This document shows, piece after piece, positions 1 to 64,000 of a stretch of DNA of 64,000 nucleotides. Location of the stretch: assembly GCA_965206125.1 (NCBI GenBank), contig CBDBIN010000045.1:772531-836530 (forward strand), in the 5' to 3' direction. The notes beneath the pieces are model-generated. The model was not told the DNA's origin, did not search any database, and saw only the letters and a program-made list of their open reading frames with translations. Numbering within the stretch: position 1 is the first letter of the stretch; each line of letters opens with the position of its first letter. Source of the stretch: Terriglobia bacterium. Its GTDB lineage: Bacteria; Acidobacteriota; Terriglobia; 20CM-2-55-15. The position numbers were made by a program, and so were the translations under genes.

Positions 1-862
1 CAGACCGACCGCGCCGAGCGATACGAACATGGCGGGCCGGAGGTTTCCGAAAAGGGCGTCATGGAGAACAACCACGCCTTCCTGGGCGATCTGCTCTCGC
101 GAGTTCTGCAACGAAGGGATGACGCCGCTCAACCGCACGAGCTCGGCCTTGAGCCCGACGGTGGAGGCGTCAGGCGTCAACCGTGCCACGACACTCAATT
201 CACCCATGTTCGTGAAGTTGGATTCGGCAGGATTCACCACGAGGGGTGTGAAGACCTCGGCCTGGTAGCCGAATGGACGGTACCGCGGCGCCAACACACC
301 CACGATGGTGTGCGGTGTTCCGCTGAACGCTCCGGGCACCATCGGAATAGCCGCCGAGGTATAGAGATTCACGCGTTGCCCTACCACGCCAGCCTCACCG
401 GCGAAGTGACTCTGCCACAGTCTGTAACTGATCAGAGCCACCGGTTCCGCGCCTGGAACACCGTCTCCCGCGTCGAAACCGCGCCCGAGCAGCGGCGGGA
501 TGCCGAACACGTCGAAGTGGTTGGTCGTGACACCGATGCCCGATACTTCTTCCGGTGCGTCCCCACCGGCAATGACGTAGTTGCGACCGGCGAACGCCGT
601 CAGGTCCGCATATTCCGCGACGCCCGGTTGCAACTGGGCAAACTGCTGCATCGTTAGCGACACCTGACCGCTCGTGAACGCCCAAACCAGCCGATCGGCG
701 CCCGGAAACGGCAACGGCTGAAACACGGCCGCGTTCACCACGGCGTAGATCACGATATTGGCGCCAAGACCTAAAGCCAACGTTGCGACTGCGGCGAGTG
801 TAAAACCAGGCGATTTGCGAAACGAGCGGACGGCGAAACGAGCGTCTTCGAAGAGTTGCATC
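1..862 (-). CDS. MacB/FtsX-like (ADOP-family) ABC permease, N-terminal portion; gene runs off the window start
   Basis: Reverse complement of 1-862 translates from the ATG at 862 as MMQLFEDARFAVRSFRKSPGFTLAAVATLALGLGANIVIYAVVNAAVFQPLPFPG... This is a cytoplasmic basic stretch, TM1 and a large periplasmic domain, typical of the N-terminus of MacB-like/ADOP permeases. There is no stop before the window edge, so the ORF is absent from the six-frame track. Confidence 0.55.
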
Positions 863-867
863 ATGGC

Positions 868-1461
868 TCAGTCCGGAAACCGGGTCAGCGCGTTTTCGTC
901 GGTGTGCTCGAATACCTTTCCGTAGATCTCGACAATCGTCGTCTCGGAATAGGACAGGCGCTCCGGGCCTACTGTGATCTGATGGCGGAATTCCATGGTT
1001 CGGGCGTTCTCTCGCATGAAAGGAGATTGAATGATGTTCCAGTCCGGATCGTCATGCCGTGCCGCCACCTCCAGAGTGACGTCGCTTACCGTGCGGCTCG
1101 ATTCGTCCCACGGACCACCCGCAAGCACTCCGACCGCGCGAGGAATCACGAGCGAGTGCATCACGACGCCGGCAGACCGGTCCCACATCCAATAACCGGT
1201 CTCGTCGTGAAAGACCTCGCGATCGGACTTGCGGCGGACGATCTGTCGGTAATGGACAGCGACCAACCGCTGCGATTCGGCGTTTTCGACGTTTCCGACA
1301 CCCTCGAACGTGATCGTCTCATAGTAGGGGTTCTCTTCACGTCCATCGGGATCTGGAGCGACGTCAATCCCTTTGTCGCCTTCCCATCGGCCGATCAAGC
1401 CCGCAAGAGGACCGAAATCCACGCCTGGTCCGGCTTTGGCCTGGTCACCCATATCAACCAC
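868..1461 (-). CDS. nitrobindin-like / FABP-like beta-barrel domain protein (DUF1794-type)
   Basis: 197-aa ORF with the N-terminal motif LAGLIGRWEGDKG (GxWxGxG), characteristic of the nitrobindin/THAP4-like haem-binding beta-barrel family. It overlaps the upstream aldolase gene by 8 nt. Confidence 0.4.
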   Translation of the reverse strand: MVDMGDQAKAGPGVDFGPLAGLIGRWEGDKGIDVAPDPDGREENPYYETITFEGVGNVENAESQRLVAVHYRQIVRRKSDREVFHDETGYWMWDRSAGVVMHSLVIPRAVGVLAGGPWDESSRTVSDVTLEVAARHDDPDWNIIQSPFMRENARTMEFRHQITVGPERLSYSETTIVEIYGKVFEHTDENALTRFPD

Positions 1462-2257
1462 CCACTGCCCTACGACCGATCGCGATCACTTCGGCGTCGC
1501 CGATGATGAGCCGGAAGCCCTGCTCCAGCTTTTGCTCCACATCGTCGACGCTCGACAACGCGGAACAGGAAACGTCGTGCTTCCTGCAAGCTGCGACCAC
1601 CATCTGGATCGCATCCTCGAGCGCCTGCGGATCCCCACCAAGCGACGACGACAGGCTGCCGCGTCCGACCGACGCGATACTGACCCCCGGTGTGCCGATG
1701 ATCTCTGATGCCAGACCGACGGCATCTCTGTCTTCAATCATGACGTAGAGCAAGAAGCTTCCGTTTGGATCCGCGGGCCACAATGACGCGGATGTCTCGC
1801 CGATCCAGCGGACCACCTGTCGGACCTGTTCGGGGTTCATGACGTGCGGGATGATCACACCGTCGGCGCCGGCTTCCACGAGCTGCCGAATCCGCATCCT
1901 GGTATCGTCCGCGCCGTCACCGACCGGAGCGATACGGACAAGCATCGTCGGTGGATCCGATTGCTCCCGGAGCGCGCCGATGAATCGAACCACGGCCATG
2001 GCATCGAAGCGGCGCTGGGCGTCATAGAACACGAAGTCGAGTTGGGCATCTCGGGCCATGCGAGCGGCCCCTTCAGGAGACCGGTCGTTGGCGAAGGAAC
2101 CGAAGACCCGCTCTCCGAGCTCGAGCAGGCCGATGATCTTGTTCGGCGAGTCAGCCTGGCGGGCAAATGCCCCTAACCCAAGGGGTACGAGCAGGCCGAT
2201 CAATACGGCGGCTCGGAGCTGGTGATGGCGAAAATGCATATGTCCTCGTCGATACAC
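1454..2257 (-). CDS. HpcH/HpaI aldolase / citrate-lyase family protein with a signal-like N-terminal segment
   Basis: 267 aa. It carries a DFVFYD..-type motif and the overall pattern of the HpcH/HpaI family (DFVFIDLEHG-like, EDR.A..L..EI). The hydrophobic N-terminal stretch AAVLIGLLVPLGLGAFA resembles a signal peptide. Confidence 0.5.
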   Translation of the reverse strand: MYRRGHMHFRHHQLRAAVLIGLLVPLGLGAFARQADSPNKIIGLLELGERVFGSFANDRSPEGAARMARDAQLDFVFYDAQRRFDAMAVVRFIGALREQSDPPTMLVRIAPVGDGADDTRMRIRQLVEAGADGVIIPHVMNPEQVRQVVRWIGETSASLWPADPNGSFLLYVMIEDRDAVGLASEIIGTPGVSIASVGRGSLSSSLGGDPQALEDAIQMVVAACRKHDVSCSALSSVDDVEQKLEQGFRLIIGDAEVIAIGRRAVGG

Positions 2258-2402
2258 TATCCTACCAACATCCTATTGTGGCCTGTACCAATAGACACCG
2301 AACTCACCAACTGAGTACCGCTGGCTACGAAGGCCTTCCGACGCGTCAATCGGAACCGCGGGTTGCCTCCTACAAAGTAGGTCGTTTAGACTCGGTGAAC
2401 CC

Positions 2403-2901
2403 ATGAGAATCCCCCAACATCTACTCTTTGTTCTGTTGCTGGCGAATTACTTTGCGAGCGGTTGCAGCGCCACCGAAAGCGCCCCCGACGCCCAGACCGC
2501 GTCGGCCCTGACCGAAGACGGTCCGCTGCTTGTTTCGGCCGACGTCGGCTTCGCCCCGCATGCCATGATCCGGCCCGATGGCGTTCCCGAAGGCTTCAAT
2601 ATCGATCTGGCGGAAGAGTTTGCGCGCCGTCTGGGCCGGCCTGGCTATGAGATCGTCGACCAGGAGTGGTCGGGCATGTTTGCAGGGCTGAACGCGAACC
2701 GCTTCGAATTCATCATCGCTCCGACGACGATGACATACGAGCGTTCCCAGGAGGTACTGTTCGTCGAGGGTTATCTCGACACGGACTACACGTTTCTGAT
2801 CCAGAATGACGCCCCTGAAATAATGACGCTCGAGAACATTCGCCGGAAAGCCATCGCGGTCAACAACGGATCCGCATACGATCTCTGGGCTATGGTGCCA
2901 C
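2403..2901 (+). pseudogene. polar amino-acid ABC transporter substrate-binding lipoprotein, 5' fragment, interrupted by the IS30 element
   Basis: Lipobox LLLANYFASGC followed by family-3 SBP sequence up to ...AIAVNNGSAYDLWAM. The reading frame then runs into the left inverted repeat of the IS. Confidence 0.7.
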
Positions 2902-4113
2902 CTCAACCGATCGATGCAACACAAGCGTTGAATCGTTCTGCTGGAGTTTCAAACTCCAGCGTCTTACGCGGCCGTTCATTGAGCTCACGTGCCACCTTGT
3001 TCAGGTGCGCCTGCGAGTGCACCGATAAGTCGGTTCTCTTTGGGAAGTACTGTCGGAGCAGGCCATTCGTGTTTTCATTGGAACCACGTTGCCATGGACT
3101 CTGCGGATCGCAGAAGTAGACGTCGATGTCGGTCGCCAGGGTAAACCGCCGATGATCTCCCATTTCCTTGCCGCGATCCCAGGTCAGCGATTTATACAGC
3201 TCGGTCGGTAGTTTCTTCGCGTGCTTGATCAGTGCAGGCACGACGGTCTTGGTCTGTTTATCCGACACTTTCACCAACATCACGTAACGGGTATGGCGTT
3301 CGACCAGGGTCGCAATGTAGGTGTTGTTCGATCCCACTATCAGATCTCCCTCCCAGTGACCGGGAACGGCACGATCTTCGACCTCGGCCGGGCGCTCACG
3401 AATCGATACGATATCGGCGAGATCCCCTTTCCCGTGACCTTTGTGACTGGAATGTCGGGATCGACGAATCGTTCGTCTCGACCTCAGATGTCTAAGTAGT
3501 TCTTTCTTAAACACCCCGCGCGCCTGCACGAATAGGCTGCGATAGATCGTCTCGTGGGACACGTGATACGACTCATCCTCTGGATAGGATCGCTTCAGCC
3601 AGCCGGCGATCTGTTCGGGCGACCAATTCCGCCGGAGCTTCCTCGCCACCATTCGCCGTAACCGCGGATGGCGACCCAACTGACATCGCTTCGGGCGACG
3701 GGCCCGGTTCCAAGCCTGTTCATCGGCGACAGACGCCCGGTAGTCATCATAGCCCCCATTGCGCTGGATCTCCCGGCTCACCGTCGAGGGTGAACGCCCC
3801 AGACACTCTGCGATCGAACGCAACGACTGCTCGGCCGCGATCCCGCGGGAGATCTCCTCACGTTCCGACAGGCTCAAAGCCAACCTCGACCGTCGTCGTG
3901 GTCGAGGACGAATGCCTCCGGTATGCGCCAGCTGACAATATACAGACGATGACAGCTTGCCAAACGCTCGCCCGATCTCATGCAGAGATTCCCCTCGCCG
4001 CCACCGATCCCATACCTCCGCCTTCTCCGCCGCCGTGAAACCGAATCGCATCCCTTTCCGCATACACTCCACCTCTTCCTTTTAAGATAAAGTGTTGCGT
4101 CGATCCATTGAGA
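2902..4113. mobile_element. IS30-family insertion sequence (~1.2 kb)
   Basis: A single transposase ORF is flanked by imperfect ~21-bp terminal inverted repeats. The left repeat is ctcaaccgatcgatgcaacac at 2902-2922. The right repeat is gtgttgcgtcgatccattgag at 4093-4113, whose reverse complement is ctcaatggatcgacgcaacac. The element sits inside the SBP gene. Confidence 0.75.
2903..4072 (-). CDS. IS30 family transposase
   Basis: 389 aa with an N-terminal HTH region (EIGRAFGKLSSSVYCQL..., SIAECLGRSPSTVSREIQRNG). The C-terminal DDE catalytic region has the typical IS30 signature ...GHWEGDLIVG...TLVERHTRYV...TWDRGKEM...YFCDPQSPWQRGSNENTNGLLRQYFPK. Confidence 0.85.
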   Translation of the reverse strand: MECMRKGMRFGFTAAEKAEVWDRWRRGESLHEIGRAFGKLSSSVYCQLAHTGGIRPRPRRRSRLALSLSEREEISRGIAAEQSLRSIAECLGRSPSTVSREIQRNGGYDDYRASVADEQAWNRARRPKRCQLGRHPRLRRMVARKLRRNWSPEQIAGWLKRSYPEDESYHVSHETIYRSLFVQARGVFKKELLRHLRSRRTIRRSRHSSHKGHGKGDLADIVSIRERPAEVEDRAVPGHWEGDLIVGSNNTYIATLVERHTRYVMLVKVSDKQTKTVVPALIKHAKKLPTELYKSLTWDRGKEMGDHRRFTLATDIDVYFCDPQSPWQRGSNENTNGLLRQYFPKRTDLSVHSQAHLNKVARELNERPRKTLEFETPAERFNACVASIG

Positions 4114-4515
4114 TCAGCAGAAAACCGGGACAAGTACGATCTCGAAGTCCAGCGCTACGGCAAGAACGCCGACGCTGTCCAGGCGGTCGTGACGGGCCGC
4201 GCGTTCGCCAACCTTGCGGGCGAGACGGTTGCCAAATGGGCTGCAAAGCAGAGTCCTCTGGTCAAGACGACCTACACCATCAAGAGCGGCAGCAAATTCT
4301 CTGCTGCTTTCCGTCACGAAGATGTCGAATACCGCAACCGGGTCGAGGATGCCCTCGAATGCATGAAGATGGACGGAACGATCGCACGCCTGCACGAAAA
4401 ATGGTTTGGGGACCTGCCGGTGGAAGGCTCGGCGGCGATTACGGTTCTGGAAGGCTACGGTGAGCCGGGAATGGAGGGCTACGACCCGACGCCACATCCC
4501 GACGGGTGCAGCTGA
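4114..4515 (+). pseudogene. 3' fragment of the IS30-disrupted substrate-binding protein gene
   Basis: The ORF 4108-4515 encodes ...KYDLEVQRYGKNADAVQAVVTGRAFANLAGETV...IARLHEKWFG, the C-terminal lobe of a family-3 solute-binding protein. It is in a different frame from the 5' fragment, consistent with an insertion of about 1.2 kb plus a 2-3-bp target site duplication. Confidence 0.65.
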
Positions 4516-5267
4516 CGCGGCTTTCCATGGGACAGGCCATCCTCAAGATTGAAGGACTGAGGAAGAGCTTCGGAGGCCTTGAGGTCCTCAAAGGCATCGA
4601 TCTGGATGTCGCGCCCGAAGAACTCGTTTTCGTTATCGGCCCTTCCGGCTCGGGAAAGAGCACTCTACTCCGCTGCTGCAACCGCCTCGAGAAACCGACC
4701 GCCGGATCAATCGTCGTGGACGGGACCGACATCCTTGCTCCGGGTGTCAACGTCAACGAACTGCGCCGCAGGATTGGGATGGTTTTCCAATCGTTCAACC
4801 TGTACCCACATCTTCAGGCCCTGGCAAACGTCACGCTTGCCCTCCGCAAAGCATCCGGACAGTCGAAGTCTGAAGCCGACGATCGGGGACGGGCGGCCCT
4901 CGACAGGGTGGGGTTGGGCGACAAGGCGGACGCCTACCCGGGTCAACTTTCCGGAGGTCAGCAGCAGCGGGTGGCCATCGCGCGCGCCCTGGCCCTGGAA
5001 CCTCGGATCCTTCTGATGGACGAGCCCACCAGTGCCCTGGACCCCGAACTTGTCGGCAGCGTCCTCGAGGTCATTCGTGAACTGCAGGGTTCGGGCATGA
5101 CGATGGTTGTCGTCAGTCATGAGATGCAGTTCGCCCGCGAGGCCGCCGACCGTGTCGTGTTCCTCGACGGAGGAGAAATCGTCGAGATCGGAACTCCGGA
5201 GCGAATCTTCGGCTCGCCCGACCAGGCACGTACACGAGAGTTTCTCACGCGTGTTCGTGCCGGCTGA
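4506..5267 (+). CDS. polar amino-acid ABC transporter ATP-binding protein (GlnQ/HisP type)
   Basis: Walker A GPSGSGKST, ABC signature LSGGQQQRVAIARAL, Walker B ILLMDEPTSALD and an H-loop are present. Length is 253 aa. Confidence 0.9.
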   Translation: MQLTRLSMGQAILKIEGLRKSFGGLEVLKGIDLDVAPEELVFVIGPSGSGKSTLLRCCNRLEKPTAGSIVVDGTDILAPGVNVNELRRRIGMVFQSFNLYPHLQALANVTLALRKASGQSKSEADDRGRAALDRVGLGDKADAYPGQLSGGQQQRVAIARALALEPRILLMDEPTSALDPELVGSVLEVIRELQGSGMTMVVVSHEMQFAREAADRVVFLDGGEIVEIGTPERIFGSPDQARTREFLTRVRAG

Positions 5268-5275
5268 CGGATGGC

Positions 5276-5938
5276 ATGATCGAAAGCTTCTTCAACCTCG
5301 AGGTAATGGCCCGCGTCTACCCGTCGATCGTCCGCGGCTTGTGGATCACGCTGGCGCTCTCGGCGCTGATCATTCCTTGCGGAACGGCCCTCGGACTCCT
5401 GCTGGCAACCATTCGAACTCTCCAAGTTCGCGCGCTGAACTTCTTCATCATCCTGTTCATCGACGCGTTTCGCGCCATACCGCCGCTGGTCATCCTCATC
5501 GTCGTCTACTTTGCGCTCCCCTTTGTCGGGTTCCAGTTGTCCGGGTTTGTTGCGGCCTGGCTTAGCTTAAGCCTGGTACTGGGAGCGTTCTCGGAAGAAG
5601 TCTTCTGGGGCAGCATCGTCGCTGTGGACCGAGGCCAGTGGGAAGCGGCCCGTTCGACCGGGCTCGGGTTTACCGAAACCTTGCGACATGTCGTCCTGCC
5701 CCAGGCGATTCGATTGGCGCTGCCGCCGTTGACGAACCGCGCAATCGCAATCGGCAAGAGCACGGCGCTGGCCTCGGTCATCGCGGTGCCGGAAATACTC
5801 AACCAGGCGTTGAGCGCGCAAGCCCAGGCAGCCAACCCGTCTCCGCTCACGCTCGCGGCCGTCGCCTACCTGGCGATCTTCGTCCCCCTTGTCGTTGTAA
5901 GTCGATGGGTCGTTGCGCGGTTTCGGTGGAGACACTAG
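5276..5938 (+). CDS. polar amino-acid ABC transporter permease (His/Glu/Gln/Arg/opine family)
   Basis: 220 aa multi-TM protein with an EAA-like loop (EAARSTGLGFTETLRHVVLPQAIRLALPPL). Confidence 0.85.
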   Translation: MIESFFNLEVMARVYPSIVRGLWITLALSALIIPCGTALGLLLATIRTLQVRALNFFIILFIDAFRAIPPLVILIVVYFALPFVGFQLSGFVAAWLSLSLVLGAFSEEVFWGSIVAVDRGQWEAARSTGLGFTETLRHVVLPQAIRLALPPLTNRAIAIGKSTALASVIAVPEILNQALSAQAQAANPSPLTLAAVAYLAIFVPLVVVSRWVVARFRWRH

Positions 5939-5948
5939 CCAGGAAACC

Positions 5949-6623
5949 ATGCAGCAACTGATCGACACTTTTCTGAACCCCGACATCATGAGGACAAGTG
6001 TTCCCTATCTTGTTCGAGGTTTTTGGATGACCCTCGGGCTGTGCGCGCTGGTGATCCCGCTCGGCATCGTGGGCGGCTTGATCCTGGCGAGCCTCCACAA
6101 CCTTGGCCACCGATGGCTGAACGCGATCCTGATCGTCTATGTCGATCTGTTTCGGGCGTTCCCTCCGCTCGTGCTGCTGATCTTTGTCTATTACGGACTG
6201 CCCTCGATGGGCGTCGAACTGTCGCCTCTTTCTGCCGTGGTCCTCGCCTTCACGCTGAACACGTCGAGCTATTACGGCGAGATCCTTCGCGCCGGGATCG
6301 AAAGCGTCCCGCTCGGCCAGTGGGAGGCGGCGCGATCGACAGGCCTGAGCCGTTTCCAGACGATGTTGCACGTCGTCGTTCCGCAGGCCGTCCGCACCGT
6401 GTTGCCCGATCTGGTCGGCAACACGCTGGAGGTGGTCAAGTTGACATCCCTGGCCAGCGTCGTGGCGCTGCCCGAGCTGCTCCGCATGGCGCGCATCGCT
6501 CAAGGCATTACCTTCAACCCGACGCCGCTCGTCCTGGCCGCCATCGTCTACTTCCTGTTACTCTGGCCCTTCGTCCGCCTGCTGAGCCGGATGGAAAGGC
6601 GGATGCTGGTACCGACGACTTGA
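5949..6623 (+). CDS. polar amino-acid ABC transporter permease (second subunit)
   Basis: Paralogous to the previous gene, with EAARSTGLSRFQTMLHVVVPQAVRTVLPDL. The start is placed at the Met of MQQLIDTF, which follows an AGGA-like ribosome binding site. The ORF-track start at 5913 would overlap the upstream gene. Confidence 0.8.
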   Translation: MQQLIDTFLNPDIMRTSVPYLVRGFWMTLGLCALVIPLGIVGGLILASLHNLGHRWLNAILIVYVDLFRAFPPLVLLIFVYYGLPSMGVELSPLSAVVLAFTLNTSSYYGEILRAGIESVPLGQWEAARSTGLSRFQTMLHVVVPQAVRTVLPDLVGNTLEVVKLTSLASVVALPELLRMARIAQGITFNPTPLVLAAIVYFLLLWPFVRLLSRMERRMLVPTT

Positions 6624-6632
6624 ACAACACTA

Positions 6633-7285
6633 TGTGGAGTCCAATTCTCGTCATCAACCCCAATTCGACTGAATCCGTCACGGAAGGAATGGACAGGGCG
6701 GTGGAGCCCCTGCGGCTGGAGGGAGGTCCCCCGATCGAGTGCCTGACGCTCGCCCAGGGCCCACCGGGGATCGAATCCCAGGAGCAGGCGGACGCGGTCG
6801 TGGGGCCGGTCTGCGACTTGATCCGCTCCCGGAACTACGAAGCCTCCGCGTTCGTCATCGCCTGTTACAGCGATCCCGGGCTTTCGGAGGCTCGAGGCGC
6901 ATCATCGAAGCCCTTTCTGGGAATCGCGGAGTCCGCGATGTTGACGGCGATGACCCGTGGCGATCGGTTCGGCGTGATCTCGATCCTCGAAGGTTCCATC
7001 CCGCGACATGAATGCTATGTCCGGCGGTTGGGCCTCGCGTCTCGTTCGGCCGGGGATCGAGCCATAGGTGTGGGCGTGACGGAACTCTCGGACGAAGGCC
7101 GGGCGCTGGGCCGGATGATATCGATCGGAACCGCGTTGCGTGATCAAGACGGCGCCGACGTCCTGATCCTGGGCTGCGCGGGCATGGCTCCCTATCGACG
7201 AACCCTCGAAGAAACTCTCGGCCTTCCTGTGGTCGAACCGACGCATGCCGCGGTAACCCTCGCGATCGGAGCGGTTCTCGGGTAG
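6633..7285 (+). CDS. Asp/Glu/hydantoin racemase family protein (hydantoin racemase-like)
   Basis: About 217 aa from MWSPILVINPNS. The two catalytic Cys motifs VIACYSDPG and LILGCAGM typical of hydantoin racemases are present. The ORF-track entry 6023-7285 has a spurious N-terminal extension that overlaps the permease gene. Confidence 0.75.
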
Positions 7286-7297
7286 GCAGGGCAGCAA

Positions 7298-7560
7298 CCC
7301 GTGGCAGAAGTCTGATGGCCCGCGTTACGGCGACGTCGCGCCAGATGCTAGGCGCCGTGCCGACAGCGATGCCGGTACATCGTTGAGGTGCGGCAACAAC
7401 GCAGATGGTGTGACGTCGCCGTAACCCTTTGGGCGCATGGGGGTTGCGGGGCGGATACTTCGTTGCTCGTCGTCATGATGAAGCAGCATCACTTCCTCCT
7501 CGCGCCTCGTCTTCGCCCCGCAAGACCCATGCGCGCGGGCCATCAGACTTCTGCCACGGG
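7298..7560. repeat. 263-bp compound palindromic element: 27-bp perfect terminal inverted repeats enclosing two internal hairpins
   Basis: cccgtggcagaagtctgatggcccgcg at 7298-7324 is exactly reverse-complementary to 7534-7560. An internal inverted repeat pairs ttacggcgacgtc at 7325-7337 with gacgtcgccgtaa at 7412-7424. A second pairs catgggggttgcggggcg at 7436-7453 with cgccccgcaagacccatg at 7514-7531. The element lies in the intergenic region between convergent genes. Confidence 0.7.
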
Positions 7561-7563
7561 CTG

Positions 7564-8499
7564 CTAGTCCGGAAGAACGACCCCCGTCTGGGACGTAATC
7601 AATCCGTAGTGTTCGATGCGGCGGTGTTTGGCGAAGTTGAAGATGTTCTCCTTGATGTCGGCTCCGAGCTCCAGATCGCAGTTGTAGGTGACAACCTCGT
7701 CGTCCTCACTGAGCGCCTGGGCTACGATCTCGCCGGTCGGGGCGACGATCGCCGTGCCACCGATCAGCCCGTGCCCGTCTTCGGATCCCGCCTTGGCCGT
7801 CGCCACGACCCAGGCTCCGTTCTGGTATGCCCCCGCCTGCAACGACAACATGTGATGGAACATCCTTTGATGTACAGGCTGGTGGTGGTGGATGTTCGTG
7901 TCGGGCGTGTTGTACCCGAGGACGACCATCTCCACGCCCTGGAGTCCCATGACCCGGAAGGTCTCGGGCCACCGCCGATCGTTGCAGATGCACATGCCGA
8001 TCACGCCGTCGAACGCCCGCCAGACCCGAAAGCCCAGGTTGCCGATGTCAAAGTATCGCTTCTCCAGGTGCTGGAACGGCTTCCCCTCGAGGTGTTCCGC
8101 GTGCCCCGGCAGATGAATCTTCCGGTATTTTCCGATGATGCCGCCGTCCTTGCCGACCAGGATCGCGGTGTTGAAGTGCCGGACTTGTCCGTCTTCCTCG
8201 GCCAGCTCGGCGTAGCCCAGATGGAAACCGATGCCCAAGCGCCGGGCCTCGTCGAACAGCAGCGCGGCGGCGGGGTTAGGCATCTCCCGCTCAAAAAAGG
8301 CATCGATGTCCTCCTGCTTTTCGATGAAATAACGCGGGAAGAACGTAGTCAGCGCGAGCTCCGGAAAGACCACGAGCTCGCAGCCCGAGGCATGGGCCTC
8401 GCCCAGCATCTTGACGAGCCGTCGAACCACCACTTCCCTCGAATCCGCGCGCTGGATCGGCCCCATCTGGGCGGCCGCTACTTTCAGAAACCTGGACAT
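7564..8499 (-). CDS. N-carbamoyl-D-amino-acid hydrolase (D-carbamoylase, nitrilase superfamily)
   Basis: 311 aa. The motifs FPELALTTFFPR, GYAEL, KIHLPGH, FQHLEKRYF and the catalytic Cys in MCICNDRRWPE all match D-carbamoylases. Confidence 0.85.
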   Translation of the reverse strand: MSRFLKVAAAQMGPIQRADSREVVVRRLVKMLGEAHASGCELVVFPELALTTFFPRYFIEKQEDIDAFFEREMPNPAAALLFDEARRLGIGFHLGYAELAEEDGQVRHFNTAILVGKDGGIIGKYRKIHLPGHAEHLEGKPFQHLEKRYFDIGNLGFRVWRAFDGVIGMCICNDRRWPETFRVMGLQGVEMVVLGYNTPDTNIHHHQPVHQRMFHHMLSLQAGAYQNGAWVVATAKAGSEDGHGLIGGTAIVAPTGEIVAQALSEDDEVVTYNCDLELGADIKENIFNFAKHRRIEHYGLITSQTGVVLPD

Positions 8500-8526
8500 A
8501 GTCTTCCTCGAATCATGGAGACGGCA

Positions 8527-9993
8527 TTAAAAAACATCGCGTGCCCCGAAGCGCCGGGCCAACGCCTGGGCATCGGACAGGCGGCCGGCAGGTTGGGCGG
8601 CCCCCGGCCGGTCGCATGGAATGAACTCGCCACTCCCCGGTTCGGCGTGCAGCTTGCCGTCTTCGACGACGACCCGTCCCCGGCTGATCACGGTCGTGGG
8701 GAATCCCTTGACCGTCCGGCCCTCATAGGGCGTGTAGCCAACGTTGTCGTGCATCGCCTCAGCGGTGATCGTAAACTCCCGTTCGGGATCCCAGATGGCG
8801 ATGTCCGCGTCAGACCCCACTGCGATCGTACCTTTCCTCGGATAAATGCCGTACAGGACCGCGGCGCGCGTCGCGGTCAGGTCGACAAACCGATGGATGT
8901 CGATCCTGCCGCCGCCGACGCCTTCAGAGAACAACAACGGCATGCGTACCTCCAGGCCGGGCACGCCGTTGGCAATCTGCTCGAAGGTGGCGTTCGGACC
9001 GGCCGCGAGTTTGCCGGTTTCGTCGAAGCGGTACGGGGCATGGTCGGATGAGAACACCTGAAACGTCCCGTCCGCCAACCCCTCCCAGACCGCCTCTTGC
9101 GACTCCTTGTCACGAGGCGGTGGGCTACAGCAGCACATTGCTCCGTCCATACCGTCCCGGTCCAGATCGTCCGCAGTCAGGAACAGGTACTGGGGGCAGG
9201 TCTCACCGTAAAGCTTCAGACCGCGCTTCTGCGCCCTGCCGATTGCGTTCACCGCGGCCGGGGTCGACACATGGACGATCAACATCGGGACGTCGATCAA
9301 CTCGGCAAGGCTGATCGCCCGCGACGTGGCCTCACTCTCTGCAAGCTTGGCGTGGCTGACGCCATGAAATTTCGGAGCCCCGTGGCCGGCGTCGAGCAGC
9401 CTCCGGCTCAACCACTGGATCATGTCATGGTTCTCGGCGTGAACCATCGTCAGGGCTCCCTCGCGGCGCGCCAGTGCCAGGATGTCCAGTATCTGATAAT
9501 CGCCCAGGCGGAGCGCATCATAGGTCATGTAGACCTTGAACGATGTGCAGCCCTGGCCGATGAGTTCGGGAAGCTCCTGCCTCAGCACGGCATCGGTCGG
9601 GTCCGAGACAATCATGTGAAAGGCGTAGTCGATCACGGCCTTCCCCCGGGCGCATTCGTGATAATCGGCCACAACCCGAATGAGCGATTGCCCCCGGTTC
9701 TGGGCCGCGAACGGAATGATCGTGGTCGTCCCGCCGAACACCGCCGACACGGTCCCGGTGTAGAAGTCGTCCGCCGAGACAACACCGAAGGAAGAGCGCT
9801 GGTCGATATGGCAGTGGCTGTCGATGCCGCCCGGCAGGACCAGTTTCCCCGCAGCGTCGATTTCACGATCGGCCCGGGGGAGATCCACGCCAAGCGCCAC
9901 AATCCTCCCGTCGGTAATCCCGACGTCGCAGACTGTGCTTTCCGTCGATGTGACGACGGTGCCATTTCGAATGACCAGGTCAGAGGGATTCAT
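8527..9993 (-). CDS. D-hydantoinase / dihydropyrimidinase (cyclic amidohydrolase)
   Basis: 488 aa. GGIDSHCH metal-binding motif, carboxylated-Lys context TSFKVYMTYD, and an N-terminus of the form IRNGTVVT...DVGI.DGRI. Confidence 0.85.
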   Translation of the reverse strand: MNPSDLVIRNGTVVTSTESTVCDVGITDGRIVALGVDLPRADREIDAAGKLVLPGGIDSHCHIDQRSSFGVVSADDFYTGTVSAVFGGTTTIIPFAAQNRGQSLIRVVADYHECARGKAVIDYAFHMIVSDPTDAVLRQELPELIGQGCTSFKVYMTYDALRLGDYQILDILALARREGALTMVHAENHDMIQWLSRRLLDAGHGAPKFHGVSHAKLAESEATSRAISLAELIDVPMLIVHVSTPAAVNAIGRAQKRGLKLYGETCPQYLFLTADDLDRDGMDGAMCCCSPPPRDKESQEAVWEGLADGTFQVFSSDHAPYRFDETGKLAAGPNATFEQIANGVPGLEVRMPLLFSEGVGGGRIDIHRFVDLTATRAAVLYGIYPRKGTIAVGSDADIAIWDPEREFTITAEAMHDNVGYTPYEGRTVKGFPTTVISRGRVVVEDGKLHAEPGSGEFIPCDRPGAAQPAGRLSDAQALARRFGARDVF

Positions 9994-10010
9994 GGGGCTT
10001 CGCTTTCCCG

Positions 10011-10211
10011 ATGGAGTATCTTAATCGAAAGGGAATAGAAGGAAAGACCTGGGGCTATCCTATGTTCCGAACCGGCAAAAAGTGCGAACGAGCAGGCGTC
10101 TACCGCTCGAACGATTGCGGCTACGAGATCACTCTTCTCGAAGGGGAGGAGTTCCCGGAGTGTCCACTCCACGAGCGACACGTGACCTGGACGTTCATCA
10201 AGAAAGCGTAG
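10011..10211 (+). CDS. small Cys-rich hypothetical protein (66 aa; alternative 49-aa start at MFRTGKK)
   Basis: The ORF has three spaced Cys and a His (CERAG...NDCGYE...PECPLHERH). No convincing RBS is visible. It lies between divergent and convergent neighbours. Confidence 0.25.
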   Translation: MEYLNRKGIEGKTWGYPMFRTGKKCERAGVYRSNDCGYEITLLEGEEFPECPLHERHVTWTFIKKA

Positions 10212-10301
10212 AAAAGGGCAGGGGCGGTCGAGCAGTCCGTGGCTGCTATAACCGCCCCATTGTTCGGCGCTCATAGAGCGCCACTACAGCTTAGCCAACT
10301 C

Positions 10302-11876
10302 CTACCTGCCGCCGCCGCTCGGATCCAGTACGGTGTTGTTGACGCAGGCCGTGGACCGGCAATCATGGGAGTTTTCCGAGCCCAGGGCCTCGAGCAGTTC
10401 GACGGTAGCCGGATGCAGGAGCGACTTTTCGCGCGGCCCGTTCGCCATGTCCGCCACGGTGTCTCCCATAGCATTGGGGGCTTCGGTCGCCGGTCGCGTT
10501 CCAGATAACCGACCCCGGGCCCTGGCCCTCACATCGCCGCCCTGAGCCACCAGGTACCTGATCAAATCATTATCGCCGACGTACGCCGCCCCGTGCAGCG
10601 GCGTGTAGGACCAATCGTCCTGGTGATGCACATCGGCACCCGCCTCTTCCACCAGATAGCGAGCGGCGGCCAGCCGTGAGTCGGGCAGAATATTCGAAGA
10701 TTGGTAGTCAAAACCGTAGCCCGTGACAACCATCAGCGGCGTCACGCCACCGGTGTTCGCGATAGTCGGGTTGGCTCCGTGGGCGGACAGCAGGCGCATC
10801 GCGACGATGTCGTGCGCTTGAGCGGCTCGCCAGAAGGCGGTGGCGCCGGCAGGGTCTATCCAGTCCCCACCGTACCGAAAAGTCCGGTACCACAGTCTCT
10901 TGCTCAGCCGGGCATTCACATCAGCGCCGCGGTCCAGCAGGTCGCTTACCAGGTCCAGATAGTCGGTCTTCTCTTCGCCCACGTCCGGCTGCGGATACCA
11001 CGTGTTGTTCCTCCATCGAATATCCACGACCGCGTAAAGCGGGGTCAGCCCATCGGCATTCATGACATTCACATCGGCACCGTTGTCGAGCAGGAACTTC
11101 GCGATGTCGAGGTTGGCGTTGATGATGGCTTCCGTCATCGGAGACGTCTGGTTCGCCGGGCTGAGGACGTTGACGTCGGCTCCACCCGCGACCAACTGGC
11201 GAATCGCATCCATATGACCGTCCCGGGCGCCGAAGTGCAGAGCTGTCAGCCCTCCGACGGGAAGAGTGGAACCCCCACGGCCCCGCCTGCCCGAGCTTCT
11301 GACCTCAGACACGTTCGTCGTGATGTCCGGGTCCGCGCCGTTATCGATCAGGACCTCGATCGTCGAGGCGCGATTCAGTGAGGCTGCGAACATCAGCGCT
11401 GTCTGTCCGTTGGTCACATCAGTTGCGTCGACGTCAGCGCCCTTTTCGACCAGCATCCGCACAGCTTCCGCGCTTCCGGAGGCCGCCGCGGTCATCAACA
11501 CGGTGGTTCCGTTCGTATTGGCCTCCGTCGCGCTGGCACCCGCATCCAGCAACGCACCGATGATGGGAGCGTTCCCGACCCTGGCCGCCATGGCAAGAGG
11601 CGTCATAGAGCCGATGCGGGTGGCGGCGGCGACGTCAGCACCCCGGTCGATCAGGAGTTCGACCAACTCGAGTTCGCCGTGGTAGGCCGCCCAATGGAGT
11701 GCCGTGCTCCCATCGCCCTGGGCGACGTTCACATCCGCGCCATCAGCCAGAAGTGTGCGCACCGCGTTGACATCGCCGCGCATCGCCGCATCGGCCAGGG
11801 GCGCGTCGTTGCTCGCCCCGGAAACTACCATCACGGTGACGAGCAGCCCAAGAAAGACGTATCCGAGTTTATTCAT
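10302..11876 (-). CDS. secreted ankyrin-repeat protein (module copy 1, third gene)
   Basis: 524 aa with a signal peptide and more than 10 ankyrin repeats (G.TALHWAAYHGELELVELLIDRGADVN...). The conserved C-terminal motif is GDTVADMANGP...LGSENSHDCRSTACVNNT. Confidence 0.85.
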   Translation of the reverse strand: MNKLGYVFLGLLVTVMVVSGASNDAPLADAAMRGDVNAVRTLLADGADVNVAQGDGSTALHWAAYHGELELVELLIDRGADVAAATRIGSMTPLAMAARVGNAPIIGALLDAGASATEANTNGTTVLMTAAASGSAEAVRMLVEKGADVDATDVTNGQTALMFAASLNRASTIEVLIDNGADPDITTNVSEVRSSGRRGRGGSTLPVGGLTALHFGARDGHMDAIRQLVAGGADVNVLSPANQTSPMTEAIINANLDIAKFLLDNGADVNVMNADGLTPLYAVVDIRWRNNTWYPQPDVGEEKTDYLDLVSDLLDRGADVNARLSKRLWYRTFRYGGDWIDPAGATAFWRAAQAHDIVAMRLLSAHGANPTIANTGGVTPLMVVTGYGFDYQSSNILPDSRLAAARYLVEEAGADVHHQDDWSYTPLHGAAYVGDNDLIRYLVAQGGDVRARARGRLSGTRPATEAPNAMGDTVADMANGPREKSLLHPATVELLEALGSENSHDCRSTACVNNTVLDPSGGGR

Positions 11877-11897
11877 GATTAGTTTCCCCTTCGCCGT

Positions 11898-13268
11898 TTA
11901 GATCGCAAGTACCCCGGTACTGTCGCCAATGTATTCCTGCTCAATCCCCAGCTTGCCAAGTATCCCCAGAAGGAGGTTCGACGTGGGCGTCTCATGAGCA
12001 GCCTTCACGTGTCGATTGCCCGAGAACTGTCCGTTGGCGTGACCCACGAGCAACATCGGAACGCGCTTGTGGGCATGAACGTTGGAGTCTCCCATGGGGC
12101 TGCCATACACGACCAGGGAGTGGTCCAGCAGGCTGCCATCGCCGTCAGGCGTATCCCTCAGTTTCTCCAGGAAGTACGTGAACACTTCCATGTGATACCG
12201 GTTGATCTTGGCGTACTCCGTTATCCCGCTCACCGATGATCCGTGATGCGACGCCGAGTGGAAAGGCGTGCTGTTGCCACTTTCGGCAAACACCCGGTTG
12301 CTCACGTCACGGCTGAGTTTGTGTGAGGTAACGCGGGTTACCTCGGACGAAAACGCGAGAACCTGCAGATCGAACATGATCTTGACGTGATCTTCCCAGG
12401 AGTCGGGCACACCGATCGGAGCGCTTGGCAACTCCCTGTGGACGCCACTGGCGTTGTACTGCTCGATTTGCTGGATGCGACGTTCGATCTCGCGCACGCT
12501 ATCGAGGTAGTCGTTCAGTCGGTTCCGGTCTCTCGTCCCGATATCCTGCCGCAAGCGATCGATTTCGAGCGTCACGCTGTCGAGAATGCTCTGGTTTGCC
12601 CTCCTGCGCGCCGCGCGAGCTTCGGGTGAGCCGCCGGCGCCGAACAGTTCCTCGAAAGCCATCCTGGGATCGATGATCATCGGCAGCGGAGTCGTGGGCG
12701 ACGACCAGCTGATCGAGTTCATGTAGACACAGCTGTAGTGGTAGCCGCAGTTACCTGAAGCGTCCAGGTTCTCGATACAGAGCTGAAGCGAAGGCAGAGG
12801 GGTATCCTGGCCAAACTCGTTGGCGTAGATCTGGTCGATCGACGTCCCACTCTGTACGTCCGAGCCCTCGGTCTGTTTCGGGTGCGCACCGGTCAGAAAT
12901 ACGGCGCTGGATCGAAAGTGGTCCGCACCCTCTTCCTCCGCGGTGTACGCTTCGGCCGGACGCTGGTCGGTGTGAGTGACCAGCGTGATGTAGTCCCGAA
13001 ACTGCTCGGCCGGTTCGAGGATCGTGCCGAATTCGAAATCGGACCCTTCGGTCGGGGGCATCCACATGTTCTGATCGATACCGTACTGGGTACTGCCCGC
13101 GCTTCCGTGCACCATCTCGAGACACGCCAGCTTGGTTCGAGGGTTGGCCGCGGTCTGACGCTGGGGCGTCTGAGCGGGAACCATCGATTCGAGCAGGGGC
13201 AACGACAGAACCGTGCCCACTCCCGTGAGAAACGTGCGTCGCGAAAGATGTTTCTTGGTCAAAAACAT
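11898..13268 (-). CDS. DUF1552 family Tat-exported protein (module copy 1, second gene)
   Basis: 456 aa. Twin-arginine signal SRRTFLTGVGTVLSLPLLESM. The conserved His-rich motif TPFHSASHH..AKINRYHM is shared by all four paralogs. Confidence 0.85.
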   Translation of the reverse strand: MFLTKKHLSRRTFLTGVGTVLSLPLLESMVPAQTPQRQTAANPRTKLACLEMVHGSAGSTQYGIDQNMWMPPTEGSDFEFGTILEPAEQFRDYITLVTHTDQRPAEAYTAEEEGADHFRSSAVFLTGAHPKQTEGSDVQSGTSIDQIYANEFGQDTPLPSLQLCIENLDASGNCGYHYSCVYMNSISWSSPTTPLPMIIDPRMAFEELFGAGGSPEARAARRRANQSILDSVTLEIDRLRQDIGTRDRNRLNDYLDSVREIERRIQQIEQYNASGVHRELPSAPIGVPDSWEDHVKIMFDLQVLAFSSEVTRVTSHKLSRDVSNRVFAESGNSTPFHSASHHGSSVSGITEYAKINRYHMEVFTYFLEKLRDTPDGDGSLLDHSLVVYGSPMGDSNVHAHKRVPMLLVGHANGQFSGNRHVKAAHETPTSNLLLGILGKLGIEQEYIGDSTGVLAI

Positions 13269-13301
13269 GGATCTCTGCTCCTTGTGATCTACGAGCTCTA
13301 A

Positions 13302-15710
13302 TTACTGCTGTTCCGCCGTCGGTATGTCGTCCGCCCTTCTCATCTGGAACGGAACGCTGTTTACGACTCCCTGGACGAACTCGGAAAAACGGTTGCCGTT
13401 GCCCGAGGCTTCTCGGGCGATCGACCGAATCGCTGGCATGTCGCGATAGTCCAGGACCCGGCCGACACCGTACTGCAGAAGATTCTCCGTAAAGGTCCCG
13501 ATGAACGCATCGGAATGATCCAGCATGGCCTGGCGCAGGCTGATCGGTCCGTCAAGTTCGGTCCCGTCGTACATCCTTGCCGACGGATCGATGAGGAACC
13601 CCCCATCGTTCTCGCGCCACTGTCCGATCGCGTCAAAGTTCTCGAGCGTCAGACCGATGGGGTCCATCATCTGGTGGCACGCCGCGCACGCGGGGTTTTC
13701 CCTGTGGTTCTCCAGCCGCTCCCTCACACTCCTCACGACCTGGTTGTCGACGGCCTCTTCGAGAGGCGGTACCACCGGGGGCGGGGGAGGAGGAGGCGAT
13801 CCGATCAGGACCTCCATCACATACTTGCCGCGCATGACCGGAGAGGTCCGGTTCGCCAGCGATGTGAGCGTCAGGACGCTGCCGTGCCCGAGCAGTCCAA
13901 ACCGGTTCGAATCTGTCAGGCTCACTCGCCGGAAACGGTTTCCAAGCACGTCGGGTATCCCGTAGTGCTTGGCGAGAATCTCATCGACGAACGTGTAATC
14001 CGCCGTCAGCAAGTCTGTAATGTTGCGATCCTCACGCAGAATGCTTTCAAACAGCATTTTCGTTTCACGGGTCATCGATTCCCCGAGATTCCGCGTGAAG
14101 TTGGGGAACACCAGAGACTCCGGGTCCGCTTCCTTGACTGTCTGCAGGCGCAGCCACTGGTACGCGAAGTTGTCCGCCAGGGCCGTCGCACGGTCATCGG
14201 CCAGCATGCGACCGACTTCCTGCTCAAGGATCGCCGGGTCCCGCAGTCGCTCCTCTGAGGCCAGTCTCAACAACCGATCGTCCGGCAGGCTGCTCCACAG
14301 GAAAAACGCGAGTCGCGAGGCCAGCTCCAGGTCGCTGATCCTGTAATTGGTACCGGGTCTCACGTTCGCCGGCACCTTTTCGAATCGAAACACGAACTCG
14401 GGGTGCGACAGGACGGCCTGCACAGCCATCTGAATGCCGCCCTCGAAATCTCCCTCTTCACGGCCGGCTCTGTAGTGGTTGATCAGGAACTCGACATCGT
14501 CATCGGTGATCGGCCGTCGGTACGCGTGACGTGCAAGGGTCGAAACGATCTGCTCGGCGCAGGGCAACTCTTCTGCGCTCGAAGACGGGGTGCAACTGAA
14601 TATCCTGAGACGGCTCGGCGTTTCCGACATGCCTGTCACGACGAAGGGGCCGGCGATCGTCAGCGTGTGCAGGTGGGGCAGTCCGATCAGACCGGGTACG
14701 GCCGCAGTGACGTCGACCATGGTCTGTTCGACCTGCCGGAACTGATCCTCGGTCGGCCCGTCGAATTTCTTGATGAACGCCGCCGCAATCCGGTGCTCAC
14801 CCGCCGTCACCGAGATGCGCTCGGTCGTCAGGACGTTCTCCAGTTCGCCGAGGGCCGGATCGATTTCAAAGATGGCCAACCGTGCTCCGTCTATCGAAAT
14901 CTCGATCTCCTGTCCCTGGAGGTTCTGGGGCAGGTTGCGGCCGAACAATTCGGTGATGAAGTCGTGGTAGAACGTCACCTTGAAGGTGTATTCCCCGTCG
15001 GCCGGGAAGTTGTAGACCACGGACGTCCCGCCGCGGGTCCCCAGCGGCGTGCCCTCGATGTGGCGCACCTGGTTGAAAACCTTCGGCACGGTGTACATGG
15101 ACATCGTGGGCGCGACCTCGGTATCGCCGACCGCCCGCCGGCTGATCTGGCTTGCCGCTCGCACATATCCCTGGACCAGAGCCGGGGTCACCGAAAGACT
15201 GTCGGCAATGTTGTCGAAGCCGCCGCTCATCTGGTCGGGAGGGAGAAGCGTCGACACATCCACGTCGAGGTCGAGCAGTTCTCGGACCGAATTGGCGTAC
15301 TCCGTCCTGTTCAGCCGGTGGAGTTCCGGTGCGCCCGCGTAGGGGTTGTCGATGGCGGAGCTGTCGACCCCCGATTCCAGCGCCCGGTAGAACGCCCTCG
15401 CGTCGGCGGCGTCGGGCCGGGGTATCCCCACTGGCGGCATCATGCCAGCCTTCAGCTTACGAATCACCGCCTCAGACTGCACAGCGTTCGTCCCCGGAGA
15501 GGCCAGATCCAACTCGGTCCATGAAAAGCCGCCGGCCCGGAGGTCGTCGTTGTGGCAACCCGCGCAATACTCGTCGACCAACGCCTGTTGTGAGGCCACC
15601 GACAGCGTCGACGTAGTCTGTCCAGAAACTGTCGCAGCCGGAATCAGCAACGCGAGGGCAAGGACGCCGGCACGAATGCAAAACGACTTCATCGAATCCC
15701 CTTTACGCAA
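13302..15710 (-). CDS. DUF1592/DUF1595/DUF1587/DUF1588-type (PSCyt/PSD domain) putative di-haem c-type cytochrome, secreted (module copy 1, first gene)
   Basis: 802 aa with a Sec signal peptide. The N-terminal CxxCH is EYCAGCHNDDL and the C-terminal CxxCH is ENPACAACHQMMDPIGL. A poly-Pro linker GSPPPPPPPVVPPLEE is present. The architecture is that of the Planctomycetes-type cytochrome that partners DUF1552 proteins. Confidence 0.85.
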   Translation of the reverse strand: MRKGDSMKSFCIRAGVLALALLIPAATVSGQTTSTLSVASQQALVDEYCAGCHNDDLRAGGFSWTELDLASPGTNAVQSEAVIRKLKAGMMPPVGIPRPDAADARAFYRALESGVDSSAIDNPYAGAPELHRLNRTEYANSVRELLDLDVDVSTLLPPDQMSGGFDNIADSLSVTPALVQGYVRAASQISRRAVGDTEVAPTMSMYTVPKVFNQVRHIEGTPLGTRGGTSVVYNFPADGEYTFKVTFYHDFITELFGRNLPQNLQGQEIEISIDGARLAIFEIDPALGELENVLTTERISVTAGEHRIAAAFIKKFDGPTEDQFRQVEQTMVDVTAAVPGLIGLPHLHTLTIAGPFVVTGMSETPSRLRIFSCTPSSSAEELPCAEQIVSTLARHAYRRPITDDDVEFLINHYRAGREEGDFEGGIQMAVQAVLSHPEFVFRFEKVPANVRPGTNYRISDLELASRLAFFLWSSLPDDRLLRLASEERLRDPAILEQEVGRMLADDRATALADNFAYQWLRLQTVKEADPESLVFPNFTRNLGESMTRETKMLFESILREDRNITDLLTADYTFVDEILAKHYGIPDVLGNRFRRVSLTDSNRFGLLGHGSVLTLTSLANRTSPVMRGKYVMEVLIGSPPPPPPPVVPPLEEAVDNQVVRSVRERLENHRENPACAACHQMMDPIGLTLENFDAIGQWRENDGGFLIDPSARMYDGTELDGPISLRQAMLDHSDAFIGTFTENLLQYGVGRVLDYRDMPAIRSIAREASGNGNRFSEFVQGVVNSVPFQMRRADDIPTAEQQ

Positions 15711-15857
15711 CCTATATCTTGTTTATCCGCTTGACGATAGCACATTTATTCGCCCGGCCCAAAGAGCATTGTGGGTGCCTGATCCAGCCGTCGAAAGCAA
15801 CGGAGAATGTTTCTCCAAACGATGTCGTTCAGCCTAAAAGCAAGATGTCATCCGAGT

Positions 15858-17714
15858 TCAAGACAACGATCCGGCGTCTCGGGAAATCACGTCCAAAAAG
15901 AGCAGGCCGTACCGCTCGAGCTTGGATCGACCGATTCCCGGGACCTGGGCGAACTGGGCCAGGCTCCTGGGCCTGCGTAGCACAAGCTCGACCAGCGTGG
16001 CGTCGTTGAACACGACATAGGCCGGCACGTGTTGCGCGCGGGCGATTTCCAGCCGCGTGTGGCGCAACGCCTCGAAGAGCGAGCGGTCCTCGCCGACGAA
16101 TGCTTCGGCTGCGGATCCGGCCCGGCGACCTGCTCCTTTCGCGCGGGGCAACCGCACCGGATCTTGCCGCAAGGTGACGCGCGCCTCTTCCCGCAGAATC
16201 GGCAGGACCCGCTCGCGGGGGCCGAGTCGCACAACGCTGTGGTTTTCCAGGTCGACCCGGATCAGCCCCAGCGCGGTCAGTTGGCGGAGCACACCCTGCC
16301 ATTGGCGCTCGGTGAGATGTTCACCCTTACCGAAAACATTCAGTCGATCGTGGCGGCGTCGCATGGCTTTCTCGGTTTCCTTGCCCCGGAGTACGTCGAT
16401 GATGTGCCGGGTGCCGAACGACTGTCCGCACCTGTGGATCGCCGAAAGCACGAGCCGCGCGTCCGCGGTCCCATCAATGACGTTGACGGGCTCGAGGCAG
16501 GTGTCGCAGTTGCCGCACGCGGCGATCTCTTCGCCGAAATACTCCAACATCACCTGGCGGCGGCACCGGGCTGTTTCGCAGTAGCCCAGCAATGCCTCGA
16601 GTTTCTTCTGCTCGACCCGCCGCACATCCTCAGGCGCGGTCGAGTCGTCCATCAGCCGCCGCAGCAATGCCACATCCTGCAGCCCATAGACCATGAACGC
16701 GTCTGCGGGCAGGCCGTCCCTGCCGGCTCGACCGGTCTCCTGGTAGTAGGCCTCGAAAGATTTCGGCATGTCCATGTGAGCGACGAAACGCACGTCGGGC
16801 TTGTCGATCCCCATTCCGAACGCGATGGTCGCCACCATCACCAGGCCGTCCTCCATGATGAATCGCTCGTGGTGCCGGACCCGCGTCCCGGCATCCAGCC
16901 CTGCGTGATAGTGGAGCGCCGGAATTCCTTCCTTCACGAGCAGAGCCGCCATCTCCTCGACACGCTTGCGGCTCATCGCGTAAACGATTCCGGCGTCACC
17001 CGGATGCTCCAGCCGGATAAAATCCGCGATCTGGCGCTTCGGGTTGTCTTTCACCCGAATGCGGTAACGGATGTTCGGCCGGTCGAAGCTGGCGACAAAG
17101 ACCCGTGCACCATCGAGCCGGAGCTGTTCGATGATGTCCTTTCTTGTGATTTCGTCGGCAGTCGCCGTGAGTGCGATGCGTGGCACTGAGGCAAATCGTT
17201 CGGCGAGCAACGCGAGCTGGCGGTATTCGGGGCGGAAGTCATGGCCCCACTGGCTGACGCAGTGGGCCTCGTCGATCGCAAAGAGTCCGATCTCCATCCG
17301 GTCGAGCTGTTCGAGGACACGTGGGCTCAGCAGACGCTCGGGTGAGACGTAGAGCAGGTCCAGATCTGCGTGCTCGATGGCTTGCCAGGCGGCACGAGCA
17401 TCTTCGGCGCTGAGGTTGGACGTGAACGCGACGGCCCGTACACCGGCCTGAAGGAGTTGCGCCACCTGATCCTCCATGAGGGCAATCAGCGGCGAGACGA
17501 CGACACCGATCCCTGGCCTGCAGAGGGCAGGAACCTGGTAGCAGATCGACTTCCCGCCACCGGTCGGCATGAGGACGAGCGCATCCCCCGAGGCAACCAC
17601 ATGATCGACGATCTCCGGCTGCAGGCCACGAAAACTCGCGTGGCCGAACACGCGTGCCAGAACCTCTCGCGGGTTCGGTGTGGCCACGGACGAACGGGAA
17701 CGTGCTTGGGACAT
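15858..17714 (-). CDS. recQ: ATP-dependent DNA helicase RecQ
   Basis: 618 aa. DEAH-box helicase motifs are present (LVLMPTGGGKSICYQVPAL, DEAHCVSQWGHDFRPEY), followed by the RecQ Zn-binding Cys cluster, a winged helix and a C-terminal HRDC-like region. Confidence 0.9.
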   Translation of the reverse strand: MSQARSRSSVATPNPREVLARVFGHASFRGLQPEIVDHVVASGDALVLMPTGGGKSICYQVPALCRPGIGVVVSPLIALMEDQVAQLLQAGVRAVAFTSNLSAEDARAAWQAIEHADLDLLYVSPERLLSPRVLEQLDRMEIGLFAIDEAHCVSQWGHDFRPEYRQLALLAERFASVPRIALTATADEITRKDIIEQLRLDGARVFVASFDRPNIRYRIRVKDNPKRQIADFIRLEHPGDAGIVYAMSRKRVEEMAALLVKEGIPALHYHAGLDAGTRVRHHERFIMEDGLVMVATIAFGMGIDKPDVRFVAHMDMPKSFEAYYQETGRAGRDGLPADAFMVYGLQDVALLRRLMDDSTAPEDVRRVEQKKLEALLGYCETARCRRQVMLEYFGEEIAACGNCDTCLEPVNVIDGTADARLVLSAIHRCGQSFGTRHIIDVLRGKETEKAMRRRHDRLNVFGKGEHLTERQWQGVLRQLTALGLIRVDLENHSVVRLGPRERVLPILREEARVTLRQDPVRLPRAKGAGRRAGSAAEAFVGEDRSLFEALRHTRLEIARAQHVPAYVVFNDATLVELVLRRPRSLAQFAQVPGIGRSKLERYGLLFLDVISRDAGSLS

Positions 17715-17962
17715 ACCTGAAACTACCGGTCTTACAAGAGGTAGCGGGCCGCTGTCGGAACGAACGCCGGGTTCGGGGAAAGCGCGTCCGTATTATCGCA
17801 TGGAAGACTCGATGGATGGGGCACGAGCGTGGCGGAGCTCTTGCAGCCTGGCTTTGTTCCCTTGTCATCTATATAGTTGTCCGCATCCTAACAGTTCACG
17901 ATAACCAAACGCGGCCTCAGAACGGTGCGTCGCGCCGGCCGCCCTACCCTAGGAGAACCGCC

Positions 17963-18835
17963 ATGAAACGTTTCGCTCTCGCAATCGTTCTCGGGCTGCT
18001 GATGCAGTCCAGTGCTTTCGCGACGTGGTCTCTGCTGGCACTGGACACAAGGACCGGCCAGGTGATCATCGCGTCCGCGACATGTGTGCCGCAGAGTCGC
18101 TTCCCCCCTCGCCCATCGAGAGACTTGATGGACATCCAGGCCGTGATCGTCCCGGGTGTGGCGGTTGCCGCGTGCCAGGCCGCCGTGGACAACTCCGGCC
18201 AGAATCAGCAACTGGTCTTCGACGAATTGAAGAAGGGCACGCCGCCGGCTGAAATCATCGAGAAACTGCGCGAGTTCGAGAAGGCCAAGGGGCCCGAAGA
18301 TGACCGCATGGAGCGGCGTCAGTTCGGAATCATCGACATGCAGGGACGCCGCGCGGGGCACAGCGGCTCGGGCAACGGCAACGCGTCGCTGGACGTCTCG
18401 GGCAACGTCGGAGACTATATTTTCTATCAGTTCCAGGGGAACTCGTTGCTGAGCGACGACGTGATGCTGAACGCCGAGGTGGCATTCACGAAGACGAAGG
18501 GCACGCTGGCCGACCGCGTCATGGCAGCGATGGAAGGGGCCGATGAGAAGGGCGGCGACGGACGCTGCACCTGCGAGGAGGCGCCCTATCCCATGGCGCC
18601 CTGCGAGGGCAAGACCTCGCACGTTGCATACATCCTGATCTCGGACACGGGCGACCCCGAGGGCGAGGGTTTCAATGGCGGCACGTACTTTGCCTACATC
18701 AGCGCGACCGACCAGAACATCCAGCCTTGGGAGAACGCGAACCCGGTGAAGACGCTCAGAATGCGCTATGACATCTGGAAGGATTCCGGCAGCCCGCGCA
18801 TGGACTTCGACGCGGCATGGTCACCCGAAAGGTAA
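17963..18835 (+). CDS. DUF1028 family secreted protein (Ntn-hydrolase-like)
   Basis: The signal peptide MKRFALAIVLGLLMQSSAFA is followed immediately by TWSLLALDTRTGQVIIASAT, matching the N-terminal Thr pattern of DUF1028. The ORF-track start at 17654 is an upstream extension. Confidence 0.45.
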   Translation: MKRFALAIVLGLLMQSSAFATWSLLALDTRTGQVIIASATCVPQSRFPPRPSRDLMDIQAVIVPGVAVAACQAAVDNSGQNQQLVFDELKKGTPPAEIIEKLREFEKAKGPEDDRMERRQFGIIDMQGRRAGHSGSGNGNASLDVSGNVGDYIFYQFQGNSLLSDDVMLNAEVAFTKTKGTLADRVMAAMEGADEKGGDGRCTCEEAPYPMAPCEGKTSHVAYILISDTGDPEGEGFNGGTYFAYISATDQNIQPWENANPVKTLRMRYDIWKDSGSPRMDFDAAWSPER

Positions 18836-18886
18836 TTCGTTCACGCCGGCGCGTGCACCCGGTACGCGCCGAGCCAGGAGAACCCA

Positions 18887-19369
18887 ATGTACAGAACGAT
18901 TGCGGCGCTCATCGGCGCTGTTCTGATTTCAATGATGATCCCGTCCGCCCTCGATGCGCAGCTCGCGGACCGCAAGGTGATCACGCTCGAGGGCGCCAAG
19001 AAAATGATGGCGGCGGCCGAGGCCGAGGCTAACTCGAACGGCTGGACGGTGGCTATTGCGATCGTCGATGAAGCGGGAGACCTGATCGCTTTTCGCAAGA
19101 TCGACGGCACACAGGCAGGCAGCATCGACGTGGCAATCGGAAAGGCCCGCACCGCGGCACGGCTGAAGCGTCCGACCAAAGACCTGGAGGACGCGATCGC
19201 GGGAGGCCGTTCGACTCTCCTGGCAGTCGATGGGATCATGCCGCTCGAAGGCGGAGTTCCTGTCGTCGTGGACGGTGAGGTCATAGGCGCGATTGGCGCC
19301 AGCGGGGTGACGTCCCAACAAGACGCGCAGGTGGCCCAGGCCGGAGTGGACGCACTGGAGCGACAGTAA
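18887..19369 (+). CDS. GlcG/HbpS-like haem-binding protein (DUF336)
   Basis: 160 aa with a signal peptide and the motif AIAIVDEAGDLIAFRKIDGTQAGSIDVAIGKARTAA. Confidence 0.7.
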   Translation: MYRTIAALIGAVLISMMIPSALDAQLADRKVITLEGAKKMMAAAEAEANSNGWTVAIAIVDEAGDLIAFRKIDGTQAGSIDVAIGKARTAARLKRPTKDLEDAIAGGRSTLLAVDGIMPLEGGVPVVVDGEVIGAIGASGVTSQQDAQVAQAGVDALERQ

Positions 19370-19389
19370 GCGTGCAGCAGTGGAGGATG

Positions 19390-19429
19390 AAAAAAGGCCC
19401 GGACATCGCCGTCCGGGCCTTTCGTTTTT
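19390..19429. terminator. bidirectional rho-independent terminator
   Basis: aaaaaa-GGCCCGGAC-atcgcc-GTCCGGGCC-tttcgttttt. A perfect 9-bp GC stem is followed by a T-tract and preceded by an A-tract. It sits between a convergent gene pair. Confidence 0.8.
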
Positions 19430-19448
19430 CCGCAGATCCGTAACGACG

Positions 19449-20933
19449 CTACTGGAGCAGGAACGCCCCCCGCTGATTAGCGAAAGCCCTGAAAAGTTCG
19501 GGACCCGTCAGGAAATCCTCGAAGCTCTCCAGCTTGCGCGTGTCCGCCTCGACGTACTCGCGGATCAACTCCTGGTAACGAGCCACGCGCGAACCTAGGG
19601 CCTCCGTGTCGAGCCACTTCGTCGCAATGTCTCGCACGTAGCCCATGTAGCGTTCCCGCAATGCCTGCACGGCGAGCAGCCTGGAGCGCAACGGCTTGCC
19701 TGGATCGTCGAGGCCGACCAGGGGATCGAGATCGATCGTCGCGCGTAGCCTCCCGCCGCCTCGGCCTCCACGACCACCACGGCCCCCTCCACGGGCGGGG
19801 ACGCGGAACGTCTCGTTGCCGTCGTGCGGGATGATGTGGAACTGTCCGTCCGGATCCTGGTACATGTCGTAATCGCTCGCCCGGGTCCAGTACCCGTCGC
19901 CGTTGAGCAGGACGACGTCTACGGCTAGAAACTTCAGGACTTCGTCGATGTCGAGGATGGGATCGAGCGCGGCTTCGAGTTGTTCGGCCGGGGTTTCGTT
20001 CAACACACGAGTCAGTTCGATGAGGTCGGCCCACGAATCATCACTGTCCTTCGTCTTGATGTCGTACACGCTCTTGTAAGCGGCGACGTCATCGCCGAAA
20101 TACTCCAGACCACGCCCCCCACGGGGATTCCCCTTCACTTTCCAGCGAGCACCGCCCCTTGTGGCGAATGCATCACGCACGAAATCGCTGTTGAACTGCT
20201 CGACGTTCACATACACACCCCAACTCTCACCGTTGATGACCACCCGCACGAAGTTGGCCCTCGGGGCGGCCATGTAATCCCGCGATAACTCGTAGTAGAG
20301 CACTGAACGCAGGTACGTCGGATCTGTGTGCGAGTTGAGCAGGTTGAGCGTTCGATGTCCTCCGAGTCGCTGGTCGTCGTGGGCCATGTCGATCGACACG
20401 TTGAGAGACCGTTTGAGCCCCGGCCACACCGTGAAGTACGACGAAGCGCCCCGGAAAGAGACGCCGACGTCGTCGTAGACCTTGCCGTCGACCGTCATCG
20501 TGGCCGGGACCTCGACGTCCGAGTACCGAAACGCCCCGAGTTCCGCCTCCCAATCTTCGTTCTCGAAATCGAAGAACAGAGTGCGCAGCACCGACGTGTC
20601 GTAAAGGAGCTCATCGTCGTAGATCGTCACGTCAGCGGGTGACAGCCGCTCGCCGGGCTCTGGCGGTAGTGGGGCATCGCCCCCCGGTCCCCGACGCGTC
20701 GGTTGCGTCACGATGAACTCGCGGGCCGGCACGCGTTCTTCCGCGTCGAGCCACCCGTCGCCATTCGTGTCGAATCGGTCGATAATGTCCAGTTCAACCA
20801 GGCCGGCGGTGGGGTTGGCGGCCCCTCCGCGACCACCCCGCTGCGGGGCCGCCGCTCCGGACGCGGCGATTGCGATCATGGCCAAACACGCGGCGAATGC
20901 CGCGCCAATACGGATGGATGCTTTCATAGTCAT
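19449..20933 (-). CDS. CotH-family (spore-coat-protein-H-like kinase fold) secreted protein with an EF-hand-like DxNGDG motif and an RGG repeat
   Basis: 494 aa with a signal peptide. DTNGDGWLDAEE is a calcium-binding-like loop. Core CotH-like motifs (VVINGESWGVY, IIPHDGNETF) are present. A GGGRGGRGGRGGG low-complexity insert is also present. Confidence 0.6.
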   Translation of the reverse strand: MTMKASIRIGAAFAACLAMIAIAASGAAAPQRGGRGGAANPTAGLVELDIIDRFDTNGDGWLDAEERVPAREFIVTQPTRRGPGGDAPLPPEPGERLSPADVTIYDDELLYDTSVLRTLFFDFENEDWEAELGAFRYSDVEVPATMTVDGKVYDDVGVSFRGASSYFTVWPGLKRSLNVSIDMAHDDQRLGGHRTLNLLNSHTDPTYLRSVLYYELSRDYMAAPRANFVRVVINGESWGVYVNVEQFNSDFVRDAFATRGGARWKVKGNPRGGRGLEYFGDDVAAYKSVYDIKTKDSDDSWADLIELTRVLNETPAEQLEAALDPILDIDEVLKFLAVDVVLLNGDGYWTRASDYDMYQDPDGQFHIIPHDGNETFRVPARGGGRGGRGGRGGGRLRATIDLDPLVGLDDPGKPLRSRLLAVQALRERYMGYVRDIATKWLDTEALGSRVARYQELIREYVEADTRKLESFEDFLTGPELFRAFANQRGAFLLQ

Positions 20934-20939
20934 GCCTCC

Positions 20940-21644
20940 TCAGTCGCCTTTCGTCTTGCGCCGTTGCAACTGCACACTCTCGACGCCGTCCATCTCATTC
21001 AACGCGCGGACCAGAGCTTCGGCAGCATCGTCCGCAGTCAGGTGCCCTTCGTAGGATACTTCAATCGCCGAGCCCTCAGACACGGTCCCCATGGACCTCA
21101 GGCGCCTCCCTTCGATGTACTGGTCCAGCACTGGAACGACGATTCCGTTCACGTCCTGGCTGCTCCGAACCCTCAGCTTGAGCGTGCACGGCCGGACCAG
21201 GCGGCCGGCCCGTGGCTCGGGCGGCGGTGGGACGGCCGGCGGCCGCATCAGGTAAGCGGCAAAAGCGACGACCACGATACCGATGCCGGCTACCCACGGA
21301 TCACCGGCGCCCGCGGCCATCCCGACGACGACCGCAAAAATAACATAGGCCGTGTCCTGCGTGTCGCGTACGACGGTCCGAAACCGCACGATCGAAAGCG
21401 CACCGACCAGGCTGAATGCGCGTGCCACATTGTCTCCGATCACCTGCGTCACCATCGCGATCAGGATCGCCAGGAGCACAAGCGTCGTCTTGAACGACCC
21501 GACGACGTCTTCGGGCGCCCGGGTGCGGCTGTACACAAACACAACGATGCCGCCGAGCACCATTGCAGCGACCAACCGCACGCCAATGGCGAGAGGAGTG
21601 GGCAAAGGCCCGGGCTCGAGCTGAGTCTGCAGGAATTCAAGCAT
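20940..21644 (-). CDS. DUF4956 domain membrane protein
   Basis: Multi-TM N-terminal half plus a soluble C-terminal domain. This is the usual genomic partner of VTC-domain and CotH proteins. The start is placed at MLEFLQTQLE, giving an 8-nt overlap with the upstream gene. Confidence 0.6.
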   Translation of the reverse strand: MLEFLQTQLEPGPLPTPLAIGVRLVAAMVLGGIVVFVYSRTRAPEDVVGSFKTTLVLLAILIAMVTQVIGDNVARAFSLVGALSIVRFRTVVRDTQDTAYVIFAVVVGMAAGAGDPWVAGIGIVVVAFAAYLMRPPAVPPPPEPRAGRLVRPCTLKLRVRSSQDVNGIVVPVLDQYIEGRRLRSMGTVSEGSAIEVSYEGHLTADDAAEALVRALNEMDGVESVQLQRRKTKGD

Positions 21645-22365
21645 CGGCTGGACTTTTAGCCTCGAGCGGCGCCTCGACATCCCTCGCCGCCACGAGCCCG
21701 TACAGCGCACTAATCCCGAGACGGTACTTCGATATCCTCACCGACTCCAGTTTGAAGTCGTTGACGAGCTGCTGGAACAGCGGCGGCATGGCAGCGCGAA
21801 ACTTGACCTCCAGCAGCACGGCCGACTCCACGATCGGTACACCGTTCCCCTCGACGAACGCGAGGTCGTTTGCACGCAAAACTCGGATCTCCCGGTCGGC
21901 CGTCAGGCGTACCGGTCCGGCATCGGTGGAAGCCACGCGCGCAGTCCTGCGGTACGCCACCTGACAGACGGGGTCGAGGCGTCTCAGTTGAAGGCGTTTG
22001 TGAAACCAGTCGCCGGACCACCCGGGCACCGGGCCACTTCCGTTCAATCGGTTCAATTCGGTACGGAGGACAGTCGTCCGCCGTTTGCTCACACGGTCGG
22101 CCCTACGGATCTTTCTCTCCAGAAAGACCCTGTCGCCGTCGCCGTAGACGCGGGCACGGTACTTACTGCGGCCGAACGATCCACGGCGATGGAACACGTC
22201 AAAATCTTCTGTATCGAAATAGACGCTTCTGGTGAGGTACTCATCGCCCGCTTGGCCGCCGCCATGGGGGTCGGGGGCGAGGCGCACTCGCGCCCATTCG
22301 ATGATTTCATCTGCCGTCGGCGGGTCGATAACGAACTTGATCTCAAACGCAGGACCGGGGAGCAT
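21637..22365 (-). CDS. VTC domain (polyphosphate-polymerase-like, CYTH fold) protein
   Basis: 242 aa. The motif FEIKFVI...YLTRSVYFDTEDFDVF...RGSFGRSKYRARVYG is typical of the bacterial VTC domain (PF09359). Confidence 0.65.
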   Translation of the reverse strand: MLPGPAFEIKFVIDPPTADEIIEWARVRLAPDPHGGGQAGDEYLTRSVYFDTEDFDVFHRRGSFGRSKYRARVYGDGDRVFLERKIRRADRVSKRRTTVLRTELNRLNGSGPVPGWSGDWFHKRLQLRRLDPVCQVAYRRTARVASTDAGPVRLTADREIRVLRANDLAFVEGNGVPIVESAVLLEVKFRAAMPPLFQQLVNDFKLESVRISKYRLGISALYGLVAARDVEAPLEAKSPADA

Positions 22366-22445
22366 CAGGAAAGTTAACCACGAATCCCCAGCCGAGTTCC
22401 AGACCCCTGGCGGTTAAGTTGTGTAAACGGACGCTTCTGGGCCGC

Positions 22446-25304
22446 CTAGCGCTGTTCCGGCATCAGCGTCACGCGAACTCGATTCTCCATGTTGAAGTAC
22501 TTGCGGGCGGTTGCCTGAATCGAATCGGGTGTCAGCACCTCTACCGAGCCTGGGTAAGTCTCAATCGACCCCCCGGGCTCGTTCCCCCGCTGGTAGTCGA
22601 ATACGAGTTGGCCGAGGATCGTCCCGTTCTGCTGAAAATTGGTCTCGAATGCCCGAAGCAGCGCCTCGCGTGTGTTTGCGACCTCGATTTCTGTGGGTCC
22701 TTCCGTCTTGAGCGCCTCGATTCCGTCATAGACGGTCTGGACGAGTTCCTCCGTCCGCTCCGGGTCGGACCCGAAGCTGATCGTCAACCTGTACGTCTCC
22801 TCCGGCCGCCAGTTGTAGCCTGCACTCACGCTGACGCTGTACGTACCGCCGAGTTCCTCGCGCATGTAGTCGAACAGTCTCTCCTGAAGCGTCATGGCCA
22901 TGGCGCGGATTCCTGTCCGCTCCGCCTGGGATTCGTAATCGAAGGGACCGGTGAACGCGATACGGGTCTGGCTTCGCGGCTCGATTCCCTTGTTGACCGT
23001 TTCCTCGATCACTCCCGTCGGAGCCCGCACGCCGATGTCCCGCCACGTCTCCTGACGGCCCGTTGACGGCAGCGCTCCCAGATACCGCTCGACCAACGGT
23101 CGCATCCGATCGGGATCTATGTTGCCGACAAAGACGAACGTGTAATCACCGGCGTCAGCAAAGCGATCTTCATAGAAGGCCAGCGACTCGTAAAGATCGG
23201 CCTCATCGATCATCTCGACAGTGGGCGGGCGTTGCCGCGGGTGATCCTGCGTCATGATGCGCGTGTAGGCATCGCTGAATACCGCTGCCGGATTCATGCC
23301 GCGATTCGCCAGGAACTGGCGGTTCTGGGTCTGCCACACCTCGAAGAACGTATCGTCGGCACGCGGAGCGGTGAAGCGCAGGTAGATCAACTGGAACATC
23401 GTCTCCAGATCCGCCGGCGACGCCGAACCGCTGACGCCTTCCTCAAAGGTCGAGATGAACGGACGTACGTTCGCAACTTTGCCCGTCAGAATTTTCTGCA
23501 GGTCGATCGCGTTGAATTCTCCAACGCCGCCGTTGGGGATCAAGGAGTCGGCGGTAGTAGCCGGAACAAAGTCTTCATCGGCGGCAAGCGATGTCCCGCC
23601 TGGGCTGAACGCGCGGAAGACAACCTGGTCGTCGGAATAATCGGTTGGTTTCAAAACAACGCGGATCCCATTGGCGAGCGTCCATTCCGTAATGTCGAAG
23701 CTACGGGTTTCCGTTCCGACGATCCGGGAACCATCGGGCACATCCGCCAGAAGCGGCCGGTCGCTGACAGTGTCGACATATGCGGTAATCTCGGCGCTGT
23801 CTCGGGCGTCGATGACGGCACTCAATGCCTCCTCGGCGGGCATCGTCACGCCTTCCTTTTCTGGGCCGGTGACCAGGACGACCCGGTTTGCATCACGGAT
23901 CCAGTCCTGGCCGACTCTGTTGACCTCTTCGAGCGTGATTTCGGGGATGAACCGCTGGTAAAGGGCGTATTCGTATTCGATGCCGGGGATCGACTCCCCG
24001 TCCAGAAAGGCGCGGATGTACTCGGATGCGTAGGAACTCGAATTGCGATTTGCACGGTTGGTGTTGGCTCGCTCGATACCGCGCAGGGCGTTGGTCTTTT
24101 CCCGCTCGAGCTCCGAGGCGGTGAACCCGAATCGCGCGACACGCTCAGCTTCGGTGAACAGCGCTCCCAGACCGCGTTCGATGCCGTTCTCCAGGACGCC
24201 GGCCGTCAACGCGTAGACGCCCTTCGAACGGATCAGCTGCCCGGAAGCGGATGACGCTCCCATGAACGGCGCGTTTGGGCTCCTGGCGATTTCCGCGAAG
24301 CGGCCGCTGAGTATGCCATTGTAAAGCTGTTCGACGATCCTCTCCCGGTAGCCGCCGATCGTCCAGTCTTCCTCGACATCCATTTTGTGGTAGACCGAAA
24401 CGCTCGACGAAGACAGCTCCGGATCGGTCACGATGGAAAACAGGGTTTCCTCATGGTCTGGGACGCCGTAGTCGGTCCGCTCCCTGGGGCTCTGGGCCCT
24501 GGGAAGGTCCTCGAAGTGCTCGCGCACCAGAGCCTCGATGTCGGATGCCTCAAAATCCCCCACCGCGATGACCGCCATCAGGTCCAGCCGATACCAGTCC
24601 GTGTAAAACCGTCGGAGCGATTCGTGATCGAAGTTCTCGAGGCTGTCGAGCGTCCCGATCGGCGAGCGGTCAGCGTAACGCGAGTCTCTGAAAAGGATCG
24701 GAAACTGCTGGTCGCGAATCCGGGCTCCCGCACCCCGTCGTAACCGCCACTCCTCGATGATGACGCCACGTTCCTTGTCGATCTCTTCGGGATCGAGAGT
24801 CAACCCATGGGCCCAGTCCTCCAAGATCTGGAACGCCGTGGCCATATGCTCCGGGTTCTCGGTGGGAAGCTCGAGAGTGTAGATGGTTTCGTCGAAAGAC
24901 GTGGTGGCGTTGACGCCCGGACCCAGGCCCATCCCGATCGATTCCATGAACTCGACCAGCTCACTTTTCTCGAAATTCTCGGCGCCGTTGAAGGCCATGT
25001 GCTCGACAAAATGAGCGAGCCCAAGCTGGTCTTCGTCTTCGACGATTGATCCGACGCTCACGACGAGCCGCAGCTCGGCCCGGTTTTCGGGTTCCTGGTT
25101 CTCGCGGATGAAGTAGCGAAGACCGTTGTCGAATCGACCGACCGTAACGTTCGGGCCAACCGGGGTCTGCTGATCCAGCGGAGCGGTGAACGCTTCCTGG
25201 GGAACCGCAATCGTTGTCTGCTGGGCAAGCACCGTTGGGGCGGACGACACCAACGCGAGCGTCAGCATCAGGAAAGCAAGGATCGGAATGCGGCTCTCTC
25301 TCAT
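22446..25304 (-). CDS. secreted peptidase M16 (pitrilysin/insulinase family), two tandem M16 halves
   Basis: 952 aa with a signal peptide. The inverted zinc motif HFVEHMAFNG (HxxEH) and a downstream Glu are present. Length is consistent with an active N-terminal M16 unit plus an inactive C-terminal one. Confidence 0.85.
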   Translation of the reverse strand: MRESRIPILAFLMLTLALVSSAPTVLAQQTTIAVPQEAFTAPLDQQTPVGPNVTVGRFDNGLRYFIRENQEPENRAELRLVVSVGSIVEDEDQLGLAHFVEHMAFNGAENFEKSELVEFMESIGMGLGPGVNATTSFDETIYTLELPTENPEHMATAFQILEDWAHGLTLDPEEIDKERGVIIEEWRLRRGAGARIRDQQFPILFRDSRYADRSPIGTLDSLENFDHESLRRFYTDWYRLDLMAVIAVGDFEASDIEALVREHFEDLPRAQSPRERTDYGVPDHEETLFSIVTDPELSSSSVSVYHKMDVEEDWTIGGYRERIVEQLYNGILSGRFAEIARSPNAPFMGASSASGQLIRSKGVYALTAGVLENGIERGLGALFTEAERVARFGFTASELEREKTNALRGIERANTNRANRNSSSYASEYIRAFLDGESIPGIEYEYALYQRFIPEITLEEVNRVGQDWIRDANRVVLVTGPEKEGVTMPAEEALSAVIDARDSAEITAYVDTVSDRPLLADVPDGSRIVGTETRSFDITEWTLANGIRVVLKPTDYSDDQVVFRAFSPGGTSLAADEDFVPATTADSLIPNGGVGEFNAIDLQKILTGKVANVRPFISTFEEGVSGSASPADLETMFQLIYLRFTAPRADDTFFEVWQTQNRQFLANRGMNPAAVFSDAYTRIMTQDHPRQRPPTVEMIDEADLYESLAFYEDRFADAGDYTFVFVGNIDPDRMRPLVERYLGALPSTGRQETWRDIGVRAPTGVIEETVNKGIEPRSQTRIAFTGPFDYESQAERTGIRAMAMTLQERLFDYMREELGGTYSVSVSAGYNWRPEETYRLTISFGSDPERTEELVQTVYDGIEALKTEGPTEIEVANTREALLRAFETNFQQNGTILGQLVFDYQRGNEPGGSIETYPGSVEVLTPDSIQATARKYFNMENRVRVTLMPEQR

Positions 25305-25598
25305 CGAAGACTCCTTTTCGTCGTCCCCGGCTGTTGCCGGGACGGCTCTCGACTAAATGCGATAAACCATAATAGAACGCAGTTCCCTCTAATTGGCAAC
25401 AAGCTTGGGTAAGGGATGGACTCCACGGCTTCATCATGCCCCCCGGAGCCGGGGCTCGGGCGAGCGAATCGTATCGTTTGGTGTTTTGGAACAGCGTCTC
25501 CTATGATCGGTCCTGCAACTGGAAAATTATTTGCGGCTCTTCCCTGGGTATCAACATGTTGGGAGAGCTCTGAACCCAATTCTTTGGAGGCTTACACC

Positions 25599-26129
25599 GT
25601 GGAACGCATGATTGCCAAGCTCCTCGAGGATTTCGAGAACGGACACATGAACCGCCGCCAGCTCATTCAGAGCCTGGCCCTCTCCGCCGCCGCAGTGTCC
25701 GCCGCCGGCGCCGCTGGCTCACCGACAACTCAGTCTGGCGGCTTCAAGACAATTAGCGTGGATCACATTTCCTACCAGGTCGCCGATTACACAAAAACTC
25801 GGGACTTCTACGCCGATCTGATGGGGATGACCGTCGCCGGAGACAACGGAACCAACCAATGCCAACTAACGTTCGGCGATTCTCTTCTTATCGCTCGCAA
25901 TCGCCGCGATAGCGCAGGTTCAGGCCCGACGGTGGACCACATGTCGTACAAGATCGAAGATTGGGACACCGACCGTGTGCGGACGGAGCTGGACCGCCGT
26001 GGCCTGGAACCGCGTCTGGACAGAGGACCCGGTGGAACCTATGCGAGTTTCCACGTGGCGGACCCGGATGGATACGACGTTCAGATTAGCGGCGAGTTGA
26101 AGCCGGGAGATTCTTTGTACGAAGGATGA
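25599..26129 (+). CDS. VOC family (glyoxalase/bleomycin-resistance/extradiol dioxygenase fold) protein with a Tat signal
   Basis: A GGAGG RBS at 25587-25591 precedes a GTG/ATG start (MERMIAKL). The Tat motif NRRQLIQSLALSAAAVSAAGAA and a VOC beta-alpha-beta-beta-beta pattern (ISVDHISYQVADYTKTRDFY...) are present. Confidence 0.5.
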   Translation: MERMIAKLLEDFENGHMNRRQLIQSLALSAAAVSAAGAAGSPTTQSGGFKTISVDHISYQVADYTKTRDFYADLMGMTVAGDNGTNQCQLTFGDSLLIARNRRDSAGSGPTVDHMSYKIEDWDTDRVRTELDRRGLEPRLDRGPGGTYASFHVADPDGYDVQISGELKPGDSLYEG

Positions 26130-26279
26130 CTAGTGTCCTGTGCTGAAAGTAAAGCTGTAGCGGCGCTCTATTGAGCGCAGAGTCCGGATTCGCTCGATTC
26201 CGGCGGTCATAGACCGCCGCTACAGAGAATGGTCGATGATCAATGGGTAGATCGGGCTTTCGCGACAGGCGGGTAGTCC

Positions 26280-27837
26280 TTACTCCGGGTCTTCCGGCCG
26301 CTGCCGGTGGAAGTCCGTGACGGCCTGGTAGGCCGCAACGACGGCAAAGAGCCGTTCTTCACCGAACGGTGGCGCGGCCAGCACGGCGCCCCGGGGGCGA
26401 CGACGCCCGGAGTCCTCGTGGATGTCGAAGCCGATCGGCATGCACATCAACGGCAGGCCGGTGCCGTCGAAAGCGCCGGTCGAACTCGTCAGCACGACAT
26501 CACACTGGTTGAACAGCTGCGTAAGCATGCGCTCGAGGAGAAGATGTCTGGCCTGTTGCACTTTCACGTAGGTATCGGCGCTTTGGAACATGCCGTTGAG
26601 AAACCGCGGAAGCCGATCCGCGAAGTTCCGCACGTCCTTCCGGAGATGCTCGATGAAGAAAGCCGTGGGATCGCCGTGCGAGGTGCCGAACGGGTTCGAC
26701 GTGAGCTCATCCCATTGGTCCGGCAGGGTCATGTCCGGGACGATCGTGACGGACGGATTCCGTTCCAACTCGGTGACCAACTCACCTCGGAGTTCATTCG
26801 TCCGCTCGTTGTTGGACGCGAGATAATCGGGCCAGATGCCGATCCGCGTGGGCCAGCGGACGCGCGGTCGTTCTCCCCCGAACGGCGTCGCGGCCAGGGC
26901 GTAATTCGGCGGCGGGGGCAGCCCCAGCGTCCTCGGATCGTTGGGATCAGCCACGGCCAGCGTCTGTAACACGATTGCCGCGTCCAGGGCGTTACGCGCC
27001 ATCGGACCGACATGGTCCCGGGTCAGGCTGAGCGGGATGATCCCGTGAAGGGAGATACGTCCGAAAGTCGGCTTGATGCACGTCAGTCCCTGGGCGTTGC
27101 CGGGTCCAAGAACCGAACCTCCGGTCTGCGTGCCGAAGCCCGCAACGGCCAGCCGGCCCGCAACGGCTGTCCCTGTCCCTGAAGACGACCCGGCGGGACT
27201 GACAGACGGGTCGTTGGGCACCCAGGCGTTTCTTGTCGTCGGAATCGTCGTGCCGTACTGCCGGGCACGGCCGCCCGCCAGGTTTCCCATCTGCGCTTTC
27301 CCCACTACCAGGGCGCCTGCGGCTCGCATCAGCGAAACGGCTGTCGCGTCGTAGTCGGGTTGGAAACCCTCGAAAACGAGCGAGCCGCCCTCGGTCAGCA
27401 GATCCGAAGTGTAGAAATTGTCCTTCGGTGCGAAACAGATCCCGCGCAGAGGAGCGTTCGGGCCGTCGGGCGGAATGCGCTCAGCCAGGGAGAGAAGGTC
27501 TTCCCGTGACGGTCGGGCGGCGTACGCCTGGTAGATGGCGTCGAAGGCCTCTATCCGATCCACGTAGGCATCGACGAGATCCGAAGGCGCGAGCGTCCCA
27601 TTGCCGGATGAGCGTCATCGTTTCCGACAACGTCAGCTCGGTCAGATCGTCAAGCGCTTGAGGACTGACCGAGCGCGCGAAGGCCTCTTCGGACACGTTT
27701 GGAGCTCGGGTGCGTGCAAGGGCCGGAATCTCTCCAAGGAGCGTACCCGTCGCCGACGCCGACGACACCCAGGCCATCCTGTTGAGGAACCATCGGCGGG
27801 AGACGTTCCGGTCCTGAGGTGGAGGCGTACGACCCAT
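26280..27837 (-). CDS. amidase-signature family amidase with a Tat signal peptide; an apparent +1 frameshift near 27585-27605 separates the signal/N-terminus from the catalytic body
   Basis: The body ORF 26280-27563 has the amidase-signature GGSSSGTGTAVAGRLAVAGFGTQTGGS. The N-terminus with the Tat motif SRRWFLNRMAWVSSASATG is in another frame (ORF 27481-27837). The frames join as ...MTLIRQ then GNGTLAPSDLVDAYVDRIEAF. Confidence 0.6.
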
Positions 27838-27840
27838 CGG

Positions 27841-27981
27841 CTATTCTTCTTCGGTCCAGGCCGTGAACGGAGCCGGGAAAGGTTGGGGAAGCGTGAACTG
27901 GGGATCGATCTGGAAGTCCGCCGCGACCACGTCCTGTCTGAGAATGGACCGGGCGTTACGGAGCAGGCGCTCCTGATCCAT
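27841..27981 (-). CDS. possible 46-aa upstream ORF translationally coupled to the amidase gene
   Basis: MDQERLLRNARSILRQDVVAADFQIDPQFTLPQPFPAPFTAWTEEE. A GAAGAGG-like RBS is present. Its TAG stop lies 3 nt before the amidase ATG. Confidence 0.2.
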   Translation of the reverse strand: MDQERLLRNARSILRQDVVAADFQIDPQFTLPQPFPAPFTAWTEEE

Positions 27982-28108
27982 GGGCGCCTCTTCGTCCGAG
28001 ACGGGCAGTACGGATATGTCGACACCGAGCAGTGCGTACCTGGTACGGATGAAGGTGTCTAGTTCTTCGTCGGTGGGAGGCTCCGGAGGGATCGGGTTCT
28101 GCACCGAT

Positions 28109-29770
28109 TCACTGATCCACGGTCTTGACGACACAGGTGGAAGCCCGGCAGTAGTCCGAGTTTTCCGAACCCAACATCTCGAGAAATTCCACGGTCTCGG
28201 GATATTGCATGTTGTGCGCCTTAGGTCCGTTAGCCATGTCCGCCACCGTGTCACCGGTTCCGTCGACTTCCTCGTCAGCCCGACCTGCTCCACCGAAGAT
28301 CTTATTGGCGCGAGCATTGATATCCGCACCGGCTGCGATCAGATAGAGGATCAGGTCATGCTCGACTGTCAGTGCGGCGCCGTGCAGTGGCGTATACCCG
28401 TCTTTGTCCGGCAGGTTCACGTCAGCCCCGGTTGCCTCCACGAGGTAGCGGACGGCGTCGAGCCGGGCGTCGGGAGCAAAATGGGTGACCTGCGGTTCGA
28501 AGCCAAAACCCGCGGCAGCCAGAAGCGGTGACGCGCCACCCTTGGTCGGAATGGCCGGGTTTGCGCCGGCAGCGAGAAGGAGTTTCATCGCGGGCACATC
28601 ATTCGCTTTTGCCGCAAGCCAGAAAGCCGTCCCACCGATCGGCCGAATCCAGTCCCCATGGTTCGTCCGGTACAGCGGTTTCTTTTCGAGCCGTCGGTCG
28701 GGCTCCGCTCCGTTCTCGAGGAGCGCGGCAACCAGATCCAGATAGTCGGTCTGCTCTTCTTCGATACTCGGCGCCGGATACCAGGTACGCTCCGCCCACC
28801 GCGCGTCGATCGTCGCGTACAGCGGCGCCACTCCGTCCTTATTGGCCAGGTTGGGATCGGCGCCTTGTTGGAGGATGAAAGCGGCGACGTCGAGGCTGGA
28901 GTTGATGATTGCGGCATTCAATGGGCTGGCGCCATCCGAAGCTGCCACCAGGTCCACGTCGGCACCTGCGTCGACCAACTCTCTGGTGACGTCCAGGTGG
29001 CCTTCCCGAGCCGCAAAGTGCAGCGCGCTCAAGCCCCCAGAGAACCGCTCTTCACGATCCTCACGAACCATCGCGTTGCCGTCTTCGTCACGGTAACGAT
29101 CCCGCCAGGGGATGACCTCCGACAGTTTCGTCAGTGCATTGGGATCGGCGCCCGCCGCCCCAAGCATGCGGACGACGTCAGCCCTGCCCCTTGCTGCGGC
29201 GAACATCATAGCCGTCTGCTCGGTCGTCGTGTCGGCGGCGTTCACGTCAGCGCCTTGGGCGAGCAGTAACTCTACGGCATCGGTCTTACCCGAAGCCGCG
29301 GAATACATCAGCGGCGTCGTGCCGTTCGCATCCGGTGCATTCGCATCGCTACCTGCCTCTAACAGCAACTCGAGCATATCGGCGTTGCCGTTCTTCGAAG
29401 CCATGAGCATTGGGGTCAGGTCACCCAGGCGGGTCTCTACACCAACGTTCGCGCCGGCTTCGATCAGCAAACGGGCCATCTCGAGGTCTTCGCGGTATGC
29501 AGCCCAGTGCAGGGCCGTGGTGCCGTCTCCCTGCGGAGCGTTCACATCCGCACTCCGACCGAGTAGCGATCGCACGGACTCAATGTCGCCCCGCATGGCC
29601 GCATCGGCGATAGGAGCATCCACCGCGCCGCCGTATGCGATGGCCGGTCCGGCCGCGACGGTCAGCAGTACCACCAATAACGCAAGGATCGTGCCTTTCC
29701 CGAACATGTGTCGTTCCTTCAAGAGCTGTTGGCTTTTAGCCTTTGGCTTCAAATGAGATCCAATAGCCAA
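28109..29770 (-). CDS. secreted ankyrin-repeat protein (module copy 2)
   Basis: 553 aa with a signal peptide and ankyrin repeats. The C-terminal motif is GDTVADMANGPKAHNMQYPETVEFLEMLGSENSDYCRASTCVVKT. Confidence 0.85.
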   Translation of the reverse strand: MAIGSHLKPKAKSQQLLKERHMFGKGTILALLVVLLTVAAGPAIAYGGAVDAPIADAAMRGDIESVRSLLGRSADVNAPQGDGTTALHWAAYREDLEMARLLIEAGANVGVETRLGDLTPMLMASKNGNADMLELLLEAGSDANAPDANGTTPLMYSAASGKTDAVELLLAQGADVNAADTTTEQTAMMFAAARGRADVVRMLGAAGADPNALTKLSEVIPWRDRYRDEDGNAMVREDREERFSGGLSALHFAAREGHLDVTRELVDAGADVDLVAASDGASPLNAAIINSSLDVAAFILQQGADPNLANKDGVAPLYATIDARWAERTWYPAPSIEEEQTDYLDLVAALLENGAEPDRRLEKKPLYRTNHGDWIRPIGGTAFWLAAKANDVPAMKLLLAAGANPAIPTKGGASPLLAAAGFGFEPQVTHFAPDARLDAVRYLVEATGADVNLPDKDGYTPLHGAALTVEHDLILYLIAAGADINARANKIFGGAGRADEEVDGTGDTVADMANGPKAHNMQYPETVEFLEMLGSENSDYCRASTCVVKTVDQ

Positions 29771-29793
29771 TAGCTATTGGCTAATGACCTGTG

Positions 29794-31164
29794 TCAGATC
29801 GAATACGTCGCCGTACTGTCGCCGACGCTTTCGACATCGACACCCAGGCTGTGCATCGTGGTCAGCAGCGCATTCGCCTGCGGCGCGTCATCAGCGGCCC
29901 GGACGTGGGTATTGCCCTGCACCCTTCCGGAAGCGTGACCCATCAGGACCACGGGAACACGCTTATGACCATGAATGTTGCCGTCTCCCATCGGGCTGCC
30001 GTAGAAGACCAGCGAGTGGTCGAGCAGGTTCCCGTCACCGTCGGGAGTGTTTTTGAGCTTGTCGATCAGATGCTTGAGCATCGTGACGTGATGGCGATTG
30101 ATCTTCGCGAAGTCCTCAATCATCTCGGGCTTCTGCTGGTGGTGCGAGGCCGAGTGGAACGGGGTATCGCTACCGCTCTCGGGGAATGTCCGCGGGCTGA
30201 CATCACGGGCCATCTTGAGGGTGGACACGCGAGTAACGTCCGCCGAGAAGGCCAGCACCTGCAGGTCGAACATGAGCTTGATGTGCTCTTCCCAGGAATC
30301 CGGCACGCCGACCGGCGCATCCGGCAATTCCCGTTCCGCCCCGGAGGCGTTGTATTCCTCGATCCTCTGGATTCGGCGTTCGATCTCCCGGACATTTTCA
30401 AGATAGTCATCGAGTCGATTCTGATCCGCCTGTCCGATATCGGTCCGAAGCCGAGCTACGGAGTTCGTGATGCGATCGAGGATGCTCCGGTTGACCTGCT
30501 GCCGGGCTACACGTTCTTCAGGGGTGCCGCCGGTTCCGAACAGCTCTTCGAACGCCAGGCGTGGGTCCTGAATCATCGGCAGCGGGGTCGTCGGCGACGC
30601 CCAGCTAAGCGTGTCCATGTAAACGCAGCTGTAGTGGTAGCCGCAGGCGCCGGAGGTGTCCTGGTTCTCAATGCTGAGGTTGATCGATGGCAGCGGTGTG
30701 TCCTGACCAAACTTCTGGGCGTACATCTGATCGATTGACGTTCCGTTGTAGACGTCTGACCCCTCGGTCTGCTTCGGGTGCGCTCCGGTCAGGAACACGG
30801 CGCTCGAACGAAAATGGTCGGCTCCGACCTCTTCCGCCGTCATAGGATCCGCCTGACCGCAATCCGTGTTGCTGATGATCGTCATGTAGTCGCGGTACGA
30901 CTCCAGTGGTTCGAGGATCTGGGTGACGTCGAAATCGTGGCCCTCGGCCGCGGGTGCCCAGAGGTTTTTCTCGGTCCCGTACATCGTGCTGCCCGAATTG
31001 CCGTGAACGATCTCAATGGCCGCGAAACGGCTCCTTGGAGCCGCGGCCGTCTGTGCCAGCGCGGTCCGTGCGGGCACCATGGATTCGAGCAAGGGCAAGG
31101 CAACAACTACCCCCGCGCCCTTTAGCATCGTTCGTCTGGAAATGTTCTTCCTGGTGATGAACAT
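29794..31164 (-). CDS. DUF1552 family Tat-exported protein (module copy 2)
   Basis: 456 aa. Tat signal SRRTMLKGAGVVVALPLLESM. TPFHSASHHQQ motif. Confidence 0.85.
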   Translation of the reverse strand: MFITRKNISRRTMLKGAGVVVALPLLESMVPARTALAQTAAAPRSRFAAIEIVHGNSGSTMYGTEKNLWAPAAEGHDFDVTQILEPLESYRDYMTIISNTDCGQADPMTAEEVGADHFRSSAVFLTGAHPKQTEGSDVYNGTSIDQMYAQKFGQDTPLPSINLSIENQDTSGACGYHYSCVYMDTLSWASPTTPLPMIQDPRLAFEELFGTGGTPEERVARQQVNRSILDRITNSVARLRTDIGQADQNRLDDYLENVREIERRIQRIEEYNASGAERELPDAPVGVPDSWEEHIKLMFDLQVLAFSADVTRVSTLKMARDVSPRTFPESGSDTPFHSASHHQQKPEMIEDFAKINRHHVTMLKHLIDKLKNTPDGDGNLLDHSLVFYGSPMGDGNIHGHKRVPVVLMGHASGRVQGNTHVRAADDAPQANALLTTMHSLGVDVESVGDSTATYSI

Positions 31165-31221
31165 GATCCGGCTCTCCTTGTGATTATCCAGCGATCTTCA
31201 GAAACTCGCCTGAATTCTACC

Positions 31222-33606
31222 TTATCTGCCCTCGGCTGCCTCAATAGAACTTGGGCTCTCCAGCCTCATCTGAAACGGCGTGCTCTCGATGATGCTCATA
31301 ATAAAGGCCGAGAAAGCGTTTCCCTCCTCGGACGCAGACCCCGCGATGGACCGGACGGTCGGCATGTCCCGGTAGTCCAACACCCTACCGAGGGCGTAGG
31401 AAAGGAGCTTTTCGGTAAAGCTTCCGAGAAAAGCATCGGAACGGCCTACGATAGCCTCGCGGAGGCTACTCGGACCGTCCAGTTCGGTCCCGTCATACAT
31501 CCGGGAACCCGCGTCGATCCGGAAACCGCCGTCCGTCGCGCGCCAGTACCCGATGGCATCGAAGTTCTCCAGCGTCAATCCAATGGGGTCCATGATCTGG
31601 TGGCACGCGTTGCATGCCGGGTTTTCGCGGTGCGCGACCATTCGGTCGCGAACGGTCAGCACGGCTTCGTTATTGACGCTTTCCTCGAACGGCGGCACGA
31701 CCGGGGGAGGAAGCGGCGGAGGTGAGCCGAGCAGAACTTCCAGCACGTACTTTCCGCGCGCGACCGGCGAAGTCCGGTTCGACAGCGAAGTCACTGCCAG
31801 TACGGCTCCTTTGCCCAGCAGTCCGAACCGGTTCGGATCCTCCAGGGATACTCTGCGGAAGCGGCTCCCCACGATGTCGGGAATCCCGTAGTGAGTGGCG
31901 AGCGGTTCGTTGACGAACGTATAGTCCGCGGTGAGCAGATCGAGTACGCTTCGATCCTCTCGCACGATCGTATCAAACAGGAGCTCGACCTCCCGCTTCA
32001 TCGATCGCGCCAGGTTCCTTGTGAACTCGGGAAACAGCGTTCCCTCCGGATGAACCTCTTCAATGCTGGTCAGCCTCAGCCACTGCATCGCGAAGTTTGT
32101 CGCCAGCGTCTCGGAACGGGGATCGGCCAACATGCGCCTCACCTGCTCGGCGAGGACTCCCTCCTCGTGAAGCCCGCTTTGACTCGCGATCTCGATCAGT
32201 TCGGCGTCAGGCGCAGAGTTCCACAGGAAGTACGACAACCGAGAAGCCAGTTCCAGATCGCTGACGCGGAAGCTATCACCGGATCCGACACCGGCGGGAA
32301 CGCGCTCGAAACGGAAGACGAACTCGGGCATGGCTATGAGCGTCTGCACGGCCGTTCGGATTCCGGTTTCGAAGTCACCTCTCCCGACGCCCATCCCGTA
32401 CATGAACATCAATTCTTCGAGATCCGCCGGCGTCGCAGGTCGTCGGAAGGCCTGGGTTGCAAGACTCGAAAGGATCTCCCGCGCGCAGGGTCCCTCCTCA
32501 CTCGCATCGGTCGGGTAACACGTGAAGATTTTCCGGCGGCTGTCGGTATCGGACACGCCCGTGACCTTCAGCGGCCCCGTAATGGTGAACGTCCTCAGGT
32601 GGGGCGGCAGTGAGGTTCCGAAGTTCCTGCCGTAATCGAGATCCACCAGCGTCTGCTCCACGACCCGATAGGGGTCCTCGCCGGCACCCTCGTACTTGGA
32701 CACGAACGCCGCCGAAACCCGGCGCGCTCCAGCCTGGATTTCGATCGCATCCGTCACCATCACGCCATCGCTGAGTTCGTTCATCAGCGGATCGATCGTG
32801 AACACGACAACTCGCTCCCCGTCGATGGAAATCTCGAGTTCCTGGTACTGCAACGATTCCGGCAGCTCTCGGCCGATGAGGTCTCCGGTATCGACGTACC
32901 AGAGCTTCATCTGGAAAGCGTATTCGCCGTCGGCCGGGAAGTTATGAATGACGGACATCCCTCCTCGTGTCCCGAACGGGGTGCCCTCGACGTGCCGCAT
33001 CTGGTTGACGACTTTAGGGACATCGTATTGCTTGACGGCGACAACGGCCTCCGGGTCTCCGACCGCAAGGCGCGCGATTGTGTCGGCAGCGCGGACGTAC
33101 GCCTGCATGAGTGCCGGCGTCACGGTCAGCGCCTCAGACATGTTGTCGAAACCACCCGTGCGGCCATCGGGCGGGAGCAGCGCCGCAACATCCACGTCGA
33201 GACTGAGCAGATCTCGGATCGAGTTGCGGTACTCCTTGCGGTTCACCCGGTGAAGGTCAGGCGCGCTGACGTTGGGGTTGTCGGCGGCAACCCGATCGAT
33301 CCGGGCTTCCAGTCCAGCGGCAAGGTTTCTGAGCGAGTCCTCGTCGGGTCTGGGCGCGCCTGCCGGGGGCATCATGCCGGCCCGCAGCTTTCGGATAACT
33401 TCCTCCGCCTGTCGGGCGTTAGCGGCGGGGTTCGCCACATCAATTTCGCTCCACGAGAAGCCGCCCTCTCTCAGGGCATCATTGTGGCAGTAGGCACAGT
33501 ACTCGCCAACCAGGGCCTCGTGGGATTCGACGGATGACCCCTGACCGTAGGCCACGGGGGCCAGCGCGAAGATAACCGGGCCTATAGCGGCCAACATCGC
33601 TCTCAT
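31222..33606 (-). CDS. DUF1592-type putative di-haem cytochrome c (module copy 2)
   Basis: 794 aa. EYCAYCHNDAL and ENPACNACHQIMDPIGL motifs. SPPPLPPPVVPPFEE linker. About 75% identical to copy 3 over the N-terminal 200 aa by eye. Confidence 0.85.
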   Translation of the reverse strand: MRAMLAAIGPVIFALAPVAYGQGSSVESHEALVGEYCAYCHNDALREGGFSWSEIDVANPAANARQAEEVIRKLRAGMMPPAGAPRPDEDSLRNLAAGLEARIDRVAADNPNVSAPDLHRVNRKEYRNSIRDLLSLDVDVAALLPPDGRTGGFDNMSEALTVTPALMQAYVRAADTIARLAVGDPEAVVAVKQYDVPKVVNQMRHVEGTPFGTRGGMSVIHNFPADGEYAFQMKLWYVDTGDLIGRELPESLQYQELEISIDGERVVVFTIDPLMNELSDGVMVTDAIEIQAGARRVSAAFVSKYEGAGEDPYRVVEQTLVDLDYGRNFGTSLPPHLRTFTITGPLKVTGVSDTDSRRKIFTCYPTDASEEGPCAREILSSLATQAFRRPATPADLEELMFMYGMGVGRGDFETGIRTAVQTLIAMPEFVFRFERVPAGVGSGDSFRVSDLELASRLSYFLWNSAPDAELIEIASQSGLHEEGVLAEQVRRMLADPRSETLATNFAMQWLRLTSIEEVHPEGTLFPEFTRNLARSMKREVELLFDTIVREDRSVLDLLTADYTFVNEPLATHYGIPDIVGSRFRRVSLEDPNRFGLLGKGAVLAVTSLSNRTSPVARGKYVLEVLLGSPPPLPPPVVPPFEESVNNEAVLTVRDRMVAHRENPACNACHQIMDPIGLTLENFDAIGYWRATDGGFRIDAGSRMYDGTELDGPSSLREAIVGRSDAFLGSFTEKLLSYALGRVLDYRDMPTVRSIAGSASEEGNAFSAFIMSIIESTPFQMRLESPSSIEAAEGR

Positions 33607-33642
33607 TGCTACAACTCCTGCTTACTCAGCAGCCCGTGGCCG

Positions 33643-35265
33643 CTAATTCTGCGATCCATCCCGTGTCTTGATCACGCACGTCGACGCCCTGCAGTTGTTC
33701 GAGTTCTCCGAACCCAGACTTTCGAGCAATTCGACAGTGGCGGGGTACTGCAGGTTGTGAGCACGCGGACCATTCGCCATGTCGGCGACCGTATCGCCCG
33801 TTTCCCCCTCGACGTTGAGATCACGTCTGCCGAGACCGCCAAAGACCATGTAGGCGCGGGCCCCAGGGTCCCCACCGGCCGCCATCAAGTACCTGATCAA
33901 CTCGTGGTTCTCAGTCAGTGCCGCTCCATGCAGCGGCGTGTACCCGTTGTTGTCCCGCGAGGTCACATCCAGGCCGATTTCTTCGATCAGGTACCGGACA
34001 GCGGCCACTCTCTGACCCGGCGCAAAGTTCGTCACCTGGGGTTCAAGACCGAAACCGGCCGCCACCATCAGTGAGGTCGCGCCTTGATTCGATCTGGCGG
34101 TGGGATCCGCGCCGGCGGCGATGAGCAACTTCATGGCCGGAACGTCGTTGGCTTTTGCAGCCAGCCAGAACGGGGTTGCACCGGCCGGCCTGGCCCAGTC
34201 GCCGTGCTCGGTCCGGTACCACGGTTTGTTCTCCAGGATCTGATTGACCTCGGCACCACGTTCGATGAGCGCCCTGGCAAGGTCCAGATAGTTGGTCGCT
34301 TCCTGATCGATACTCGGTGCCGGGTACCAGGTGCGCTCTGCCCACCTGGCGTCGATCGTCGCGTATAACGGGGCCTGTCCGTCGATGTTGGGCAGGTTGG
34401 GATCGGCTCCCTCTTCGACCAGGTACCTGGCGATGTCGCTATGGCCGTTGATGATGGCCGAAGTCAGAACGCTGGTTTCATCGGCAACCGAAACGCGGTC
34501 GATGTCCGCTCCGGAGTCCAACAGTGCGCGGATGGCGTTCATATGGCCCTGACGCGCCGCAAAGTGCAGCGCGGTCATCCCACCCATTAACTCTGCATCG
34601 TAATCTTCGCGGATCTGGATGCTGCCGTCCTCATCACGGTATTTCTGATCGAACGTGATGACCTCGCTCACCTTCGTAACCACGTCCAGGTCCGCGTCCG
34701 CAGCGGCAAGCACCCGGATTGCGCCAGCCCGGTCGAGGGCCGAGGCGAACATCGTCGCCGTCTGCCCGTTCGTGGTGTCTCTGGCGTTCACGTCAGCGCC
34801 ACCGTCGAGCAGCGTCTGAACCGCGGCTGCCTCGCCGGCAGCCGCAGCGTACATCAACAAGGTTGTCCCGTTCGTGTCGGTGGAGTTCGCATCAGCCCCG
34901 GCTTTGATCAGCAGCTCGACCATGGCGGCGTTCCCATTCTTGGCAGCCATCACGATGGGGATGAGCTCGTTCACCCGAGTCCTGGCCCCGACGTCCGCTC
35001 CCGCTGCGAGCAGCAGGGTCGCCATCTCCAGGTCGTCCCTGTAGGCCGCCCAGTGCAGCGCTGTTGTGCCGTCACCCTGCGGCGCATTCACATCCGCTTT
35101 CTGCTCCAGCAGGCTGCGTACGGCCTCGATGGCGCCCCGCATGGCCGCGTCGGCGAGCGGTGAGTCCGCTTCGGATGCCAGCGCTGTCGAGCCTGCGGCT
35201 GCAAGAAGCATCGCCATGCACGACCCGAGAATTGCGTGTTTACCGAACATGTATCGCCCCTTCAA
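33643..35265 (-). CDS. secreted ankyrin-repeat protein (module copy 3)
   Basis: 540 aa. The C-terminal motif is GDTVADMANGPRAHNLQYPATVELLESLGSENSNNCRASTCVIKT. The stop lies 36 nt upstream of the start of the copy-2 cytochrome gene. Confidence 0.85.
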   Translation of the reverse strand: MKGRYMFGKHAILGSCMAMLLAAAGSTALASEADSPLADAAMRGAIEAVRSLLEQKADVNAPQGDGTTALHWAAYRDDLEMATLLLAAGADVGARTRVNELIPIVMAAKNGNAAMVELLIKAGADANSTDTNGTTLLMYAAAAGEAAAVQTLLDGGADVNARDTTNGQTATMFASALDRAGAIRVLAAADADLDVVTKVSEVITFDQKYRDEDGSIQIREDYDAELMGGMTALHFAARQGHMNAIRALLDSGADIDRVSVADETSVLTSAIINGHSDIARYLVEEGADPNLPNIDGQAPLYATIDARWAERTWYPAPSIDQEATNYLDLARALIERGAEVNQILENKPWYRTEHGDWARPAGATPFWLAAKANDVPAMKLLIAAGADPTARSNQGATSLMVAAGFGLEPQVTNFAPGQRVAAVRYLIEEIGLDVTSRDNNGYTPLHGAALTENHELIRYLMAAGGDPGARAYMVFGGLGRRDLNVEGETGDTVADMANGPRAHNLQYPATVELLESLGSENSNNCRASTCVIKTRDGSQN

Positions 35266-35365
35266 GACTCTGTTGGCCTTTGGCTGTTAGCTTCAAGACC
35301 GCTAGCTTCAAATTAGATCCGATAGCCAAAAGCCAATCGCTAATCGCCAAAGGCTAGTCGCTAGA

Positions 35366-36736
35366 TCAGATCGAAAACGTCCCAGTGCTGTCGCCGATGC
35401 TTTCCCTGTGCACCCCGAGGCTGTGCAGGACCGTCAGCAAAGCGTTGGCCTGCGGAGTATCCTCGGCGGCACGCACGTGCCGGTTGCCGGACACGGTCCC
35501 CGACGCATGACCGGCCAGGACGAACGGAATCCGCTTGTGGCCGTGGACATTGCTGTCGCCCATCGGACTGCCGTACAGGATGAGCGAGTGGTCCAGCAGG
35601 TTGCCGTCACCGTCCGGCGTATTCCGCAACTTGTCCAGAAAGTAGGTCAGGACATCGATATGGTGCCGGTTGATGAGGGCGAAGTCTTCGATCTGGGCAG
35701 GGTCCTGCTGGTGGTGTGACGCCGAGTGGAACGGTGCGGGGGTGCCGCTGTCCGGGTACGTCCGCTGACTGGTGTCGCGGCCAAGTTTCAGGGAGGACGC
35801 GCGAGTGACGTCCGCCGAGAAAGCCAGCGCCTGGAGGTCGTACATGATCTTGACGTGCTCCTCCCACGAATCAGGCACGCCGACCGGAGCGTTCGGCAGT
35901 TCTCTCTGCGCGCCCGACGCGTTGTACTCCTCGATCCTCTGAATCCGACGCTCGATCTCACGTACGTTCTCGAGATAATCGTCGAGCCGACTTCGGTCCA
36001 CGGGGTCCAGGTCGTTCCGCACGCGGGCCACCGAGGTTGTGATGCGGTCGAGGATGCTGCGATTGACTTCGCGCCTCGCGGCCCGCTCTGCCGGCGTGCC
36101 GCCCGATCCGAACAGTTGTTCGAAAGCCAGGCGCGGGTCCGGCGTCATCGGCAGCGGCGTCGTCGCGGACGACCAACTCAGAGTCTCCATGTAGACACAG
36201 CTGTAGTGGTAGCCGCAGGCGCCGGTGGTTTCCTGGTTCTCGATGCTGAGCTGAATCGAAGGGACCGGCGTATCCTGACCGAACTCCTGAGCGTAGAGTT
36301 GGTCGACCGACGGCCCGCAGTAAACGTCGGAACCCTCGGTCTGTTTCGGATGACCGCCGGTCAGGAACACCGCGCTCGACCGGAAATGATCGGCGCCGAC
36401 CTCCTCGGGCGTAAAGGGATCGGCCGGCCCGCAGTCGGTATGGGAGATGATCGTCGTGTAGTCGCGGAACGGTTCCATCGGTTCGAGGATCTGGCTGAAC
36501 TCGAAATCTCGGCCTTCCGCAGCCGGAGCCCAGAGGGCTTTTTCGGTCCCGTACATGGTGCTCCCGGCCGAACCATGGACGATCTCGATCCCGGCGAAGC
36601 GGCTTGGCGGAACCGCCGCCGTGTTTCTCAGCGGAGTCTGGGCGGGCACCATGGATTCCAGGAACGGCAGCGCGACCGCAACGCTGGCGCCATGTAGCAT
36701 CGTCCGTCTTGAAATGTGTTTCTTGGTGATAAACAT
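35366..36736 (-). CDS. DUF1552 family Tat-exported protein (module copy 3)
   Basis: 456 aa. Tat signal SRRTMLHGASVAVALPFLESM. APFHSASHHQQ motif. Confidence 0.85.
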   Translation of the reverse strand: MFITKKHISRRTMLHGASVAVALPFLESMVPAQTPLRNTAAVPPSRFAGIEIVHGSAGSTMYGTEKALWAPAAEGRDFEFSQILEPMEPFRDYTTIISHTDCGPADPFTPEEVGADHFRSSAVFLTGGHPKQTEGSDVYCGPSVDQLYAQEFGQDTPVPSIQLSIENQETTGACGYHYSCVYMETLSWSSATTPLPMTPDPRLAFEQLFGSGGTPAERAARREVNRSILDRITTSVARVRNDLDPVDRSRLDDYLENVREIERRIQRIEEYNASGAQRELPNAPVGVPDSWEEHVKIMYDLQALAFSADVTRASSLKLGRDTSQRTYPDSGTPAPFHSASHHQQDPAQIEDFALINRHHIDVLTYFLDKLRNTPDGDGNLLDHSLILYGSPMGDSNVHGHKRIPFVLAGHASGTVSGNRHVRAAEDTPQANALLTVLHSLGVHRESIGDSTGTFSI

Positions 36737-36782
36737 GGATCCGGCTCTCCTTAATTTTCTAATCCCTTCGTTCCTTCCCGTC

Positions 36783-39230
36783 CTACCTGTCTTCCTGGTT
36801 CGCCTCGGACGCCTGCCTGAACTCGCGCATCTGGAACGGCGTACTGTTCACGATACCCATGACGAACGCCGAGAAACGGTTCTCCTCATCGGACGCCGCC
36901 CGCGCGATCGAGCGGACGGTCGGCATGTCCCTGTAATCGAGCACCCTCCCCAGACCGTAGGCCAGCAGGTTCTGGGTGAAGCTTCCGAGGAAGGCATCGG
37001 AACGCTTCACGAGCGCTTCGCGCAGGCTGACGGGACCGTCCAGGGGCGACCCGTCATACATTCGAGCGGACGGGTCGATCACGAAGCCACCGTCGTTCGG
37101 ACGCCAGCGGCCCACCGCATCGAAGTTCTCCAGGGTCAACCCGATCGGGTCCATGATCTGGTGGCAGGCGTTACACACAGGGTTCTCCCGGTGCGAGACC
37201 ATCCGTTCGCGCACCGTGCGCACTCGGTCGTTGTCGCCCGCTTCCTCAAATGGCGGTACGACGGGAGGAGGAAGCGGAGGGGGTGACCCAACCAAAACCT
37301 CAAGAACGTACTTGCCGCGCGCCACCGGCGACGTCCGGTTCGCCTGCGACGTCACGGTGAGAACGGCTCCCTTGCCGAGCAGCCCGAATCGGTTCGGATC
37401 GTCCAGCACGACGCGCCGGAATCGGTTCCCGATGACATTGGGAATCCCGTAGTGCCGTGCCAAAGCGCCATCCACGAACGTGTAGTCCGCGGTAATCAGA
37501 TCGAGTACGCTCCGGTCCTCTCTGGCGATGCTGTCGAACAGGAATTCGACCTCGCGTTTCATCGACCGCCCCAGGTTGCGCGTGTACTCCGGGAACAGCA
37601 CGCCCTCGGGATGCACTTCCTCGACACCGGTCAGACGCAGCCATTGCATCGCAAAGTTCGTCGCGAGCGTTTCCGAACGGGGATCCGCAAGCATACGTCG
37701 GACCTGCTGTTCGAGGACTCCTTCGTCCCGCAACCTTCCCTGACTGGCAATCTCGATCAGTTCATCGTCGGGGCCGGCGCTCCACAGGAAGTAGGACAGC
37801 CGAGTGGCCAGCTCGAGATCGCTGATCGGATAGCTGTCTCCGGGCTGAACTCCATCGGGAACCCGCTCGAACCGGAACACGAAATCGGGCATGGCGATGA
37901 GCGTCTGCACGGCGGTCCGGATTCCGTTCTCGAAGTCGCCGCTCCGGCGACCCAGGTCGTACATCTGCATCAACCCTTCCAGGTCCTCCGGCGTAGCCGG
38001 TCTCCGAAATGCCCGGGTGGCCAGGCTACTGATGATTTCGTAGGCGCAGTCCAGCTCTTCTTCCTCGTAAATCGGATAGCACGAGAAGATCTTGCCGCGG
38101 CTCGCCGTCTCCGAAACGCCAGTCACCTTCAGCGGTCCGGTAACCGTAAACGTCCGCAGGTGTGGCAGCATCGTGTTCGGGCTCTTCAACGCCCAGTCGA
38201 CGTTGACCAACGTCTGCTCCCAGAGCACGAACTGGTCTTCGACGGGGCCTTCAAACTTGGAGATGAAGGCGGCCGAAACCCGGTGCGCCCCGGCTTTGAC
38301 CGGGACCGGGCCCGTGTCCATGATCCCGTCTCCGAGCTCGTCAAACAGCGGATGGATGTCGAACAGTCCTACCCGCTCGCCGTCCACGGAAACCTCAAAC
38401 TGCTGGCCCTGGAGCGATTCCGGAAGATCCCTGCCGACAAGCTCCCCCATCGTGACGTACCAGAGTTGCGCCTGGAAGGAATAGTCGCCGTCTGCGGGGA
38501 AGTTGTGCATGACCGACGTGCCGCCACGGGTACCGAACGGCGTCCCTTCGATGTGTCGCATCTGGTTGACGACTTTCGGGACGTCGTACTGGGTCATGGT
38601 CTGGCCTGCCTCGGGGTCACCGACAGCCTGGCGCGCGATGGTCCCGGCCGCCCTGACGTACGCCTCCATGAGCCCGGGCGTTACGGTCAGCGCCTCGGAC
38701 ATGTTGTCGAAACCGCCGGTCTTGGCGTCCGGCGGCAAGAGGGCGGAAACATCGATGTCGACTGCCAGAAGGTCCCGGATCGAGTTGCGGTACTCCTTCC
38801 GGTTGATCCGGTGGAGGTCCGGCGCATCCGCATGCGGGGCCGCCGCCCGGTCGACACTCGCCGCGAGCGCCGCGGCAAACTGATTGATGGTGGCATCGTC
38901 GGGTCGGGGAGCGCCGGAGGGAGGCATCATGCCTGCCTTCAGCTTGCGTATGACTTCTTCGGCCTGTTCGGCATTCCTCGCGGGATTGGCCAGATCCAGT
39001 TCGCCCCATGAAAATCCGCCCGTCAGCAGCGCGTCGTTGTGGCAGTAAACGCAGTATTCGCCCACCAGCGCCCGTTGAGCTTCGAGAGACGGCAGACTGC
39101 CGCCGCCCTGGCCGTTGACACTCACGGCCAGATCGCCGCCGGCTGACACAAAGATGACGAACGCGAATAGGACGAACAGGGCTTGACGGAACAACGTCGA
39201 TCTCATCAAGAAAGCTCCCACATATCTCAC
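36783..39230 (-). CDS. DUF1592-type putative di-haem cytochrome c (module copy 3)
   Basis: 815 aa. EYCVYCHNDAL and ENPVCNACHQIMDPIGL motifs. SPPPLPPPVVPPFEE linker. Confidence 0.85.
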   Translation of the reverse strand: MRYVGAFLMRSTLFRQALFVLFAFVIFVSAGGDLAVSVNGQGGGSLPSLEAQRALVGEYCVYCHNDALLTGGFSWGELDLANPARNAEQAEEVIRKLKAGMMPPSGAPRPDDATINQFAAALAASVDRAAAPHADAPDLHRINRKEYRNSIRDLLAVDIDVSALLPPDAKTGGFDNMSEALTVTPGLMEAYVRAAGTIARQAVGDPEAGQTMTQYDVPKVVNQMRHIEGTPFGTRGGTSVMHNFPADGDYSFQAQLWYVTMGELVGRDLPESLQGQQFEVSVDGERVGLFDIHPLFDELGDGIMDTGPVPVKAGAHRVSAAFISKFEGPVEDQFVLWEQTLVNVDWALKSPNTMLPHLRTFTVTGPLKVTGVSETASRGKIFSCYPIYEEEELDCAYEIISSLATRAFRRPATPEDLEGLMQMYDLGRRSGDFENGIRTAVQTLIAMPDFVFRFERVPDGVQPGDSYPISDLELATRLSYFLWSAGPDDELIEIASQGRLRDEGVLEQQVRRMLADPRSETLATNFAMQWLRLTGVEEVHPEGVLFPEYTRNLGRSMKREVEFLFDSIAREDRSVLDLITADYTFVDGALARHYGIPNVIGNRFRRVVLDDPNRFGLLGKGAVLTVTSQANRTSPVARGKYVLEVLVGSPPPLPPPVVPPFEEAGDNDRVRTVRERMVSHRENPVCNACHQIMDPIGLTLENFDAVGRWRPNDGGFVIDPSARMYDGSPLDGPVSLREALVKRSDAFLGSFTQNLLAYGLGRVLDYRDMPTVRSIARAASDEENRFSAFVMGIVNSTPFQMREFRQASEANQEDR

Positions 39231-39370
39231 CGGAATCTACGCTCAGTCAGATACACCGGTCCGGGCACACGCATGCACAAATCTCCCGTCATGGCGGTAA
39301 CGCCGCTTCGATTCTAGAACAACTCCGCACGGAGTTGAAGCAATCTTGCTGAATTTTAAAGCTTTTGAAA

Positions 39371-39493
39371 GGGGACAGGCTCCCCTGTCCCCTCTTGGAC
39401 CATACAGCTATTGCAGCTTGCGAAAACCGGCTTAAGAAATCAGTAACTGAAATTAGTGTAAGAGCGAGGTAGGGACAGGGGAGCCTGTCCCCT
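39371..39493. repeat. MITE-like unit: two inverted copies of a 22-bp self-complementary hairpin flanking a ~77-bp AT-rich core
   Basis: GGGGACAGG-ctcc-CCTGTCCCC lies at 39371-39392. GGGACAGG-ggag-CCTGTCCC lies at 39472-39491. The loops ctcc and ggag are reverse complements, so the two hairpins are inverted copies of one another. The element sits between the methyltransferase stop and the module-3 promoter region. Confidence 0.6.
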
Positions 39494-40859
39494 ATTTGCA
39501 GCCGGGATGGACGTCTGCGAGACAGCGTCTCACGGCCCCTCGAATCTGGGTCATGGACAGACCGGCTGCCTGAGGCTCTTGGGCCACAAGAAAAGCCAGA
39601 TCGTCGAGGGTTCGGTGTCCGTCGATCGACGAGACGACCATCTGGACCAGAAACGCTTTCGACCAGAACACGGCCTGCCCTTCAAACCTGGGTATCGGGA
39701 GATGCCGGAAGATCAGCCAGGCCGGCGGACCGTCCCCCGAGCGGCTCTTGATCGAACTCTCACCGAGCCTGCCGGCGGCAAACGCGAGCACCCACTCCAC
39801 CTTCCCGCGTCCGTTCAGTTTCGACACCAGGTAGGGCATCGATTCGGTCTGCCACTTCGCCACGTGAAAGCCGCAGCGCTCTGCAAGGTCAAACACTTCT
39901 TCACGCGCGAACCGCAACGACACCGGCTTGTCCGGTGTGTAGCGCAGCGGACCAAGGTTGAGCCATCGCCCTCCAGGGCGCAGAAGCCCGTGCAGTGTGC
40001 TCAAAAAATCGCGCAGGTCGCCCGGAACCAGATCGATGAACCAGGGTGTTACGACGGTATCGAACGTCCCGGGCTCGAAAGGCGGTTCCAGACCATCCGC
40101 CAGAAGAAAGTGGAATCGGTCTTCGCCTAGGGCACCATCCGGAGCCGCGAGATCCCACTCCTTGGAAACGTATCCGATTTCATCGATTTCCGAATTGGCC
40201 TCTCGAATACGGACTCTGCCACCACGGATCACGGAATGGGCCACGGCAAAGAGAAAGGAATCGATATCCAGGACCACAGTTTCCGCCCCCGGATCGCTGC
40301 GATGCAGGTCGTAAGCGAGCCGGCATCCGCCCGCTCCGAGGACCAGCGTCCGTCCCAGCGGTTGCCCTTCCAGAACCGACCGGACGGCCGCCAGAGCACG
40401 CTCGTTCTCGCCGTCCGGGGCGGGGGGCCAACCCCAGTCGCGGTAAAGATAGTGAATGTATTCGAGCGGCGCGGGCAGATCGTCACCCGACGACTCGCCT
40501 CCTGGGTCCGCGGCGTCTGCCGGAAGAAGAGGTTCCAGTATCGAACGGATGTCGGCTGCCTGACTCTGGAGGGCATCCATCATGGCCCGGCATCGGGCTC
40601 TAGTGATGGGCAACACGTCGGCCCGCTCGGACTGCTCTTGAATGACGCGTACGGTCTCCTTCGTCTGCTGGTCCAGATTTGCCAATTGCCGCCGGCAGGA
40701 GGCCAGGTACGCGTCCGGGTCCCGAAGCAGCACGGGGATATTCCCCAACCGCGGGTAGCGACTGCCGCAGCCGGAACACCCAATGGATGCCGCGCCGAGA
40801 TCGACTTGCGTGGTGCAACGTGGACAGCGGGCCGTCGCGATGAGGCTTCCGATAGTCAT
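39492..40859 (-). CDS. class I SAM-dependent methyltransferase with an N-terminal Trm112-like Zn-ribbon
   Basis: The start is taken at MTIGSLIATARCPRC. Cys-pairs CPRC...CSGC form the zinc ribbon. The Rossmann motif I TLVLGAGGCRLAYDL and motif II VVLDIDSFLF are present. Confidence 0.5.
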   Translation of the reverse strand: MTIGSLIATARCPRCTTQVDLGAASIGCSGCGSRYPRLGNIPVLLRDPDAYLASCRRQLANLDQQTKETVRVIQEQSERADVLPITRARCRAMMDALQSQAADIRSILEPLLPADAADPGGESSGDDLPAPLEYIHYLYRDWGWPPAPDGENERALAAVRSVLEGQPLGRTLVLGAGGCRLAYDLHRSDPGAETVVLDIDSFLFAVAHSVIRGGRVRIREANSEIDEIGYVSKEWDLAAPDGALGEDRFHFLLADGLEPPFEPGTFDTVVTPWFIDLVPGDLRDFLSTLHGLLRPGGRWLNLGPLRYTPDKPVSLRFAREEVFDLAERCGFHVAKWQTESMPYLVSKLNGRGKVEWVLAFAAGRLGESSIKSRSGDGPPAWLIFRHLPIPRFEGQAVFWSKAFLVQMVVSSIDGHRTLDDLAFLVAQEPQAAGLSMTQIRGAVRRCLADVHPGCK

Positions 40860-40953
40860 GACTACATTGCTCTTTGAGCTACGCGCGGTGCGAAAAAACC
40901 TCCGGGCAAACACTGTGCCGCGCTCCGGCCAAGCCCCCGGACAATCCTGGCTA

Positions 40954-40989
40954 CCGAGCTATGTTGACTTAGGTTATATCCGCTCGGTA
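40954..40989 (+). promoter_or_regulatory. candidate sigma70-like promoter for module copy 4 (TTGACT-N18-TATCAT)
   Basis: ttgact taggttatatccgctcgg tatcat lies in the divergent intergenic region. A GGAGAGG RBS sits 7 nt before the ATG at 41057. Confidence 0.3.
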
Positions 40990-41056
40990 TCATTTGCCGA
41001 ACCGTTTCAGTTGTAACAGTTTACGGTAGGCAGTTCCGGTGCTGGAGAGGTAGCAG

Positions 41057-43522
41057 ATGCCAACAGTCAGAAGAGCCACTGGGTTGTCGCTCTGCCTGGT
41101 TCTGCTGGTCTTCGTCCACGAGCACGCCGCCGCAACCGAAACAAGTCCGCCGGGGGGCCCCCGGACCCTCACATCCGAACCGCAGAACGCAACGTCCCCG
41201 AGCGAGTTCATCGGTGAACACTGCCTCGCCTGCCACAACGAAGCACTCCTCACCGGAGGGCTGACACTCCAGGACATCGATACCGACGACGTCGCCGCCA
41301 ACACGGACATCTGGGAGAAAGTGCTCTTCAAGCTCGGGACGGGTCAAATGCCGCCGATGGGGATGCCACGGCCCGATCCTGCAAGTACCCGCGCCATCGT
41401 GTCGTGGCTCGAAACCTCGCTCGACCGCGCGGCCGAGGCGAACCCCGATCCCGGTCGGGTCGGCGTCCACCGTCTGAACCAGACCGAGTATACGAACGCC
41501 ATCCGGGATCTGCTTGCGCTCGAGATCAACGGGAAATCGCTCCTGTTGCCCGACGAGGCGGATTCTGGCTTCGACAACGTCGCGGCCAGCCTCACGATGT
41601 CGCCGGCACACCTGGAACGCTACATGTCGGCGGCCCGCAAGATCAGCCGGCTCGCCGTGGGCGACCCGACCATCGGTGCCGTTCCGGCCTTCGAAGTGCA
41701 CCAGGTATCCGGACTCCTGGTTCAGGACAACCGGGTCAGCGAGGACCTGCCGTTCGGCTCCCGCGGCGGCACGGCGATCCGGCATCATTTTCCGCTGGAT
41801 GGAGAGTACGTCATTCGGGTGCGCCTCAGGCGGCAGATCTACGACTACATCGTCGGCATGGGCTCGGCCCAAAAACTCGACATCCGGGTCGACGGAAAGC
41901 GCGTTGCGAGGTTCATCGTCGGCGGTGCGGCGCCGGGCGTCGCCGGCCCGTTGACGTGGGTCGGAGAGATCGTCGGAGAAACCGCGTGGGAGCTGTACAT
42001 GCACGACGCGGATGACGACCTGGAAATCCGTGTACCCGTCGAGGCAGGAACGCGGACGGTAGCAGTGTCCTTCGTCGACAGTCCTCGGGAACCGGAAGGG
42101 TTCCCCCAACCGGTGATGGAGGAAAGGGATTTCGGCCGAATCTTCGATGAACAATACGACGGCTACGCGGCCGTGGATACGGTCGCCATCGGCGGGCCGT
42201 ACCTCGCGGAAGGGCCGGGGGACACACCGAGCCGTCGGCGAGTGTTCGTCTGCCGCCCGGCGAGCGTCGAGGACGAGGCGCCGTGCGCCCGAACGATCCT
42301 GTCAACGCTTGCCGGCCGCGCGTACCGCAGGCCGGCAACCGACCGGGAAATCGGGACCTTGATGGACTTCTACGAGATTGGACAGCGCCAGGGAGACTTC
42401 GAGGCCGGGATACAGTCGGCAATCGAAAGGCTCCTGGTCAGCTTTAACTTCTTGTTCCGCATCGAGGCCGATCCGGCTGATCTGGCCCCGGGAACGGTCT
42501 ACAGATTGAGCGACGTGGACCTGGCTTCCCGCCTGTCGTTCTTCCTGTGGAGCAGCATCCCGGACGAGGAACTTCTGGACCGGGCAGCCGCCGGCGAACT
42601 CCACGATCCCGAGGTTCTCGAAAATCAGGTACGACGGATGCTGGCCGATCCCCGGTCGAGGAATCTCGTCGACAATTTCTCGGGCCAGTGGCTCAACGTG
42701 CGCAAGGCCAATACGTGGCAGCCAGACCCCGACGGGTTCCCGTTCTTCGAAGAAAACCTGCGGCAGGCCATCCTGGCGGAAACGGAGCTTTTCATCGACA
42801 GCCAACTTCGCGGGGACCGGAGCGTAGTGGAAATGTTGAGCGCCGACTACTCGTTCGTCAACGAGCGACTGGCCAAGCACTACGGACTACCCGGCATATA
42901 CGGAGAGCGTTTCCGTAGGGTGAAGTTCGACGACGGGCGGCGCGGTGGCCTGCTGGGCCAGGGCAGCATCCTGATGGTGACCTCTTATCCGGACCGCACG
43001 ACGCCGGTGATGCGGGGCCTGTGGTTGCTCGACAACATGCTGGGAATGCCGCCTCCGCCGCCGCCTGCCAACGTGCCGGACCTGGAGGGCAGCACGGAGG
43101 ACGGCCGCACCCTGTCGATACGGGAGCAGATGGCACGTCACGCGGAAAATCCCTCCTGCGCGATCTGCCACGTAAGGATGGACCCTCTTGGCTTCGCGCT
43201 CGAGAACTTCGATGCGGTCGGCCGGTATCGCACTGAGGCCGACGGCATTCCGATCGACGCGTCCACAGTTTTCACCGACGGCACGACGATCGACGGCATC
43301 GATGGGGTCCGGAGATTCCTGTTGGCCCATCGTAAGGATTTCGTCAAGAGCCTCACCGGAAGACTTCTGACATTCGCCCTCGGTCGCAGGGTCGAATACT
43401 CCGACCACCCGGCCATCCGCAAGATTCTGCGGGACGCCGCCGACACCAACTACCGGTGGTCGTCCATCATTCTGGGAATCGTAAACAGCACTCCGTTTCA
43501 GATGAGGAGAACAGCGTCATGA
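41057..43522 (+). CDS. DUF1592-type putative di-haem cytochrome c (module copy 4, most divergent)
   Basis: 821 aa. EHCLACHNEAL and ENPSCAICHVRMDPLGFALENFD motifs. MPPPPPPANVPDLEG linker. The stop TGA overlaps the next gene's ATG (ATGA). Confidence 0.85.
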   Translation: MPTVRRATGLSLCLVLLVFVHEHAAATETSPPGGPRTLTSEPQNATSPSEFIGEHCLACHNEALLTGGLTLQDIDTDDVAANTDIWEKVLFKLGTGQMPPMGMPRPDPASTRAIVSWLETSLDRAAEANPDPGRVGVHRLNQTEYTNAIRDLLALEINGKSLLLPDEADSGFDNVAASLTMSPAHLERYMSAARKISRLAVGDPTIGAVPAFEVHQVSGLLVQDNRVSEDLPFGSRGGTAIRHHFPLDGEYVIRVRLRRQIYDYIVGMGSAQKLDIRVDGKRVARFIVGGAAPGVAGPLTWVGEIVGETAWELYMHDADDDLEIRVPVEAGTRTVAVSFVDSPREPEGFPQPVMEERDFGRIFDEQYDGYAAVDTVAIGGPYLAEGPGDTPSRRRVFVCRPASVEDEAPCARTILSTLAGRAYRRPATDREIGTLMDFYEIGQRQGDFEAGIQSAIERLLVSFNFLFRIEADPADLAPGTVYRLSDVDLASRLSFFLWSSIPDEELLDRAAAGELHDPEVLENQVRRMLADPRSRNLVDNFSGQWLNVRKANTWQPDPDGFPFFEENLRQAILAETELFIDSQLRGDRSVVEMLSADYSFVNERLAKHYGLPGIYGERFRRVKFDDGRRGGLLGQGSILMVTSYPDRTTPVMRGLWLLDNMLGMPPPPPPANVPDLEGSTEDGRTLSIREQMARHAENPSCAICHVRMDPLGFALENFDAVGRYRTEADGIPIDASTVFTDGTTIDGIDGVRRFLLAHRKDFVKSLTGRLLTFALGRRVEYSDHPAIRKILRDAADTNYRWSSIILGIVNSTPFQMRRTAS

Positions 43523-44856
43523 TCATCACAAAGAAGGCCATCTCTCGCCGCACTATGCTGCGTGGCATCGGCGCAACGCTGGCGTTGCCGCTGCTGGATG
43601 CCATGGTGCCGCCGTTGACTGCACTGGCACAGACCCCTGCCCGGAGCACGATCCGCTTCGGCGCGGTTTACATCCCCAACGGCGTGATACCTGGTCTCTG
43701 GGTTCCCCCGACCGAAGGCTTGGGGTTCGAGTTCTCGCCCACCCTCGAGCCTCTGGAGCCGTTCCGGGATCACCTCCTCGTCTTAAGCGGGCTCGACAGC
43801 CTGCCACCGCCGCCCGAGGGCGCGCCCAGCTATCCGCACGCGAAGGCCAGCACAAAGTTCCTGACGGACGTGTTCCCGCACCGCGAGCTGCGGGCGGGGA
43901 TTTCGATGGACCAGATCGCAGCGAACTTCATCGGGCAGGACACGCCTCTGCCGTCACTGGAACTCTCCCTGGAGTCGGTGGATGCCGGCGCAACTTGCGA
44001 CTACGGGAGCTGCGTGTACACCGGTACGATTTCCTGGGCCGGACCAACGTCGCCGTTGCCCATGGAGACCGACCCGGCCGCCACGTTCGAACGGCTTTTC
44101 GGCGAGGACACTACGGATCCAGTGGCCCGGCGCGCCAGCCTCGAGCGGAAAGGCAGCATTCTCGACTCGCTGCTCGGTGAGGTTGCCGACATACGCAAAA
44201 GGGTCGGGCCGGACGATGAGAACAAGATATCCGGATATCTCGAGAACATCCGAGACGTCGAGCGGCGCATAGAAAAAGCGACTGCCGAAGACATCGACCT
44301 TCCCGCCGTGGCCCGGCCTGCCGGCATTCCGACAGCGTTTGCAGATTATGCGAAGTTGATGTTCGACCTGCAGGTACTGGCATACCAGGGAGACGTCACA
44401 CGGGTGATGACCTTCATGCTCGGCCGGGAATTCAGCGGCCGGACCTATCCCGAGATCGGTGTGCCCGACGCGCATCACCCGATCTCGCATCACCGAAACC
44501 AGCCGGAACGGATGGATCGGTGCGCCAGGATCAACCACTACCACGTCACGCAGTTCAAGTATTACCTCGAGAAGCTGGCTGCCACGCCGGACGGCGATCA
44601 GTCCCTTCTCGACCAGGTTGCGATCGTCTACGGTGGGGGCATGAGCGAAGGCAACGGCCATCGTCCCGAGAACCTGCCGATCGTGCTGGCCGGCGGCGGC
44701 GCAGGCCAGCTCAAGGGCGGGCGCCACATCAAGTATCCGAAGGGTACGCCGCTGGCGAACCTGCACATGACGCTCCTGGACAAACTCGGTGCGCCGGTCG
44801 AGAGCATGGGCGACAGTACGGGCATGCTCGACCTCGATGCAGTGTCAGGAGAGTAG
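43519..44856 (+). CDS. DUF1552 family Tat-exported protein (module copy 4)
   Basis: The start is taken at MIITKKAISRRTMLRGIGATLALPLLDAM, where ATGA overlaps the upstream stop. The motif HHPISHHRNQ...ARINHYHV is present. The ORF-track start at 43456 is an in-frame upstream extension. Confidence 0.85.
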   Translation: MIITKKAISRRTMLRGIGATLALPLLDAMVPPLTALAQTPARSTIRFGAVYIPNGVIPGLWVPPTEGLGFEFSPTLEPLEPFRDHLLVLSGLDSLPPPPEGAPSYPHAKASTKFLTDVFPHRELRAGISMDQIAANFIGQDTPLPSLELSLESVDAGATCDYGSCVYTGTISWAGPTSPLPMETDPAATFERLFGEDTTDPVARRASLERKGSILDSLLGEVADIRKRVGPDDENKISGYLENIRDVERRIEKATAEDIDLPAVARPAGIPTAFADYAKLMFDLQVLAYQGDVTRVMTFMLGREFSGRTYPEIGVPDAHHPISHHRNQPERMDRCARINHYHVTQFKYYLEKLAATPDGDQSLLDQVAIVYGGGMSEGNGHRPENLPIVLAGGGAGQLKGGRHIKYPKGTPLANLHMTLLDKLGAPVESMGDSTGMLDLDAVSGE

Positions 44857-44859
44857 GTA

Positions 44860-46440
44860 TTGATTGGCACGGTAAAGGCGGTCGAACGACCGGATTTGAG
44901 GCAAGGCAATATGCCACATGTGGATAGAGGTGTCTGTCGCATTCTCCTATCCACGGCCCTCGTGCTGTTGTCCGCCGGCTTCGCACAGGCTCAGTTGGTG
45001 GAAGCCGTCAAGCGGAACGACGTGTCTGGGGTACGGACCCTGCTCGCCGACGAGGTCGATGTGAATCAGACCGCGGGCGATGGAACGACGGCGCTGCACT
45101 GGGCAGCCTACCGGGCTGATTTGGACACGCTCGACCTGTTGATTGCCGCGGGGGCAAACGTCAACGCGGCCAATGACCTTCGGATCACGCCACTCGCCCT
45201 GGCCAGTGCCCACCCGGACGCGGCAATTGTGGAAAGATTGCTCGTTTCGGGGGCCGTTCCAAACGCCGCAAGCGAAGCAGGAATGACCCCGCTGATGGAG
45301 GCCTCACGGACGGGCAACCTCGATGGGGTGCTCGCACTGCTGGCATATGGAGCGGATGTGAACGCGCGAGAGAGTTCGCGCGGTCAGACTGCTTTGATGT
45401 GGGCAGTGTCGCAGAAACACTCGGAAGTCGTCCGCTCGCTACTCGAACACGGCGCCGACGTCGGCGCGCGTTCCCTGACACTTATTAGGATGGTCAAGCT
45501 GGACCGCGGCGGCGGCGGAAGACGGTCGCCCGAGGTTGCGACCCCAATCGAGACGGGGGGAAGCACGCCGTTGGTGTTCGCCGCCCGGGTCGGCGATGTT
45601 GAATCTGCCCGGCTCCTTCTGGAGGCGGAGGCAAACGCCAACGACATTGCGGCCGACGGCCACTCGGCTCTGGTTATGGCAGCATTCGCGGACCACCCGG
45701 ATGTCGTCGAAGTACTGCTCGAAGCCGGTGCGAACCCCGATAGTTTTGGCGGGGGATACACGGCGCTGCATGCCGCCGCGCTGCGGGGCAACCTCGGGAC
45801 TGTCAACCTGCTCCTAGCCGGGGGTGCGGATCCTAATCTCCCCCTCATCAAGGGTTCCCGGGTCAATCGATTCGGCATTCAGTGGGCACTGTCCGACGGG
45901 CTCGTTGGTGCGACGCCACTGTTGATCGCCGCCTCATACCTCGAAGTTGAGCTCGTGCGCGCCCTAGCCGCCGGTGGAGCCAATCTCATGGCCGCCATGC
46001 CGAACGGGACCACGCCGCTCCTGGCGGCGGCTGGAATCCGGGTCGACGTGGTGACTCGCCCGATAGATCAGGAGAGAGCCGGGGATACGAATACCGGGTA
46101 CCGAAACCTCCCGCTCGAAGAGAGCCGCATCCTCCAGGCTGTCGAAGCGCTACTCGACGCGAGCGCTGACGTCAACGGCGCCAACAAGGCCGGTGACACG
46201 GCACTGCACGCCGCGACCGGTGGCGCCCGCCTTTCCGTTATTCAGTTGCTCGCCGACCGAGGAGCAGACCTCAACGCCCAGAACCAGAACGGACAGACTC
46301 CCCTGTCACTGACGACTGGAAGAGGAGGCGGACGGGGACGGGCGGGAGGAGGGGGCCGTGGTGGCCGTGGCGGTCGAGGCCCTTCGCCCGAACAACAAGC
46401 AGCCGGCGAACTCCTCCGAAAACTGGGTGCGACGGACTGA
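44860..46440 (+). CDS. secreted ankyrin-repeat protein with a Gly/Arg-rich C-terminal tail (module copy 4)
   Basis: Ankyrin repeats (GTTALHWAAYRADLDTLDLLIAAGANVN...). The C-terminus TGRGGGRGRAGGGGRGGRGGRGPSPEQQAAGELLRKLGATD replaces the Cys motif of copies 1-3. An alternative start lies at MPHVDRG (44911). Confidence 0.8.
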   Translation: MIGTVKAVERPDLRQGNMPHVDRGVCRILLSTALVLLSAGFAQAQLVEAVKRNDVSGVRTLLADEVDVNQTAGDGTTALHWAAYRADLDTLDLLIAAGANVNAANDLRITPLALASAHPDAAIVERLLVSGAVPNAASEAGMTPLMEASRTGNLDGVLALLAYGADVNARESSRGQTALMWAVSQKHSEVVRSLLEHGADVGARSLTLIRMVKLDRGGGGRRSPEVATPIETGGSTPLVFAARVGDVESARLLLEAEANANDIAADGHSALVMAAFADHPDVVEVLLEAGANPDSFGGGYTALHAAALRGNLGTVNLLLAGGADPNLPLIKGSRVNRFGIQWALSDGLVGATPLLIAASYLEVELVRALAAGGANLMAAMPNGTTPLLAAAGIRVDVVTRPIDQERAGDTNTGYRNLPLEESRILQAVEALLDASADVNGANKAGDTALHAATGGARLSVIQLLADRGADLNAQNQNGQTPLSLTTGRGGGRGRAGGGGRGGRGGRGPSPEQQAAGELLRKLGATD

Positions 46441-46512
46441 AGCGGTCTGCTTCCGCTTCGGGAACCGCTCAAACACGCGCGCCGCGAATCCACTTCAAAA
46501 AGTGAGGATCAA

Positions 46513-47205
46513 ATGAACCACGACGATAAACGACGTTCGTTGATGACTGGCCTGGGTGCGGCAACCGCCGCAGCAGCCGCGGCCGCCTTCGTTCCGGGAA
46601 CCCTTCCTGCTCAAACCCGGGCGGGTGGGTTTCAACCCGCCCGCCACAGCCAGGACGGTTGGCTGGGCGAACTCGCGGGCCAACATCGAATCTTCATCGA
46701 TTCCGCAACGGCGACCGGGGGAGCCGAGGCACTGCTCTACGCCAACAACCTGTATACAGCCAACCAGGGCGCCTACGACCTCGACCCGGCCGACCTGGCC
46801 ATGGTCGTGTGCCTCCGGCACTTCTCGACGCCGTTTGCATACTCCGATGCTGTCTGGGAGAAATACGGCAGGGTGTTCAGCAACGTGATGCAGTTTGTCG
46901 ACCCGAACACGGGTATCGCACCGTCGTCGAACCTGATGAATTCCACCGACTATTACGGGTTCGCTCTACCTAACGTGGGGAACACGATCGACTCTCTGCT
47001 CGAACGCGGTACGCAGTTTGCCGTGTGCAATGCGGCCACTCAATTCTTTGCCGGACAGGTCTCCCAGGCAGCGGGCATCGGTAGCGACGAGGCCTACGAC
47101 GAATTGGTGGCCAGCGCGATCCCGAACAGCCGTTTCGTGTCTGCGGGGGTGGTGGCGGTGACCCGGGCCCAGGAGTACGGCTACAGTTTGCTGTACGCAG
47201 GCTGA
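46513..47205 (+). CDS. Tat-signal secreted hypothetical protein
   Basis: 230 aa. The twin-arginine motif KRRSLMTGLGAATAAAAAAAF is present. No family was recognised from sequence alone. Confidence 0.55.
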   Translation: MNHDDKRRSLMTGLGAATAAAAAAAFVPGTLPAQTRAGGFQPARHSQDGWLGELAGQHRIFIDSATATGGAEALLYANNLYTANQGAYDLDPADLAMVVCLRHFSTPFAYSDAVWEKYGRVFSNVMQFVDPNTGIAPSSNLMNSTDYYGFALPNVGNTIDSLLERGTQFAVCNAATQFFAGQVSQAAGIGSDEAYDELVASAIPNSRFVSAGVVAVTRAQEYGYSLLYAG

Positions 47206-47221
47206 TTGCGTTTACGGAAAA

Positions 47222-47250
47222 ATAGGGACAGGCACCTCTGGCCCTATTTA
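47222..47250. repeat. solo copy of the tagggacagg...ccctattt hairpin repeat family (terminator-like)
   Basis: aataggg-acaggcacctctgg-ccctatt aligns with 39470-39498 (tagggacagg-ggagcctgt-cccctattt). It sits between convergent genes. Confidence 0.5.
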
Positions 47251-48713
47251 ACAACGGGGGATGCAGGCGCCACCGTAGCGACGCGTAGTTTGGCTCGACC
47301 CGTACCCGAAACCGGCTTCTCCACGTCCGCATAGACGACAAGGTCGCCCGCGAGAGACTCGTGCCGGACATTCGTCAATCTTGTGCGAGCCGGAACTCTT
47401 GCCAGGGACTTGACGGCATTCAAGCCGCCCACGACTTGCGGCGCGATCGTCACGATCATCCGGTCGACTAAATCGCCGGCCAGGAAGTCGGTGATGACCT
47501 GGGCCCCGCCCTCAACCATCAGGGAGTGGATGCCCTGCCCATACAAACGCCCGAGCAGTATTCCCAGATCCACCCGCCCGCCGGCTTCGGACGGTACACG
47601 GATGACGTCCGCTCCAGCGTCACGCAGCCGTCTTTCACGCTCGACGCTCGCCCCTATGGTCGTGGCAATGATCGGCTGGACCGACCCGGAGCGCAACAGC
47701 CGGGCCCCGAGCGGCAGGCGCAAGCAACTATCCAGAACGATGGGCCGTGGATTCTTCCCTTCAACAAGGCGAACGGTCAGTCGTGGGTCGTCGGAAAGAA
47801 CGGTATTGATCCCGACCAGGATCGCGTCGTGCAACGCACGCAACTCGTGGGTTAGTGTTTGCGATTCGCGGTTGCTGAGCTGAAGCGGTTTTCCGGACTC
47901 GGCCGCGATCGATCCGTCCAGACTCTGGGCGAAACTCAGGGTCACCGACGGAACGCCCTCCCGGCGACGACCGGGTTCGTCGGACCCCAGTCGCCGACCG
48001 AGATGCGCCACGATTCGGGCGCCGATACGCTGCTCGTCGTTGTCGAAAAACCCAGCAGGTACCCTCGGATTTGCGCTTCCGTTCGAGGGGGTTTCCGGCG
48101 CCGGCCAGGGTTTCATGAGGTGCCCCATTTTGGAGGCTTTCGTCTGCAGGTAGGCGTAGTTCTCCGGACGCGGTTGAATCTCATACTGCACCCGCTCGAC
48201 CACGCGGATGCCACAAGCCTCCAGCGCTTTCACCTTCTCGGGGTTGTTCGTCACGAGTCGAACCGAATGGATCCCGTGGTCTTTCAGCATCGCGGCTGCG
48301 TGCTTGTAGCTTCGAAGATCGGCCGGGAACCCCAGATGCAGATTCGCTTCCACGGTATCCATCCCGACGTCTTGCAGGGCGTAGGCGCGAATCTTGTTGT
48401 CCAGCCCGATGCCACGCCCTTCTTGTCTCAGGTACAGGATCAGGCCGCGGCCTTCGGCGGACACACAGCGCATCGCGGCCTGCAACTGCTCACCGCAATC
48501 ACAGCGAACCGAGCCGAAGACGTCGCCTGTCAAACACTCCGAGTGGATGCGGACCAGGGGGGGCGGGCCGTCGAGTTCCCCCATATGAAGTGACAGGTTC
48601 TCCTTGCGATCATGATCCCGGTAGACGGTAACCGTGAATTCGCCAAACGCCGTCGGCAGCCGCGCCGATGACGATCGGAAGACCGTGTCACTGGTTTCTG
48701 TTCGAGAGCCCAT
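47244..48713 (-). CDS. bifunctional GTP cyclohydrolase II (RibA) / RibD-type pyrimidine reductase domain fusion
   Basis: The N-terminal half has the GCH II motifs [19 protein letters not shown] and [10 protein letters not shown]. The C-terminal half has the RibD C-terminal reductase pattern ([14 protein letters not shown]...[18 protein letters not shown]...[14 protein letters not shown]). No deaminase domain is present. Confidence 0.8.
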
Positions 48714-48756
48714 ATTCCAATTCCGGAAAGCAAGAGCCGGTATAAGCTGAAGCCCT

Positions 48757-49629
48757 TCAGGTATTCCGGAACCGTCGAGCCAGCGGCATTCGCGACCGAG
48801 CTAAACACAAAGGAGAAGCCCCGTCAACGACTCCTGTGGATCGGTGATGCGAGGATTCAGAGCCTGTTAGCAGCCTCTCTCGAGCAAGCCACCCAACATC
48901 GATCGCGAACGAAGCGCCCAACAGCGCAAGACCGGCTAATGCGACGACGTCGCTCATGGGTCGGGTCACGACCGGCGCGAGGCAGACAATCAGCGATAGC
49001 GCCTGCACGACACAGACAGTCTGACGCCGTCGGCTTTCGGGAAGCGAACGTCTCATCCAGGGCAGCAGATAGCCCGATCCAACGAACACGTAACGCATCA
49101 ACCCGGCCGCAAGAATCCACGGGCCGGCCTTTCCGAAGCGCCAGGCGAGCGCGGCGCAGCCGAGAATCAGCATCGCATCGGTCTCCATGTCGAAACGCGC
49201 CCCGAAAACGCCGGTTTCGCTCCGCCGACGTGCGAGCCACCCATCGACGCCGTCCAGCACCACGATCACAAAAGCGGTAATCGCTGCAAACCAGGCAGCC
49301 GCAGGCGTCGCCTCTTCAGCGATGAGAGCCAGCAACAACGCTGTCAGCGCGGCTCGCGCCAGGGTAACGCGGTTGGCCGATCCAAACGTGCGAGACGGTA
49401 TGTGCTTTCGAGCAAGCACAACCATCACTGACGCTCCAAGGCCGAAAGCCAACATCACCCGGAGCGGGAAGGTCTCACCGAGGTCGAGTAGTCGTCCCAC
49501 GACCCAGGCAACCCCGGCAATTCCCACAAGCGACACTACGACGCTGGATGCGACGCTCCTCGCCAACGCCGGGGTTCGATCGGCACCGTCGGTCAGGACC
49601 GAGGTGATGGCGGCGGGTTTGGTTTCCAA
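48757..49629 (-). CDS. CDP-alcohol phosphatidyltransferase family protein
   Basis: 290 aa multi-TM protein with the signature [27 protein letters not shown] (D-G-x2-A-R-x8-G-x3-D-x3-D). Confidence 0.75.
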
Positions 49630-49785
49630 TCTCGAAGACTCCCGGTCTTTATATATAGTGTTTGGGCACGCACGCTCGGAAGTGCGTTCCCGAACTCATG
49701 ATGCTTGGATTCCGCAGGATACTGACACTTTTTCGGGTCGAGTTTCAAGCGACGCCCGATCGCACTGTGAGCTTGCTGGAACAAG

Positions 49786-50766
49786 ATGACTGACGCTGGC
49801 GAAGTCGCACGGTCGTTCTGGGTCGTTGGACCGGGCCGCGGCGAAATCCGTACCGAGCCGTTACCGCAGCCAACCGAGCAAGAGGTTCTTGTCCGGACAC
49901 TCTACACCGGTATCAGCCGCGGCACGGAAACGCTGGTGTTCAACGGCCGGGTCCCGCCAAGCGAATTCGAGCGAATGCGGGCGCCATTCCAAACGGGGGA
50001 TTTCCCCGCGCCGGTCAAGTACGGGTACATCAATGTCGGACGAGTGGAACGTGGGCCGGCCACGCTCCAGGATCGCGTCGTTTTCTGTCTCTATCCACAT
50101 CAGACGCGCTACGTAGTGCCGGCCGAAGCCGTGCATCCGTTGCCTGGCGATGTGCCGGCTGAACGCGCGGTGCTCGCAGCCAACCTGGAATCCGCGGTCA
50201 ATGGCCTGTGGGATGCTGCCCCGATGGTCGGCGACAGGATCGGGGTCGTCGGCGCTGGAACGCTGGGTTGTCTGACGGCGTGGCTGGCAGCAGGGATTCC
50301 CGGGTGTCGGGTCGAACTGATCGATATCGATCCCGACAAGGCCCGAATCGCCGGCGCCCTGGGCCTCGGCTTTCGGTTACCCGAGGACGCGACTAAGGAT
50401 GCCGATCTGGTCCTTCACGCCAGCGCGACGGCCGAAGGCCTCTCCACGTGTCTCGGGCTCGCGGGTTTCGAGGCGAGGGTCGTCGAGCTGAGCTGGTTCG
50501 GCAACAACAGGCCGGCCCTCGCTTTGGGGGAGGCATTTCACAGTCGTCGCTTGAGCTTGCACGCGTCGCAGGTCGGCGCCATCGCCCCTGCTCAACGTGG
50601 CCGTTGGAGCGCGGGCCGCCGCCTGGAACTCGTCCTGCGACTGCTCGCGGATCCCGCGTTGGATTCATTGATAACAGGCCAGAGCCAGTTCGATGAACTG
50701 CCGGCCGTCATGAAAACACTCGCGACTACCCCCGACGGCACGTTGTGCCATCGGATCGTCTACTAG
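49786..50766 (+). CDS. zinc-binding MDR-superfamily alcohol dehydrogenase-like protein
   Basis: 326 aa. An N-terminal GroES-like domain is followed by the Rossmann motif [20 protein letters not shown]. Confidence 0.65.
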
Positions 50767-50818
50767 TGGCCTGTACCCCCCATATTGGGACCAGCCACTA
50801 AAAGGCAGAAGGACTCTC

Positions 50819-51232
50819 ATGTACACCGTTTCAGTTCGGGACCATTTCATGATCGCGCACAGCTTCGAGGGCGAGGCATTCGGTCCGGCCCAGAACCTTC
50901 ACGGAGCCACGTACGTCGTCGATGTGGAACTGCGCAGACCGAAACTGGACGAAGACGGCGTCGTCGTCGACATCGGTCTGGCTGGCGAGGTACTCACCTC
51001 CGTGCTGTCGCAGCTCAACTACCGCAACCTCGATGAGGAGTCGGCCTTCACGGCCCGGAACACGACTACCGAGTTCCTGGCGTATATCATTTTCGAGCGG
51101 CTGGCGAAACGGATTCAAGACGGGGAACTCGGTCCATCCGCGCGGGGACTGACGTCGATGCGTGTGACTTTGCACGAATCGCATATCGCATGGGCGGCCT
51201 ACGAGAACGAACTGGCAAATCCGGACCAGTGA
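50819..51232 (+). CDS. 6-pyruvoyl-tetrahydropterin synthase-like (PTPS/QueD family) protein
   Basis: 137 aa. The start [16 protein letters not shown]...[12 protein letters not shown] matches the PTPS fold pattern (xFxAAH.L.....C...HGH.Y), although the Cys/His triad is degenerate. Confidence 0.55.
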
Positions 51233-51240
51233 ACAGTCCC

Positions 51241-52341
51241 ATGAACGGGCCTGCCCTCGATCATCGCGCTCCCGTGTTGAGCCTCCTGCTACCGGGCGAT
51301 CTCAAAACCCGGACCGGGGGATACATCTACGATCGACGGGTCACCGAGGGCCTGGGTCGACTCGGCTGGCAGATCGATGTGCGGTCTCTCGATCCGAGTT
51401 TTCCGCAACCGAACTCCGCCGCGCTTCGGCACGCCCGCGGCGTGCTCGCCGACATACCGGGCGGACGCATCGTCGTCATCGACGGCCTGGCACTCGGCGG
51501 CTTGTCGGCCCTGCTTGAAGCGGAGGCGGAGCGGCTTTGCCCCCTCGCCCTGATCCATCATCCCCTGGCGCTGGAGACCGGGTTGGATGCGGCCACCGCG
51601 CGCCTGCTAGAGCAATCGGAACGCGCTTCGCTTCGGTTCGTGCGGCGCATCGTCGTGACGAGTTCGTGGACATCCGAGATCCTGGCCGGGTACGGCGTGT
51701 CGGCCGATCGGATCCGAGTCGTTCAGCCGGGGATCGACACGCCCCTGGGCCGGCTTGTCCTGCCTCCCAACTCTCCCGACGACACGTCGCTCAACCTGCT
51801 CTCGGTTGCGACGTTGACGCCGCGCAAAGGTCATGCGGTGCTGTTCGATGCGCTTGCCCGGCTCAGCGATCGACGCTGGCACCTCCGTTGCGCCGGCAGC
51901 CTGACTCGCGACCCAACGACCGTCGATCGGTTGCGACGACAGATCGATCGCCTGGGGCTCGGCACGAGAATCAGCTTGCTCGGGGAAGTCGATCGGCCGG
52001 ACCTTGATCGGTACTACGCAAGCGCAGACCTGTTCGTGCTCGCCTCATACATGGAAGGTTACGGAATGGCGTTGGCCGAGGCCGTCGCGTATGGCATCCC
52101 GGTCGTCAGCACACTGGCTGGAGCGATCCCCGATACCGTTCCGCCGAATGCCAGCCTGCTCGTCGAACCGGGTGACGAGGGAGCGCTGGCGAAGGCACTG
52201 GCCAAGATCATGGACAATCCCGACATGCGACGGCGGCTTGCCCTCAACGCTATCGCAGCCGGCAAGCACGTGCGGACCTGGAGCGACGCCTCCCGGGAGT
52301 TTGCCGCGGCGCTCGAGGGCTTGATGGATACCAGGTCGTGA
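51241..52341 (+). CDS. GT4-family (group 1) glycosyltransferase
   Basis: The C-terminal motif EGYGMALAEAVAYGIPVVST (E-x7-E) is present. The start is taken at MNGPALDH. Confidence 0.75.
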   Translation: MNGPALDHRAPVLSLLLPGDLKTRTGGYIYDRRVTEGLGRLGWQIDVRSLDPSFPQPNSAALRHARGVLADIPGGRIVVIDGLALGGLSALLEAEAERLCPLALIHHPLALETGLDAATARLLEQSERASLRFVRRIVVTSSWTSEILAGYGVSADRIRVVQPGIDTPLGRLVLPPNSPDDTSLNLLSVATLTPRKGHAVLFDALARLSDRRWHLRCAGSLTRDPTTVDRLRRQIDRLGLGTRISLLGEVDRPDLDRYYASADLFVLASYMEGYGMALAEAVAYGIPVVSTLAGAIPDTVPPNASLLVEPGDEGALAKALAKIMDNPDMRRRLALNAIAAGKHVRTWSDASREFAAALEGLMDTRS

Positions 52342-53222
52342 GCGATTTTCGGCCTGACTGGCTCAGCTTGCGGGAACCTCTCGATGCCCGATCGCGCGCC
52401 GCATCCCTCGCCCCGATCATCGCCGCAGCGCTCCGCGGGGCCGGTCCGCCCGACATCACGATTCAGGTCGTCGACCTCGGGGCGGGCACCGGTGCAAACC
52501 TTCGTTACGTGGCGCCACTGCTTGGCGGCCCGCAGGGCTGGATAGCGGCGGACCAGGATCCATCGCTACTCGAGACCATGAACCTCCGAATGCGGGACTG
52601 GGCAGAGTCGATGGACGCCGAGGTCGACGAAGAGGGCGACGGCCGGATCACGGTGCGCGCAGACCTCTTCGAGTGCCACATCAGCACAGTCTCCATCGAT
52701 CTGGGGACCGAACTCGATCGGCTGGCGTTGCCCGACGGTGCTTTGGTCACGGCGTCCGCATTGCTCGACCTGGTATCTGAAGACTGGCTTTGGCGGTTGG
52801 CCCGAAGCTCGGCGGACCGTGCGGCGCCGGTGTGGTTCGCCCTGTCCTACGACGGACGCGTCGAGTGCAATCCGGAGGAACCGGAGGATCTTGAAGTTCT
52901 TAATCTCTTCAACAGGCACCAGCGGACCGACAAAGGTTTCGGTCCGGCGCTGGGCCCGGGTGCCGCGCGAAAGGCGGCTGAAATCTTCGCCGACCACGGC
53001 TACCGCACGTGCTCGGAACCAAGCGACTGGCGAGTGGGATCGGACAGCAAGCCGCTGCAACGCGCTCTGCTCGACGGATGGTTCCGAGCCGCATGCGAAG
53101 TCGATCCGAGCAGGTCGTCAAAGTTCGGCGAATGGAGAGAACGACGCCGGGCACACATCGATAACGGACGATCTGAGATGATCGTCGGACACGTCGATGT
53201 GATCGGCACACCGCGGAGGTAG
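52338..53222 (+). CDS. class I SAM-dependent methyltransferase-like protein
   Basis: Motif I VVDLGAGTGANLRY is present. It overlaps the GT stop by 4 nt. Confidence 0.45.
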   Translation: MSDFRPDWLSLREPLDARSRAASLAPIIAAALRGAGPPDITIQVVDLGAGTGANLRYVAPLLGGPQGWIAADQDPSLLETMNLRMRDWAESMDAEVDEEGDGRITVRADLFECHISTVSIDLGTELDRLALPDGALVTASALLDLVSEDWLWRLARSSADRAAPVWFALSYDGRVECNPEEPEDLEVLNLFNRHQRTDKGFGPALGPGAARKAAEIFADHGYRTCSEPSDWRVGSDSKPLQRALLDGWFRAACEVDPSRSSKFGEWRERRRAHIDNGRSEMIVGHVDVIGTPRR

Positions 53223-53224
53223 CA

Positions 53225-53605
53225 ATGAATATCGCACTTTGGATCGCACAGGCGCTGCTGGCGGCCATGTTCACGTTGATTGGCTATAGCCATGCGGTTC
53301 CGCCAATACAGGAGGTCGTCGGGGCGTTTCCATCATTGGCGGATCTTTCGCCAGGCCTGATTCGGTTCATCGGTGTCTCGGAATTGCTCGGAGCGCTGGG
53401 TCTGATACTGCCGGGCCTCACAGGCATTCGACCCGGGCTGACAGCCCTGGCGGCAGCGGGACTCGGGATCATCATGGCGATGGCAACCGGTTTTCACCTC
53501 ATCCGCGCCGAGTACACCGCAGCAATCCTCCCCGTCATCTTTCTTGCGACCGCGGGATTCGTCGTATACGGCCGACGGGCCGGGCAAGGTTCCGAGCGAC
53601 ATTAG
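53225..53605 (+). CDS. DoxX family membrane protein
   Basis: 126 aa with four TM segments in the DoxX pattern (MNIALWIAQALLAAMFTLIGYSH...). Confidence 0.65.
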   Translation: MNIALWIAQALLAAMFTLIGYSHAVPPIQEVVGAFPSLADLSPGLIRFIGVSELLGALGLILPGLTGIRPGLTALAAAGLGIIMAMATGFHLIRAEYTAAILPVIFLATAGFVVYGRRAGQGSERH

Positions 53606-53693
53606 CAGCTTCGTCGTAGATACCATCGCCAACCCCACGAGATTCGCTATAGAACGGCGGAGCACTCCTCTTCGATCTTTTAAGTAAAGCACT

Positions 53694-53736
53694 CTTGACA
53701 TATAGTCCAGGCCCATTTACACTTCATGGTGTCAAG
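53694..53736 (+). promoter_or_regulatory. promoter/operator region for the membrane-protein/XRE operon
   Basis: TTGACA at 53695-53700 and TACACT 17 nt downstream form a promoter-like pair. The inverted repeat CTTGACA...N29...TGTCAAG spans it. An AAGGAG RBS at 53755-53760 lies 7 nt before the ATG. Confidence 0.4.
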
Positions 53737-53767
53737 TAACATTTATATTTAGTCAAGGAGACAGACC

Positions 53768-54196
53768 ATGGAGAGAACTTGGTGGGAACGATTCACATGT
53801 AGTGCCGACGTGACGGAACGCGACAGGCGAAACTCAAGGATCGTCAATTACTGGGCGTTCTCCTGGATGGCTGTCTGGGTCGGGGCAACCTTCCTCATCA
53901 AAGGCGAGTTGGTGACGGGGGAAGCGACCTTGATGGCCCTCGCCCTGGCGCCAAACATTCTGGGGGTCGCGACAGTCCGTGCCTACATCAGGTTCCTGCA
54001 GGAGGCCGAAGAGCTGCAACGCAAGGTCCAGTTGGACGCGCTTGCAGTCGGCTTCGGGGTCGGCATGGTTGCGATTGTCGGGCTTGAACTCCTCGGTGAC
54101 ATCGGCTTTTTCGAAGCCGGTCCTTCCGATGCGCTGATGTTCATGATCATGGCCTATTCCCTGGGTGTGATGCTTGGATGGCGGCGCTACCGATGA
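53768..54196 (+). CDS. small membrane protein, partner of the XRE regulator
   Basis: 142 aa with 3-4 TM segments. The stop overlaps the XRE start (ATGA). Confidence 0.6.
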   Translation: MERTWWERFTCSADVTERDRRNSRIVNYWAFSWMAVWVGATFLIKGELVTGEATLMALALAPNILGVATVRAYIRFLQEAEELQRKVQLDALAVGFGVGMVAIVGLELLGDIGFFEAGPSDALMFMIMAYSLGVMLGWRRYR

Positions 54197-54405
54197 AAAA
54201 CCGCATCAAGGTACTACGCGCCGAGCGGGACTGGACTCAGGCGGAATTGGCCCGCGAACTCGAGGTGTCGCGACAGACGGTCAATGCCATTGAAACCGGC
54301 CGCTACGATCCCAGCCTGCCGCTCGCCTTTCGCATCGCAGAAATGTTTGGGCTGCCGATCGAGACGGTATTCTTTCCGGCCGGCGGAGCCAAGCAGGAGT
54401 CATAG
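54193..54405 (+). CDS. XRE-family (Cro/C1 HTH) transcriptional regulator
   Basis: The start is taken at MKNRIKVLRAERDWTQAELARELEVSRQTVNAIETGRYDPSL, a canonical HTH_XRE sequence. Confidence 0.8.
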   Translation: MKNRIKVLRAERDWTQAELARELEVSRQTVNAIETGRYDPSLPLAFRIAEMFGLPIETVFFPAGGAKQES

Positions 54406-54436
54406 GGGCGGTTTGCAAGGGTGGCCGCCGTCAGAG

Positions 54437-54956
54437 CTAGCTCGACGACGGCAGGAGCCCGCCGAACGCGTCCATGTGCCAGGCCTCGCGCATCGGGACT
54501 TCCCAGCGACCGGCGCGGAACCCACCCGCCGTGGCGACCGTGGTGTCGAAGACGATGGTGTTCTCGTCGACGGCCCCCTGCTTGGCCAGGTCGCGGAACG
54601 CCAGACGGTCCACGCGTCGGATTCCCCCGTCGGCGTGCCGGTAGAACACCAGGTTGCCCCCGCCCGCGAAATCGATACCCGCAGCCCGGCTGAACCCCTG
54701 AAGGTTCCGGACCATGCTGTCGATCGAGCAGCCCCGAGAGCCCCACCATCGATTCATCCACGCAGATGACCACGAACCGGTCGTGAAGCAACTGCCAGGT
54801 CGGCGCCACGGCCTGCTGGTGCGAATGCCACTGGGCGAGGAAGTCGGCCATGCAGTCCTGAAGTGCCTGGACCTCGTCCGCCGTCAGAGTGCGTTCGGCG
54901 CCGTAGGTCCACAGGCGGGCGGAATCGGGGAGGTCGGAGAACTGAAGTACGGGCAT
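54437..54956 (-). pseudogene. hypothetical protein with an apparent frameshift near 54730-54745 (G-run)
   Basis: The N-terminal part (ORF 54303-54956, MPVLQFSDLPDSARLW...VICVDESMVGLSG) and the C-terminal part (ORF 54437-54757, ...CSIDSMVRNLQGFSRAAGIDFAGGGNLVFYRHADGG...) join across a 1-nt frame change inside ggtggggctctcggggctgc. Confidence 0.4.
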
Positions 54957-55185
54957 GGCCTACCTTCCTATTGAATCAGAGTTAGTCGTGATGGCTCGCC
55001 TGCCCGGTCATTTCCACGTGAACTGCTCGCCACCGGGCGTCGAGGGACTTCACCTATCAAGTTAACACAGCGCTGCGGTACCTCGTCATGCAGTCCTTGC
55101 AACAGAGAATTCTAAAGTTTTTCGTTAACACTAACGTCTATTCCAATTCTGCCCCCATATTCACCCCGAGCCTCGAACCACCTGT

Positions 55186-56043
55186 TTATTTGAGTGCCGT
55201 CCATCCCATCACTGCGATAAGGGTGTAATAAATATTGTTGAGCATGTGAAATGCAATGGCCGCTTTCACAGATCCTGTTCGGGCAAATATCCAGCCCCAA
55301 GCAGCGCTAAACATAAAATACATCGGCCATAAGGCCATCGGTCCATGACCGAGTGTAAACAACAGGGAGGTTACCGTGATGGCACCCCATACCGGCATGC
55401 GCTTGGCCAGGGCCGACTGAAAATAGCCCCGAAACACCAGTTCCTCGAGAACCGGTCCCACCACGATTGCCAACACAAGAAAACCGATAATCCCATAGGC
55501 TGAACCGCTCTCCACGAAATGAGCGAACACTTCCGACGCCCCGCCAACAACGTTTACCTCGCCGAACAACGGTAAAACAACTGCTCGATAAACCCAGGTC
55601 AATAGCCGAACTGATACAAAAGTAATTGAAACCAACAGCACGGTCGGGCTGACGCCCAAACAACTGGGCCGCAACCCGATCTGCGGCCCGAAAGTTGAGC
55701 CGAATCGTCGTAAATCGAACCAAATCCAGATGAGCGTAATCGCGCCGCCGCCAAGCACAGATACGAGCCCAACAACATTGGTATCAACAGGGCCAGCGCC
55801 GTCGCTTGTGCCACCAATCAAACCAGCAATAAATGAATACCCCAGGCCTATCAACATCTGGCTACCAAACATGATTCCCAAGGCAAGGAAGCCACGTTTT
55901 ACCGTTAGCTGATAGGGGGAAGCAGAGGATGGAAGGCCACTTGGGCCTGGTGTGTTTTCTTTTGAGGCCGCATTAGGTCGAACGTCGGCTGAATCGGTCT
56001 CGGTCATAGTCCCCCTGATTGCGCTGTGTCGGAAGCCCAGCAA
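55186..56043 (-). CDS. CPBP family (CAAX/Abi) intramembrane metalloprotease
   Basis: The motifs EELVFRGYFQ and FTLGHG (EExxxR, FxxxH) lie in a multi-TM protein. Confidence 0.75.
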   Translation of the reverse strand: MLGFRHSAIRGTMTETDSADVRPNAASKENTPGPSGLPSSASPYQLTVKRGFLALGIMFGSQMLIGLGYSFIAGLIGGTSDGAGPVDTNVVGLVSVLGGGAITLIWIWFDLRRFGSTFGPQIGLRPSCLGVSPTVLLVSITFVSVRLLTWVYRAVVLPLFGEVNVVGGASEVFAHFVESGSAYGIIGFLVLAIVVGPVLEELVFRGYFQSALAKRMPVWGAITVTSLLFTLGHGPMALWPMYFMFSAAWGWIFARTGSVKAAIAFHMLNNIYYTLIAVMGWTALK

Positions 56044-56111
56044 TCACCCGCAAAAGAACAATCGTAAAGTTTGCAGCATGAAACGGTAGCGAACCACGCT
56101 ACCCTCTCCGT

Positions 56112-56963
56112 ATGGAATGGATTGAGACCTTGAATCAAATCCTGGACTTTCGCGCACTCGAAGTTGGTGGCAGCGCCATAACCGCGAAGCATATCCTCCT
56201 TTTCGCAGTCGTTCTCCTGATTACCCGCTACGCCTCCCGGACCACTCGTCGTGTTCTCAATGAGCACATTCTGAAGAGTGTGGAGCCGGCGCCGCGATAC
56301 GTCATTCTTCGAATCACTGGATACGCGGTGTGGGTGGTTGGAATCATCGTCGCGCTGGATTTTCTGAGCATCGATCTGACGGCTCTTGCAGTTGTCGCCG
56401 GCGGGCTGGGCATCGGTATAGGTTTTGGTCTGCAGAATGTCGTCTCCAACTTCGTGTCCGGACTTGTGCTTCTGCTCGAACAGCCGATCCGGATACACGA
56501 CCGCATCACGGTGGAGAATGTCGAGGGAAACGTCGTCGACATCCACTTCCGATCCACGACCATCGTCACCAACGACAACATTGCGATCATCGTCCCCAAT
56601 TCCCAGTTCATCAATCAGACCGTGACCAACTGGTCGCACGGAGATCCGACCATCAGAGTTCATGTGCCTGTGGGAGTTGCTTATGGTTCCGATGTCGAAC
56701 TGGTCACGCGGATTCTCGAAGATGTTGCTGCCAAGACGAACCATGTCCTCAAGAATCCGTCACCGGAAGTCCGGTTCAACGAGTTCGGAGATTCGTCGCT
56801 GAACTTCGAGTTGCTGGTATGGAGTGACGACCCGCCTGGACACTTGGCGCTCCGCAGTCAGCTTAACTACGCGATCGATGCCGATTTTCGGCGGCATGGT
56901 GTCGAGATTCCGTTCCCGCAGCGGGTCGTCCACATCGAGTCCGACGAAAAGACGGTCGCCTGA
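56112..56963 (+). CDS. mechanosensitive ion channel, MscS family
   Basis: 283 aa with three N-terminal TM segments and the MscS beta-domain pattern (IVPNSQFINQTVTNWSHGDPTIRVHVPVGVAYGSD). Confidence 0.85.
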   Translation: MEWIETLNQILDFRALEVGGSAITAKHILLFAVVLLITRYASRTTRRVLNEHILKSVEPAPRYVILRITGYAVWVVGIIVALDFLSIDLTALAVVAGGLGIGIGFGLQNVVSNFVSGLVLLLEQPIRIHDRITVENVEGNVVDIHFRSTTIVTNDNIAIIVPNSQFINQTVTNWSHGDPTIRVHVPVGVAYGSDVELVTRILEDVAAKTNHVLKNPSPEVRFNEFGDSSLNFELLVWSDDPPGHLALRSQLNYAIDADFRRHGVEIPFPQRVVHIESDEKTVA

Positions 56964-57141
56964 TCGAGCAGGATCCAACGCCTTATTGGTTCTCCAGGAA
57001 ATCTTCCTTCAACACCTTCCGCCCGCCAAGGGCGGTGCGGAAACTCCACAGCGCCAACACCAGCACGAAACCAAGCCCAAGGAACGCCGTGCCCGCATAC
57101 CACACCGAGAAATCAGTGGTCAGGGGTGCACGAAACAGGAG

Positions 57142-58575
57142 CTAGCGGATTCCCACGATCCCTATGATCGACTCGTAGAGCTTCACCGCATCCCATCCCA
57201 CACCGTGCCGGAAAACGATCCGGGTGTCGTGGATGTGGCCGGCCTGTTCCACGTCGCCTTCGATAACGACAAGGTCGGCGATCTTGCCGGATTCGATCGT
57301 GCCGACGTCCTCGTCGATCCCGAGGACTTTGGCCCCGTTCGCGCTCATGATCTGCACCACCTCGCTCGGAGTGAAGCCCGCTTCGAGAAGGAGTTCATAG
57401 TTGCGCTGGTCACCCAGTCCCGGCGGAGCTGCGCCATAGCCTGTCGGGTCCACGCCCGCCGCCAAAAGACCGCCGGCCTTCGAGAAGGCGTACTCGTACT
57501 CCATCGCCTTCTTGAGCAGGGCCGGACTCAGTCCCCGGCCGGAGTTGGGATCGGCGCCTCGACGTTGCTCAGAGATCTCGCGCACTTCGGCCGCAATCTC
57601 GGGAGCCAGGACCTCGAAGACCCGCTCGTCGATCGGCTCGCGCCCGGGAACCGAAATCTCGTAGACCACGAGCGTCGACGTCATCGAAACGTCGTTGTCG
57701 ATCATGTCCCGGAACGTGGCCTGGACCTCGGGCGAATCGATGTCGAGGTCCGTATAGCCGGCGCGGAAGTTGGGTGGACAGTCGTCCGGGCGCTTGTTGG
57801 GGTCGTACTCGCTGTTGGCGAAGAGGCCGTGCTCGAGGTTGTCGATCCCCAGCGAAACCGCTTCGCGATAGCCAACCGAGCAGAGGTGCGCGGTGACCTT
57901 GACACCGTTGGTATGTGCCGCCTCGATCGCTGCGGAGAGTTCCGCCCTCGAGATCCAGGTATAGGCCTTGAACCAGCTGACTCCTTCTTCGGCCCAGTAC
58001 TGGACCACGCGCCGGGCCTGCTCGGGACCCTCCAGGCGTGTCATCGTCGCTGAACCCTGTTCGCCCGTCAGGTACGGACCGGTTGTGAACATCGTCGGGC
58101 CAATGACGCGGCCGGCATCGATGTCCCGCTTGAGGTTGAGTTCTTCATAGGGCGCGCGGGCGCCTGTAGTCCGGATCGTTGTCACACCGGACGCCAGGTA
58201 CAGGCGCGAACCCGAGAACGACAACTGGGCCGCCCGACCACGGCCGCCCGTGTAGTAGCTGTGGTTGTGCAAACCGACGAGCCCGGGGATCACAGTGTGT
58301 CCGGCGAGGTCGTGGACTTCGGCGCCGGGCGGAACACGCACGTCTCCGGTCGCTCCTACAGCGGTGATCCGGTCGCCCTCAATGACGATCGTCTGCCCGT
58401 CTCTCGCCGGGGCGCCGGTCCCGTCGATCACCTTGACGTTCGTCAGGACTACCGTTGGCGCCTCGACGGCGACAAACTCCTGCAGTTGTTGCGGTCTTTG
58501 GGCTTCGGCCGCGGAGGAGAGCACCGCGGCCGCAATCGCCACAAGCACAAGAACCTTCGTAAAGCGCATCGTCAT
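57142..58575 (-). CDS. secreted amidohydrolase-family metal-dependent hydrolase
   Basis: 477 aa with a signal peptide. The N-terminal beta-sandwich (VIDGTG...VIEGDRI) is followed by GLVGLHNHSY, matching the HxH metal motif. Confidence 0.65.
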   Translation of the reverse strand: MTMRFTKVLVLVAIAAAVLSSAAEAQRPQQLQEFVAVEAPTVVLTNVKVIDGTGAPARDGQTIVIEGDRITAVGATGDVRVPPGAEVHDLAGHTVIPGLVGLHNHSYYTGGRGRAAQLSFSGSRLYLASGVTTIRTTGARAPYEELNLKRDIDAGRVIGPTMFTTGPYLTGEQGSATMTRLEGPEQARRVVQYWAEEGVSWFKAYTWISRAELSAAIEAAHTNGVKVTAHLCSVGYREAVSLGIDNLEHGLFANSEYDPNKRPDDCPPNFRAGYTDLDIDSPEVQATFRDMIDNDVSMTSTLVVYEISVPGREPIDERVFEVLAPEIAAEVREISEQRRGADPNSGRGLSPALLKKAMEYEYAFSKAGGLLAAGVDPTGYGAAPPGLGDQRNYELLLEAGFTPSEVVQIMSANGAKVLGIDEDVGTIESGKIADLVVIEGDVEQAGHIHDTRIVFRHGVGWDAVKLYESIIGIVGIR

Positions 58576-59660
58576 TGTCCTTCGACCTCCATTACAAATT
58601 TCATGCCGGATTCCAGGTGCTCCGCGATATGACAGTGGACCATCCAGCTTCCCGGGTTCGACAACTCCAGCAGTATGTCCGTCGTCGAGCCTGTGGGCAA
58701 CAAAACCGTGTCCTTCCAGACCAGGTTGTCGTTCGCCACTCCGTTCTGCTCCAGGACCAGGAAACGCTGGCCGTGGATGTGGAGCGGGTGCTGCATTGCA
58801 TGGAACGAGTCCCGTTCGTTGACGATCCGGATCTTGACGACATCACCGACGCGGAAACTCCAGTCGATATCCATGTTGTCGGCGCCTGCAACGGGATCCC
58901 GGAGAATCCAGGCAACTTCTTCCCCGGTCGAGGCCCAATTCATCATGGGCATGGTCCCGGTCCACTCGACGGGATTGAAATAGATCCAGTCATACGCCAT
59001 GGATTGCTCGACGGGGAGCGGAAGGTCTTCCACTTCCAGCAACAGGACCAGTTCGTGGTCTACCGGTTTGTCGAACAGATGGCGGTAGGCATCGATCTCG
59101 GCGACGACCGCGGTGTGCTCGCGCACGGTTTCGAAGGTCCCCGAGTAGTCGGGATCCGTCGCGCGATCGGACACGTCGATGGTTCCCAGCGTCGTCATCT
59201 CGGGCAGGAAGACGCCCTGGCGATGGTTGATGCCCTGGACGTGGTTGACCATGAGATAACGCCCCGACTCGGGAAACCTGACTTCCACGACGTATCGTTC
59301 CGCGGGCGCAATCACCGCGTTCCGCTCGACGGCCTCGCGTTCGAAGCGGCCCACGTCGGAGCCGACCACCTTCATCGGCAGTATTGCTTCTGTCTCATCG
59401 GCATCAGGATCTTCACGTCGGAAAGACAGGTTGAAAGTGCGCGTGTTCGACGTGTTCGTGAGGAAGAGCCGGACAACCTCGCCGCGATTGACCTGGAGCG
59501 AATAGTCGGGTTCGCCGTTCACCAGGAACACGTTCCCGAAGCGGCCCATCAACATGTAGTTAGCCGACTCGTCTCCGAAGGAAAGATCACCCCTGGCACC
59601 TCGACTATCGCGATATGTATGAACCCGTTTTCCCACCCAGGTGACATTTTTATTGAACAC
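58572..59660 (-). pseudogene. CueO-like multicopper oxidase, domains 2-3 only (5'-truncated; GTG start lies inside a repeat)
   Basis: The C-terminal T1/T3 ligands HPLHIHG and HCHIAEHLESGM are present, as is a domain-2-like FLVNGEPDYSLQVNRGEVVRLFLTN. The domain-1 HxHG/HxH copper ligands and a signal peptide are absent. Only about 258 nt remain upstream before the next gene. Confidence 0.5.
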
Positions 59661-59758
59661 TTACCGTGACATTTTCATTGGACAGCAACAACAAACAGTC
59701 ACGTGTGTAGTTGTTCAATGATTCTGTCACCCATTAACTGTTCAGTGAAAATGTCACG
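59641..59758. repeat. cluster of four ~19-21-bp related motifs: two direct copies plus two inverted copies
   Basis: gtgacatttttattgaaca lies at 59641-59659 and cgtgacattttcattggacag at 59665-59685. Inverted copies tgttcaatgattctgtcac lie at 59713-59730 and ctgttcagtgaaaatgtcacg at 59738-59758. A CACGTG palindrome sits between them. Confidence 0.6.
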
Positions 59759-59918
59759 TCGGCGAACAGTGGACGGTAGGGGGATCGAACCACCGGCGCA
59801 CTGGGCGGGCCGGGTGGCACATTAGAGGCGTGGCACCCCGACCGCCTACATTGATCAGGCTTGTTGAGAGTTTTCTCTCAAACAATCCCCCAGCAGGGGC
59901 GTCCTTTCATACTGCGAC

Positions 59919-61883
59919 TTATCGGGACTCGAACGCTTCTTGTTTCCCGGAGCTCAGGATAGGCATCCGCTCCTTCTTGCCCGGGGACCACTTCAGACCA
60001 AACGTCGCCCGGATCAGGTAATGGTCGGAAGGGAAACCTATGGGCCAGGTGGTGATCAGCCTGGTTGACGTGCTCTGCAAGCTGGCACCCTTGTAGTAGA
60101 GCTGATCGATCCGTCGGCCGCTTCGATGGCTGGCTCCGGGAAACCTCTGGACATCCGGATAGCGGCTGCGAAAAGCGTCGATGAAACCGGCATCCAGCAT
60201 CGCTCGGGAAGCTATGCTGCTGCCGCCATCGGTATGCGGGACGGCATTGAAATCGCCCGCGAAGATGACCGGTGTTGCGGCTGACCCGGCGAATCTACTT
60301 TGGTGAAACTCGAACACGTCGGGGAATTGCTCCATGCCGTACCAATTTGACATGACCCACAGATCCTGCGTCTTGCTGATCGCGATCCTGGCACCGACAT
60401 TCATGAAGGGTGAATCTTCTTGAACGTACAGCTCCTTGATCGGGTACCGGCTGAGCACCGAGATATTGGCGCCCTGGTTCAGGTAGTCCCAATCAACGGT
60501 GGTCGCGAAGTAATAGCCCAGCTCCGCCGCGATGAAATCACCCGATGAGTAGGTCTCTTGCATCATCACGATGTCGACGTTTTCCCGTTCGAGGATTTGC
60601 GCGATCGCCACTCTCGAGCCCCAACCGTGTTCTTCAATGGTGAAGTGCTTACCACCATGGAAGATGTTCCAGTCGCCCGCTGTGATCGAGGTGAGCTCTT
60701 CGGCGAGTTCGGGAATAGCGGGTTTGAAGTACGCCGCGTAGGAATCCAGCACTTCCTCGGCCGACAGCACACGACCCCAGATCGCCAGGTTGTCGATGTC
60801 GAAATCGGTCGGATACAACCGCTCGCGTTCGGTGAACGCTCGGGCGGCTCGATCGTCGATGGTCACCTCGCCATTCACCAGGGAAAAGATCTTCAGTAGC
60901 GGCGCAGCCTCCATGAAGCTGAACGCCTGGTGGGTTGTGTAAGGGCTTTGCATCAATTCAGATTCGATCTCGGAAACCCTCTCGAAGTCGACGGCTCGCA
61001 TCGATTCGATAAAAGCTGCCCCGTCCGCACCAAGAGCCTCGGCTCGTTGACTCACTTTCTCGTCGAATAACCGTCGGGGTTCGACGATCAGGTTTACGAA
61101 CTCCCCGGGTTCGACTTCGCTCAAACCGAGGGTGTTGAACGCGTCGACCATCTCCTGCAGCTTCCTGGCCCCTCGGTAGATCGCCGGGACAATCTCCGGC
61201 TGCGGACTCGCCTCCGTTGCTGCCCACCCGACAACCAGCGGTTGGCTACTGATAAAATCGAATCCGGTGGAATCTTCTACGTTGTAGACCACCTTGTTGT
61301 CCCCGTCGTAAAACAACCGAACTTCCGAGAGTGCGCTGTCGTAGGTCATGGTGAGCTGATGCCATCTCCCGTCGTTGAGTGGCATGCGCCCGCCGTTGTC
61401 GCGCTCATAAGTAATCCGCCGCGCGCCTGAACCCATGTTCCAGGCCCAGGTGCCGTCGGAGATGTAGAACACCCAACCCGATTGCTTTTGCGAAGCGAGG
61501 CTATTGTCCTCGAACACTTTCTGCGAAAGCATGACCATTCGCGATTCGGGCCCCACTGTCGTCCTCAGCCAGTACTGAACCGAAAAGTCCTCGCTTCGAT
61601 CGAACGGCAGGTTGGCGCGTTGAAGTGTCAGAGTCGCCGCAGTGTCGCCGGAGGTCAGACTCAATGCCAGACCCTCGAGGCCCTCGACGAACGAGGCGGT
61701 TTCGCGGATCGATCCACTGACCGACGTTCCGGCCGTGTTGTCGACGTTGCCGTCGAACGTGAAGTGCGCGATACGCTCGATTCCTCTGAGCGGCGGCGCT
61801 TGCCGAGATTGCGCGTACAGGCCCCCGCCGGGCAGAAGGAGACCGCCAATGAGCGAGACTACGGTCCAGGTTACGAGACGCAT
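59919..61883 (-). CDS. secreted LamG-like (concanavalin-type) domain plus endonuclease/exonuclease/phosphatase (EEP) domain protein
   Basis: 654 aa with a signal peptide. The N-terminal laminin-G-like motif is DGRWHQLTMTYDSALSEVRLFYDG. The C-terminal EEP motifs are GDFNAVPH and SDHYLIRATF. Confidence 0.6.
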   Translation of the reverse strand: MRLVTWTVVSLIGGLLLPGGGLYAQSRQAPPLRGIERIAHFTFDGNVDNTAGTSVSGSIRETASFVEGLEGLALSLTSGDTAATLTLQRANLPFDRSEDFSVQYWLRTTVGPESRMVMLSQKVFEDNSLASQKQSGWVFYISDGTWAWNMGSGARRITYERDNGGRMPLNDGRWHQLTMTYDSALSEVRLFYDGDNKVVYNVEDSTGFDFISSQPLVVGWAATEASPQPEIVPAIYRGARKLQEMVDAFNTLGLSEVEPGEFVNLIVEPRRLFDEKVSQRAEALGADGAAFIESMRAVDFERVSEIESELMQSPYTTHQAFSFMEAAPLLKIFSLVNGEVTIDDRAARAFTERERLYPTDFDIDNLAIWGRVLSAEEVLDSYAAYFKPAIPELAEELTSITAGDWNIFHGGKHFTIEEHGWGSRVAIAQILERENVDIVMMQETYSSGDFIAAELGYYFATTVDWDYLNQGANISVLSRYPIKELYVQEDSPFMNVGARIAISKTQDLWVMSNWYGMEQFPDVFEFHQSRFAGSAATPVIFAGDFNAVPHTDGGSSIASRAMLDAGFIDAFRSRYPDVQRFPGASHRSGRRIDQLYYKGASLQSTSTRLITTWPIGFPSDHYLIRATFGLKWSPGKKERMPILSSGKQEAFESR

Positions 61884-62092
61884 GGGTCAATCGTAGGCAT
61901 TGACTACCGGCCGAGTCAACGGCGTTGGTGCATGGATCGTAGGCTTGAGGTCGATCAAGGGTCCAGCTCTCCCAGGGTGGTCTGGGTTTTGCGGGTGCTG
62001 GCACGCATCGGCGTGATGGTCGGACGTGTAGTGCATGAGTTTGGACATAGACTTGCGTCAGCCTCCCGGATGGCGACCCGTCGGTTCCCGAA

Positions 62093-63154
62093 TCACCGCC
62101 TCTTGTCGTCTTTCTTGATGCGCCGCACCATCTTTGAAAAGCGACGCTCGTGGGCTCTCAGCTTGTGTGATTCTGCCTGCCGATTCTGGTGACTCTCCAG
62201 TTCCTTTCTCATCTTCATGAAGCTCGCATAACGATCGGACGCGACGCGCCCCTGTTCTAAACCGGCCAGGACCGCGCAATCGGGCTCCGTTTCGTGTCTG
62301 CAATCTCGAAAGCGGCAATGTGGGGCCAATGCCACAATTTCAGGAAAAGTCTCACACAGACGACCCGGGTCGCCCAACAGTTGCAGCTCCCGCAGTCCAG
62401 GCGTGTCGATGATGGCTCCGCCCCCGGACAGAGCGAACAGTTCGCGTCGCGTCGTGATGTGCCGTCCTCTGGAGTCGGCCTCCCGAACCGAACCGACGCG
62501 CTGGAAATCCACACCGAGAATCCGGTTGGCCAGCGTCGATTTGCCCGCTCCGGAAGAACCGACGAACGCAGCCGTTTGTCCGGCCGCCCAATAACGACTG
62601 AGCACCTCGACCCCGGTTCCTCGATACGCGCTGATCGTGTGGACGTCGGCGCTGCCCGCAAACTCTTCGGCGCGCCGAATTGCATCGTCAACTTCGGCAC
62701 ACAGGTCCACCTTGTTGAGCACGACTACCGGAGACGCCCCACTTTCCCAGATAAGCGAAAGATAGCGCTCCAGGCGGCGCACATTGAAGTCCCCATCCAG
62801 CCCTGTCACGACCAGGATGGTGTCCACGTTGGCTGCCAACGACTGCTCTTCCACCCGAAGTCCGGCAGCCTGGCGGGACAGACAGCTCTTGCGGGGCAGC
62901 ACCGCATCGATGATGAATCGGTCCTCATGTGGCCGCACAGCGACCCAGTCGCCGATAACGGGAAACTCCGAGACTGAGGCGACGCGATAACGCATGCGGC
63001 CCGGAACGGATGCCCGCACCTCACCCCGACGGCCGATCACGCTGTAGAACTCCCGGTCATGGCGGTTAATCCGAGCCGGCTCCAGCGAGGGATCGTCCAA
63101 CTCCGTCAAGTGAAAATCAAGCGCCACGCTCCATCCGATGTCCTCTAACTTCAT
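62093..63154 (-). CDS. rsgA: ribosome small-subunit-dependent GTPase A
   Basis: The start is taken at MKLEDIGW, which follows a GGAG RBS. The motifs VVLNKVDL, P-loop GSSGAGKSTLAN and zinc-finger CRFRDCRHETEPDCAV are present. Confidence 0.85.
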   Translation of the reverse strand: MKLEDIGWSVALDFHLTELDDPSLEPARINRHDREFYSVIGRRGEVRASVPGRMRYRVASVSEFPVIGDWVAVRPHEDRFIIDAVLPRKSCLSRQAAGLRVEEQSLAANVDTILVVTGLDGDFNVRRLERYLSLIWESGASPVVVLNKVDLCAEVDDAIRRAEEFAGSADVHTISAYRGTGVEVLSRYWAAGQTAAFVGSSGAGKSTLANRILGVDFQRVGSVREADSRGRHITTRRELFALSGGGAIIDTPGLRELQLLGDPGRLCETFPEIVALAPHCRFRDCRHETEPDCAVLAGLEQGRVASDRYASFMKMRKELESHQNRQAESHKLRAHERRFSKMVRRIKKDDKRR

Positions 63155-63647
63155 AGCGAACTCCGTTCTGTTTGTGACAGCGGACGTCCAAGCGAACGCA
63201 CGCCGACCACCGATCAAATCTTTGTAGGGGAAGGAGTTATGGGACGGGATCCGCAGGGCGCACAACTCTGTTTGCGACGATAGAGCGACCGCTTAAAGGA
63301 TTCCCGTCTTAGAGGACAAGGGCTGACATAAAAGTCTCTTCGAGGCCATCGAGCCTCAGCAGGAGCGTAGCACGATCCCGAGGATCGGACGGGAGATGTT
63401 TTTAGTCAGTCGGCTGGTGAGAGTTGGCACCCTTCCGATACTGCGACTTTACAGTCATGTGGATTGAGACGCCTTTCGATACGCAGACTGCCGAGCGAAT
63501 CGGAGAGTTTGCGAAGGGCAGCCTGGCTAACGCTCAGCATCAGCGGCGGCGCGGAGCGCGGTCCGTTGTTCACCTGTAGACGAGCCTTGTGCCATCGGTG
63601 AAACCTATCCGAAACCGCACCTTGCCGTTGTGCTCGGCTGGATCGGT

Positions 63648-64000
63648 TCAGCGTCGCTTCGCTCCGGTGTCCAGCGGGAGCCGGTCGAAGCCTCCATGGA
63701 GGACGAGGGGCTTCGGCGGCCAACCGAGGGGCTTGCCCGTGTCGGCATCCTCGCAACGGGCGAGCTCGATGTCGAAGCTGCCGCTGAGTTCACGGGACTC
63801 GGCCAGCGCGGTGGTGCTGAGCGTACCGATGGCTGGATCGCCGGGCCGGCACCGCACCCTCCGGAGGCGCTCCTCGAACATGAGCTCGAAGACCACCTGG
63901 GTCTCGGGGGTCACCCGGCCGTCAGCGTCGAGGACGAGGACCAGATCCCAGTCGTCAGCGCCGAGTTCGAGGCGCGCGGGGCCGACGCTGCCGATGGAGG
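63648..64000 (-). CDS. C-terminal part of a hypothetical protein; start lies beyond the window end
   Basis: The open frame from the window edge ends ...ETQVVFELMFEERLRRVRCRPGDP...LVLHGGFDRLPLDTGAKRR. It keeps the GC-rich codon bias of neighbouring genes. Confidence 0.35.
   Translation of the reverse strand, partial: SIGSVGPARLELGADDWDLVLVLDADGRVTPETQVVFELMFEERLRRVRCRPGDPAIGTLSTTALAESRELSGSFDIELARCEDADTGKPLGWPPKPLVLHGGFDRLPLDTGAKRR

Follow-up and report, generated by a model that had tools for sequence, protein, structure and literature searches.

The 271-bp element at positions 7294 to 7564 of the window, the window being the whole 64-kb stretch of DNA that was analyzed, belongs, as judged from its dispersed copies and empty sites, to a MITE family of Terriglobia (Acidobacteriota) that had not been described before. 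It is very probably a MITE that is moved in trans by a TA-targeting transposase encoded elsewhere. For this role, the IS1182-family DDE transposase of the same genomes would be the likeliest candidate. Apart from an autonomous partner with matching ends, the structural features by which bacterial MITEs are recognized are found together in this system: small size, the lack of a coding function, terminal inverted repeats, a TA duplication relative to an empty site, and dispersed copies. The family would add a recently active MITE to the Acidobacteriota—a major soil phylum whose mobile elements are poorly described.

Limits and position of the element

The element is bounded by long terminal inverted repeats. 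The exact 27-mer CCCGTGGCAGAAGTCTGATGGCCCGCG occurs once per strand of the window, at 7298–7324 (+) and at 7534–7560 (−), and has no match in dinucleotide-preserving shuffles of the window; the perfect 27-bp inverted termini described in the sequence-only reading of this DNA are thus confirmed by pattern search. If a single mismatch is allowed, the repeat reaches 32 nt (7293–7324 versus 7534–7565, 97% complementarity). The element proper (7294–7564, +) is 271 bp long, has G as its first and C as its last base, and represents a main-family copy. Its limits are defined by the homology to other copies, which ends exactly there, and by the orthologous locus L012, which is without exactly that stretch. 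The left terminal inverted repeat (7294–7324, +) reads GCAACCCGTGGCAGAAGTCTGATGGCCCGCG, and the right one covers 7534–7564 (+). Terminal repeats of 31 to 32 nt are present in every full copy of the element; their sequence is kept in the main family and is different, yet self-complementary, in two subfamilies.

The 278-bp gap between two convergent genes is nearly filled by the element; its location between convergent genes had been read from the sequence. On the left lies the Asp/Glu/hydantoin racemase gene (6641–7285, +), which closes an ABC-transporter operon and has its stop codon 8 nt ahead of the element. On the right lies a carbon–nitrogen hydrolase gene (7564–8499, −), annotated elsewhere as N-carbamoyl-D-amino-acid hydrolase, whose stop codon is the insertion target. 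The right arm of the element overlaps this stop codon: the right copy of the TA target (7565–7566) forms, together with element base 7564, the TAG of the hydrolase gene (7566 to 7564, −). The left target copy is reduced to an A at 7293, the T being missing, as judged by comparison of the window with the empty site of L012. Searches of the 64-kb window with patterns, core motifs, BLAST, and nhmmer revealed no further copy.

Fold and covariation

Inside the outer stem formed by the terminal repeats, the element features two long hairpins and a small hairpin at their junction. Hairpin 1 (7324–7425, +) has arms of 25 nt at 7324–7348 and 7401–7425 that are 84% complementary, with the first 14 bp perfect and 52 nt between the arms; its stem continues inward past 7348/7401. 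Hairpin 2 (7433–7534, +) has arms of 26 nt at 7433–7458 and 7509–7534 that are 85% complementary, with 50 nt between them, and contains a conserved 2×2 internal loop. Both inner hairpins of the sequence-only reading are real, whereas their description there (stems of 13 bp and about 18 bp) was slightly off. The junction mini-hairpin (7426–7432, +) reads CC-TTT-GG in the window and CC-TTC-GG in other copies and lies inside the most conserved block, CGCCGYAACCCTYYGGGC. The apical region of hairpin 2 (7459–7508, +) is conserved as well and carries TTCCTCCTC at 7493–7501. On the − strand, this apex reads GAGGAGGAA, followed 5 nt on by an ATG at 7489–7487.

Folding of both strands, as had been proposed, yields a minimum free energy of −198 kcal/mol (z = −15.0) for the + strand and of −182 kcal/mol (z = −11.1) for the − strand, and 0 of 200 shuffles fold as well as the element. 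On both strands, the three-way junction is far more stable than shuffled sequence. For the covariation test, the structure of the window copy was mapped onto 15 copies belonging to three subfamilies. Standard pairs are formed in 92.8% of the cells of this alignment. Pairs changed on both sides are observed 44 times, compared with 15.8 ± 2.8 in column shuffles and 4 to 12 in slid controls, in which the partners were moved by 1 to 3 columns; the compensatory result of a 10-copy alignment is similar. The outer stem, both hairpins, and the small CC-TTY-GG junction hairpin are recovered independently by RNAalifold. A compensatory swap between copies can be appreciated in hairpin 2, where GCGGGG/CCCCGC stands versus CGGAGG/CCTCCG. 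The tandem G.A/A.G mismatch of hairpin 1 and the 2×2 internal loop of hairpin 2, on the other hand, are conserved while the adjacent pairs covary. From one subfamily to another, only about half of the columns stay invariant, with no difference between stems and loops, and yet 85 to 88% of the window's pairs are retained. Terminal repeats and interior show about equal divergence between subfamilies.

The three-helix fold is clearly maintained by compensatory changes. The divergence of the terminal repeats, which about equals that of the interior, and the compensated inner helices count against a purely transposase-driven model, which predicts neither. The inner three-way junction may help the ends to pair during transposition, as paired DNA ends or in an intermediate that is single-stranded; it may also serve as a stable structure in the 3′ UTRs of both convergent transcripts. 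[quoted passage not shown]

Inner open reading frame

The element contains a 72-aa ORF (7325–7543, −), of which a 54-aa version starts at 7489. On the − strand, GGAGG is positioned 3 to 5 nt ahead of the ATG in 15 of 15 aligned copies, and all three subfamily types keep the 54-aa frame open. Four copies, L003, L005a, L010, and L018, have a broken frame. In the main family, the variants comprise 8 synonymous and 14 non-synonymous changes, the chance expectation being 28% synonymous, and their distribution over the codon positions is flat (6/8/8). No Pfam family matches the 72-aa ORF, and similarity in the protein database is confined to nine short ORFs, without a longer protein among them. A real gene and the start of a parent transposase were both considered for this frame and rejected, since there are only the nine short look-alikes and no coding signature. 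The inner ORF is most likely a by-product and not a gene; the suspicion that it is spurious, voiced before any search, holds on account of the missing Pfam match, the broken frames, and the absent coding signature. Elements of this kind give rise to spurious small ORF calls and to assembly breaks in metagenome-assembled genomes.

Copies of the family

A 20-mer from the terminal repeat was scanned against one genome per GTDB species. It occurs at nine loci in the Terriglobia MAG CAXWPM01 and at one locus in the MAG CBDAPB01. Full copies have a length of approximately 272 bp, are 80 to 98.5% identical to the copy of the window, and reside in unrelated flanks, as judged by BLAST and nhmmer; truncated or rearranged remnants accompany them in the same MAG loci. 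Extra copies were reached via database ORFs that resemble the 72-aa ORF of the element. The family occupies at least 14 distinct dispersed sites in several Terriglobia assemblies and, in addition, features two diverged subfamilies. In the diverged copy L002:5730–6003, the sequence of the outer stem is completely different and still forms a near-perfect inverted repeat. Copies occur in either orientation, and their settings differ: some follow stop codons, others lie between divergent genes or within an operon.

BLAST of the element against a plasmid collection gave no copy, and the 5-kb surroundings of the element show only distant hydantoinase similarity to this collection, in Variovorax and Comamonas. 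A conserved core 22-mer has no match in the viral contigs scanned and identifies a single partial copy, L011, in metagenome contigs. Solo terminal repeats in L006 and L009 were considered as ends of a full-length IS and rejected: they are decayed fragments with no transposase nearby.

Empty sites and mobility

The same operon was reached in five other assemblies via close orthologues of the flanking hydrolase. In L012, the flanks of which are 98 to 99% identical to the window, the empty site reads GGGTAG-GCAGGG-CTAGTCC, with the two stop codons 6 bp apart (GCAGGG). The empty GGGC-TA-GTCC of L012 compares with the filled GGGC-A-[271 bp]-TA-GTCC of the window. The insertion target is the TA of the hydrolase TAG stop, within CTAG, and the first base of the element restores the stop. 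At the junction in the window, one T of the TA duplication is absent, which leaves A on the left and TA on the right. For ISY100, a member of the IS630 family, 3 of 39 in vitro insertions were reported to have a full TA at one end and a lone A at the opposite end (PMC2170065). The insertion appears to have left both flanking proteins intact and to have replaced the 6-bp spacer by a stable structure of approximately 270 nt, into which both convergent transcripts would read.

The second site with such a difference lies 1.4 kb from the element in the same operon. In the window, this target is unoccupied: it is the TA (5936–5937) of the TAG stop of a permease gene (5276–5938), located within CTAG, and reads GACAC-TA-GCCAGG. 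The same permease stop reads GACAT-TA-(GGCAGCCTGTGG...CCACAGGCTGC)-TA-GCCAGG in L012, L013, L014, L016, and L017. The inserted sequence is a diverged family member that features a perfect TA...TA duplication and resides in CTAG on a stop codon, between two permease genes (L012:6290–6563; L013, L016, and L017:6368–6641). At the site that is filled by the element in the window, L013–L017 (96% identical) carry an 88-bp rearranged remnant, whereas L012 is cleanly empty. The remnant (L013, L014, L016, and L017:4943–5022) consists of the left terminal repeat and a portion of hairpin 1 in which the interior is flipped. To reconcile this remnant with the clean L012, one has to assume that the site was hit twice independently, or that it was occupied in the ancestor and emptied in the lineage of L012 by precise loss or allele replacement. 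Presence and absence at two sites between genomes that are 98 to 99% identical argue that the element is, or was recently, mobile.

The dispersed copies with unrelated flanks, the two empty sites, and the TA duplication bear out the MITE among the candidates named in the sequence-only reading, and the test proposed there for copies and empty sites found both.

Further mobile elements are present at this locus. The window contains an IS30-family IS at 2893–4119 (transposase 2903–4072, −; NCBIfam NF033563, 297 bits), which is not in the orthologous loci L012, L013, and L014; within the same ABC-transporter operon, it disrupts the gene for the substrate-binding protein. A DDE_Tnp_1_4 transposase is found in place of the upstream portion of the transporter operon at L016:8015–8774 and L017:7970–8936—a third independent mobile-element event at the locus.

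Target site and stop codons

Directly inside the TA, G and C are invariant at the 14 distinct sites. The outer bases vary: C, T, or A is found to the left and G, A, or C to the right, and all 13 fully informative sites have C before the TA or G after it. Most copies are flanked by TA on both sides. This fits a target that would consist of TA, preferably in CTAG, and be duplicated (2 bp) on insertion. A duplication of 3 bp or of 4 bp (CTAG) was considered as well and is ruled out by the constant inner G and C and the variable outer bases.

The stop codon of a gene is hit at 6 of approximately 15 sites, including that of the window. In L002 and L004, the far end is TA+A, as would follow from a TAA stop before the insertion. 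Counted crudely, the window has 18 CTAG sites outside coding sequence, and 5 of them are stop codons. The enrichment at stop codons can be accounted for by target preference together with selection against gene disruption, so that no special homing mechanism is needed. Because the element starts with G, insertion into a TAA or TAG stop rebuilds TAG and keeps the protein unchanged, and this would explain why many surviving copies are located on stop codons. An element that targets TA or CTAG and has G as its first base can land in stop codons harmlessly, and the stop codons of a G+C-rich genome become safe harbours for it.

Mobilizing transposase

In the proposed mechanism, a transposase encoded elsewhere in the genome would bind the approximately 30-bp terminal inverted repeats, excise the 271-bp element, and insert it at TA, preferably in CTAG, with the TA being duplicated upon insertion. 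Mobilization in trans by an IS1182-family enzyme is favored because ISs of this family occur in the same genomes, insert in CTAG, and have similar termini. Two IS1182-family ISs were identified in these genomes (NCBIfam NF033551, 361 and 291 bits), and they are even inserted side by side with the element. The IS at L021:886–2422 lies in the CTAG formed by a MITE end and is absent from the otherwise identical L018–L020. The IS of L002, at about 6003–7703, likewise lies in CTAG at a MITE end; the transposase of this copy has an in-frame stop. Two homologues of the L021 transposase are widespread and have CTAG at either end in 20 of 20 places (L026–L045), and the IS1182-family ends GAGTCTGCGCGGCAGAAG are conserved between transposases that are only 64% identical.

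The termini of the IS1182 family and of the element resemble each other, as seen for GGAGCCTGTCGGCAATAAGAA against GCAGCCCGTGGCAGAAG. The former read TA followed by GGAG(C/T)CTG...GGCA..AAG; this is similar, not identical, to the TA followed by G(G)CAGCC(C/T)GTGGCAGAAG of the element. When the MITE termini GCAGCCCGTGGCAGAAGTCTG and GGCAGCCTGTGGCAGAA are aligned to GGAGCCTGTCGGCAATAAGAAATCT, which is the left end of the L002 IS, hardly any shuffle does better (p ~0.0003). An exact autonomous partner was sought. The scan of GTDB representatives with the 20-mer gave only MITE copies or remnants and no autonomous element with the same terminal repeats, and the search via homologues of the IS1182 transposase led to two widespread IS species with the ends given above, neither identical to those of the MITE. 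IS1182-family ISs encode a 441-aa DDE transposase, whereas the element encodes nothing, and no interior sequence is shared between them.

The two also differ in their targets: the IS1182 relatives strictly use CTAG, whereas the MITE, with its variable outer bases, tolerates CTAA, TTAG, and similar sites. This looser target suggests that the enzyme may be a different one, for example of the IS630 type; a literature search on the IS1182 target site gave nothing useful. Mobilization by an IS630/Tc1–mariner transposase, by which the element would still be a MITE, is unlikely but to be reckoned with. IS630-family transposition duplicates TA, and the 2-bp TA duplication, the relaxed NTAN target, and the CTAG preference make up the signature of IS630 and ISY100 (PMC2170065). 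A TA target with a duplication of 2 bp and a preference for CTAG link the element to this family and to Stowaway-type MITEs; the preference of IS630 for CTAG is taken from the title of a reference cited in that paper. The TA/A junction in the window matches the published ISY100 outcome (PMC2170065), and the RUP of pneumococcus is a MITE of the IS630/Tc1–mariner type (PMC2229807). Against this stand the termini of the element, which resemble the ends of co-resident IS1182-family ISs. In addition, IS1182 elements likewise use CTAG, no IS630-type transposase is seen in any locus examined, and no terminal repeat matching that type was found in these sequences.

The ends of the element create new CTAG sites, which are used by IS1182-family elements and other MITEs and lead to nested insertions. 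At L022:2423–2972, two family members, one of them truncated, are nested or abutting in opposite orientation, which is another sign of element ends attracting more insertions. A second MITE family of 114 bp with terminal repeats GGAGCCTGTCGGGAAT is found at L014:6584–6699, L004:358–473, and L025:2697–2812 and is a deletion derivative of the L002 IS1182-family element. One copy of it is nested in the larger MITE (L014), and another abuts a MITE end.

RNA, terminator, and recombination readings

The sequence-only reading had also proposed a three-way-junction ncRNA. Of this, the architecture is real and compensated, whereas the assignment as ncRNA lacks a match in Rfam and a strand bias of wobble pairs and meets copies in both orientations. 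In its fuller form, this reading makes the element primarily a structured ncRNA module that happens to be mobile and acts on flanking or distant transcripts—possibly by mRNA stabilization, as a target of RNase III, or by pairing with Shine–Dalgarno sequences. Its acting parts would be the three-way junction, the junction hairpin, the tandem G.A, and the exposed CCUCC loop, which is GGAGG-AUG on the other strand. We consider it doubtful. It draws on the strong covariation of all three helices across three subfamilies, on the non-canonical motifs and the junction block CGCCGYAACCCTYYGGGC that are kept while the stems change, on the conservation of CCTCC and its partner ATG in 15 of 15 aligned copies, and on the large share of pairs that survives in subfamilies with about half of their columns invariant. 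However, DNA-level selection or copying from one arm to the other can maintain complementary terminal repeats in a transposon, G.U mismatches occur alongside A.C mismatches and favor neither strand, and copies lie in both orientations and in the varied settings listed above. No promoter-like site was found, and the covariance scan that had been proposed gave no match even at E = 10: the best matches in Rfam 15 are chance similarities to microRNA models, with 19 to 22 bits versus thresholds of 91 to 268. A mobile, structure-constrained module of RNA or single-stranded DNA with a host-level function wherever it is inserted would be rather improbable. If it were true, the 3′ ends of convergent transcripts might, for example, be protected or processed, or ribosome-binding sites titrated, and it would explain a fold that is kept across subfamilies with stems almost wholly rewritten.

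Very little credence can be given to the in-place evolution, between the convergent genes, of a long hairpin that serves as a bidirectional terminator or for RNA stability, although its position and its very stable fold would suit this role and the ancestral spacer of just 6 bp is without a terminator. The same sequence resides at at least 14 unrelated sites and is absent from the closest relative, L012; this refutes an origin in place and also the single-copy long terminator hairpin that had been named as a fallback. No T-run is present on either side, no terminator-like site is called in 7286–7572, and five assemblies have a family member inside an operon, with a permease gene on either side of it. 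Obligatory termination by the element is unlikely, given the missing U-tract, the missing terminator call, and this family member inside an operon; the element may instead stabilize 3′ ends, or its 32-bp duplex may be cleaved. Compensatory changes are known to preserve the hairpins of REPINs, and the hairpin-rich architecture of the element recalls them. A REP or REPIN moved by a RAYT (IS200/IS605-like), or the site of a site-specific recombinase such as an integron attC, is nevertheless extremely improbable: the element measures 271 bp versus about 100 bp, it has a TA duplication and terminal, not subterminal, repeats, and its copies are dispersed in both orientations and do not form arrays. 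Neither a RAYT nor an integrase gene is seen near any copy. The recombination site suggested at the outset is not supported.

Comparison with known systems

As a MITE, the element is most readily compared with the Correia/NEMIS elements of Neisseria and the RUP of Streptococcus pneumoniae, which are likewise short and non-coding and carry long terminal inverted repeats (PMC2229807). Shared with these systems are also the TA at both ends as target duplication, the presence/absence polymorphism between strains, the dispersed and mostly intergenic location, and a transcript that folds end-to-end into a long hairpin (PMC2229807). The element differs from them by its host, an acidobacterium, by the absence of sequence similarity, and by its length and composition: it is 271 bp long and G+C-rich, whereas Correia and RUP are 107 to 155 bp long and A+T-rich. 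Two additional features set the element apart: the two further long inner hairpins, which are compensated, and the terminal G, which rebuilds TAG stops. Stowaway-type elements, too, work in a similar way without sharing sequence with the element, whose IS1182-like ends are a further difference from Correia, RUP, and Stowaway.

ERIC/IRU and REPIN are imperfect palindromes that reside in intergenic transcribed regions and whose hairpins are kept by compensatory substitutions. They do not show the combination of terminal repeats and a defined TA duplication that marks the element. REPINs, moreover, depend on RAYT genes, none of which is seen near copies of the element.

Other features of the window

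ARAGORN finds no tRNA genes in the window. At 39370–39493, an A+T-rich spacer contains a G+C-rich palindrome of 24 nt twice, as AGGGGACAGGCTCCCCTGTCCCCT and AGGGACAGGGGAGCCTGTCCCCT, in inverted orientation and approximately 77 bp apart. An A+T-rich stretch at 59665–59758 carries a 21-nt inverted repeat, CGTGACATTTTCATTGGACAG / CTGTTCAGTGAAAATGTCACG, with 90% complementarity.

Follow-up and report, generated by a model that had tools for sequence, protein, structure and literature searches.

The PSCyt3/PSD domain families (DUF1592, DUF1588, DUF1595, DUF1587 and DUF1585) were defined on Rhodopirellula baltica. Together with DUF1552 proteins, proteins of the DUF1592 type ('planctomycete-specific cytochromes') belong to the function-unknown families that have expanded most in Planctomycetes, Verrucomicrobia and Acidobacteriota, phyla that dominate soils and matter for carbon turnover. 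To our knowledge, no mechanism has been proposed for either family since its definition. A sister pair consists of a PSCyt1/PSCyt2/PSD1 (DUF1549/DUF1553) multidomain protein with haem motifs, followed by DUF1501, a Tat-signal protein of the alkaline-phosphatase/sulfatase clan; it is massively paralogous, its function is unknown, and we know of no ankyrin partner for it. In the Sox system, the cytochrome c SoxXA, the Tat-exported dimetal hydrolase SoxB and the carrier SoxYZ carry out periplasmic thiosulfate oxidation. The adjacency of a DUF1592-type cytochrome and DUF1552 was noted in Planctomycetes and Verrucomicrobia (He et al. 2017, PMC5615132). A secreted protein of Cellvibrio japonicus, Cbp2D, combines the c-type cytochrome domain X183 with DUF1587/PSD3 and a carbohydrate-binding module (CBM), and was proposed as electron donor to LPMOs (PMC8981238).

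The locus described here lies in a window of 64,000 nucleotides (the whole stretch of DNA analysed) and holds four modules within 36 kb of an acidobacterial genome, each reading A (cytochrome), B (Tat protein) and C (ankyrin protein) in the direction of transcription. As in the PSCyt3/PSD and DUF1552 pair, to which A and B fully belong by their Pfam scores, a cytochrome is followed in the same order by a Tat-exported protein. Unlike in that pair, a long ankyrin protein with a signal peptide is fixed downstream and co-diverges with A and B, the modules form tandem arrays, and the host belongs to the Acidobacteriota. Pfam families of the DUF1549/DUF1553/DUF1501 system were absent from the window, and none of the Sox families was matched by the twelve module proteins; a c-type cytochrome, a Tat-exported putative metallohydrolase and a third, non-catalytic protein would resemble Sox by analogy of logic only. 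Like Cbp2D, A is a secreted multidomain protein with cytochrome c, PSD3 and a CBM-like domain, whereas Cbp2D lacks the PSD4/PSD5/PSCyt3/PSD2 block, the DUF1552 partner and the ankyrin protein, and its acceptor is a copper LPMO. No description of the trio was found in full-text literature searches, and the searched papers held no account of the ankyrin partner, an alkaline-phosphatase fold of DUF1552 or a CBM-like sandwich in A.

We put at roughly 0.5 the probability that every module is an operon whose three extracytoplasmic products act jointly as one periplasmic enzyme system. Most likely, the trio is a periplasmic three-subunit metalloenzyme system tied to the respiratory chain. The preliminary description had suggested a dedicated, uncharacterised periplasmic redox or scaffold system; the present results support it, and it withstood the refuting conditions that it had set for itself, with the term redox drawn from the two haem motifs of A.

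Four copies of a three-gene module

All 12 open reading frames were recovered where the preliminary description had placed them, and Pfam and motif searches detected in every module the makeup it had claimed (a protein of about 800 aa with two CxxCH motifs, a Tat-exported DUF1552 protein and an ankyrin protein with a signal peptide). The genes are as follows:

Module 1, A1: 13302..15710, minus strand; 802-aa exported protein, predicted di-haem
Module 1, B1: 11898..13268, minus strand; 456 aa, Tat signal, DUF1552/HXXSHH, modelled alkaline-phosphatase-superfamily fold
Module 1, C1: 10302..11876, minus strand; 524-aa ankyrin protein with signal peptide, about 10 detectable repeats (Pfam, alignments, repeat count)
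Module 2, A2: 36783..39230, minus strand; 815 aa, CxxCH at residues 60 and 686 (Pfam)
Module 2, B2: 35366..36736, minus strand; 456 aa, Tat motif (Pfam E 3e-79)
Module 2, C2: 33643..35265, minus strand; 540-aa ankyrin protein (Pfam)
Module 3, A3: 31222..33606, minus strand; 794 aa, CxxCH at residues 37 and 665 (Pfam)
Module 3, B3: 29794..31164, minus strand; 456 aa, Tat motif (Pfam, motif search)
Module 3, C3: 28109..29770, minus strand; 553-aa ankyrin protein as listed, likely start at an internal ATG near 29707 (Pfam, alignment)
Module 4, A4: 41057..43522, plus strand; 821 aa, divergent lineage, CxxCH at residues 56 and 701 (Pfam)
Module 4, B4: 43519..44856, plus strand; 445 aa from ATG 43519, listed ORF start 43456 (Pfam)
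Module 4, C4: 44860..46440, plus strand; 526-aa ankyrin protein, 13 detectable repeats (Pfam, repeat count)

Intergenic gaps inside the modules measure 21-100 bp; in module 4, A4 and B4 share an ATGA, and 3 bp separate B4 from C4. The ATG at 43519 is the most likely start of B4 (445 aa), as it forms the ATGA overlap with the A4 stop and is preceded by a GAGGAG ribosome-binding site. Internal ATG codons are probably the true starts of C3 and C2, whose N-termini would then read MFGK... Since C2 ends 36 bp from the start of A3, modules 2 and 3 are probably one six-gene transcription unit. A promoter and terminator scan of 27.5-47 kb gave counts not above those of shuffled sequence. One promoter-like site upstream of A4 (40964-40993) was given no weight.

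Cytochrome A and the Tat-exported protein B

The domains PSD3, PSD5, PSD4, PSCyt3 and PSD2 were found in this order in all four A proteins, each above its Pfam gathering score (57-159 bits, cut-offs 23-34; E 1e-15 to 1e-46), which by this domain test places them in the DUF1592-type PSCyt3/PSD multidomain family (PF07626, PF07637, PF07631, PF07627 and PF07624). A1 runs from an N-terminal class-I-like cytochrome c domain through PSD3, a CBM6/35/36-like beta-sandwich, PSD5, PSD4 and PSCyt3 to PSD2. Pfam cytochrome c matches to the N-terminal domain stayed below the gathering score in all four proteins. The sandwich is contained in a confident structure model of A and could be purely structural. 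Exactly two CxxCH motifs occur per A protein. The one inside PSCyt3 (residue 675 in A1, 665 in A3, 686 in A2 and 701 in A4) is invariant in 115 homologues and at least 97% conserved in 128, and both motifs, as well as M91-P-P after the first, are invariant in the 115 A sequences; from these motifs, two c-type haems are predicted in A.

B1-B4 were assigned to DUF1552/HXXSHH (PF07586) with 267-291 bits against a cut-off of 30 (E 1e-79 to 1e-87). All four carry the twin-arginine motif SRRT[FM]L at the N-terminus and are predicted to be exported by Tat, the Pfam TAT_signal match of B3 lying just under the gathering score (20.9 vs 22.7). Across the families, a twin-arginine motif was present in 110 of 120 B homologues, in one of 120 A and in none of 120 C homologues, while 84% of the A family and 88% of the C family have strongly hydrophobic N-termini.

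Structure modelling of B indicated the core alpha/beta fold of the alkaline-phosphatase superfamily, with low confidence at residues 102-140 and 168-188, and the modelled fold matched hydrolases and transferases only. Identity to enzymes of this superfamily is 7-13%, with no sequence-level signal. These enzymes are hydrolases or transferases and not redox enzymes, and we know of no precedent among them for a haem partner such as the dedicated cytochrome that sets B apart. Their invariant residues are Asp plus Ser/Thr/formylglycine, whereas those of B are mostly His (H117, H337-x-x-S-H341-H342, H359 and H398), with H337, S340, H341 and H342 forming the H-x-x-S-H-H motif. No canonical Ser/Thr/Cys-x-Pro-x-Arg nucleophile motif is found among the family-wide invariant residues, and the residue after beta-1 differs between B1-3 and B4, i.e. 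it is not conserved. Unlike NPP/ENPP, LtaS/EptA/MCR-1, type I sulfatases and PafA, B carries a long inserted coiled coil (residues ~215-273). B4 lacks the 8-residue HGSAGSTx loop of B1-B3.

Comparing the A1 and B1 sequences with PDB chains returned nothing meaningful, and a profile of 118 B sequences matched the PDB in the coiled-coil insertion only, to unrelated helical proteins. Alignment of the B profile with Pseudomonas aeruginosa arylsulfatase (1HDH; the sequence used is identical save for the formylglycine position) using hhalign gave a probability of 0.07. As neither search yielded a residue-level alignment, the active site was mapped from the order of secondary-structure elements, which would place H117 at the nucleophile position. 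The stretch H117-x3-S121-x3-L-T-G may correspond to the sulfatase C-x-P-x-R-x3-L-T-G helix, a lead to which hhalign gave no support.

In the proposed mechanism, B would be the catalytic subunit, exported folded via Tat, with one or two metal ions, loaded ahead of export, most likely bound by its His-rich invariant residues. A would leave the cytoplasm by Sec and be fitted with its two c-type haems in the periplasm. The N-terminal cytochrome c domain of A (CxxCH ... MPP) may pass electrons to or from the respiratory chain or cytochromes in solution, the CBM6/35/36-like sandwich may bind a (glycan-like) substrate, and the large all-alpha PSD5-PSD4-PSCyt3-PSD2 domain would hold the second haem and dock B. 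To the gene content, motif-level export signals, folds, strict co-linearity, co-evolution and ancient paralogy established in this analysis, we thus add complex formation, metal binding, electron transfer and a substrate class, all of which we infer.

The genes around the modules in other genomes bear on this proposal. TonB-dependent-type outer-membrane proteins are encoded directly upstream of A in ~20 loci; PQQ dehydrogenases and further c-type cytochromes, among them the product of gene D with its one CxxCH, are recurrent neighbours. These neighbours fit periplasmic uptake and redox chemistry. Genes for an amidohydrolase, creatininase or amidase are also repeatedly found in the vicinity. 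The recurrent accessory genes (TonB-type outer-membrane protein, D and NHL propeller) are all absent from the window studied here, which counts against the proposal. D is covered by neither Pfam nor NCBIfam models, and NCBIfam also lacks models of A and B.

The uptake and hydrolase genes, the CBM-like domain of A and the modelled fold of B would also suit non-redox hydrolysis, with B a phosphodiesterase- or sulfatase-like metallo-hydrolase acting on an imported organic ester, A binding or anchoring, its haems structural or sensory, and C accessory. The three invariant motifs of 115 A sequences (CxxCH twice and the ligand motif Met-Pro-Pro), the cytochromes c and PQQ dehydrogenases recurring beside the modules and the lack of a canonical nucleophile motif among the invariant residues of B all speak against it, and we regard it as unlikely.

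The ankyrin protein C and its association with A and B

C1-C4 all hit the Pfam ankyrin families (E ~1e-57 to 1e-63; 1e-37 to 1e-63 over the models Ank, Ank_2, Ank_3, Ank_4 and Ank_5), with 10-13 detectable repeats each and an N-terminal hydrophobic signal in all four. C1 has conserved insertions outside the ANK repeats, and its C-terminus bears a Cys pair; both this pair and the WYPxP insertion are present in C1-C3 and missing from C4. In the proposed mechanism, C would be a Sec-exported solenoid of 10-13 repeats with family-specific insertions. It would join the Tat-exported B to the Sec-exported A, as an assembly factor or as a scaffold in stoichiometric amounts, or else stabilise the complex.

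The ankyrin gene truly belongs to the module, as the preliminary description had held. In related genomes, the gene that immediately follows B is C in 88 of 90 loci of the B1-3 type and in 37 of 48 of the B4 type; among the 11 exceptions of the latter, C is divergently upstream of A in four and elsewhere in the locus in two. A is upstream of B in every locus of both types (79/79 and 42/42), and in one locus (L078, 8411-12661) C and the next A form a single ORF. A few distant B4-like loci have A and B without any C nearby, which means that the pair does not need C everywhere. The closest related genomes are a Terriglobia bacterium and Vicinamibacterales and Bryobacterales MAGs, and the trio spans free-living bacterial lineages of soil, freshwater and sea.

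Ankyrin genes next to haem-enzyme genes are known from AnkB-KatB of Pseudomonas aeruginosa, where the ankyrin gene is needed for full activity. In Campylobacter, Cj1386, described as cytoplasmic, is required for haem delivery to the catalase KatA (PMC11442138). In both cases, as a likeness to the trio, the ankyrin gene directly follows that of a haem protein, which depends on it for full activity; however, Cj1386 and AnkB are small (<200 aa, few repeats) and serve a b-haem catalase, while the partners of C are a c-type cytochrome and a Tat enzyme. At 524-553 aa, and with no catalase gene in the window or in related loci, C is not of this small catalase-adjacent type.

The case of Cj1386, in which a haem enzyme depends on an ankyrin protein (PMC11442138), like that of AnkB, raises the alternative that C is a transient periplasmic maturation factor, for haem or metal trafficking or as a folding chaperone, and that A and B alone are the working enzyme. 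The pairs without C in distant relatives, the report of an ankyrin-free pair from Verrucomicrobia (PMC5615132) and the faster evolution of C agree with such a role. C is, however, three times larger than catalase-associated ankyrins, has 10-13 repeats with strongly conserved specific insertions, and co-diverges one-to-one with each A-B paralogue; a general chaperone would need no private copy per module. We consider this explanation doubtful.

It is very improbable that the C proteins are secreted effectors of the kind known from Legionella, Coxiella or Wolbachia, directed against eukaryotic hosts or prey, and lie beside A and B by chance. Ankyrin repeats are enriched in host-associated bacteria (PMC3932732), and C resembles Dot/Icm ankyrin effectors in NCBIfam, but far below threshold: the best equivalog score reaches 116 bits where 600 are required, every NCBIfam score falls short of its cut-off by a factor of 5-20, and the weak likeness reflects shared repeats. 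Moreover, C has Sec-type N-termini and no type IV signal context, and it is strictly adjacent to, and co-evolves with, two periplasmic proteins in free-living lineages.

Age of the copies and significance

Protein identities confirmed the earlier ranking of the copies, with 2 and 3 closest (A 72%, B 77%, C 63%), copy 1 intermediate (59-61%, 64-65% and 52% to copies 2 or 3) and copy 4 most divergent (41-43%, 44-45% and 33-36% to the others); C thus diverges faster than A and B. Congruence of the ankyrin genes with A and B was found at three levels: all three genes in the window gave the single topology ((2,3),1),4; the best matches of A, B and C from each window module sit in one orthologous module elsewhere; and distance matrices from 99 complete modules correlated at 0.93-0.95 (Mantel p 0.001).

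The tandem of modules 2 and 3 is kept in other Acidobacteriota, including three independent long-read genomes (L010, L012 and L014), module 1 has its own orthologues elsewhere, and module 4 is a separate deep lineage. The four copies are ancient paralogues. The successive duplications of the preliminary description stand, while its four-fold local amplification makes the event sound too recent. At the DNA level the modules are 66-72% identical, and their longest common exact word has 31 nt, which excludes chance or duplication by assembly. An assembly or binning artefact (a collapsed or duplicated repeat, or a chimera) has a negligible probability given this divergence, the orthologues of each module, the recurring tandem and the even G+C content over the region, and no evidence favouring it was found, although the window comes from an uncultured organism.

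Under the preferred reading of a joint periplasmic enzyme system, the many paralogous modules per genome may be substrate-specific versions, comparable to sulfatase or polysaccharide-utilisation paralogues. The locus offers three handles on these families, i.e. the modelled fold of B with its His-rich site, the CBM-like domain in A and the strictly co-inherited ankyrin partner, the last of which implies a three-protein complex. With these handles, the system can be tested directly through co-expression, metal analysis and the prediction of complexes. It would also be unusual for a bacterial ankyrin protein to do housekeeping work in the periplasm instead of acting on a host.

A further and rather unlikely step is that A-B-C is an unrecognised class of periplasmic redox metalloenzyme, in which the nucleophile of B would be swapped for a His-ligated metal, A would be a private two-haem electron donor and the ankyrin protein an obligatory third subunit, with the paralogues forming a major overlooked family. 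If so, the dozens of modules in Acidobacteriota and the ankyrin-less pairs of Planctomycetes and Verrucomicrobia would be major overlooked extracytoplasmic enzymes of oxidative catabolism, a family comparable in scope to sulfatases or polysaccharide-utilisation loci.

Module genes and their proteins

The twelve open reading frames that the preliminary description had arranged as four paralogous three-gene modules were all found at their coordinates (12/12). Start positions were revised for B4, which begins at ATG 43519, overlaps the A4 stop in an ATGA and is preceded by a GAGGAG site, and probably for C2 and C3, whose translation likely starts at internal ATG codons. Genes carry the number of their module (M1-M4).

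10302-15710 (-): M1
28109-39230 (-): M3 and M2
41057-46440 (+): M4

The four A proteins (794-821 aa) matched PSD3, PSD5, PSD4, PSCyt3 and PSD2 well over the Pfam gathering scores, with a weak N-terminal cytochrome c match, and each contained exactly two CxxCH motifs. The structure model of A was confident (pLDDT 87.4, pTM 0.87). Residues 38-120 form a small helical cytochrome c-like domain with invariant C49, C52, H53 and M91-P-P, residues 130-194 correspond to PSD3, and residues 365-800 form an all-alpha block (PSD5, PSD4, PSCyt3 and PSD2) that holds the second of the invariant CxxCH motifs and a cysteine pair (C373/C384), likewise invariant. No counterpart of this block was found among solved structures.

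The four B proteins matched DUF1552/HXXSHH (Pfam, E 1e-79 to 1e-87), and all carried SRRT[FM]L near the N-terminus. In an alignment of 183 B sequences that spans both deep lineages, conservation reached at least 97% at, among other columns, the twin arginines, S340, several Asp/Asn and six histidines (H117, H337, H341, H342, H359 and H398). B1-3 and B4 differ at the residue after the first strand, which binds metal in the classical members of the superfamily, and an eight-residue loop at this place is missing from B4. B may have retained the active-site location of its superfamily, with a putative histidine-rich metal site and without an evident Ser/Thr/formylglycine nucleophile; cofactor loading in the cytoplasm would fit its Tat export. 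A and B both belong fully to Pfam families that were defined on Rhodopirellula.

In each of the four C proteins, 10-13 ankyrin repeats were detectable. Their family keeps two non-repeat insertions, W..TWYP.P...E.T.YL and LW.R.FR...DW, and a C-terminal GDT.ADMANGP motif and a Cys-x4-Cys pair; of these features, the first insertion and the cysteine pair are missing from C4. A profile of the insertion alone retrieved 231 clusters at 50% identity (E<=1e-10), so that C represents a distinct, sizeable ankyrin family.

Strongly hydrophobic N-termini without a Tat motif were found in 88% of C and 84% of A homologues, and a Tat motif in 110/120 B homologues. Judged from these signals, all three proteins would be expected in the periplasm, A and C via Sec and B, folded, via Tat. 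Cytochromes of the c type require Sec export.

Linkage and common descent of the three genes

Searching with C1 brought up ankyrin proteins by the thousand; the top 120 all proved to be relatives over the full length (520-590 aa, identity 48-98%), and the named organisms among these were Vicinamibacterales. Three relatives were checked on long contigs, where the gene order was A-B-C each time and another module frequently lay in the vicinity. The aligned sequences of B1-B4 were next used to scan a single genome of each species and yielded 79 loci, nearly all from Acidobacteriota MAGs ('Terriglobia', Vicinamibacterales, Bryobacterales/Solibacteraceae, Marinacidobacterales). All six-frame ORFs were scored against HMMs built on the window A, B and C proteins. 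A was immediately 5' of B in 79/79 cases having enough DNA, and C immediately 3' of B in 88/90. The two exceptions were a frameshifted locus (L079) and L078, where C and the next A share one open frame. This frame (8411-12661, 1417 codons) joins ankyrin C (aa 20-561) to the A of the next module (aa 634-1405), through either a natural fusion of the two genes or an indel error of a long-read MAG.

Scanning metagenomes with the divergent B4 yielded 80 loci (53-80% identity), with A upstream of B in 42/42 and C immediately 3' of B in 37/48. C was relocated within the locus in six more, mostly to a divergent position ahead of A (C- A+ B+), and five loci had no C. Since the linkage of C outlasts rearrangement, it is good evidence for functional coupling with A-B, and the ankyrin gene proved integral to the module, as first proposed.

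Between modules of the window, protein identity was highest for copies 2 and 3 (A 72%, B 77%, C 63%), intermediate for copy 1 (~60%, ~64% and ~52%) and low for copy 4 (~42%, ~44% and ~35%), and the trees from pairwise identities were identical for the three families. An assembly duplication is effectively excluded, as had been argued, because module-to-module DNA identity is 66-72%, no exact word longer than 31 nt is shared and G+C is flat over the region.

For every window module, A, B and C found their closest matches in one and the same module of one foreign locus. M1 matched L005/L006, and in the tandem pairs of L010, L012 and L014 the first module was matched by M2 and the second by M3, so that the M2-M3 tandem is older than the split from these genomes. 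M4 reached at most 46% to anything in the first locus set and had its own orthologues, up to 80%, in metagenomes. Over 99 complete modules, the distance matrices of the three families were correlated (pairwise r = 0.93-0.95, Mantel p 0.001), values inflated by shared species history and two deep clades but still consistent with a trio inherited and duplicated as a unit. The four copies are not a recent local amplification: related complete genomes hold at least five or six modules each (e.g. OZ253536.1 and OZ252023.1, which recur in several loci), and with their separate orthologues the window copies are retained ancient paralogues.

Neighbouring genes

Recurrent neighbours were surveyed in 160 related loci (examples below in each locus's own coordinates).

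TonB-dependent-type outer-membrane protein (CarboxypepD_reg + Plug + OMP_b-brl_4), directly upstream of A on the same strand, ~20 loci: L047 1275-4550; L009 1299-4499; L043 442-4539; L122 1263-4292; L002 3224-6049
NHL-repeat six-bladed beta-propeller proteins, 26 loci of the M4 lineage, convergent with C or directly 3' of B where C sits upstream: L159 8336-9580 and 12057-13187; L100 9850-10845; L118 3234-4304
Gene D, directly 3' of C, ~18 loci, encoding a protein of 423-436 aa with a signal peptide, one conserved CxxCH and no Pfam or NCBIfam family: L001 11695-12966; L002 11680-12990; L004 11810-13081

None of the three occurs in the window. Further cytochromes c, PQQ dehydrogenases, creatininase-family proteins and a Tat-signal glyoxalase-fold protein also recurred. 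Adjacency of the TonB-type gene suggests an uptake step linked to the module, and the neighbours together are compatible with outer-membrane substrate uptake and periplasmic redox chemistry, without pinpointing the substrate.

The window genes between modules are unrelated (RecQ, DUF1028, HbpS-like, CotH-DUF4956-VTC, M16 peptidase, glyoxalase, amidase, methyltransferase, RibA/RibD). The following were observed:

7429-9051 (+), 9097-10038 (+) and 46513-47205 (+), the last just 3' of C4: ORFs of 230-540 aa without a Pfam match, which may not be genuine genes, given the high G+C of the genome
17654-19369 (+), between M1 and M3: DUF1028, also near the module in L002, then an HbpS-like (haem-degrading/GlcG-type) protein
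19449-22365 (-): CotH kinase-like/DUF4956/VTC-domain trio, apparently a conserved unit of its own with no relation to the modules
25416-26129, ~2 kb from M3: glyoxalase/VOC homologue; in M1 orthologues two tandem copies lie directly 3' of C (L005 10005-11926; L006 10009-11953, with a Tat signal in L006)
39492-40913 (-), between M2 and M4, 5' of A2 on its strand and in divergent orientation to A4: 473-aa methyltransferase with a weak carnosine N-methyltransferase-like match, not met as a recurrent neighbour in other loci

A putative periplasmic enzyme system

A-B adjacency was already noted in Verrucomicrobia, with the function stated as unknown (PMC5615132). Cbp2D of Cellvibrio, which combines cytochrome c, DUF1587 and CBMs, was the only experimentally studied protein found in the literature searched to share a domain with A, and a role in supplying LPMOs with electrons has been proposed for it (PMC8981238). 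In that literature, covering part of the journals, no paper was found on the ankyrin partner, the DUF1552 fold or the CBM-like domain of A. The A-B pair itself is already catalogued.

We propose that A, B and C would form a periplasmic three-protein enzyme system, in which B may be the metal-dependent catalytic subunit and A its private two-haem electron-transfer and substrate-binding partner. The main rival for this pair is a purely hydrolytic system with non-redox haems. C would be a paralogue-specific scaffold or assembly factor joining a Tat-exported with a Sec-exported protein; its main rival role, as a transient chaperone, would resemble that of small ankyrin proteins beside catalases, such as Cj1386 (PMC11442138). 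A host effector role for C is effectively excluded. Under the proposed enzyme system, multiple modules per genome could be versions for different substrates. The analysis establishes the genes with their signals, folds, linkage and co-evolution, and from these a complex, bound metal, electron flow and a substrate are inferred.

The preliminary interpretation was correct in outline, and the finding is real and well delimited: a phylum dominant in soils has a conserved, widespread unit of three genes, an ankyrin protein of bacteria turns out to be a constant component of a periplasmic operon, and structural assignments for both DUF partners make experiments possible.

What the first reader, a model, noticed from the sequence alone, without database searches (positions are those of the whole stretch)
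13302..15710. All four DUF1592 proteins keep two CxxCH motifs and a polyproline linker, consistent with a di-haem c-type cytochrome
The N-terminal motif is E[YH]C[AVL][GYA]CHN[DE] and the C-terminal motif is ENP[AVS]C[NA][AI]CH..MDP[IL]G. Both are invariant across copies, at 13302-15710, 31222-33606, 36783-39230 and 41057-43522. A run of 6-7 prolines (SPPPPPPPVVPP or MPPPPPPANVP) precedes the C-terminal haem motif. Conservation of both haem sites in every paralog argues that they are functional. It also suggests intramolecular or intermolecular electron transfer, possibly to the His-rich DUF1552 partner.
Basis: partly seen in the sequence, partly recalled or inferred. Interest (0 to 1): 0.55.

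Follow-up and report, generated by a model that had tools for sequence, protein, structure and literature searches.

The report
Known putative two-haem cytochrome family
The four genes are new acidobacterial copies of a very large, already described family of exported proteins that carry two haem-attachment motifs; haem at the second motif has been predicted in print but never demonstrated.

Summary
All four ORFs (794-821 aa, 42-61% identical) keep an N-terminal and a C-terminal CxxCH and a proline tract. Chance predicts about 0.001 CxxCH per protein.

Pfam calls the C-terminal domain PSCyt3 ("planctomycete-specific cytochrome"), and CAZy calls the whole C-terminal module X132. Published work on Cellvibrio Cbp2D and Teredinibacter proteins already says this CxxCH "would be expected to be haem bound". 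No one has shown it.

The second CxxCH is kept in 120/120 acidobacterial, 120/120 sphingomonad and 120/120 planctomycete homologues. It is also kept in 150/150 cluster representatives and 121/122 genome ORFs. It is more universal than the first motif.
- **N-terminal motif.** It sits in a class-I cytochrome c-like domain with an invariant Met-Pro-Pro.
- **C-terminal motif.** It sits in an all-helical fold with no solved relative.
- **Corrections.** The proline tract is a conserved PxPP motif inside the domain, not a linker. Met682 is not conserved. His669 (H-x5-CxxCH) nearly always is.
- **Context.** Each gene heads a cassette with a TAT-exported DUF1552 protein and an exported ankyrin-repeat protein. 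The ankyrin partner appears unreported.

This is an ordinary new member of a known, uncharacterised family.

The parts
13302..15710 (-). Copy A of the DUF1592/PSCyt3-family protein (802 aa from TTG; probable true start is the ATG at 15692, giving 796 aa). Architecture: signal peptide, cytochrome c-like domain, PSD3, beta-sandwich, PSD5, PSD4, PSCyt3, PSD2.
   Evidence: ORF. Pfam hits far above cut-offs. A 100%-identical 796-aa database protein. AF2 model with pLDDT 81.9 and pTM 0.81.
15552..15566 (-). First haem-attachment motif, CAGCH (C49, C52, H53).
   Evidence: Translation. Invariant in the 4 paralogues and in 52 homologues. Aligned with the CxxCH of planctomycete PSCyt1 domains and of solved class-I cytochromes c.
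15432..15440 (-). Met91-Pro-Pro, the candidate distal (sixth) ligand of haem 1.
   Evidence: Translation. M-P-P is invariant across acidobacterial and planctomycete N-terminal domains. It aligns with the Met-containing 'G..MP' segment of Kuenenia cytochrome c-552 and of bc1 cytochrome c subunits.
13767..13796 (-). Proline tract PPPPPPPVVP (residues 639-648). Its universal core is P641-x-P643-P644.
   Evidence: Translation. It lies inside the Pfam PSCyt3 match, residues 603-702. P641, P643 and P644 are kept in 24/24 sequences from six clades. Modelled at pLDDT 74-90.
13653..13706 (-). Family signature H669-x5-C675-x2-C678-H679-x3-D683-P-x-G686, the second (candidate) haem-attachment site.
   Evidence: Translation. 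CxxCH kept in 120/120, 120/120, 120/120 and 150/150 homologues and in 121/122 genome ORFs. His at -6 kept in 507/510.
31222..33606 (-). Copy B (794 aa), with CAYCH and CNACH.
36783..39230 (-). Copy C (815 aa), with CVYCH and CNACH.
41057..43522 (+). Copy D (821 aa), with CLACH and CAICH. This is the most divergent copy (42% identity to A).
11898..13268 (-). DUF1552 (HXXSHH) partner of copy A. It has a twin-arginine signal (SRRTFL) and starts 33 nt after the DUF1592 gene.
   Evidence: Pfam E 4e-81. His content 4.2% and HSASHH at residue 337.
29794..31164 (-). DUF1552 partner of copy B.
35366..36736 (-). DUF1552 partner of copy C.
43456..44856 (+). DUF1552 partner of copy D. The real start is probably the ATG at about 43519, which overlaps the stop codon of copy D.
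10302..11876 (-). Exported ankyrin-repeat protein, the third gene of cassette A.
   Evidence: Ankyrin Pfam hits. N-terminal hydrophobic signal segment.
28109..29770 (-). Ankyrin-repeat protein of cassette B.
33643..35265 (-). Ankyrin-repeat protein of cassette C.
44860..46440 (+). Ankyrin-repeat protein of cassette D.

Best explanation
The four ORFs are paralogous, Sec-exported members of the PSCyt1/X183 - PSD3 - beta-sandwich - PSD5 - PSD4 - PSCyt3 - PSD2 family. Pfam calls it DUF1592/DUF1588, and CAZy calls the C-terminal module X132.

**Haem 1.** The roughly 90-residue N-terminal domain is a class-I-type monohaem cytochrome c. Haem is attached to C49/C52, with H53 proximal and M91 distal. 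It serves as a peripheral electron-transfer module. It is optional in the family: fused here, absent in sphingomonads (which encode a separate cytochrome c' instead), and multiplied in Cbp2D-like proteins.

**Haem 2.** The C-terminal motif belongs to the universal family core H-x5-C-x2-C-H-x3-D-x2-G, inside an all-helical module with no solved relative. It most likely carries a second covalently bound haem. The sixth ligand is not Met682. His669 is the best candidate, which would give a bis-His haem. The conserved PxPP motif and conserved Arg residues (603, 627, 663) probably line this pocket.

**Partners.** This inner haem most likely exchanges electrons with the adjacent TAT-exported DUF1552 protein, the probable catalytic subunit. 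The exported ankyrin-repeat protein is an accessory or scaffold component.

**Shown:** motif conservation, domain identities, export signals and gene linkage. **Inferred:** haem occupancy, ligation, the complex, the direction of electron flow and the substrate.
For: **Family membership**
- Five Pfam domains score far above their cut-offs in all four copies.
- Published descriptions name the family 'planctomycete-specific cytochrome c' and note the adjacent DUF1552 gene (PMC5615132).

**N-terminal domain**
- C, C, H and M-P-P are the only invariant residues shared with planctomycete PSCyt1 domains.
- A profile of the domain finds almost only class-I cytochromes c in the PDB. Examples are a bc1 cytochrome c subunit (E 0.006) and Kuenenia c-552 (E 0.008), aligned through CxxCH and the Met segment.
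- Pfam Cytochrome_CBB3 scores 20.6-24.4 bits here, and it is a precomputed hit in many homologues.
- The AF2 topology is helix - CxxCH - helix - Met - helix.

**C-terminal site**
- CxxCH is kept in 120/120 close homologues, 120/120 sphingomonad proteins (their only CxxCH), 120/120 planctomycete proteins and 150/150 representatives. The representatives come from a family of 21,587 clusters. It is also kept in 121/122 ORFs from 77 genome loci.
- His at -6 is kept in 507/510.
- The His directly after the second Cys is invariant. A plain CxxC redox or metal motif would not require it.
- Every cysteine outside the signal peptide (six per copy) is invariant among the four paralogues.

**Redox context**
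- Sphingomonad operons read hypothetical - short DUF1592 - DUF1552 - cytochrome c' (+ cytochrome b561).
- A Pseudoalteromonas relative fuses a glucose/sorbosone (PQQ-type) dehydrogenase domain, CBM26 and a cytochrome c domain to the same module. That cytochrome domain matches the solved haem-bound CjX183 (7B21, E 5.7e-8).

**Literature**
- CjX183 binds haem c with His/Met ligation and reduces LPMOs (PMC8981238).
Against: - No experiment anywhere shows haem in a PSCyt3/X132 module. The authors who studied these proteins could not express it.
- The C-terminal 441 residues have no structural analogue in the PDB (best Foldseek E 1.7) and no sequence match. The site is therefore not in a recognisable cytochrome fold.
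- No conserved Met is available as distal ligand.
- His669 is only six residues before the first Cys. It is missing in 3 of 150 representatives.
- One natural variant has CAACY instead of CAACH (L001).
- N-terminal domain hits to Pfam cytochrome models are below the curated cut-off in all four copies.
- hhalign against cytochrome c551 and CjX183 gave low probabilities (9% and 18%).
- I could not inspect model coordinates, so pocket geometry and the distance between the two haem sites are untested.
Confidence: 0.6

Rival explanations
1. Monohaem protein. Only the N-terminal domain binds haem. The C-terminal H-x5-C-x2-C-H cluster is a non-haem metal site (Zn, Fe or Cu) or a purely structural element of the helical module.
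For: - The module has no cytochrome-like fold or solved relative.
- Two His plus two Cys within 11 residues resemble a small metal-binding knuckle.
- There is no conserved Met ligand.
- Haem has never been demonstrated for X132/PSCyt3.
Against: - The His is invariant at the position directly after the second Cys. That is the hallmark of haem c attachment and an awkward geometry for one metal ion bound by adjacent residues.
- Sphingomonad proteins keep only this motif and sit next to cytochrome c' and b561 genes.
- The protein is exported to the compartment where haem is attached.
Confidence: 0.27
2. The C-terminal CxxC is a redox-active dithiol/disulfide (thioredoxin-like chemistry) rather than a cofactor site.
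For: - CxxC at the start of a helix (residues 673-688) is the usual position for redox-active disulfides.
- The protein is periplasmic.
Against: - There is no thioredoxin-like fold; the module is all-helical.
- The invariant His after the second Cys and the His at -6 are not explained by this reading.
- The residues between the two cysteines vary freely (AA, NA, AI, AS, AG, AV, MD, QS). Redox-tuned CxxC motifs do not usually do this.
Confidence: 0.06
3. The motifs are chance or relic features without function.
For: Only that nothing has been tested experimentally.
Against: - Expected number of CxxCH per protein is about 0.001.
- The motif is conserved in more than 500 sampled homologues across at least six bacterial phyla or classes, down to 27% identity.
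Confidence: 0.01

Closest known systems
Pfam PSCyt3 (DUF1588) / PSD4 (DUF1592) 'group III planctomycete-specific cytochrome' proteins with an adjacent DUF1552 gene (Studholme 2004 as cited in PMC5615132; He et al. 2017)
   Same: - All five Pfam domains (PSD3, PSD5, PSD4, PSCyt3, PSD2) occur in the same order and score far above cut-off.
- A DUF1552 gene lies directly downstream.
- The CxxCH is in PSCyt3.
   Different: - The host is Acidobacteriota, not a member of the Planctomycetes-Verrucomicrobia-Chlamydiae (PVC) group.
- The proteins are shorter (about 800 aa versus about 1380 aa in planctomycetes).
- The N-terminal cytochrome domain scores below the PSCyt1 and Cytochrome_CBB3 cut-offs.
- There is a third cassette gene (ankyrin).
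- Four cassettes lie within 36 kb.
CAZy X183-[DUF1587]-X132 redox proteins: Cellvibrio japonicus Cbp2D and Teredinibacter turnerae TERTU_2913/TERTU_3803 (PMC8981238, PMC10916295, PMC12542752)
   Same: - The core is the same: a class-I cytochrome c domain, then PSD3/DUF1587, then a large C-terminal module with a single CxxCH.
- The link was tested through the Pseudoalteromonas sp. Bsw20308 protein, listed as [CBM26]x4[X183][X132]. The matching locus is hit by the window protein (E 6e-25) and carries PSD3, PSD5, PSD4, PSCyt3 and PSD2.
- The X183 domain is proven to bind haem c with His/Met ligation (7B21, 8Q1V).
   Different: - Those proteins are secreted, carry CBM2/CBM26, YceI-like (X158) or dehydrogenase domains, and are tied to cellulose/LPMO biology.
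- The window proteins have none of these. Their central beta-sandwich only resembles CBM6/35/36.
- Their N-terminal domain is PSCyt1-like and not detectably X183-like (hhalign probability 18%).
- I inferred that ALQ09882.1 and the RefSeq protein in L081 are the same protein from strain and architecture. This was not shown by sequence.
Class-I monohaem cytochromes c (c551/c552, ScyA, bc1 cytochrome c subunit; Pfam Cytochrome_CBB3 PF13442)
   Same: The N-terminal domain has the same features:
- CxxCH after an N-terminal helix.
- A Met ligand in a G-x-M-P-P segment.
- A C-terminal helix.
- PDB profile hits that are almost all of this class.
   Different: - Scores are marginal (E 0.006-0.07; Pfam 20.6-24.4 bits against a cut-off of 27).
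- The domain is fused to a body of about 700 residues.
PSCyt1-PSCyt2-PSD1 proteins with an adjacent TAT-exported DUF1501 protein (Kamneva et al. 2012, PMC3542564)
   Same: The logic is the same: a multidomain protein with cytochrome c motifs encoded next to a TAT-exported protein of unknown function. The authors proposed it as an electron-transport module.
   Different: The domain families differ (PSCyt2/PSD1 and DUF1501 rather than PSCyt3/PSD4 and DUF1552). No homology between the two systems was tested here.
True dihaem periplasmic enzymes (bacterial cytochrome c peroxidase / MauG family)
   Same: They are periplasmic proteins with two CxxCH motifs and intramolecular electron transfer between a high-potential His/Met haem and a second haem.
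   Different: There is no sequence or fold similarity. Only weak N-terminal profile hits appear at E > 1, and Foldseek finds no relative for the C-terminal module. In those enzymes both haems sit in class-I-like domains.

Membership tests
DUF1592/PSCyt3 family (Pfam group III 'planctomycete-specific cytochrome'; CAZy X132 module) | PSD4 (PF07631) and PSCyt3 (PF07627) both present above the gathering score | tested here: met
   PSD4 scores 149-159 bits (cut-off 23.3). PSCyt3 scores 109-121 bits (cut-off 27). This holds in all four copies.
DUF1592/PSCyt3 family (Pfam group III 'planctomycete-specific cytochrome'; CAZy X132 module) | Accessory domains PSD3, PSD5 and PSD2 in the canonical order | tested here: met
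   All three are above cut-off, in the order PSD3-PSD5-PSD4-PSCyt3-PSD2.
DUF1592/PSCyt3 family (Pfam group III 'planctomycete-specific cytochrome'; CAZy X132 module) | Conserved CxxCH inside the PSCyt3 domain | tested here: met
   C675/C678/H679 lie within the PSCyt3 match, residues 603-702. The same motif occurs in all sampled clades.
DUF1592/PSCyt3 family (Pfam group III 'planctomycete-specific cytochrome'; CAZy X132 module) | Adjacent DUF1552 (HXXSHH) gene | tested here: met
   Present directly downstream of all four copies and in the related loci.
Class-I c-type cytochrome (N-terminal domain) | CxxCH haem-attachment motif | tested here: met
   C49-x-x-C52-H53 is invariant.
Class-I c-type cytochrome (N-terminal domain) | Distal Met ligand at the conserved position | tested here: met
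   M91-P-P is invariant and aligns with the Met segment of solved cytochromes c. That it actually ligates the iron is inferred.
Class-I c-type cytochrome (N-terminal domain) | Significant match to a curated cytochrome c model | tested here: inconclusive
   Cytochrome_CBB3 scores 20.6-24.4 bits against a cut-off of 27, and PSCyt1 17.7 against 22. PDB profile E-values are 0.006-0.07. hhalign against c551 gives 9% and against CjX183 18%. Many close homologues carry a precomputed PF13442 hit.
Class-I c-type cytochrome (N-terminal domain) | Export to the compartment where haem c is attached | tested here: met
   All four N-termini show a charged n-region, a hydrophobic core and a small-residue cleavage region when read by eye. 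No signal-peptide predictor was available.
Class-I c-type cytochrome (N-terminal domain) | Covalently bound haem | not testable with these tools
   This needs haem staining, mass spectrometry or spectroscopy.
   Kept in 120/120, 120/120, 120/120, 150/150 and 121/122.
   Foldseek of the model of residues 362-802 against the PDB gives a best E of 1.7. Profile searches of the PDB give no hit.
   Met682 is not conserved. His669 at -6 is conserved in 507/510, but its geometry could not be checked.
   No experimental data exist for any PSCyt3/X132 module.

The most novel reading that the evidence does not exclude
PSCyt3/X132 is a previously unsolved haem c-binding fold. Its H-x5-CxxCH signature would make a bis-His haem that is wired directly to the TAT-exported DUF1552 protein. 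In Acidobacteriota and Gemmatimonadota this pair has recruited an exported ankyrin-repeat protein, giving a new three-component periplasmic redox enzyme that is amplified in tandem. DUF1552 would then be the overlooked catalytic partner of the Cbp2D-type proteins implicated in polysaccharide oxidation.
Probability: 0.3. Interest if true: 0.6.

Novelty: new member of a known kind. Interest (0 to 1): 0.3.

Why it matters
The family is very large. The C-terminal module alone matches 21,587 clusters at 50% identity. It is spread over many phyla and has no assigned function.

Its only studied relatives are Cbp2D and the Teredinibacter redox proteins. These matter for bacterial cellulose degradation and for supplying electrons to lytic polysaccharide monooxygenases.

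Showing that the C-terminal motif binds haem, and that DUF1552 is its partner, would give this large block of uncharacterised proteins a first biochemical foothold. The finding as written adds no new idea. Its value lies in the family-wide conservation test, in the H-x5-CxxCH and PxPP signature, and in the conserved ankyrin partner.

Tried and rejected
**Searches that found nothing useful**
- Sequence and profile searches of the PDB with the full protein, the 52-sequence profile and the C-terminal profile. These gave only a weak N-terminal cytochrome hit.
- Foldseek of the full model found only CBM6/35/36-like matches to the central beta-sandwich.
- Foldseek of residues 362-802 found nothing.
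- NCBIfam has no model for the DUF1592 or DUF1552 proteins.
- A DUF1552 profile against the PDB, and Pfam at E up to 10, gave no relative. Its fold remains unknown here.
I do not claim the domain is an X183 domain.

**Readings rejected**
- Met682 as axial ligand, because it is Ile, Thr, Val or Phe in most relatives.
- The proline tract as a flexible linker, because it is conserved and lies inside the domain.
- The long antisense ORFs at 13515-14258 and 14403-15524 as genes. They are typical of 61.5% G+C DNA and overlap a gene that is strongly supported by homology.

**Limits of the sampling**
- The genome-collection scan used patterns from the N-terminal motif. It is therefore biased for the first CxxCH and is used only as evidence for the second.
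- Model coordinates are not exposed by the tools, so no distances could be measured.
Full report
**Observation**

The four ORFs are present at the stated coordinates. They encode 794-821-residue proteins that align end to end at 42-61% identity to the first. C49/C52/H53 and C675/C678/H679 (numbering of the 13302-15710 ORF) are invariant. I checked the window coordinates by translation.

From composition alone, each protein should contain about 0.001 CxxCH. Apart from one Cys in the signal peptide of A and D, each protein has only six cysteines. Four are in the two motifs and two form an invariant C373/C384 pair.

There are two small corrections. Only copies A and D have an unbroken run of 6-7 prolines, while B and C have PPPLPPP. 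The TTG start at 15710 is probably wrong, because the identical database protein starts at the ATG at 15692.

**What the proteins are**

Pfam places all four firmly in one architecture: PSD3 (DUF1587), PSD5 (DUF1595), PSD4 (DUF1592), PSCyt3 (DUF1588) and PSD2 (DUF1585). Scores are four- to six-fold above the cut-offs. The N-terminus gives sub-threshold hits to Cytochrome_CBB3 and PSCyt1. Both the proline tract and the second CxxCH lie inside the PSCyt3 match (residues 603-702).

These domains were described in Rhodopirellula and are called "planctomycete-specific cytochrome c" domains. He et al. 2017 note that PSCyt3 always pairs with PSD4 and that such genes sit next to DUF1552 genes, with "nothing known about their functions" (PMC5615132).

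A second literature thread uses different names. CAZy calls the class-I cytochrome domain X183 and the large C-terminal module X132. These occur in Cellvibrio japonicus Cbp2D and Teredinibacter turnerae TERTU_2913/3803 (PMC8981238, PMC10916295).

I tied the two threads together through a Pseudoalteromonas sp. Bsw20308 protein.
- It is listed as [CBM26]x4[X183][X132].
- The matching plasmid locus is hit by the window protein (E 6e-25).
- It carries Cytochrom_C-PSD3-PSD5-PSD4-PSCyt3-PSD2.
- Its cytochrome domain matches the solved haem-bound CjX183 (7B21, E 5.7e-8).

Rajagopal et al. 2024 already write that the X132 CxxCH "would be expected to be haem bound". They add that X132 has no characterised homologue.

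It is. The counts are:

| Sample | C-terminal CxxCH kept |
|---|---|
| Closest homologues (59-100% identity) | 120/120 |
| ORFs from 77 Acidobacteriota/Gemmatimonadota genome loci | 121/122 |
| Sphingomonadales proteins (about 550 aa, about 27% identity) | 120/120 |
| Planctomycete proteins (about 1380 aa) | 120/120 |
| Best cluster representatives for the PSCyt3-PSD2 region | 150/150 |

- The genome loci were selected through N-terminal patterns, so they are unbiased for the second motif.
- In the sphingomonad proteins this is the only CxxCH.
- Of the planctomycete proteins, 109 also have the N-terminal PSCyt1 motif.
- The representatives come from a family of 21,587 clusters at E ≤ 1e-3.
- The single exception is a 74%-identical Terriglobia genome copy with CAACY (codon TAT).

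The C-terminal motif is thus more universal than the N-terminal one.

**Residues conserved around the second motif**

I aligned 24 sequences from Acidobacteriota, Sphingomonadales, Planctomycetota, Bacteroidota (Chondrinema), Pseudoalteromonas and Novosphingobium. Within the PSCyt3 region, the following residues are kept in at least 23 of 24: R603, G605, L607, L613, T622, R627, G628, P641, P643, P644, V647, R663, H669, C675, C678, H679, D683, G686, E690 and G696.

Three points follow.
- The proline tract reduces to a conserved P-x-P-P motif. It is modelled at pLDDT 74-90 and lies inside the domain, so it is not a linker.
- Met682 of "MDP" is Ile, Thr, Val or Phe in most relatives. It is not a general ligand.
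- A His six residues before the first Cys is kept in 507/510 sequences. The family signature is H-x5-C-x2-C-H-x3-D-x2-G.

**N-terminal domain**

Between the acidobacterial domains and planctomycete PSCyt1 domains the only invariant residues are C, C, H, M-P-P and one alanine. That is the haem-attachment motif plus a distal Met.

A profile of this domain retrieves almost only class-I cytochromes c from the PDB. Examples are a bc1 cytochrome c subunit (E 0.006) and Kuenenia c-552 (E 0.008), aligned through both CxxCH and the Met segment. The AF2 topology is helix - CxxCH - helix - Met - helix.

Scores are marginal. hhalign against c551 and CjX183 is weak. I therefore call the domain class-I-like and PSCyt1-like, not a proven X183 domain.

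**Structure**

The full-length AF2 model is confident (pLDDT 81.9, pTM 0.81). Foldseek against the PDB finds only CBM6/35/36-like matches to the central beta-sandwich, about residues 200-360.

A separate model of residues 362-802 (pLDDT 83.5) has no PDB analogue (best E 1.7). The second CxxCH starts a long helix (673-688) in an all-helical module of unknown fold. This neither supports nor excludes haem. It means the site is not a conventional cytochrome domain.

**Context**

Each copy is followed by two genes.
- After 33-57 nt, or overlapping, comes a DUF1552/HXXSHH gene. It has a twin-arginine signal and 3.2-4.4% His.
- After that comes a gene for an ankyrin-repeat protein of about 530 residues with a signal peptide.

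The window therefore holds four three-gene cassettes between 10.3 and 46.4 kb. In the 77 related genome loci, 76 of 87 assessable DUF1552 genes are followed by an ankyrin gene. Ten more have one upstream, and cassettes are often tandem.

More distant clades lack the ankyrin gene but always keep DUF1552. Sphingomonad operons lack the N-terminal cytochrome domain. They encode a cytochrome c' just downstream of DUF1552, and in Sphingobium also a cytochrome b561. This is the best contextual support for an electron-transfer role.

**Mechanism proposed**

- Haem 1 (His53/Met91, class-I type) is an optional peripheral electron-transfer module.
- Haem 2 is attached at C675/C678/H679 in the universal core. 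His669 is the candidate sixth ligand, and the PxPP motif and conserved Arg residues line the pocket.
- Haem 2 exchanges electrons with the TAT-exported DUF1552 protein, the probable catalytic subunit.
- The ankyrin protein is an accessory or scaffold component.

Conservation, domain identity, export signals and linkage are shown. Haem occupancy, ligation, the complex, the direction of flow and the substrate are inferred.

I put about 0.85 on haem at site 1, about 0.6-0.65 on haem at site 2 and 0.6 on the overall picture. The main rival (0.27) is a monohaem protein whose C-terminal H/C/C/H cluster binds another metal or is structural.

**Verdict**

These are new acidobacterial members of a known, very large and still uncharacterised family. 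The points that go beyond what I found in print are:
- the family-wide counts;
- the H-x5-CxxCH and PxPP signature;
- the exclusion of Met682 as a ligand;
- the link between the Pfam and CAZy names;
- the conserved ankyrin partner.

Noticed in passing
window 10302-15710, 28109-33606, 33643-39230, 41057-46440: Four copies of a three-gene cassette lie within 36 kb: DUF1592-family protein, TAT-exported DUF1552, and an exported ankyrin-repeat protein of about 530 aa. In 77 related Acidobacteriota/Gemmatimonadota loci, 76 of 87 assessable DUF1552 genes are followed by an ankyrin gene and 10 more have one upstream, often in tandem cassettes. A Novosphingobium plasmid also has the ankyrin gene. I found no paper mentioning this ankyrin partner.
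   Followed up: partly
window about 14630-15110 (residues about 200-360 of copy A): The central beta-sandwich of the AF2 model resembles carbohydrate-binding modules CBM6/CBM35/CBM36 (Foldseek probability up to 1.0, E 1e-3 to 1e-2, TM about 0.5 on the target). Pfam has no model for this region.
   Followed up: partly
L001 8020-8034 (Terriglobia MAG OZ253536.1): This 74%-identical copy, the closest among the 77 genome loci, reads CAACY (codon TAT) instead of CAACH. It is the only exception to the second CxxCH among more than 600 sequences. It could be a real variant or a long-read error.
   Followed up: partly
L079 2739-8134, L082 2440-7973, L084 4793-9513: Sphingomonad relatives are short (about 550 aa) and have no N-terminal cytochrome domain and no beta-sandwich. 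They sit in an operon reading hypothetical (about 400 aa, no Pfam hit) - DUF1592 - DUF1552 - cytochrome c', with a cytochrome b561 as well in Sphingobium.
   Followed up: partly
L081 2-6707 (Pseudoalteromonas sp. Bsw20308 plasmid): A giant 'starch-binding protein' fuses a glucose/sorbosone (PQQ-type) dehydrogenase domain, fn3, Big_2, CBM26 and a CjX183-like cytochrome c to the PSD3-PSD5-PSD4-PSCyt3-PSD2 module. A DUF1552 gene follows 16 nt downstream. The papers on Cbp2D/X132 proteins never mention DUF1552.
   Followed up: partly
L078 1158-5242 (Planctomyces sp. SH-PL62 plasmid): Here the family gene is split into a PSCyt1+PSD3 ORF and an overlapping PSD5-PSD2 ORF. Close relatives have one protein of about 1357 aa, so this is probably a frameshift. 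A 3-keto-disaccharide hydrolase gene lies next to the DUF1552 gene.
   Followed up: no
window 39492-40913 (-): A 473-aa protein with a carnosine N-methyltransferase-like (CARME) / class-I methyltransferase domain sits between cassettes C and D, which are divergently oriented.
   Followed up: no
window 10302-10400, 28109-28200, 33643-33740 (C-termini of ankyrin proteins A-C): Ankyrin proteins A-C share a C-terminal tail ...LGSENS..CR[AS][ST][AT]CV..T with two cysteines. Copy D lacks this tail and also lacks an insertion of about 18 residues (WYPxP...EE.T).
   Followed up: no
window 13515-14258 (+), 14403-15524 (+), 15152-15616 (+): Long ORFs lie antisense to copy A. They are Arg/Pro/Gly-rich products typical of 61.5% G+C DNA and overlap a gene with overwhelming homology support, so they are almost certainly not genes.
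   Followed up: partly
window 43456-43522: The listed GTG start of the DUF1552 gene of cassette D overlaps copy D by 67 nt. An ATG at about 43519 (MIITKKAISRRTML...) matches the N-termini of the other three copies and overlaps the upstream stop codon, which suggests translational coupling.
   Followed up: partly

Follow-up and report, generated by a model that had tools for sequence, protein, structure and literature searches.

An ancient tandem pair of cytochrome–DUF1552–ankyrin modules in the Terriglobia

Two head-to-tail gene trios on the minus strand at positions 28109–39230 of the window, the whole 64-kb stretch of DNA that we analyzed, very probably represent an ancient tandem paralog pair rather than a newly formed amplification. 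The three genes of each copy form a module that encodes exported proteins, namely a PSCyt3/PSD di-haem cytochrome, a DUF1552/HXXSHH protein, and an exported ankyrin protein. The locus is an ordinary ancient paralog pair, and the module itself is widespread yet uncharacterized. Four such trios lie within the window, which we term modules A, B, C, and D for copies 1, 2, 3, and 4 of an earlier note on this sequence. That note took B and C for a recent tandem duplication shaped by dosage or substrate-range selection in a possibly unstable region. Its description of a six-gene, co-directional, head-to-tail array with a 36-nt junction holds, as we verified the coordinates, strand, and spacers of all six ORFs, and the domain content of all six B and C genes is backed by Pfam at well over gathering scores. 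The features, with the basis for each, are as follows.

36783–39230, minus strand: C-cyt, gene 1 of module C, 815 aa (Pfam; CxxCH motifs; N-terminal hydrophobic segment)
38112–38600, minus strand: jelly-roll β-sandwich part of C-cyt, about aa 211–373 (aligned to the paralog-diagnostic B-cyt region; B structure model)
35366–36736, minus strand: C-DUF1552/HXXSHH, gene 2 of module C, 456 aa (Pfam E = 2.7e-79; motifs)
35251–35365, minus strand: C DUF1552-ank spacer (heptamer-type repeats, predicted hairpin)
33643–35250, minus strand (longest ORF to 35265): C-ank, gene 3 of module C, exported ankyrin-repeat protein (Pfam; start from paralog alignments)
33607–33642, minus strand: C-ank/B-cyt junction, 36 nt (sequence)
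31222–33606, minus strand: B-cyt, gene 1 of module B, 794-aa PSCyt3/PSD cytochrome (Pfam; motifs; AF2 model, pLDDT 82)
32551–33039, minus strand: predicted jelly-roll β-sandwich of B-cyt, aa 190–352, without a Pfam domain (structure model; B/C fixed differences)
29794–31164, minus strand: B-DUF1552/HXXSHH, gene 2 of module B, 456 aa (Pfam; AF2 model, pLDDT 78.7; Foldseek)
29708–29793, minus strand: B DUF1552-ank spacer (homologue of its C counterpart)
28109–29707, minus strand (longest ORF to 29770): B-ank, gene 3 of module B, exported ankyrin-repeat protein (Pfam; alignment)
10302–15710, minus strand: module A trio, next-closest paralog of B and C (52–65 % aa identity to both)
41057–46440, plus strand: module D trio, distant paralog, divergently oriented (34–45 % aa identity)

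Between the longest ORFs, the spacers from C-cyt through B-ank measure 46, 100, 36, 57, and 23 nt. The longest ankyrin ORFs open at TTG codons (29770 in B and 35265 in C); a start at the conserved ATG ('MFGK'), at 29707 and 35250, respectively, is more likely from the alignments, and with these starts the DUF1552-ank spacers become about 86 nt in B and 115 nt in C. At the junction between the modules, the C-ank stop codon (TAG, 33645–33643) and the B-cyt ATG (33606) are separated by 36 nt. This stretch (33607–33642) carries AGGAG as a Shine-Dalgarno sequence and lacks any hairpin resembling a terminator. We infer that the six genes are probably transcribed as a single operon because this short junction carries a ribosome-binding site and no terminator. 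A promoter and terminator scan of 27500–41200 returned sites no more numerous than in shuffled sequence and is therefore uninformative on transcription units. No Rfam matches (E ≤ 1) were obtained in 27900–39600, and no break in composition or codon usage is seen at 33607–33642 at 2-kb resolution. In module D, the cytochrome stop codon overlaps the DUF1552 start (ATGA, 43519–43522).

The earlier note also held the ankyrin–DUF1552 spacers of B and C to be homologous, and the two do align with each other. In the C spacer, a hairpin is predicted (ΔG −39.3, z −2.7) alongside repeats of heptamer type (GCCAAAG / ATTGGCT), and the B spacer combines the palindrome CCAATAGCTATTGG with GCCAAAG-type repeats. 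The DUF1552-ank spacer is the sole polymorphic part of the locus, and its heptamer repeat changes in copy number. In the sister strain L054, an IS630-family element lies at a CTAG directly after the C-DUF1552 stop codon.

B and C are mutual closest paralogs, with protein identities of 71.8 % (cytochrome), 76.8 % (DUF1552), and 63.2 % (ankyrin), above the 52–65 % shared with A and the 34–45 % shared with D. The identity between the copies, previously described as high, is thus the highest in the window but moderate in absolute terms. For cytochrome, DUF1552, and ankyrin, respectively, nucleotide identities are 0.72, 0.75, and 0.67, and NG86 estimates of dS (1.18, 1.29, and 1.56) and dN (0.20, 0.15, and 0.27) place synonymous sites at saturation. 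Exact matches between the copies extend to 28 nt at most, and identity stays at or below 83 % in every 150-nt segment. We reject gene conversion between the two, as there is no high-identity tract and the ortholog clades are clean. With nucleotide identity of about 72 %, the copies make poor substrates for recombination, and an assembler cannot collapse them; an assembly artefact is likewise rejected, the array being present in seven independent assemblies.

Tandem amplifications selected for dosage in bacteria are near-identical, recombination-prone, and variable between strains. A recent event of this kind, expanding and collapsing by homologous recombination and possibly mis-assembled, would account for co-directional, head-to-tail modules only 36 nt apart, for B and C being each other's closest relatives in the window, and for their alignable spacers. 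We nevertheless consider it exceedingly improbable, given a saturated dS of 1.2–1.6, a nucleotide identity of just 67–75 %, the 28-nt limit on exact runs, B and C orthologs that are already distinct in five other species, and a copy number of two modules in all assemblies examined (7/7), complete chromosomes included. B and C have head-to-tail multi-gene repeat units in common with dosage-driven amplifications, but they differ in their sequence divergence and in a copy number that is fixed across species. Because dosage amplifications are near-identical and unstable whereas B and C are diverged and long kept, selection for dosage is not supported. The suggested instability of the region is similarly at odds with the constant copy number, variation being limited to the DUF1552-ank spacer.

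The same C-to-B six-gene array is conserved in related soil bacteria, occurring in five GTDB species-representative Terriglobia genomes (L001–L005) and in strain L054, which is 97–98 % identical to the window. In bootstrapped neighbor-joining trees with a simple distance correction, the cytochrome, DUF1552, and ankyrin sequences each form a B clade and a C clade containing the window and the five genomes, with 100/100 bootstrap support for the clades and for their sisterhood; the DUF1552 B clade excludes genome g4, whose copy has an in-frame stop. The three gene trees are congruent, and each module therefore evolves as a unit. Since separate sister B and C clades recur across species, the whole-module duplication predates these species, which establishes a single such event in an ancestor shared by six or more species of Terriglobia (Acidobacteriota). 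Of the recent tandem duplication proposed earlier, the tandem, whole-module character stands and the recent date does not. The sister of B and C together is a clade, E, in which Terriglobia are mixed with Vicinamibacterales and Marinacidobacterales. Metagenomic sequences P0014, P0016, P0017, P0032, and P0043 join the C side on a short branch, and in at least one case (L052) the module stands alone; the duplication may therefore lie at a somewhat different node, or B may have been lost later in those lineages.

The mixed taxa of clade E and the patchy distribution of the module family hint at transfer within the family, and a second module could have arrived from a related genome by horizontal transfer or transposition, landing beside its homologue. 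Module positions do vary between genomes (in g3 and g5, unlike the window, A adjoins the amidase), and an IS630 element has been active in the same locus of the sister strain. We regard such an insertion as unlikely, however. For each of the three genes, the B and C clades are exclusive sisters at 100 % support. Gene order and orientation match between the modules, whose junction measures 36 nt, neither module is flanked in the window by direct repeats or traces of mobile elements, and tandem duplication is the simpler account.

The cytochrome proteins show where the paralogs of this ancient pair have diverged. In C-cyt, the order is signal peptide, cytochrome c domain, PSD3/DUF1587, β-sandwich, PSD5/DUF1595, PSD4/DUF1592, PSCyt3/DUF1588, and PSD2/DUF1585. 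The five domains PSD3, PSD5, PSD4, PSCyt3, and PSD2 score above gathering thresholds in canonical order in all four modules (56–159 bits; cut-offs 23–34). Each B and C cytochrome has two CxxCH motifs (B, aa 37 and 665; C, aa 60 and 686), at which haem attachment is predicted; the Pfam Cytochrome_CBB3 match is under its cut-off (22–24 vs 27 bits). A PDB sequence search with the cytochrome protein gave no meaningful match, and neither the cytochrome nor the DUF1552 proteins are covered by an NCBIfam model. The segment from aa 190 to 352 of B-cyt is modelled as a β-sandwich resembling the jelly rolls of CBM35, CBM6, BcsB, and TNF-like proteins, matches that are weak (E 4e-3 to 3e-2). Across the three proteins, 88 differences (42 + 23 + 23) are fixed between the B and C clades and conserved across six species per clade, and 31 of the 42 in the cytochrome fall within this one segment (hypergeometric P = 2.3e-14). 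This concentration in the cytochrome β-sandwich favors diverged specificity over dosage, and the substrate-range alternative raised earlier agrees with substitutions that are paralog-specific and clustered.

Intact versions of all six genes are present in the window and in 5/6 other assemblies, with ω of 0.07–0.19 for all six between the window and L001; purifying selection is acting on both copies. Drift or a back-up role could in principle retain two redundant copies, one of them decaying, without functional divergence. The in-frame TAG in B-DUF1552 of g4, which may mark a pseudogene or reflect an error of sequencing, leans that way, as does B-ank, which evolves faster than any other gene in the comparison of the window with L001 (86 % aa, ω 0.19). 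This explanation appears quite unlikely in light of the intact genes, the low ω in both copies, and the clade-specific differences, whose conservation and strong clustering in one domain indicate constrained divergence, not decay.

The DUF1552 proteins score 267–291 bits against Pfam PF07586 (cut-off 30) in all four modules and carry an HxxSHH motif, which reads HSASHH in A, B, and C (aa 337) and HPISHH in D (aa 341; longest-ORF numbering). A twin-arginine-type leader, SRRTML or SRRTFL, is present in 4/4 copies (SRRTML in C), and a Pfam TAT_signal match is seen for B-DUF1552 only, weakly (20.9 bits, under the 22.7 cut-off). N-terminal hydrophobic segments occur in the proteins of the locus, with no later TM-like segment in any. 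When the AF2 model of B-DUF1552 (pLDDT 78.7) was searched with Foldseek, the top 50 PDB matches all belonged to the alkaline-phosphatase superfamily, of sulfatase/LtaS type, with probabilities of 0.9–1.0 but E about 1e-4, TM 0.3–0.45, and sequence identity of about 10 %. DUF1552 thus models as a distant alkaline-phosphatase-superfamily fold, and its invariant His, Asp, Glu, Ser, and Thr residues would suit a putative metal site. The likeness to S1 sulfatases and LtaS/phosphoethanolamine-transferase-type enzymes is one of predicted fold, at TM about 0.4, and a PDB sequence search with DUF1552 gave no meaningful match. An S1 formylglycine sulfatase is ruled out because the C/S-x-P/A-x-R signature has no conserved match in copies A–D; the sole similar matches, SGAER/SGAQR at aa 274, are confined to B and C, where they fall within a helix.

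In the ankyrin proteins (A–D), Ank_2, Ank, and Ank_4 score 160–205 bits and the repeats cover nearly the full length, whereas NCBIfam matches are generic and far under cut-off. A gene for an exported ankyrin-repeat protein lies 3′ of DUF1552 in most of 51 Acidobacteriota and Gemmatimonadota loci with enough downstream sequence, an association for which we found no description in the literature searched. AnkB of Pseudomonas aeruginosa is a periplasmic ankyrin protein required for full KatB catalase activity. It is likewise an exported bacterial ankyrin-repeat protein whose gene sits beside that of a supported haem enzyme, but it is much shorter, its partner is a catalase, and the comparison is by ankyrin repeats alone.

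PSCyt3 genes usually adjoin one family of unknown genes, and nothing is known of their function (He et al. 2017, PMC5615132); our literature searches under the DUF names returned only statements of unknown function, and those on acidobacterial paralogs returned nothing relevant. The present modules resemble the PSCyt3/PSD-DUF1552 pairs of Planctomycetes and Verrucomicrobia in their five-domain architecture, N-terminal CxxCH cytochrome domain, DUF1552/HXXSHH gene adjacent downstream, and many paralogous copies per genome. Unlike those pairs, they reside in an acidobacterial (Terriglobia) host and include an exported ankyrin-repeat protein as the third gene. A further comparison is offered by Cbp2D of Cellvibrio japonicus, a secreted multi-domain protein with a c-type cytochrome and DUF1587, whose cytochrome domain reduces partner LPMOs (PMC8981238). 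Both it and the present cytochrome are exported multi-domain proteins joining a c-type cytochrome domain with DUF1587, and Cbp2D offers a model of a cytochrome that donates electrons while tethered to domains related to carbohydrates. The two have one domain type in common, however, Cbp2D is without a DUF1552 or ankyrin partner, and the present locus has no LPMO.

Under the ancient tandem paralog explanation, each module comprises a predicted Sec-exported di-haem c-type cytochrome (PSCyt3/PSD, DUF1592), a DUF1552/HXXSHH protein with a twin-arginine-type leader, and a signal-peptide-bearing ankyrin-repeat protein. Both copies have stayed adjacent, in unchanged order, and under purifying selection since the duplication. 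The three proteins of a module may cooperate in the periplasm, where the cytochrome protein would bind a ligand or partner via its jelly-roll β-sandwich and relay electrons through its two haems, DUF1552 would act as a metal-dependent alkaline-phosphatase-superfamily enzyme, and the ankyrin protein would serve as a scaffold or chaperone. B and C would then have been kept through specificity divergence, chiefly at the β-sandwich, and not through gene dosage. More tentatively, and with considerable doubt, the trio might be a three-component system of the periplasm, widespread among Acidobacteriota and Gemmatimonadota. Here a haem-relay protein, recognizing its target through a swappable jelly-roll domain, would supply or be supplied by a metalloenzyme of alkaline-phosphatase fold, and a dedicated ankyrin scaffold would join the two; B and C would be a natural specificity swap, about 30 β-sandwich residues setting the substrate or partner, and the heptamer-repeat spacer would tune ankyrin expression.

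The B and C findings do not overturn current understanding. They correct a tempting misreading, as paralogous operons that lie side by side and in one direction in a large acidobacterial genome are not necessarily young or unstable, and they provide a clean, datable case of whole-operon duplication followed by long-term retention. They also narrow the candidate specificity determinant of the abundant PSCyt3/PSD + DUF1552 family to one roughly 160-residue β-sandwich, and they supply two testable structural hypotheses, one that DUF1552 may be an alkaline-phosphatase-superfamily enzyme, and another that the ankyrin protein may be a conserved third partner.

Four three-gene modules of identical architecture lie within the window:

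10302-15710, minus strand, module A
28109-33606, minus strand, module B
33643-39230, minus strand, module C
41057-46440, plus strand, module D

The first gene of each module encodes a protein of ~800 aa in which an N-terminal c-type cytochrome segment precedes 'planctomycete-specific' domains in the order PSD3/DUF1587, PSD5/DUF1595, PSD4/DUF1592, PSCyt3/DUF1588, and PSD2/DUF1585. The second encodes a 456-aa DUF1552/HXXSHH protein and the third an ankyrin-repeat protein of ~530 aa. All three look exported, as each begins with a hydrophobic segment after which no membrane-like segment follows. The cytochrome protein carries two CxxCH motifs, and the DUF1552 protein combines a twin-arginine-type leader (SRRTxL) with an HxxSHH motif. 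In module D, a single ATGA (43519-43522) contains both the cytochrome stop and the start of DUF1552, an overlap suggestive of translational coupling; that DUF1552 gene is probably over-extended by its longest ORF (GTG 43456).

Modules C and B form a six-gene array on the minus strand (28109-39230). This observation of two tandem three-gene modules, made in an earlier note in which C and B are copies 3 and 2, is confirmed, and all of its coordinates are correct. The longest ORFs are separated by 46, 100, 36, 57, and 23 nt, the 36 nt between the C ankyrin stop (TAG, 33645-33643) and the B cytochrome ATG (33606) including an AGGAG. Because no terminator-like hairpin was found at this junction, in a scan whose total site count did not exceed that of shuffled sequence, the six genes likely constitute a single transcript. 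Alignments of the paralogs place a conserved ATG ('MFGK') at 29707 in the B ankyrin gene and at 35250 in that of C; these are most likely the true starts and give DUF1552-ankyrin spacers of ~86 nt (B) and ~115 nt (C). A gene for a CARME-like SAM methyltransferase (39492-40913, minus strand) lies 261 nt upstream of the C cytochrome gene on the same strand, and holds the same place in the closest genome (L001) and in a close strain (L054).

Among the four modules of the window, B and C are the most closely related pair of paralogs. Their proteins share 71.8% (cytochrome), 76.8% (DUF1552), and 63.2% (ankyrin) identity, which exceeds the identity of either to A (59-61%, 64-65%, and 52-53%, respectively) and that of D to the other modules (43%, 44-45%, and 34-38%). 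The identity pattern that the earlier note named as a refutation is therefore absent. At the nucleotide level, the codon-aligned identities of B and C are 0.72, 0.75, and 0.67 in the same gene order, with a third-position identity of ~0.5. The NG86 counting method yields saturated dS values of 1.18, 1.29, and 1.56 and dN values of 0.20, 0.15, and 0.27. B and C share no exact match longer than 28 nt and no 150-nt stretch above 83% identity, so no recent gene-conversion tract is present. Such low similarity also gives homologous recombination, or a collapse during assembly, little to work on.

We used the B DUF1552 protein as a query against one genome per GTDB species and obtained 51 loci, mainly from Acidobacteriota (Terriglobia, Vicinamibacterales, 'Marinacidobacterales', Bryobacteraceae, and Solibacteraceae) and from Gemmatimonadota. 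The Terriglobia MAG CAXWPM01 (L001 and L047) is the nearest of these genomes and is syntenic with the window over modules A, B, and C as well as their flanks. The same C-to-B array occurs in five species-level genomes (g1-g5, loci L001-L005), where every gene is clearly of B or C type: C orthologs are 93-95% identical to the window in L001 and 70-88% in L002-L005, and B orthologs 86-98% and 73-84%. Neighbor-joining trees of each gene (100 bootstraps) group sequences from the window and the five genomes into separate B and C clades, each with 100% support; g4, whose copy contains an in-frame stop, is missing from the B clade of DUF1552. The two clades are sisters with 100% support in each tree, and the three topologies agree. 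A single duplication of the entire module thus very probably predates the divergence of these species. The array has since been inherited vertically, each module evolving as a unit. The tandem duplication proposed in the earlier note therefore stands, whereas its recency does not, given saturated dS, nucleotide identities of 0.67-0.75, and B and C orthologs that are already separate in five other species. Within the B+C clade, some metagenomic sequences (L052 and L053) have a single module on the contig with unrelated genes on both sides; they bracket the event only loosely because the neighbor-joining tree places them on a short branch.

Several features of these relatives were recorded alongside. 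The in-frame TAG of the g4 B DUF1552 ortholog (L004 ~10448-10450, LYA*HFGQD; Q in the window) marks a pseudogene or else is a sequencing error. Only the window/g1 lineage holds all four modules inside 36 kb (window 10302-46440). In g3 and g5 (L020 and L046), module A lies >1 Mb from B/C and adjoins the amidase gene that neighbors B in the window (26280-27563). Related genomes contain other tandem pairs of this three-gene module, from different paralog clades, at L006, L008, L010, L011, L028, L044, and L045, which makes tandem arrays a recurrent habit of the module family; L044 and L045 contain split ORFs resembling frameshifts. In clade E, the sister of B+C (L012, L013, L016, and L017), Terriglobia modules are mixed with those of Vicinamibacterales and 'Marinacidobacterales' MAGs at ~72% identity, a hint that whole modules have moved between classes.

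The region had also been suspected of being unstable. Copy number is not: exactly two modules are kept in L001-L005 and in L054, a strain 97-98% identical to the window, and only the DUF1552-ankyrin spacer varies. The B (29708-29793, minus strand) and C (35251-35365, minus strand) spacers are indeed homologous, as had been noted, but not by simple inheritance from the duplication. Both consist of 7-nt motifs (GCCAAAG, CCAATAG, and ATTGGCT) and short palindromes, and both spacers fold into hairpins (C, ΔG -39.3 kcal/mol, z -2.7; B, z -1.8). Within the window these motifs occur only in the two spacers, and they recur in L001 and L054. In g3 and g5, the orthologous spacers are short and free of heptamer repeats, and those of g2 and g4 carry a different insert in both modules, an apparently REP/MITE-like repeated element that includes GTGTAGGTGCGGTCTATGACCG (L002:11390-11560, L002:4880-4960, L004:11385-11480, and L004:4245-4330); small repeats may therefore have inserted into this spacer repeatedly. 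In L054 (4617-5765 and 5846-5895), an IS630-family transposase element sits in the C spacer at CTAG directly after the C DUF1552 stop, with CTAG on each side, and the heptamer has grown to six copies. Together, these differences mark the spacer as a fast-changing, lineage-specific hot spot, the sole instability seen in the region.

Between the window and L001, dN/dS is 0.07-0.19 in all six genes, so purifying selection acts on both copies. In the same comparison dS is uneven (B DUF1552, 0.09; B cytochrome, 0.16; C cytochrome, 0.25; C ankyrin, 0.30; C DUF1552, 0.42; B ankyrin, 0.45; module A, 0.11-0.15), suggesting mosaic allele exchange between strains. To explain retention, the earlier note had offered selection for either dosage or substrate range. 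We defined diagnostic sites as those invariant in the six B orthologs, invariant in the six C orthologs, and different between them; there are 42 in the cytochrome protein and 23 each in the DUF1552 and ankyrin proteins. Of the 42 cytochrome sites, 31 fall within aa 190-352 of B (hypergeometric P = 2.3e-14), a region between PSD3 and PSD5 that has no Pfam domain and is the least conserved among all paralogs of the protein. In an AlphaFold2 model of the B protein (pLDDT 82, pTM 0.83), it forms a β-sandwich that weakly matches jelly-rolls, including CBM35, CBM6, the BcsB carbohydrate-binding domain, and TNF/C1q-like folds (Foldseek, E 4e-3 to 3e-2, target TM ~0.5). The predicted fold is a probable binding domain, and the recognizable CBMs of some PSCyt proteins (He et al. 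2017, PMC5615132) fit a ligand-binding role. Constrained, clade-specific change clustered here is the pattern of diverged specificity rather than of dosage or decay; B and C plausibly differ in specificity, which fits selection for substrate range.

According to He et al. 2017 (PMC5615132), PSCyt3 genes usually adjoin one unknown gene family and their function is not known at all. A PDB sequence search and NCBIfam returned nothing for the cytochrome and DUF1552 proteins. The top 50 PDB matches to the DUF1552 structural model (pLDDT 78.7, pTM 0.83) all belong to the alkaline-phosphatase superfamily (S1 sulfatases, LtaS, and their relatives) and have low scores (E ~1e-4, TM ~0.4); the formylglycine sulfatase signature is absent from DUF1552. 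The exported ankyrin protein has a precedent in Pseudomonas aeruginosa AnkB, an exported ankyrin protein that supports a heme enzyme. The cytochrome protein shares DUF1587 with Cellvibrio Cbp2D, which joins it to a c-type cytochrome domain that reduces partner enzymes (PMC8981238). Our best current model, offered tentatively, is a periplasmic complex with three roles, in which the di-heme protein would use its β-sandwich to recognize a ligand or partner and would pass on electrons, DUF1552 would be a metal-dependent catalytic subunit, and the ankyrin protein would serve as scaffold or chaperone.

Overall, the array is a tandem duplication with plausible divergence of specificity, but not a recent, dosage-driven, or copy-number-unstable one, and we hold the evolutionary conclusions with high confidence.
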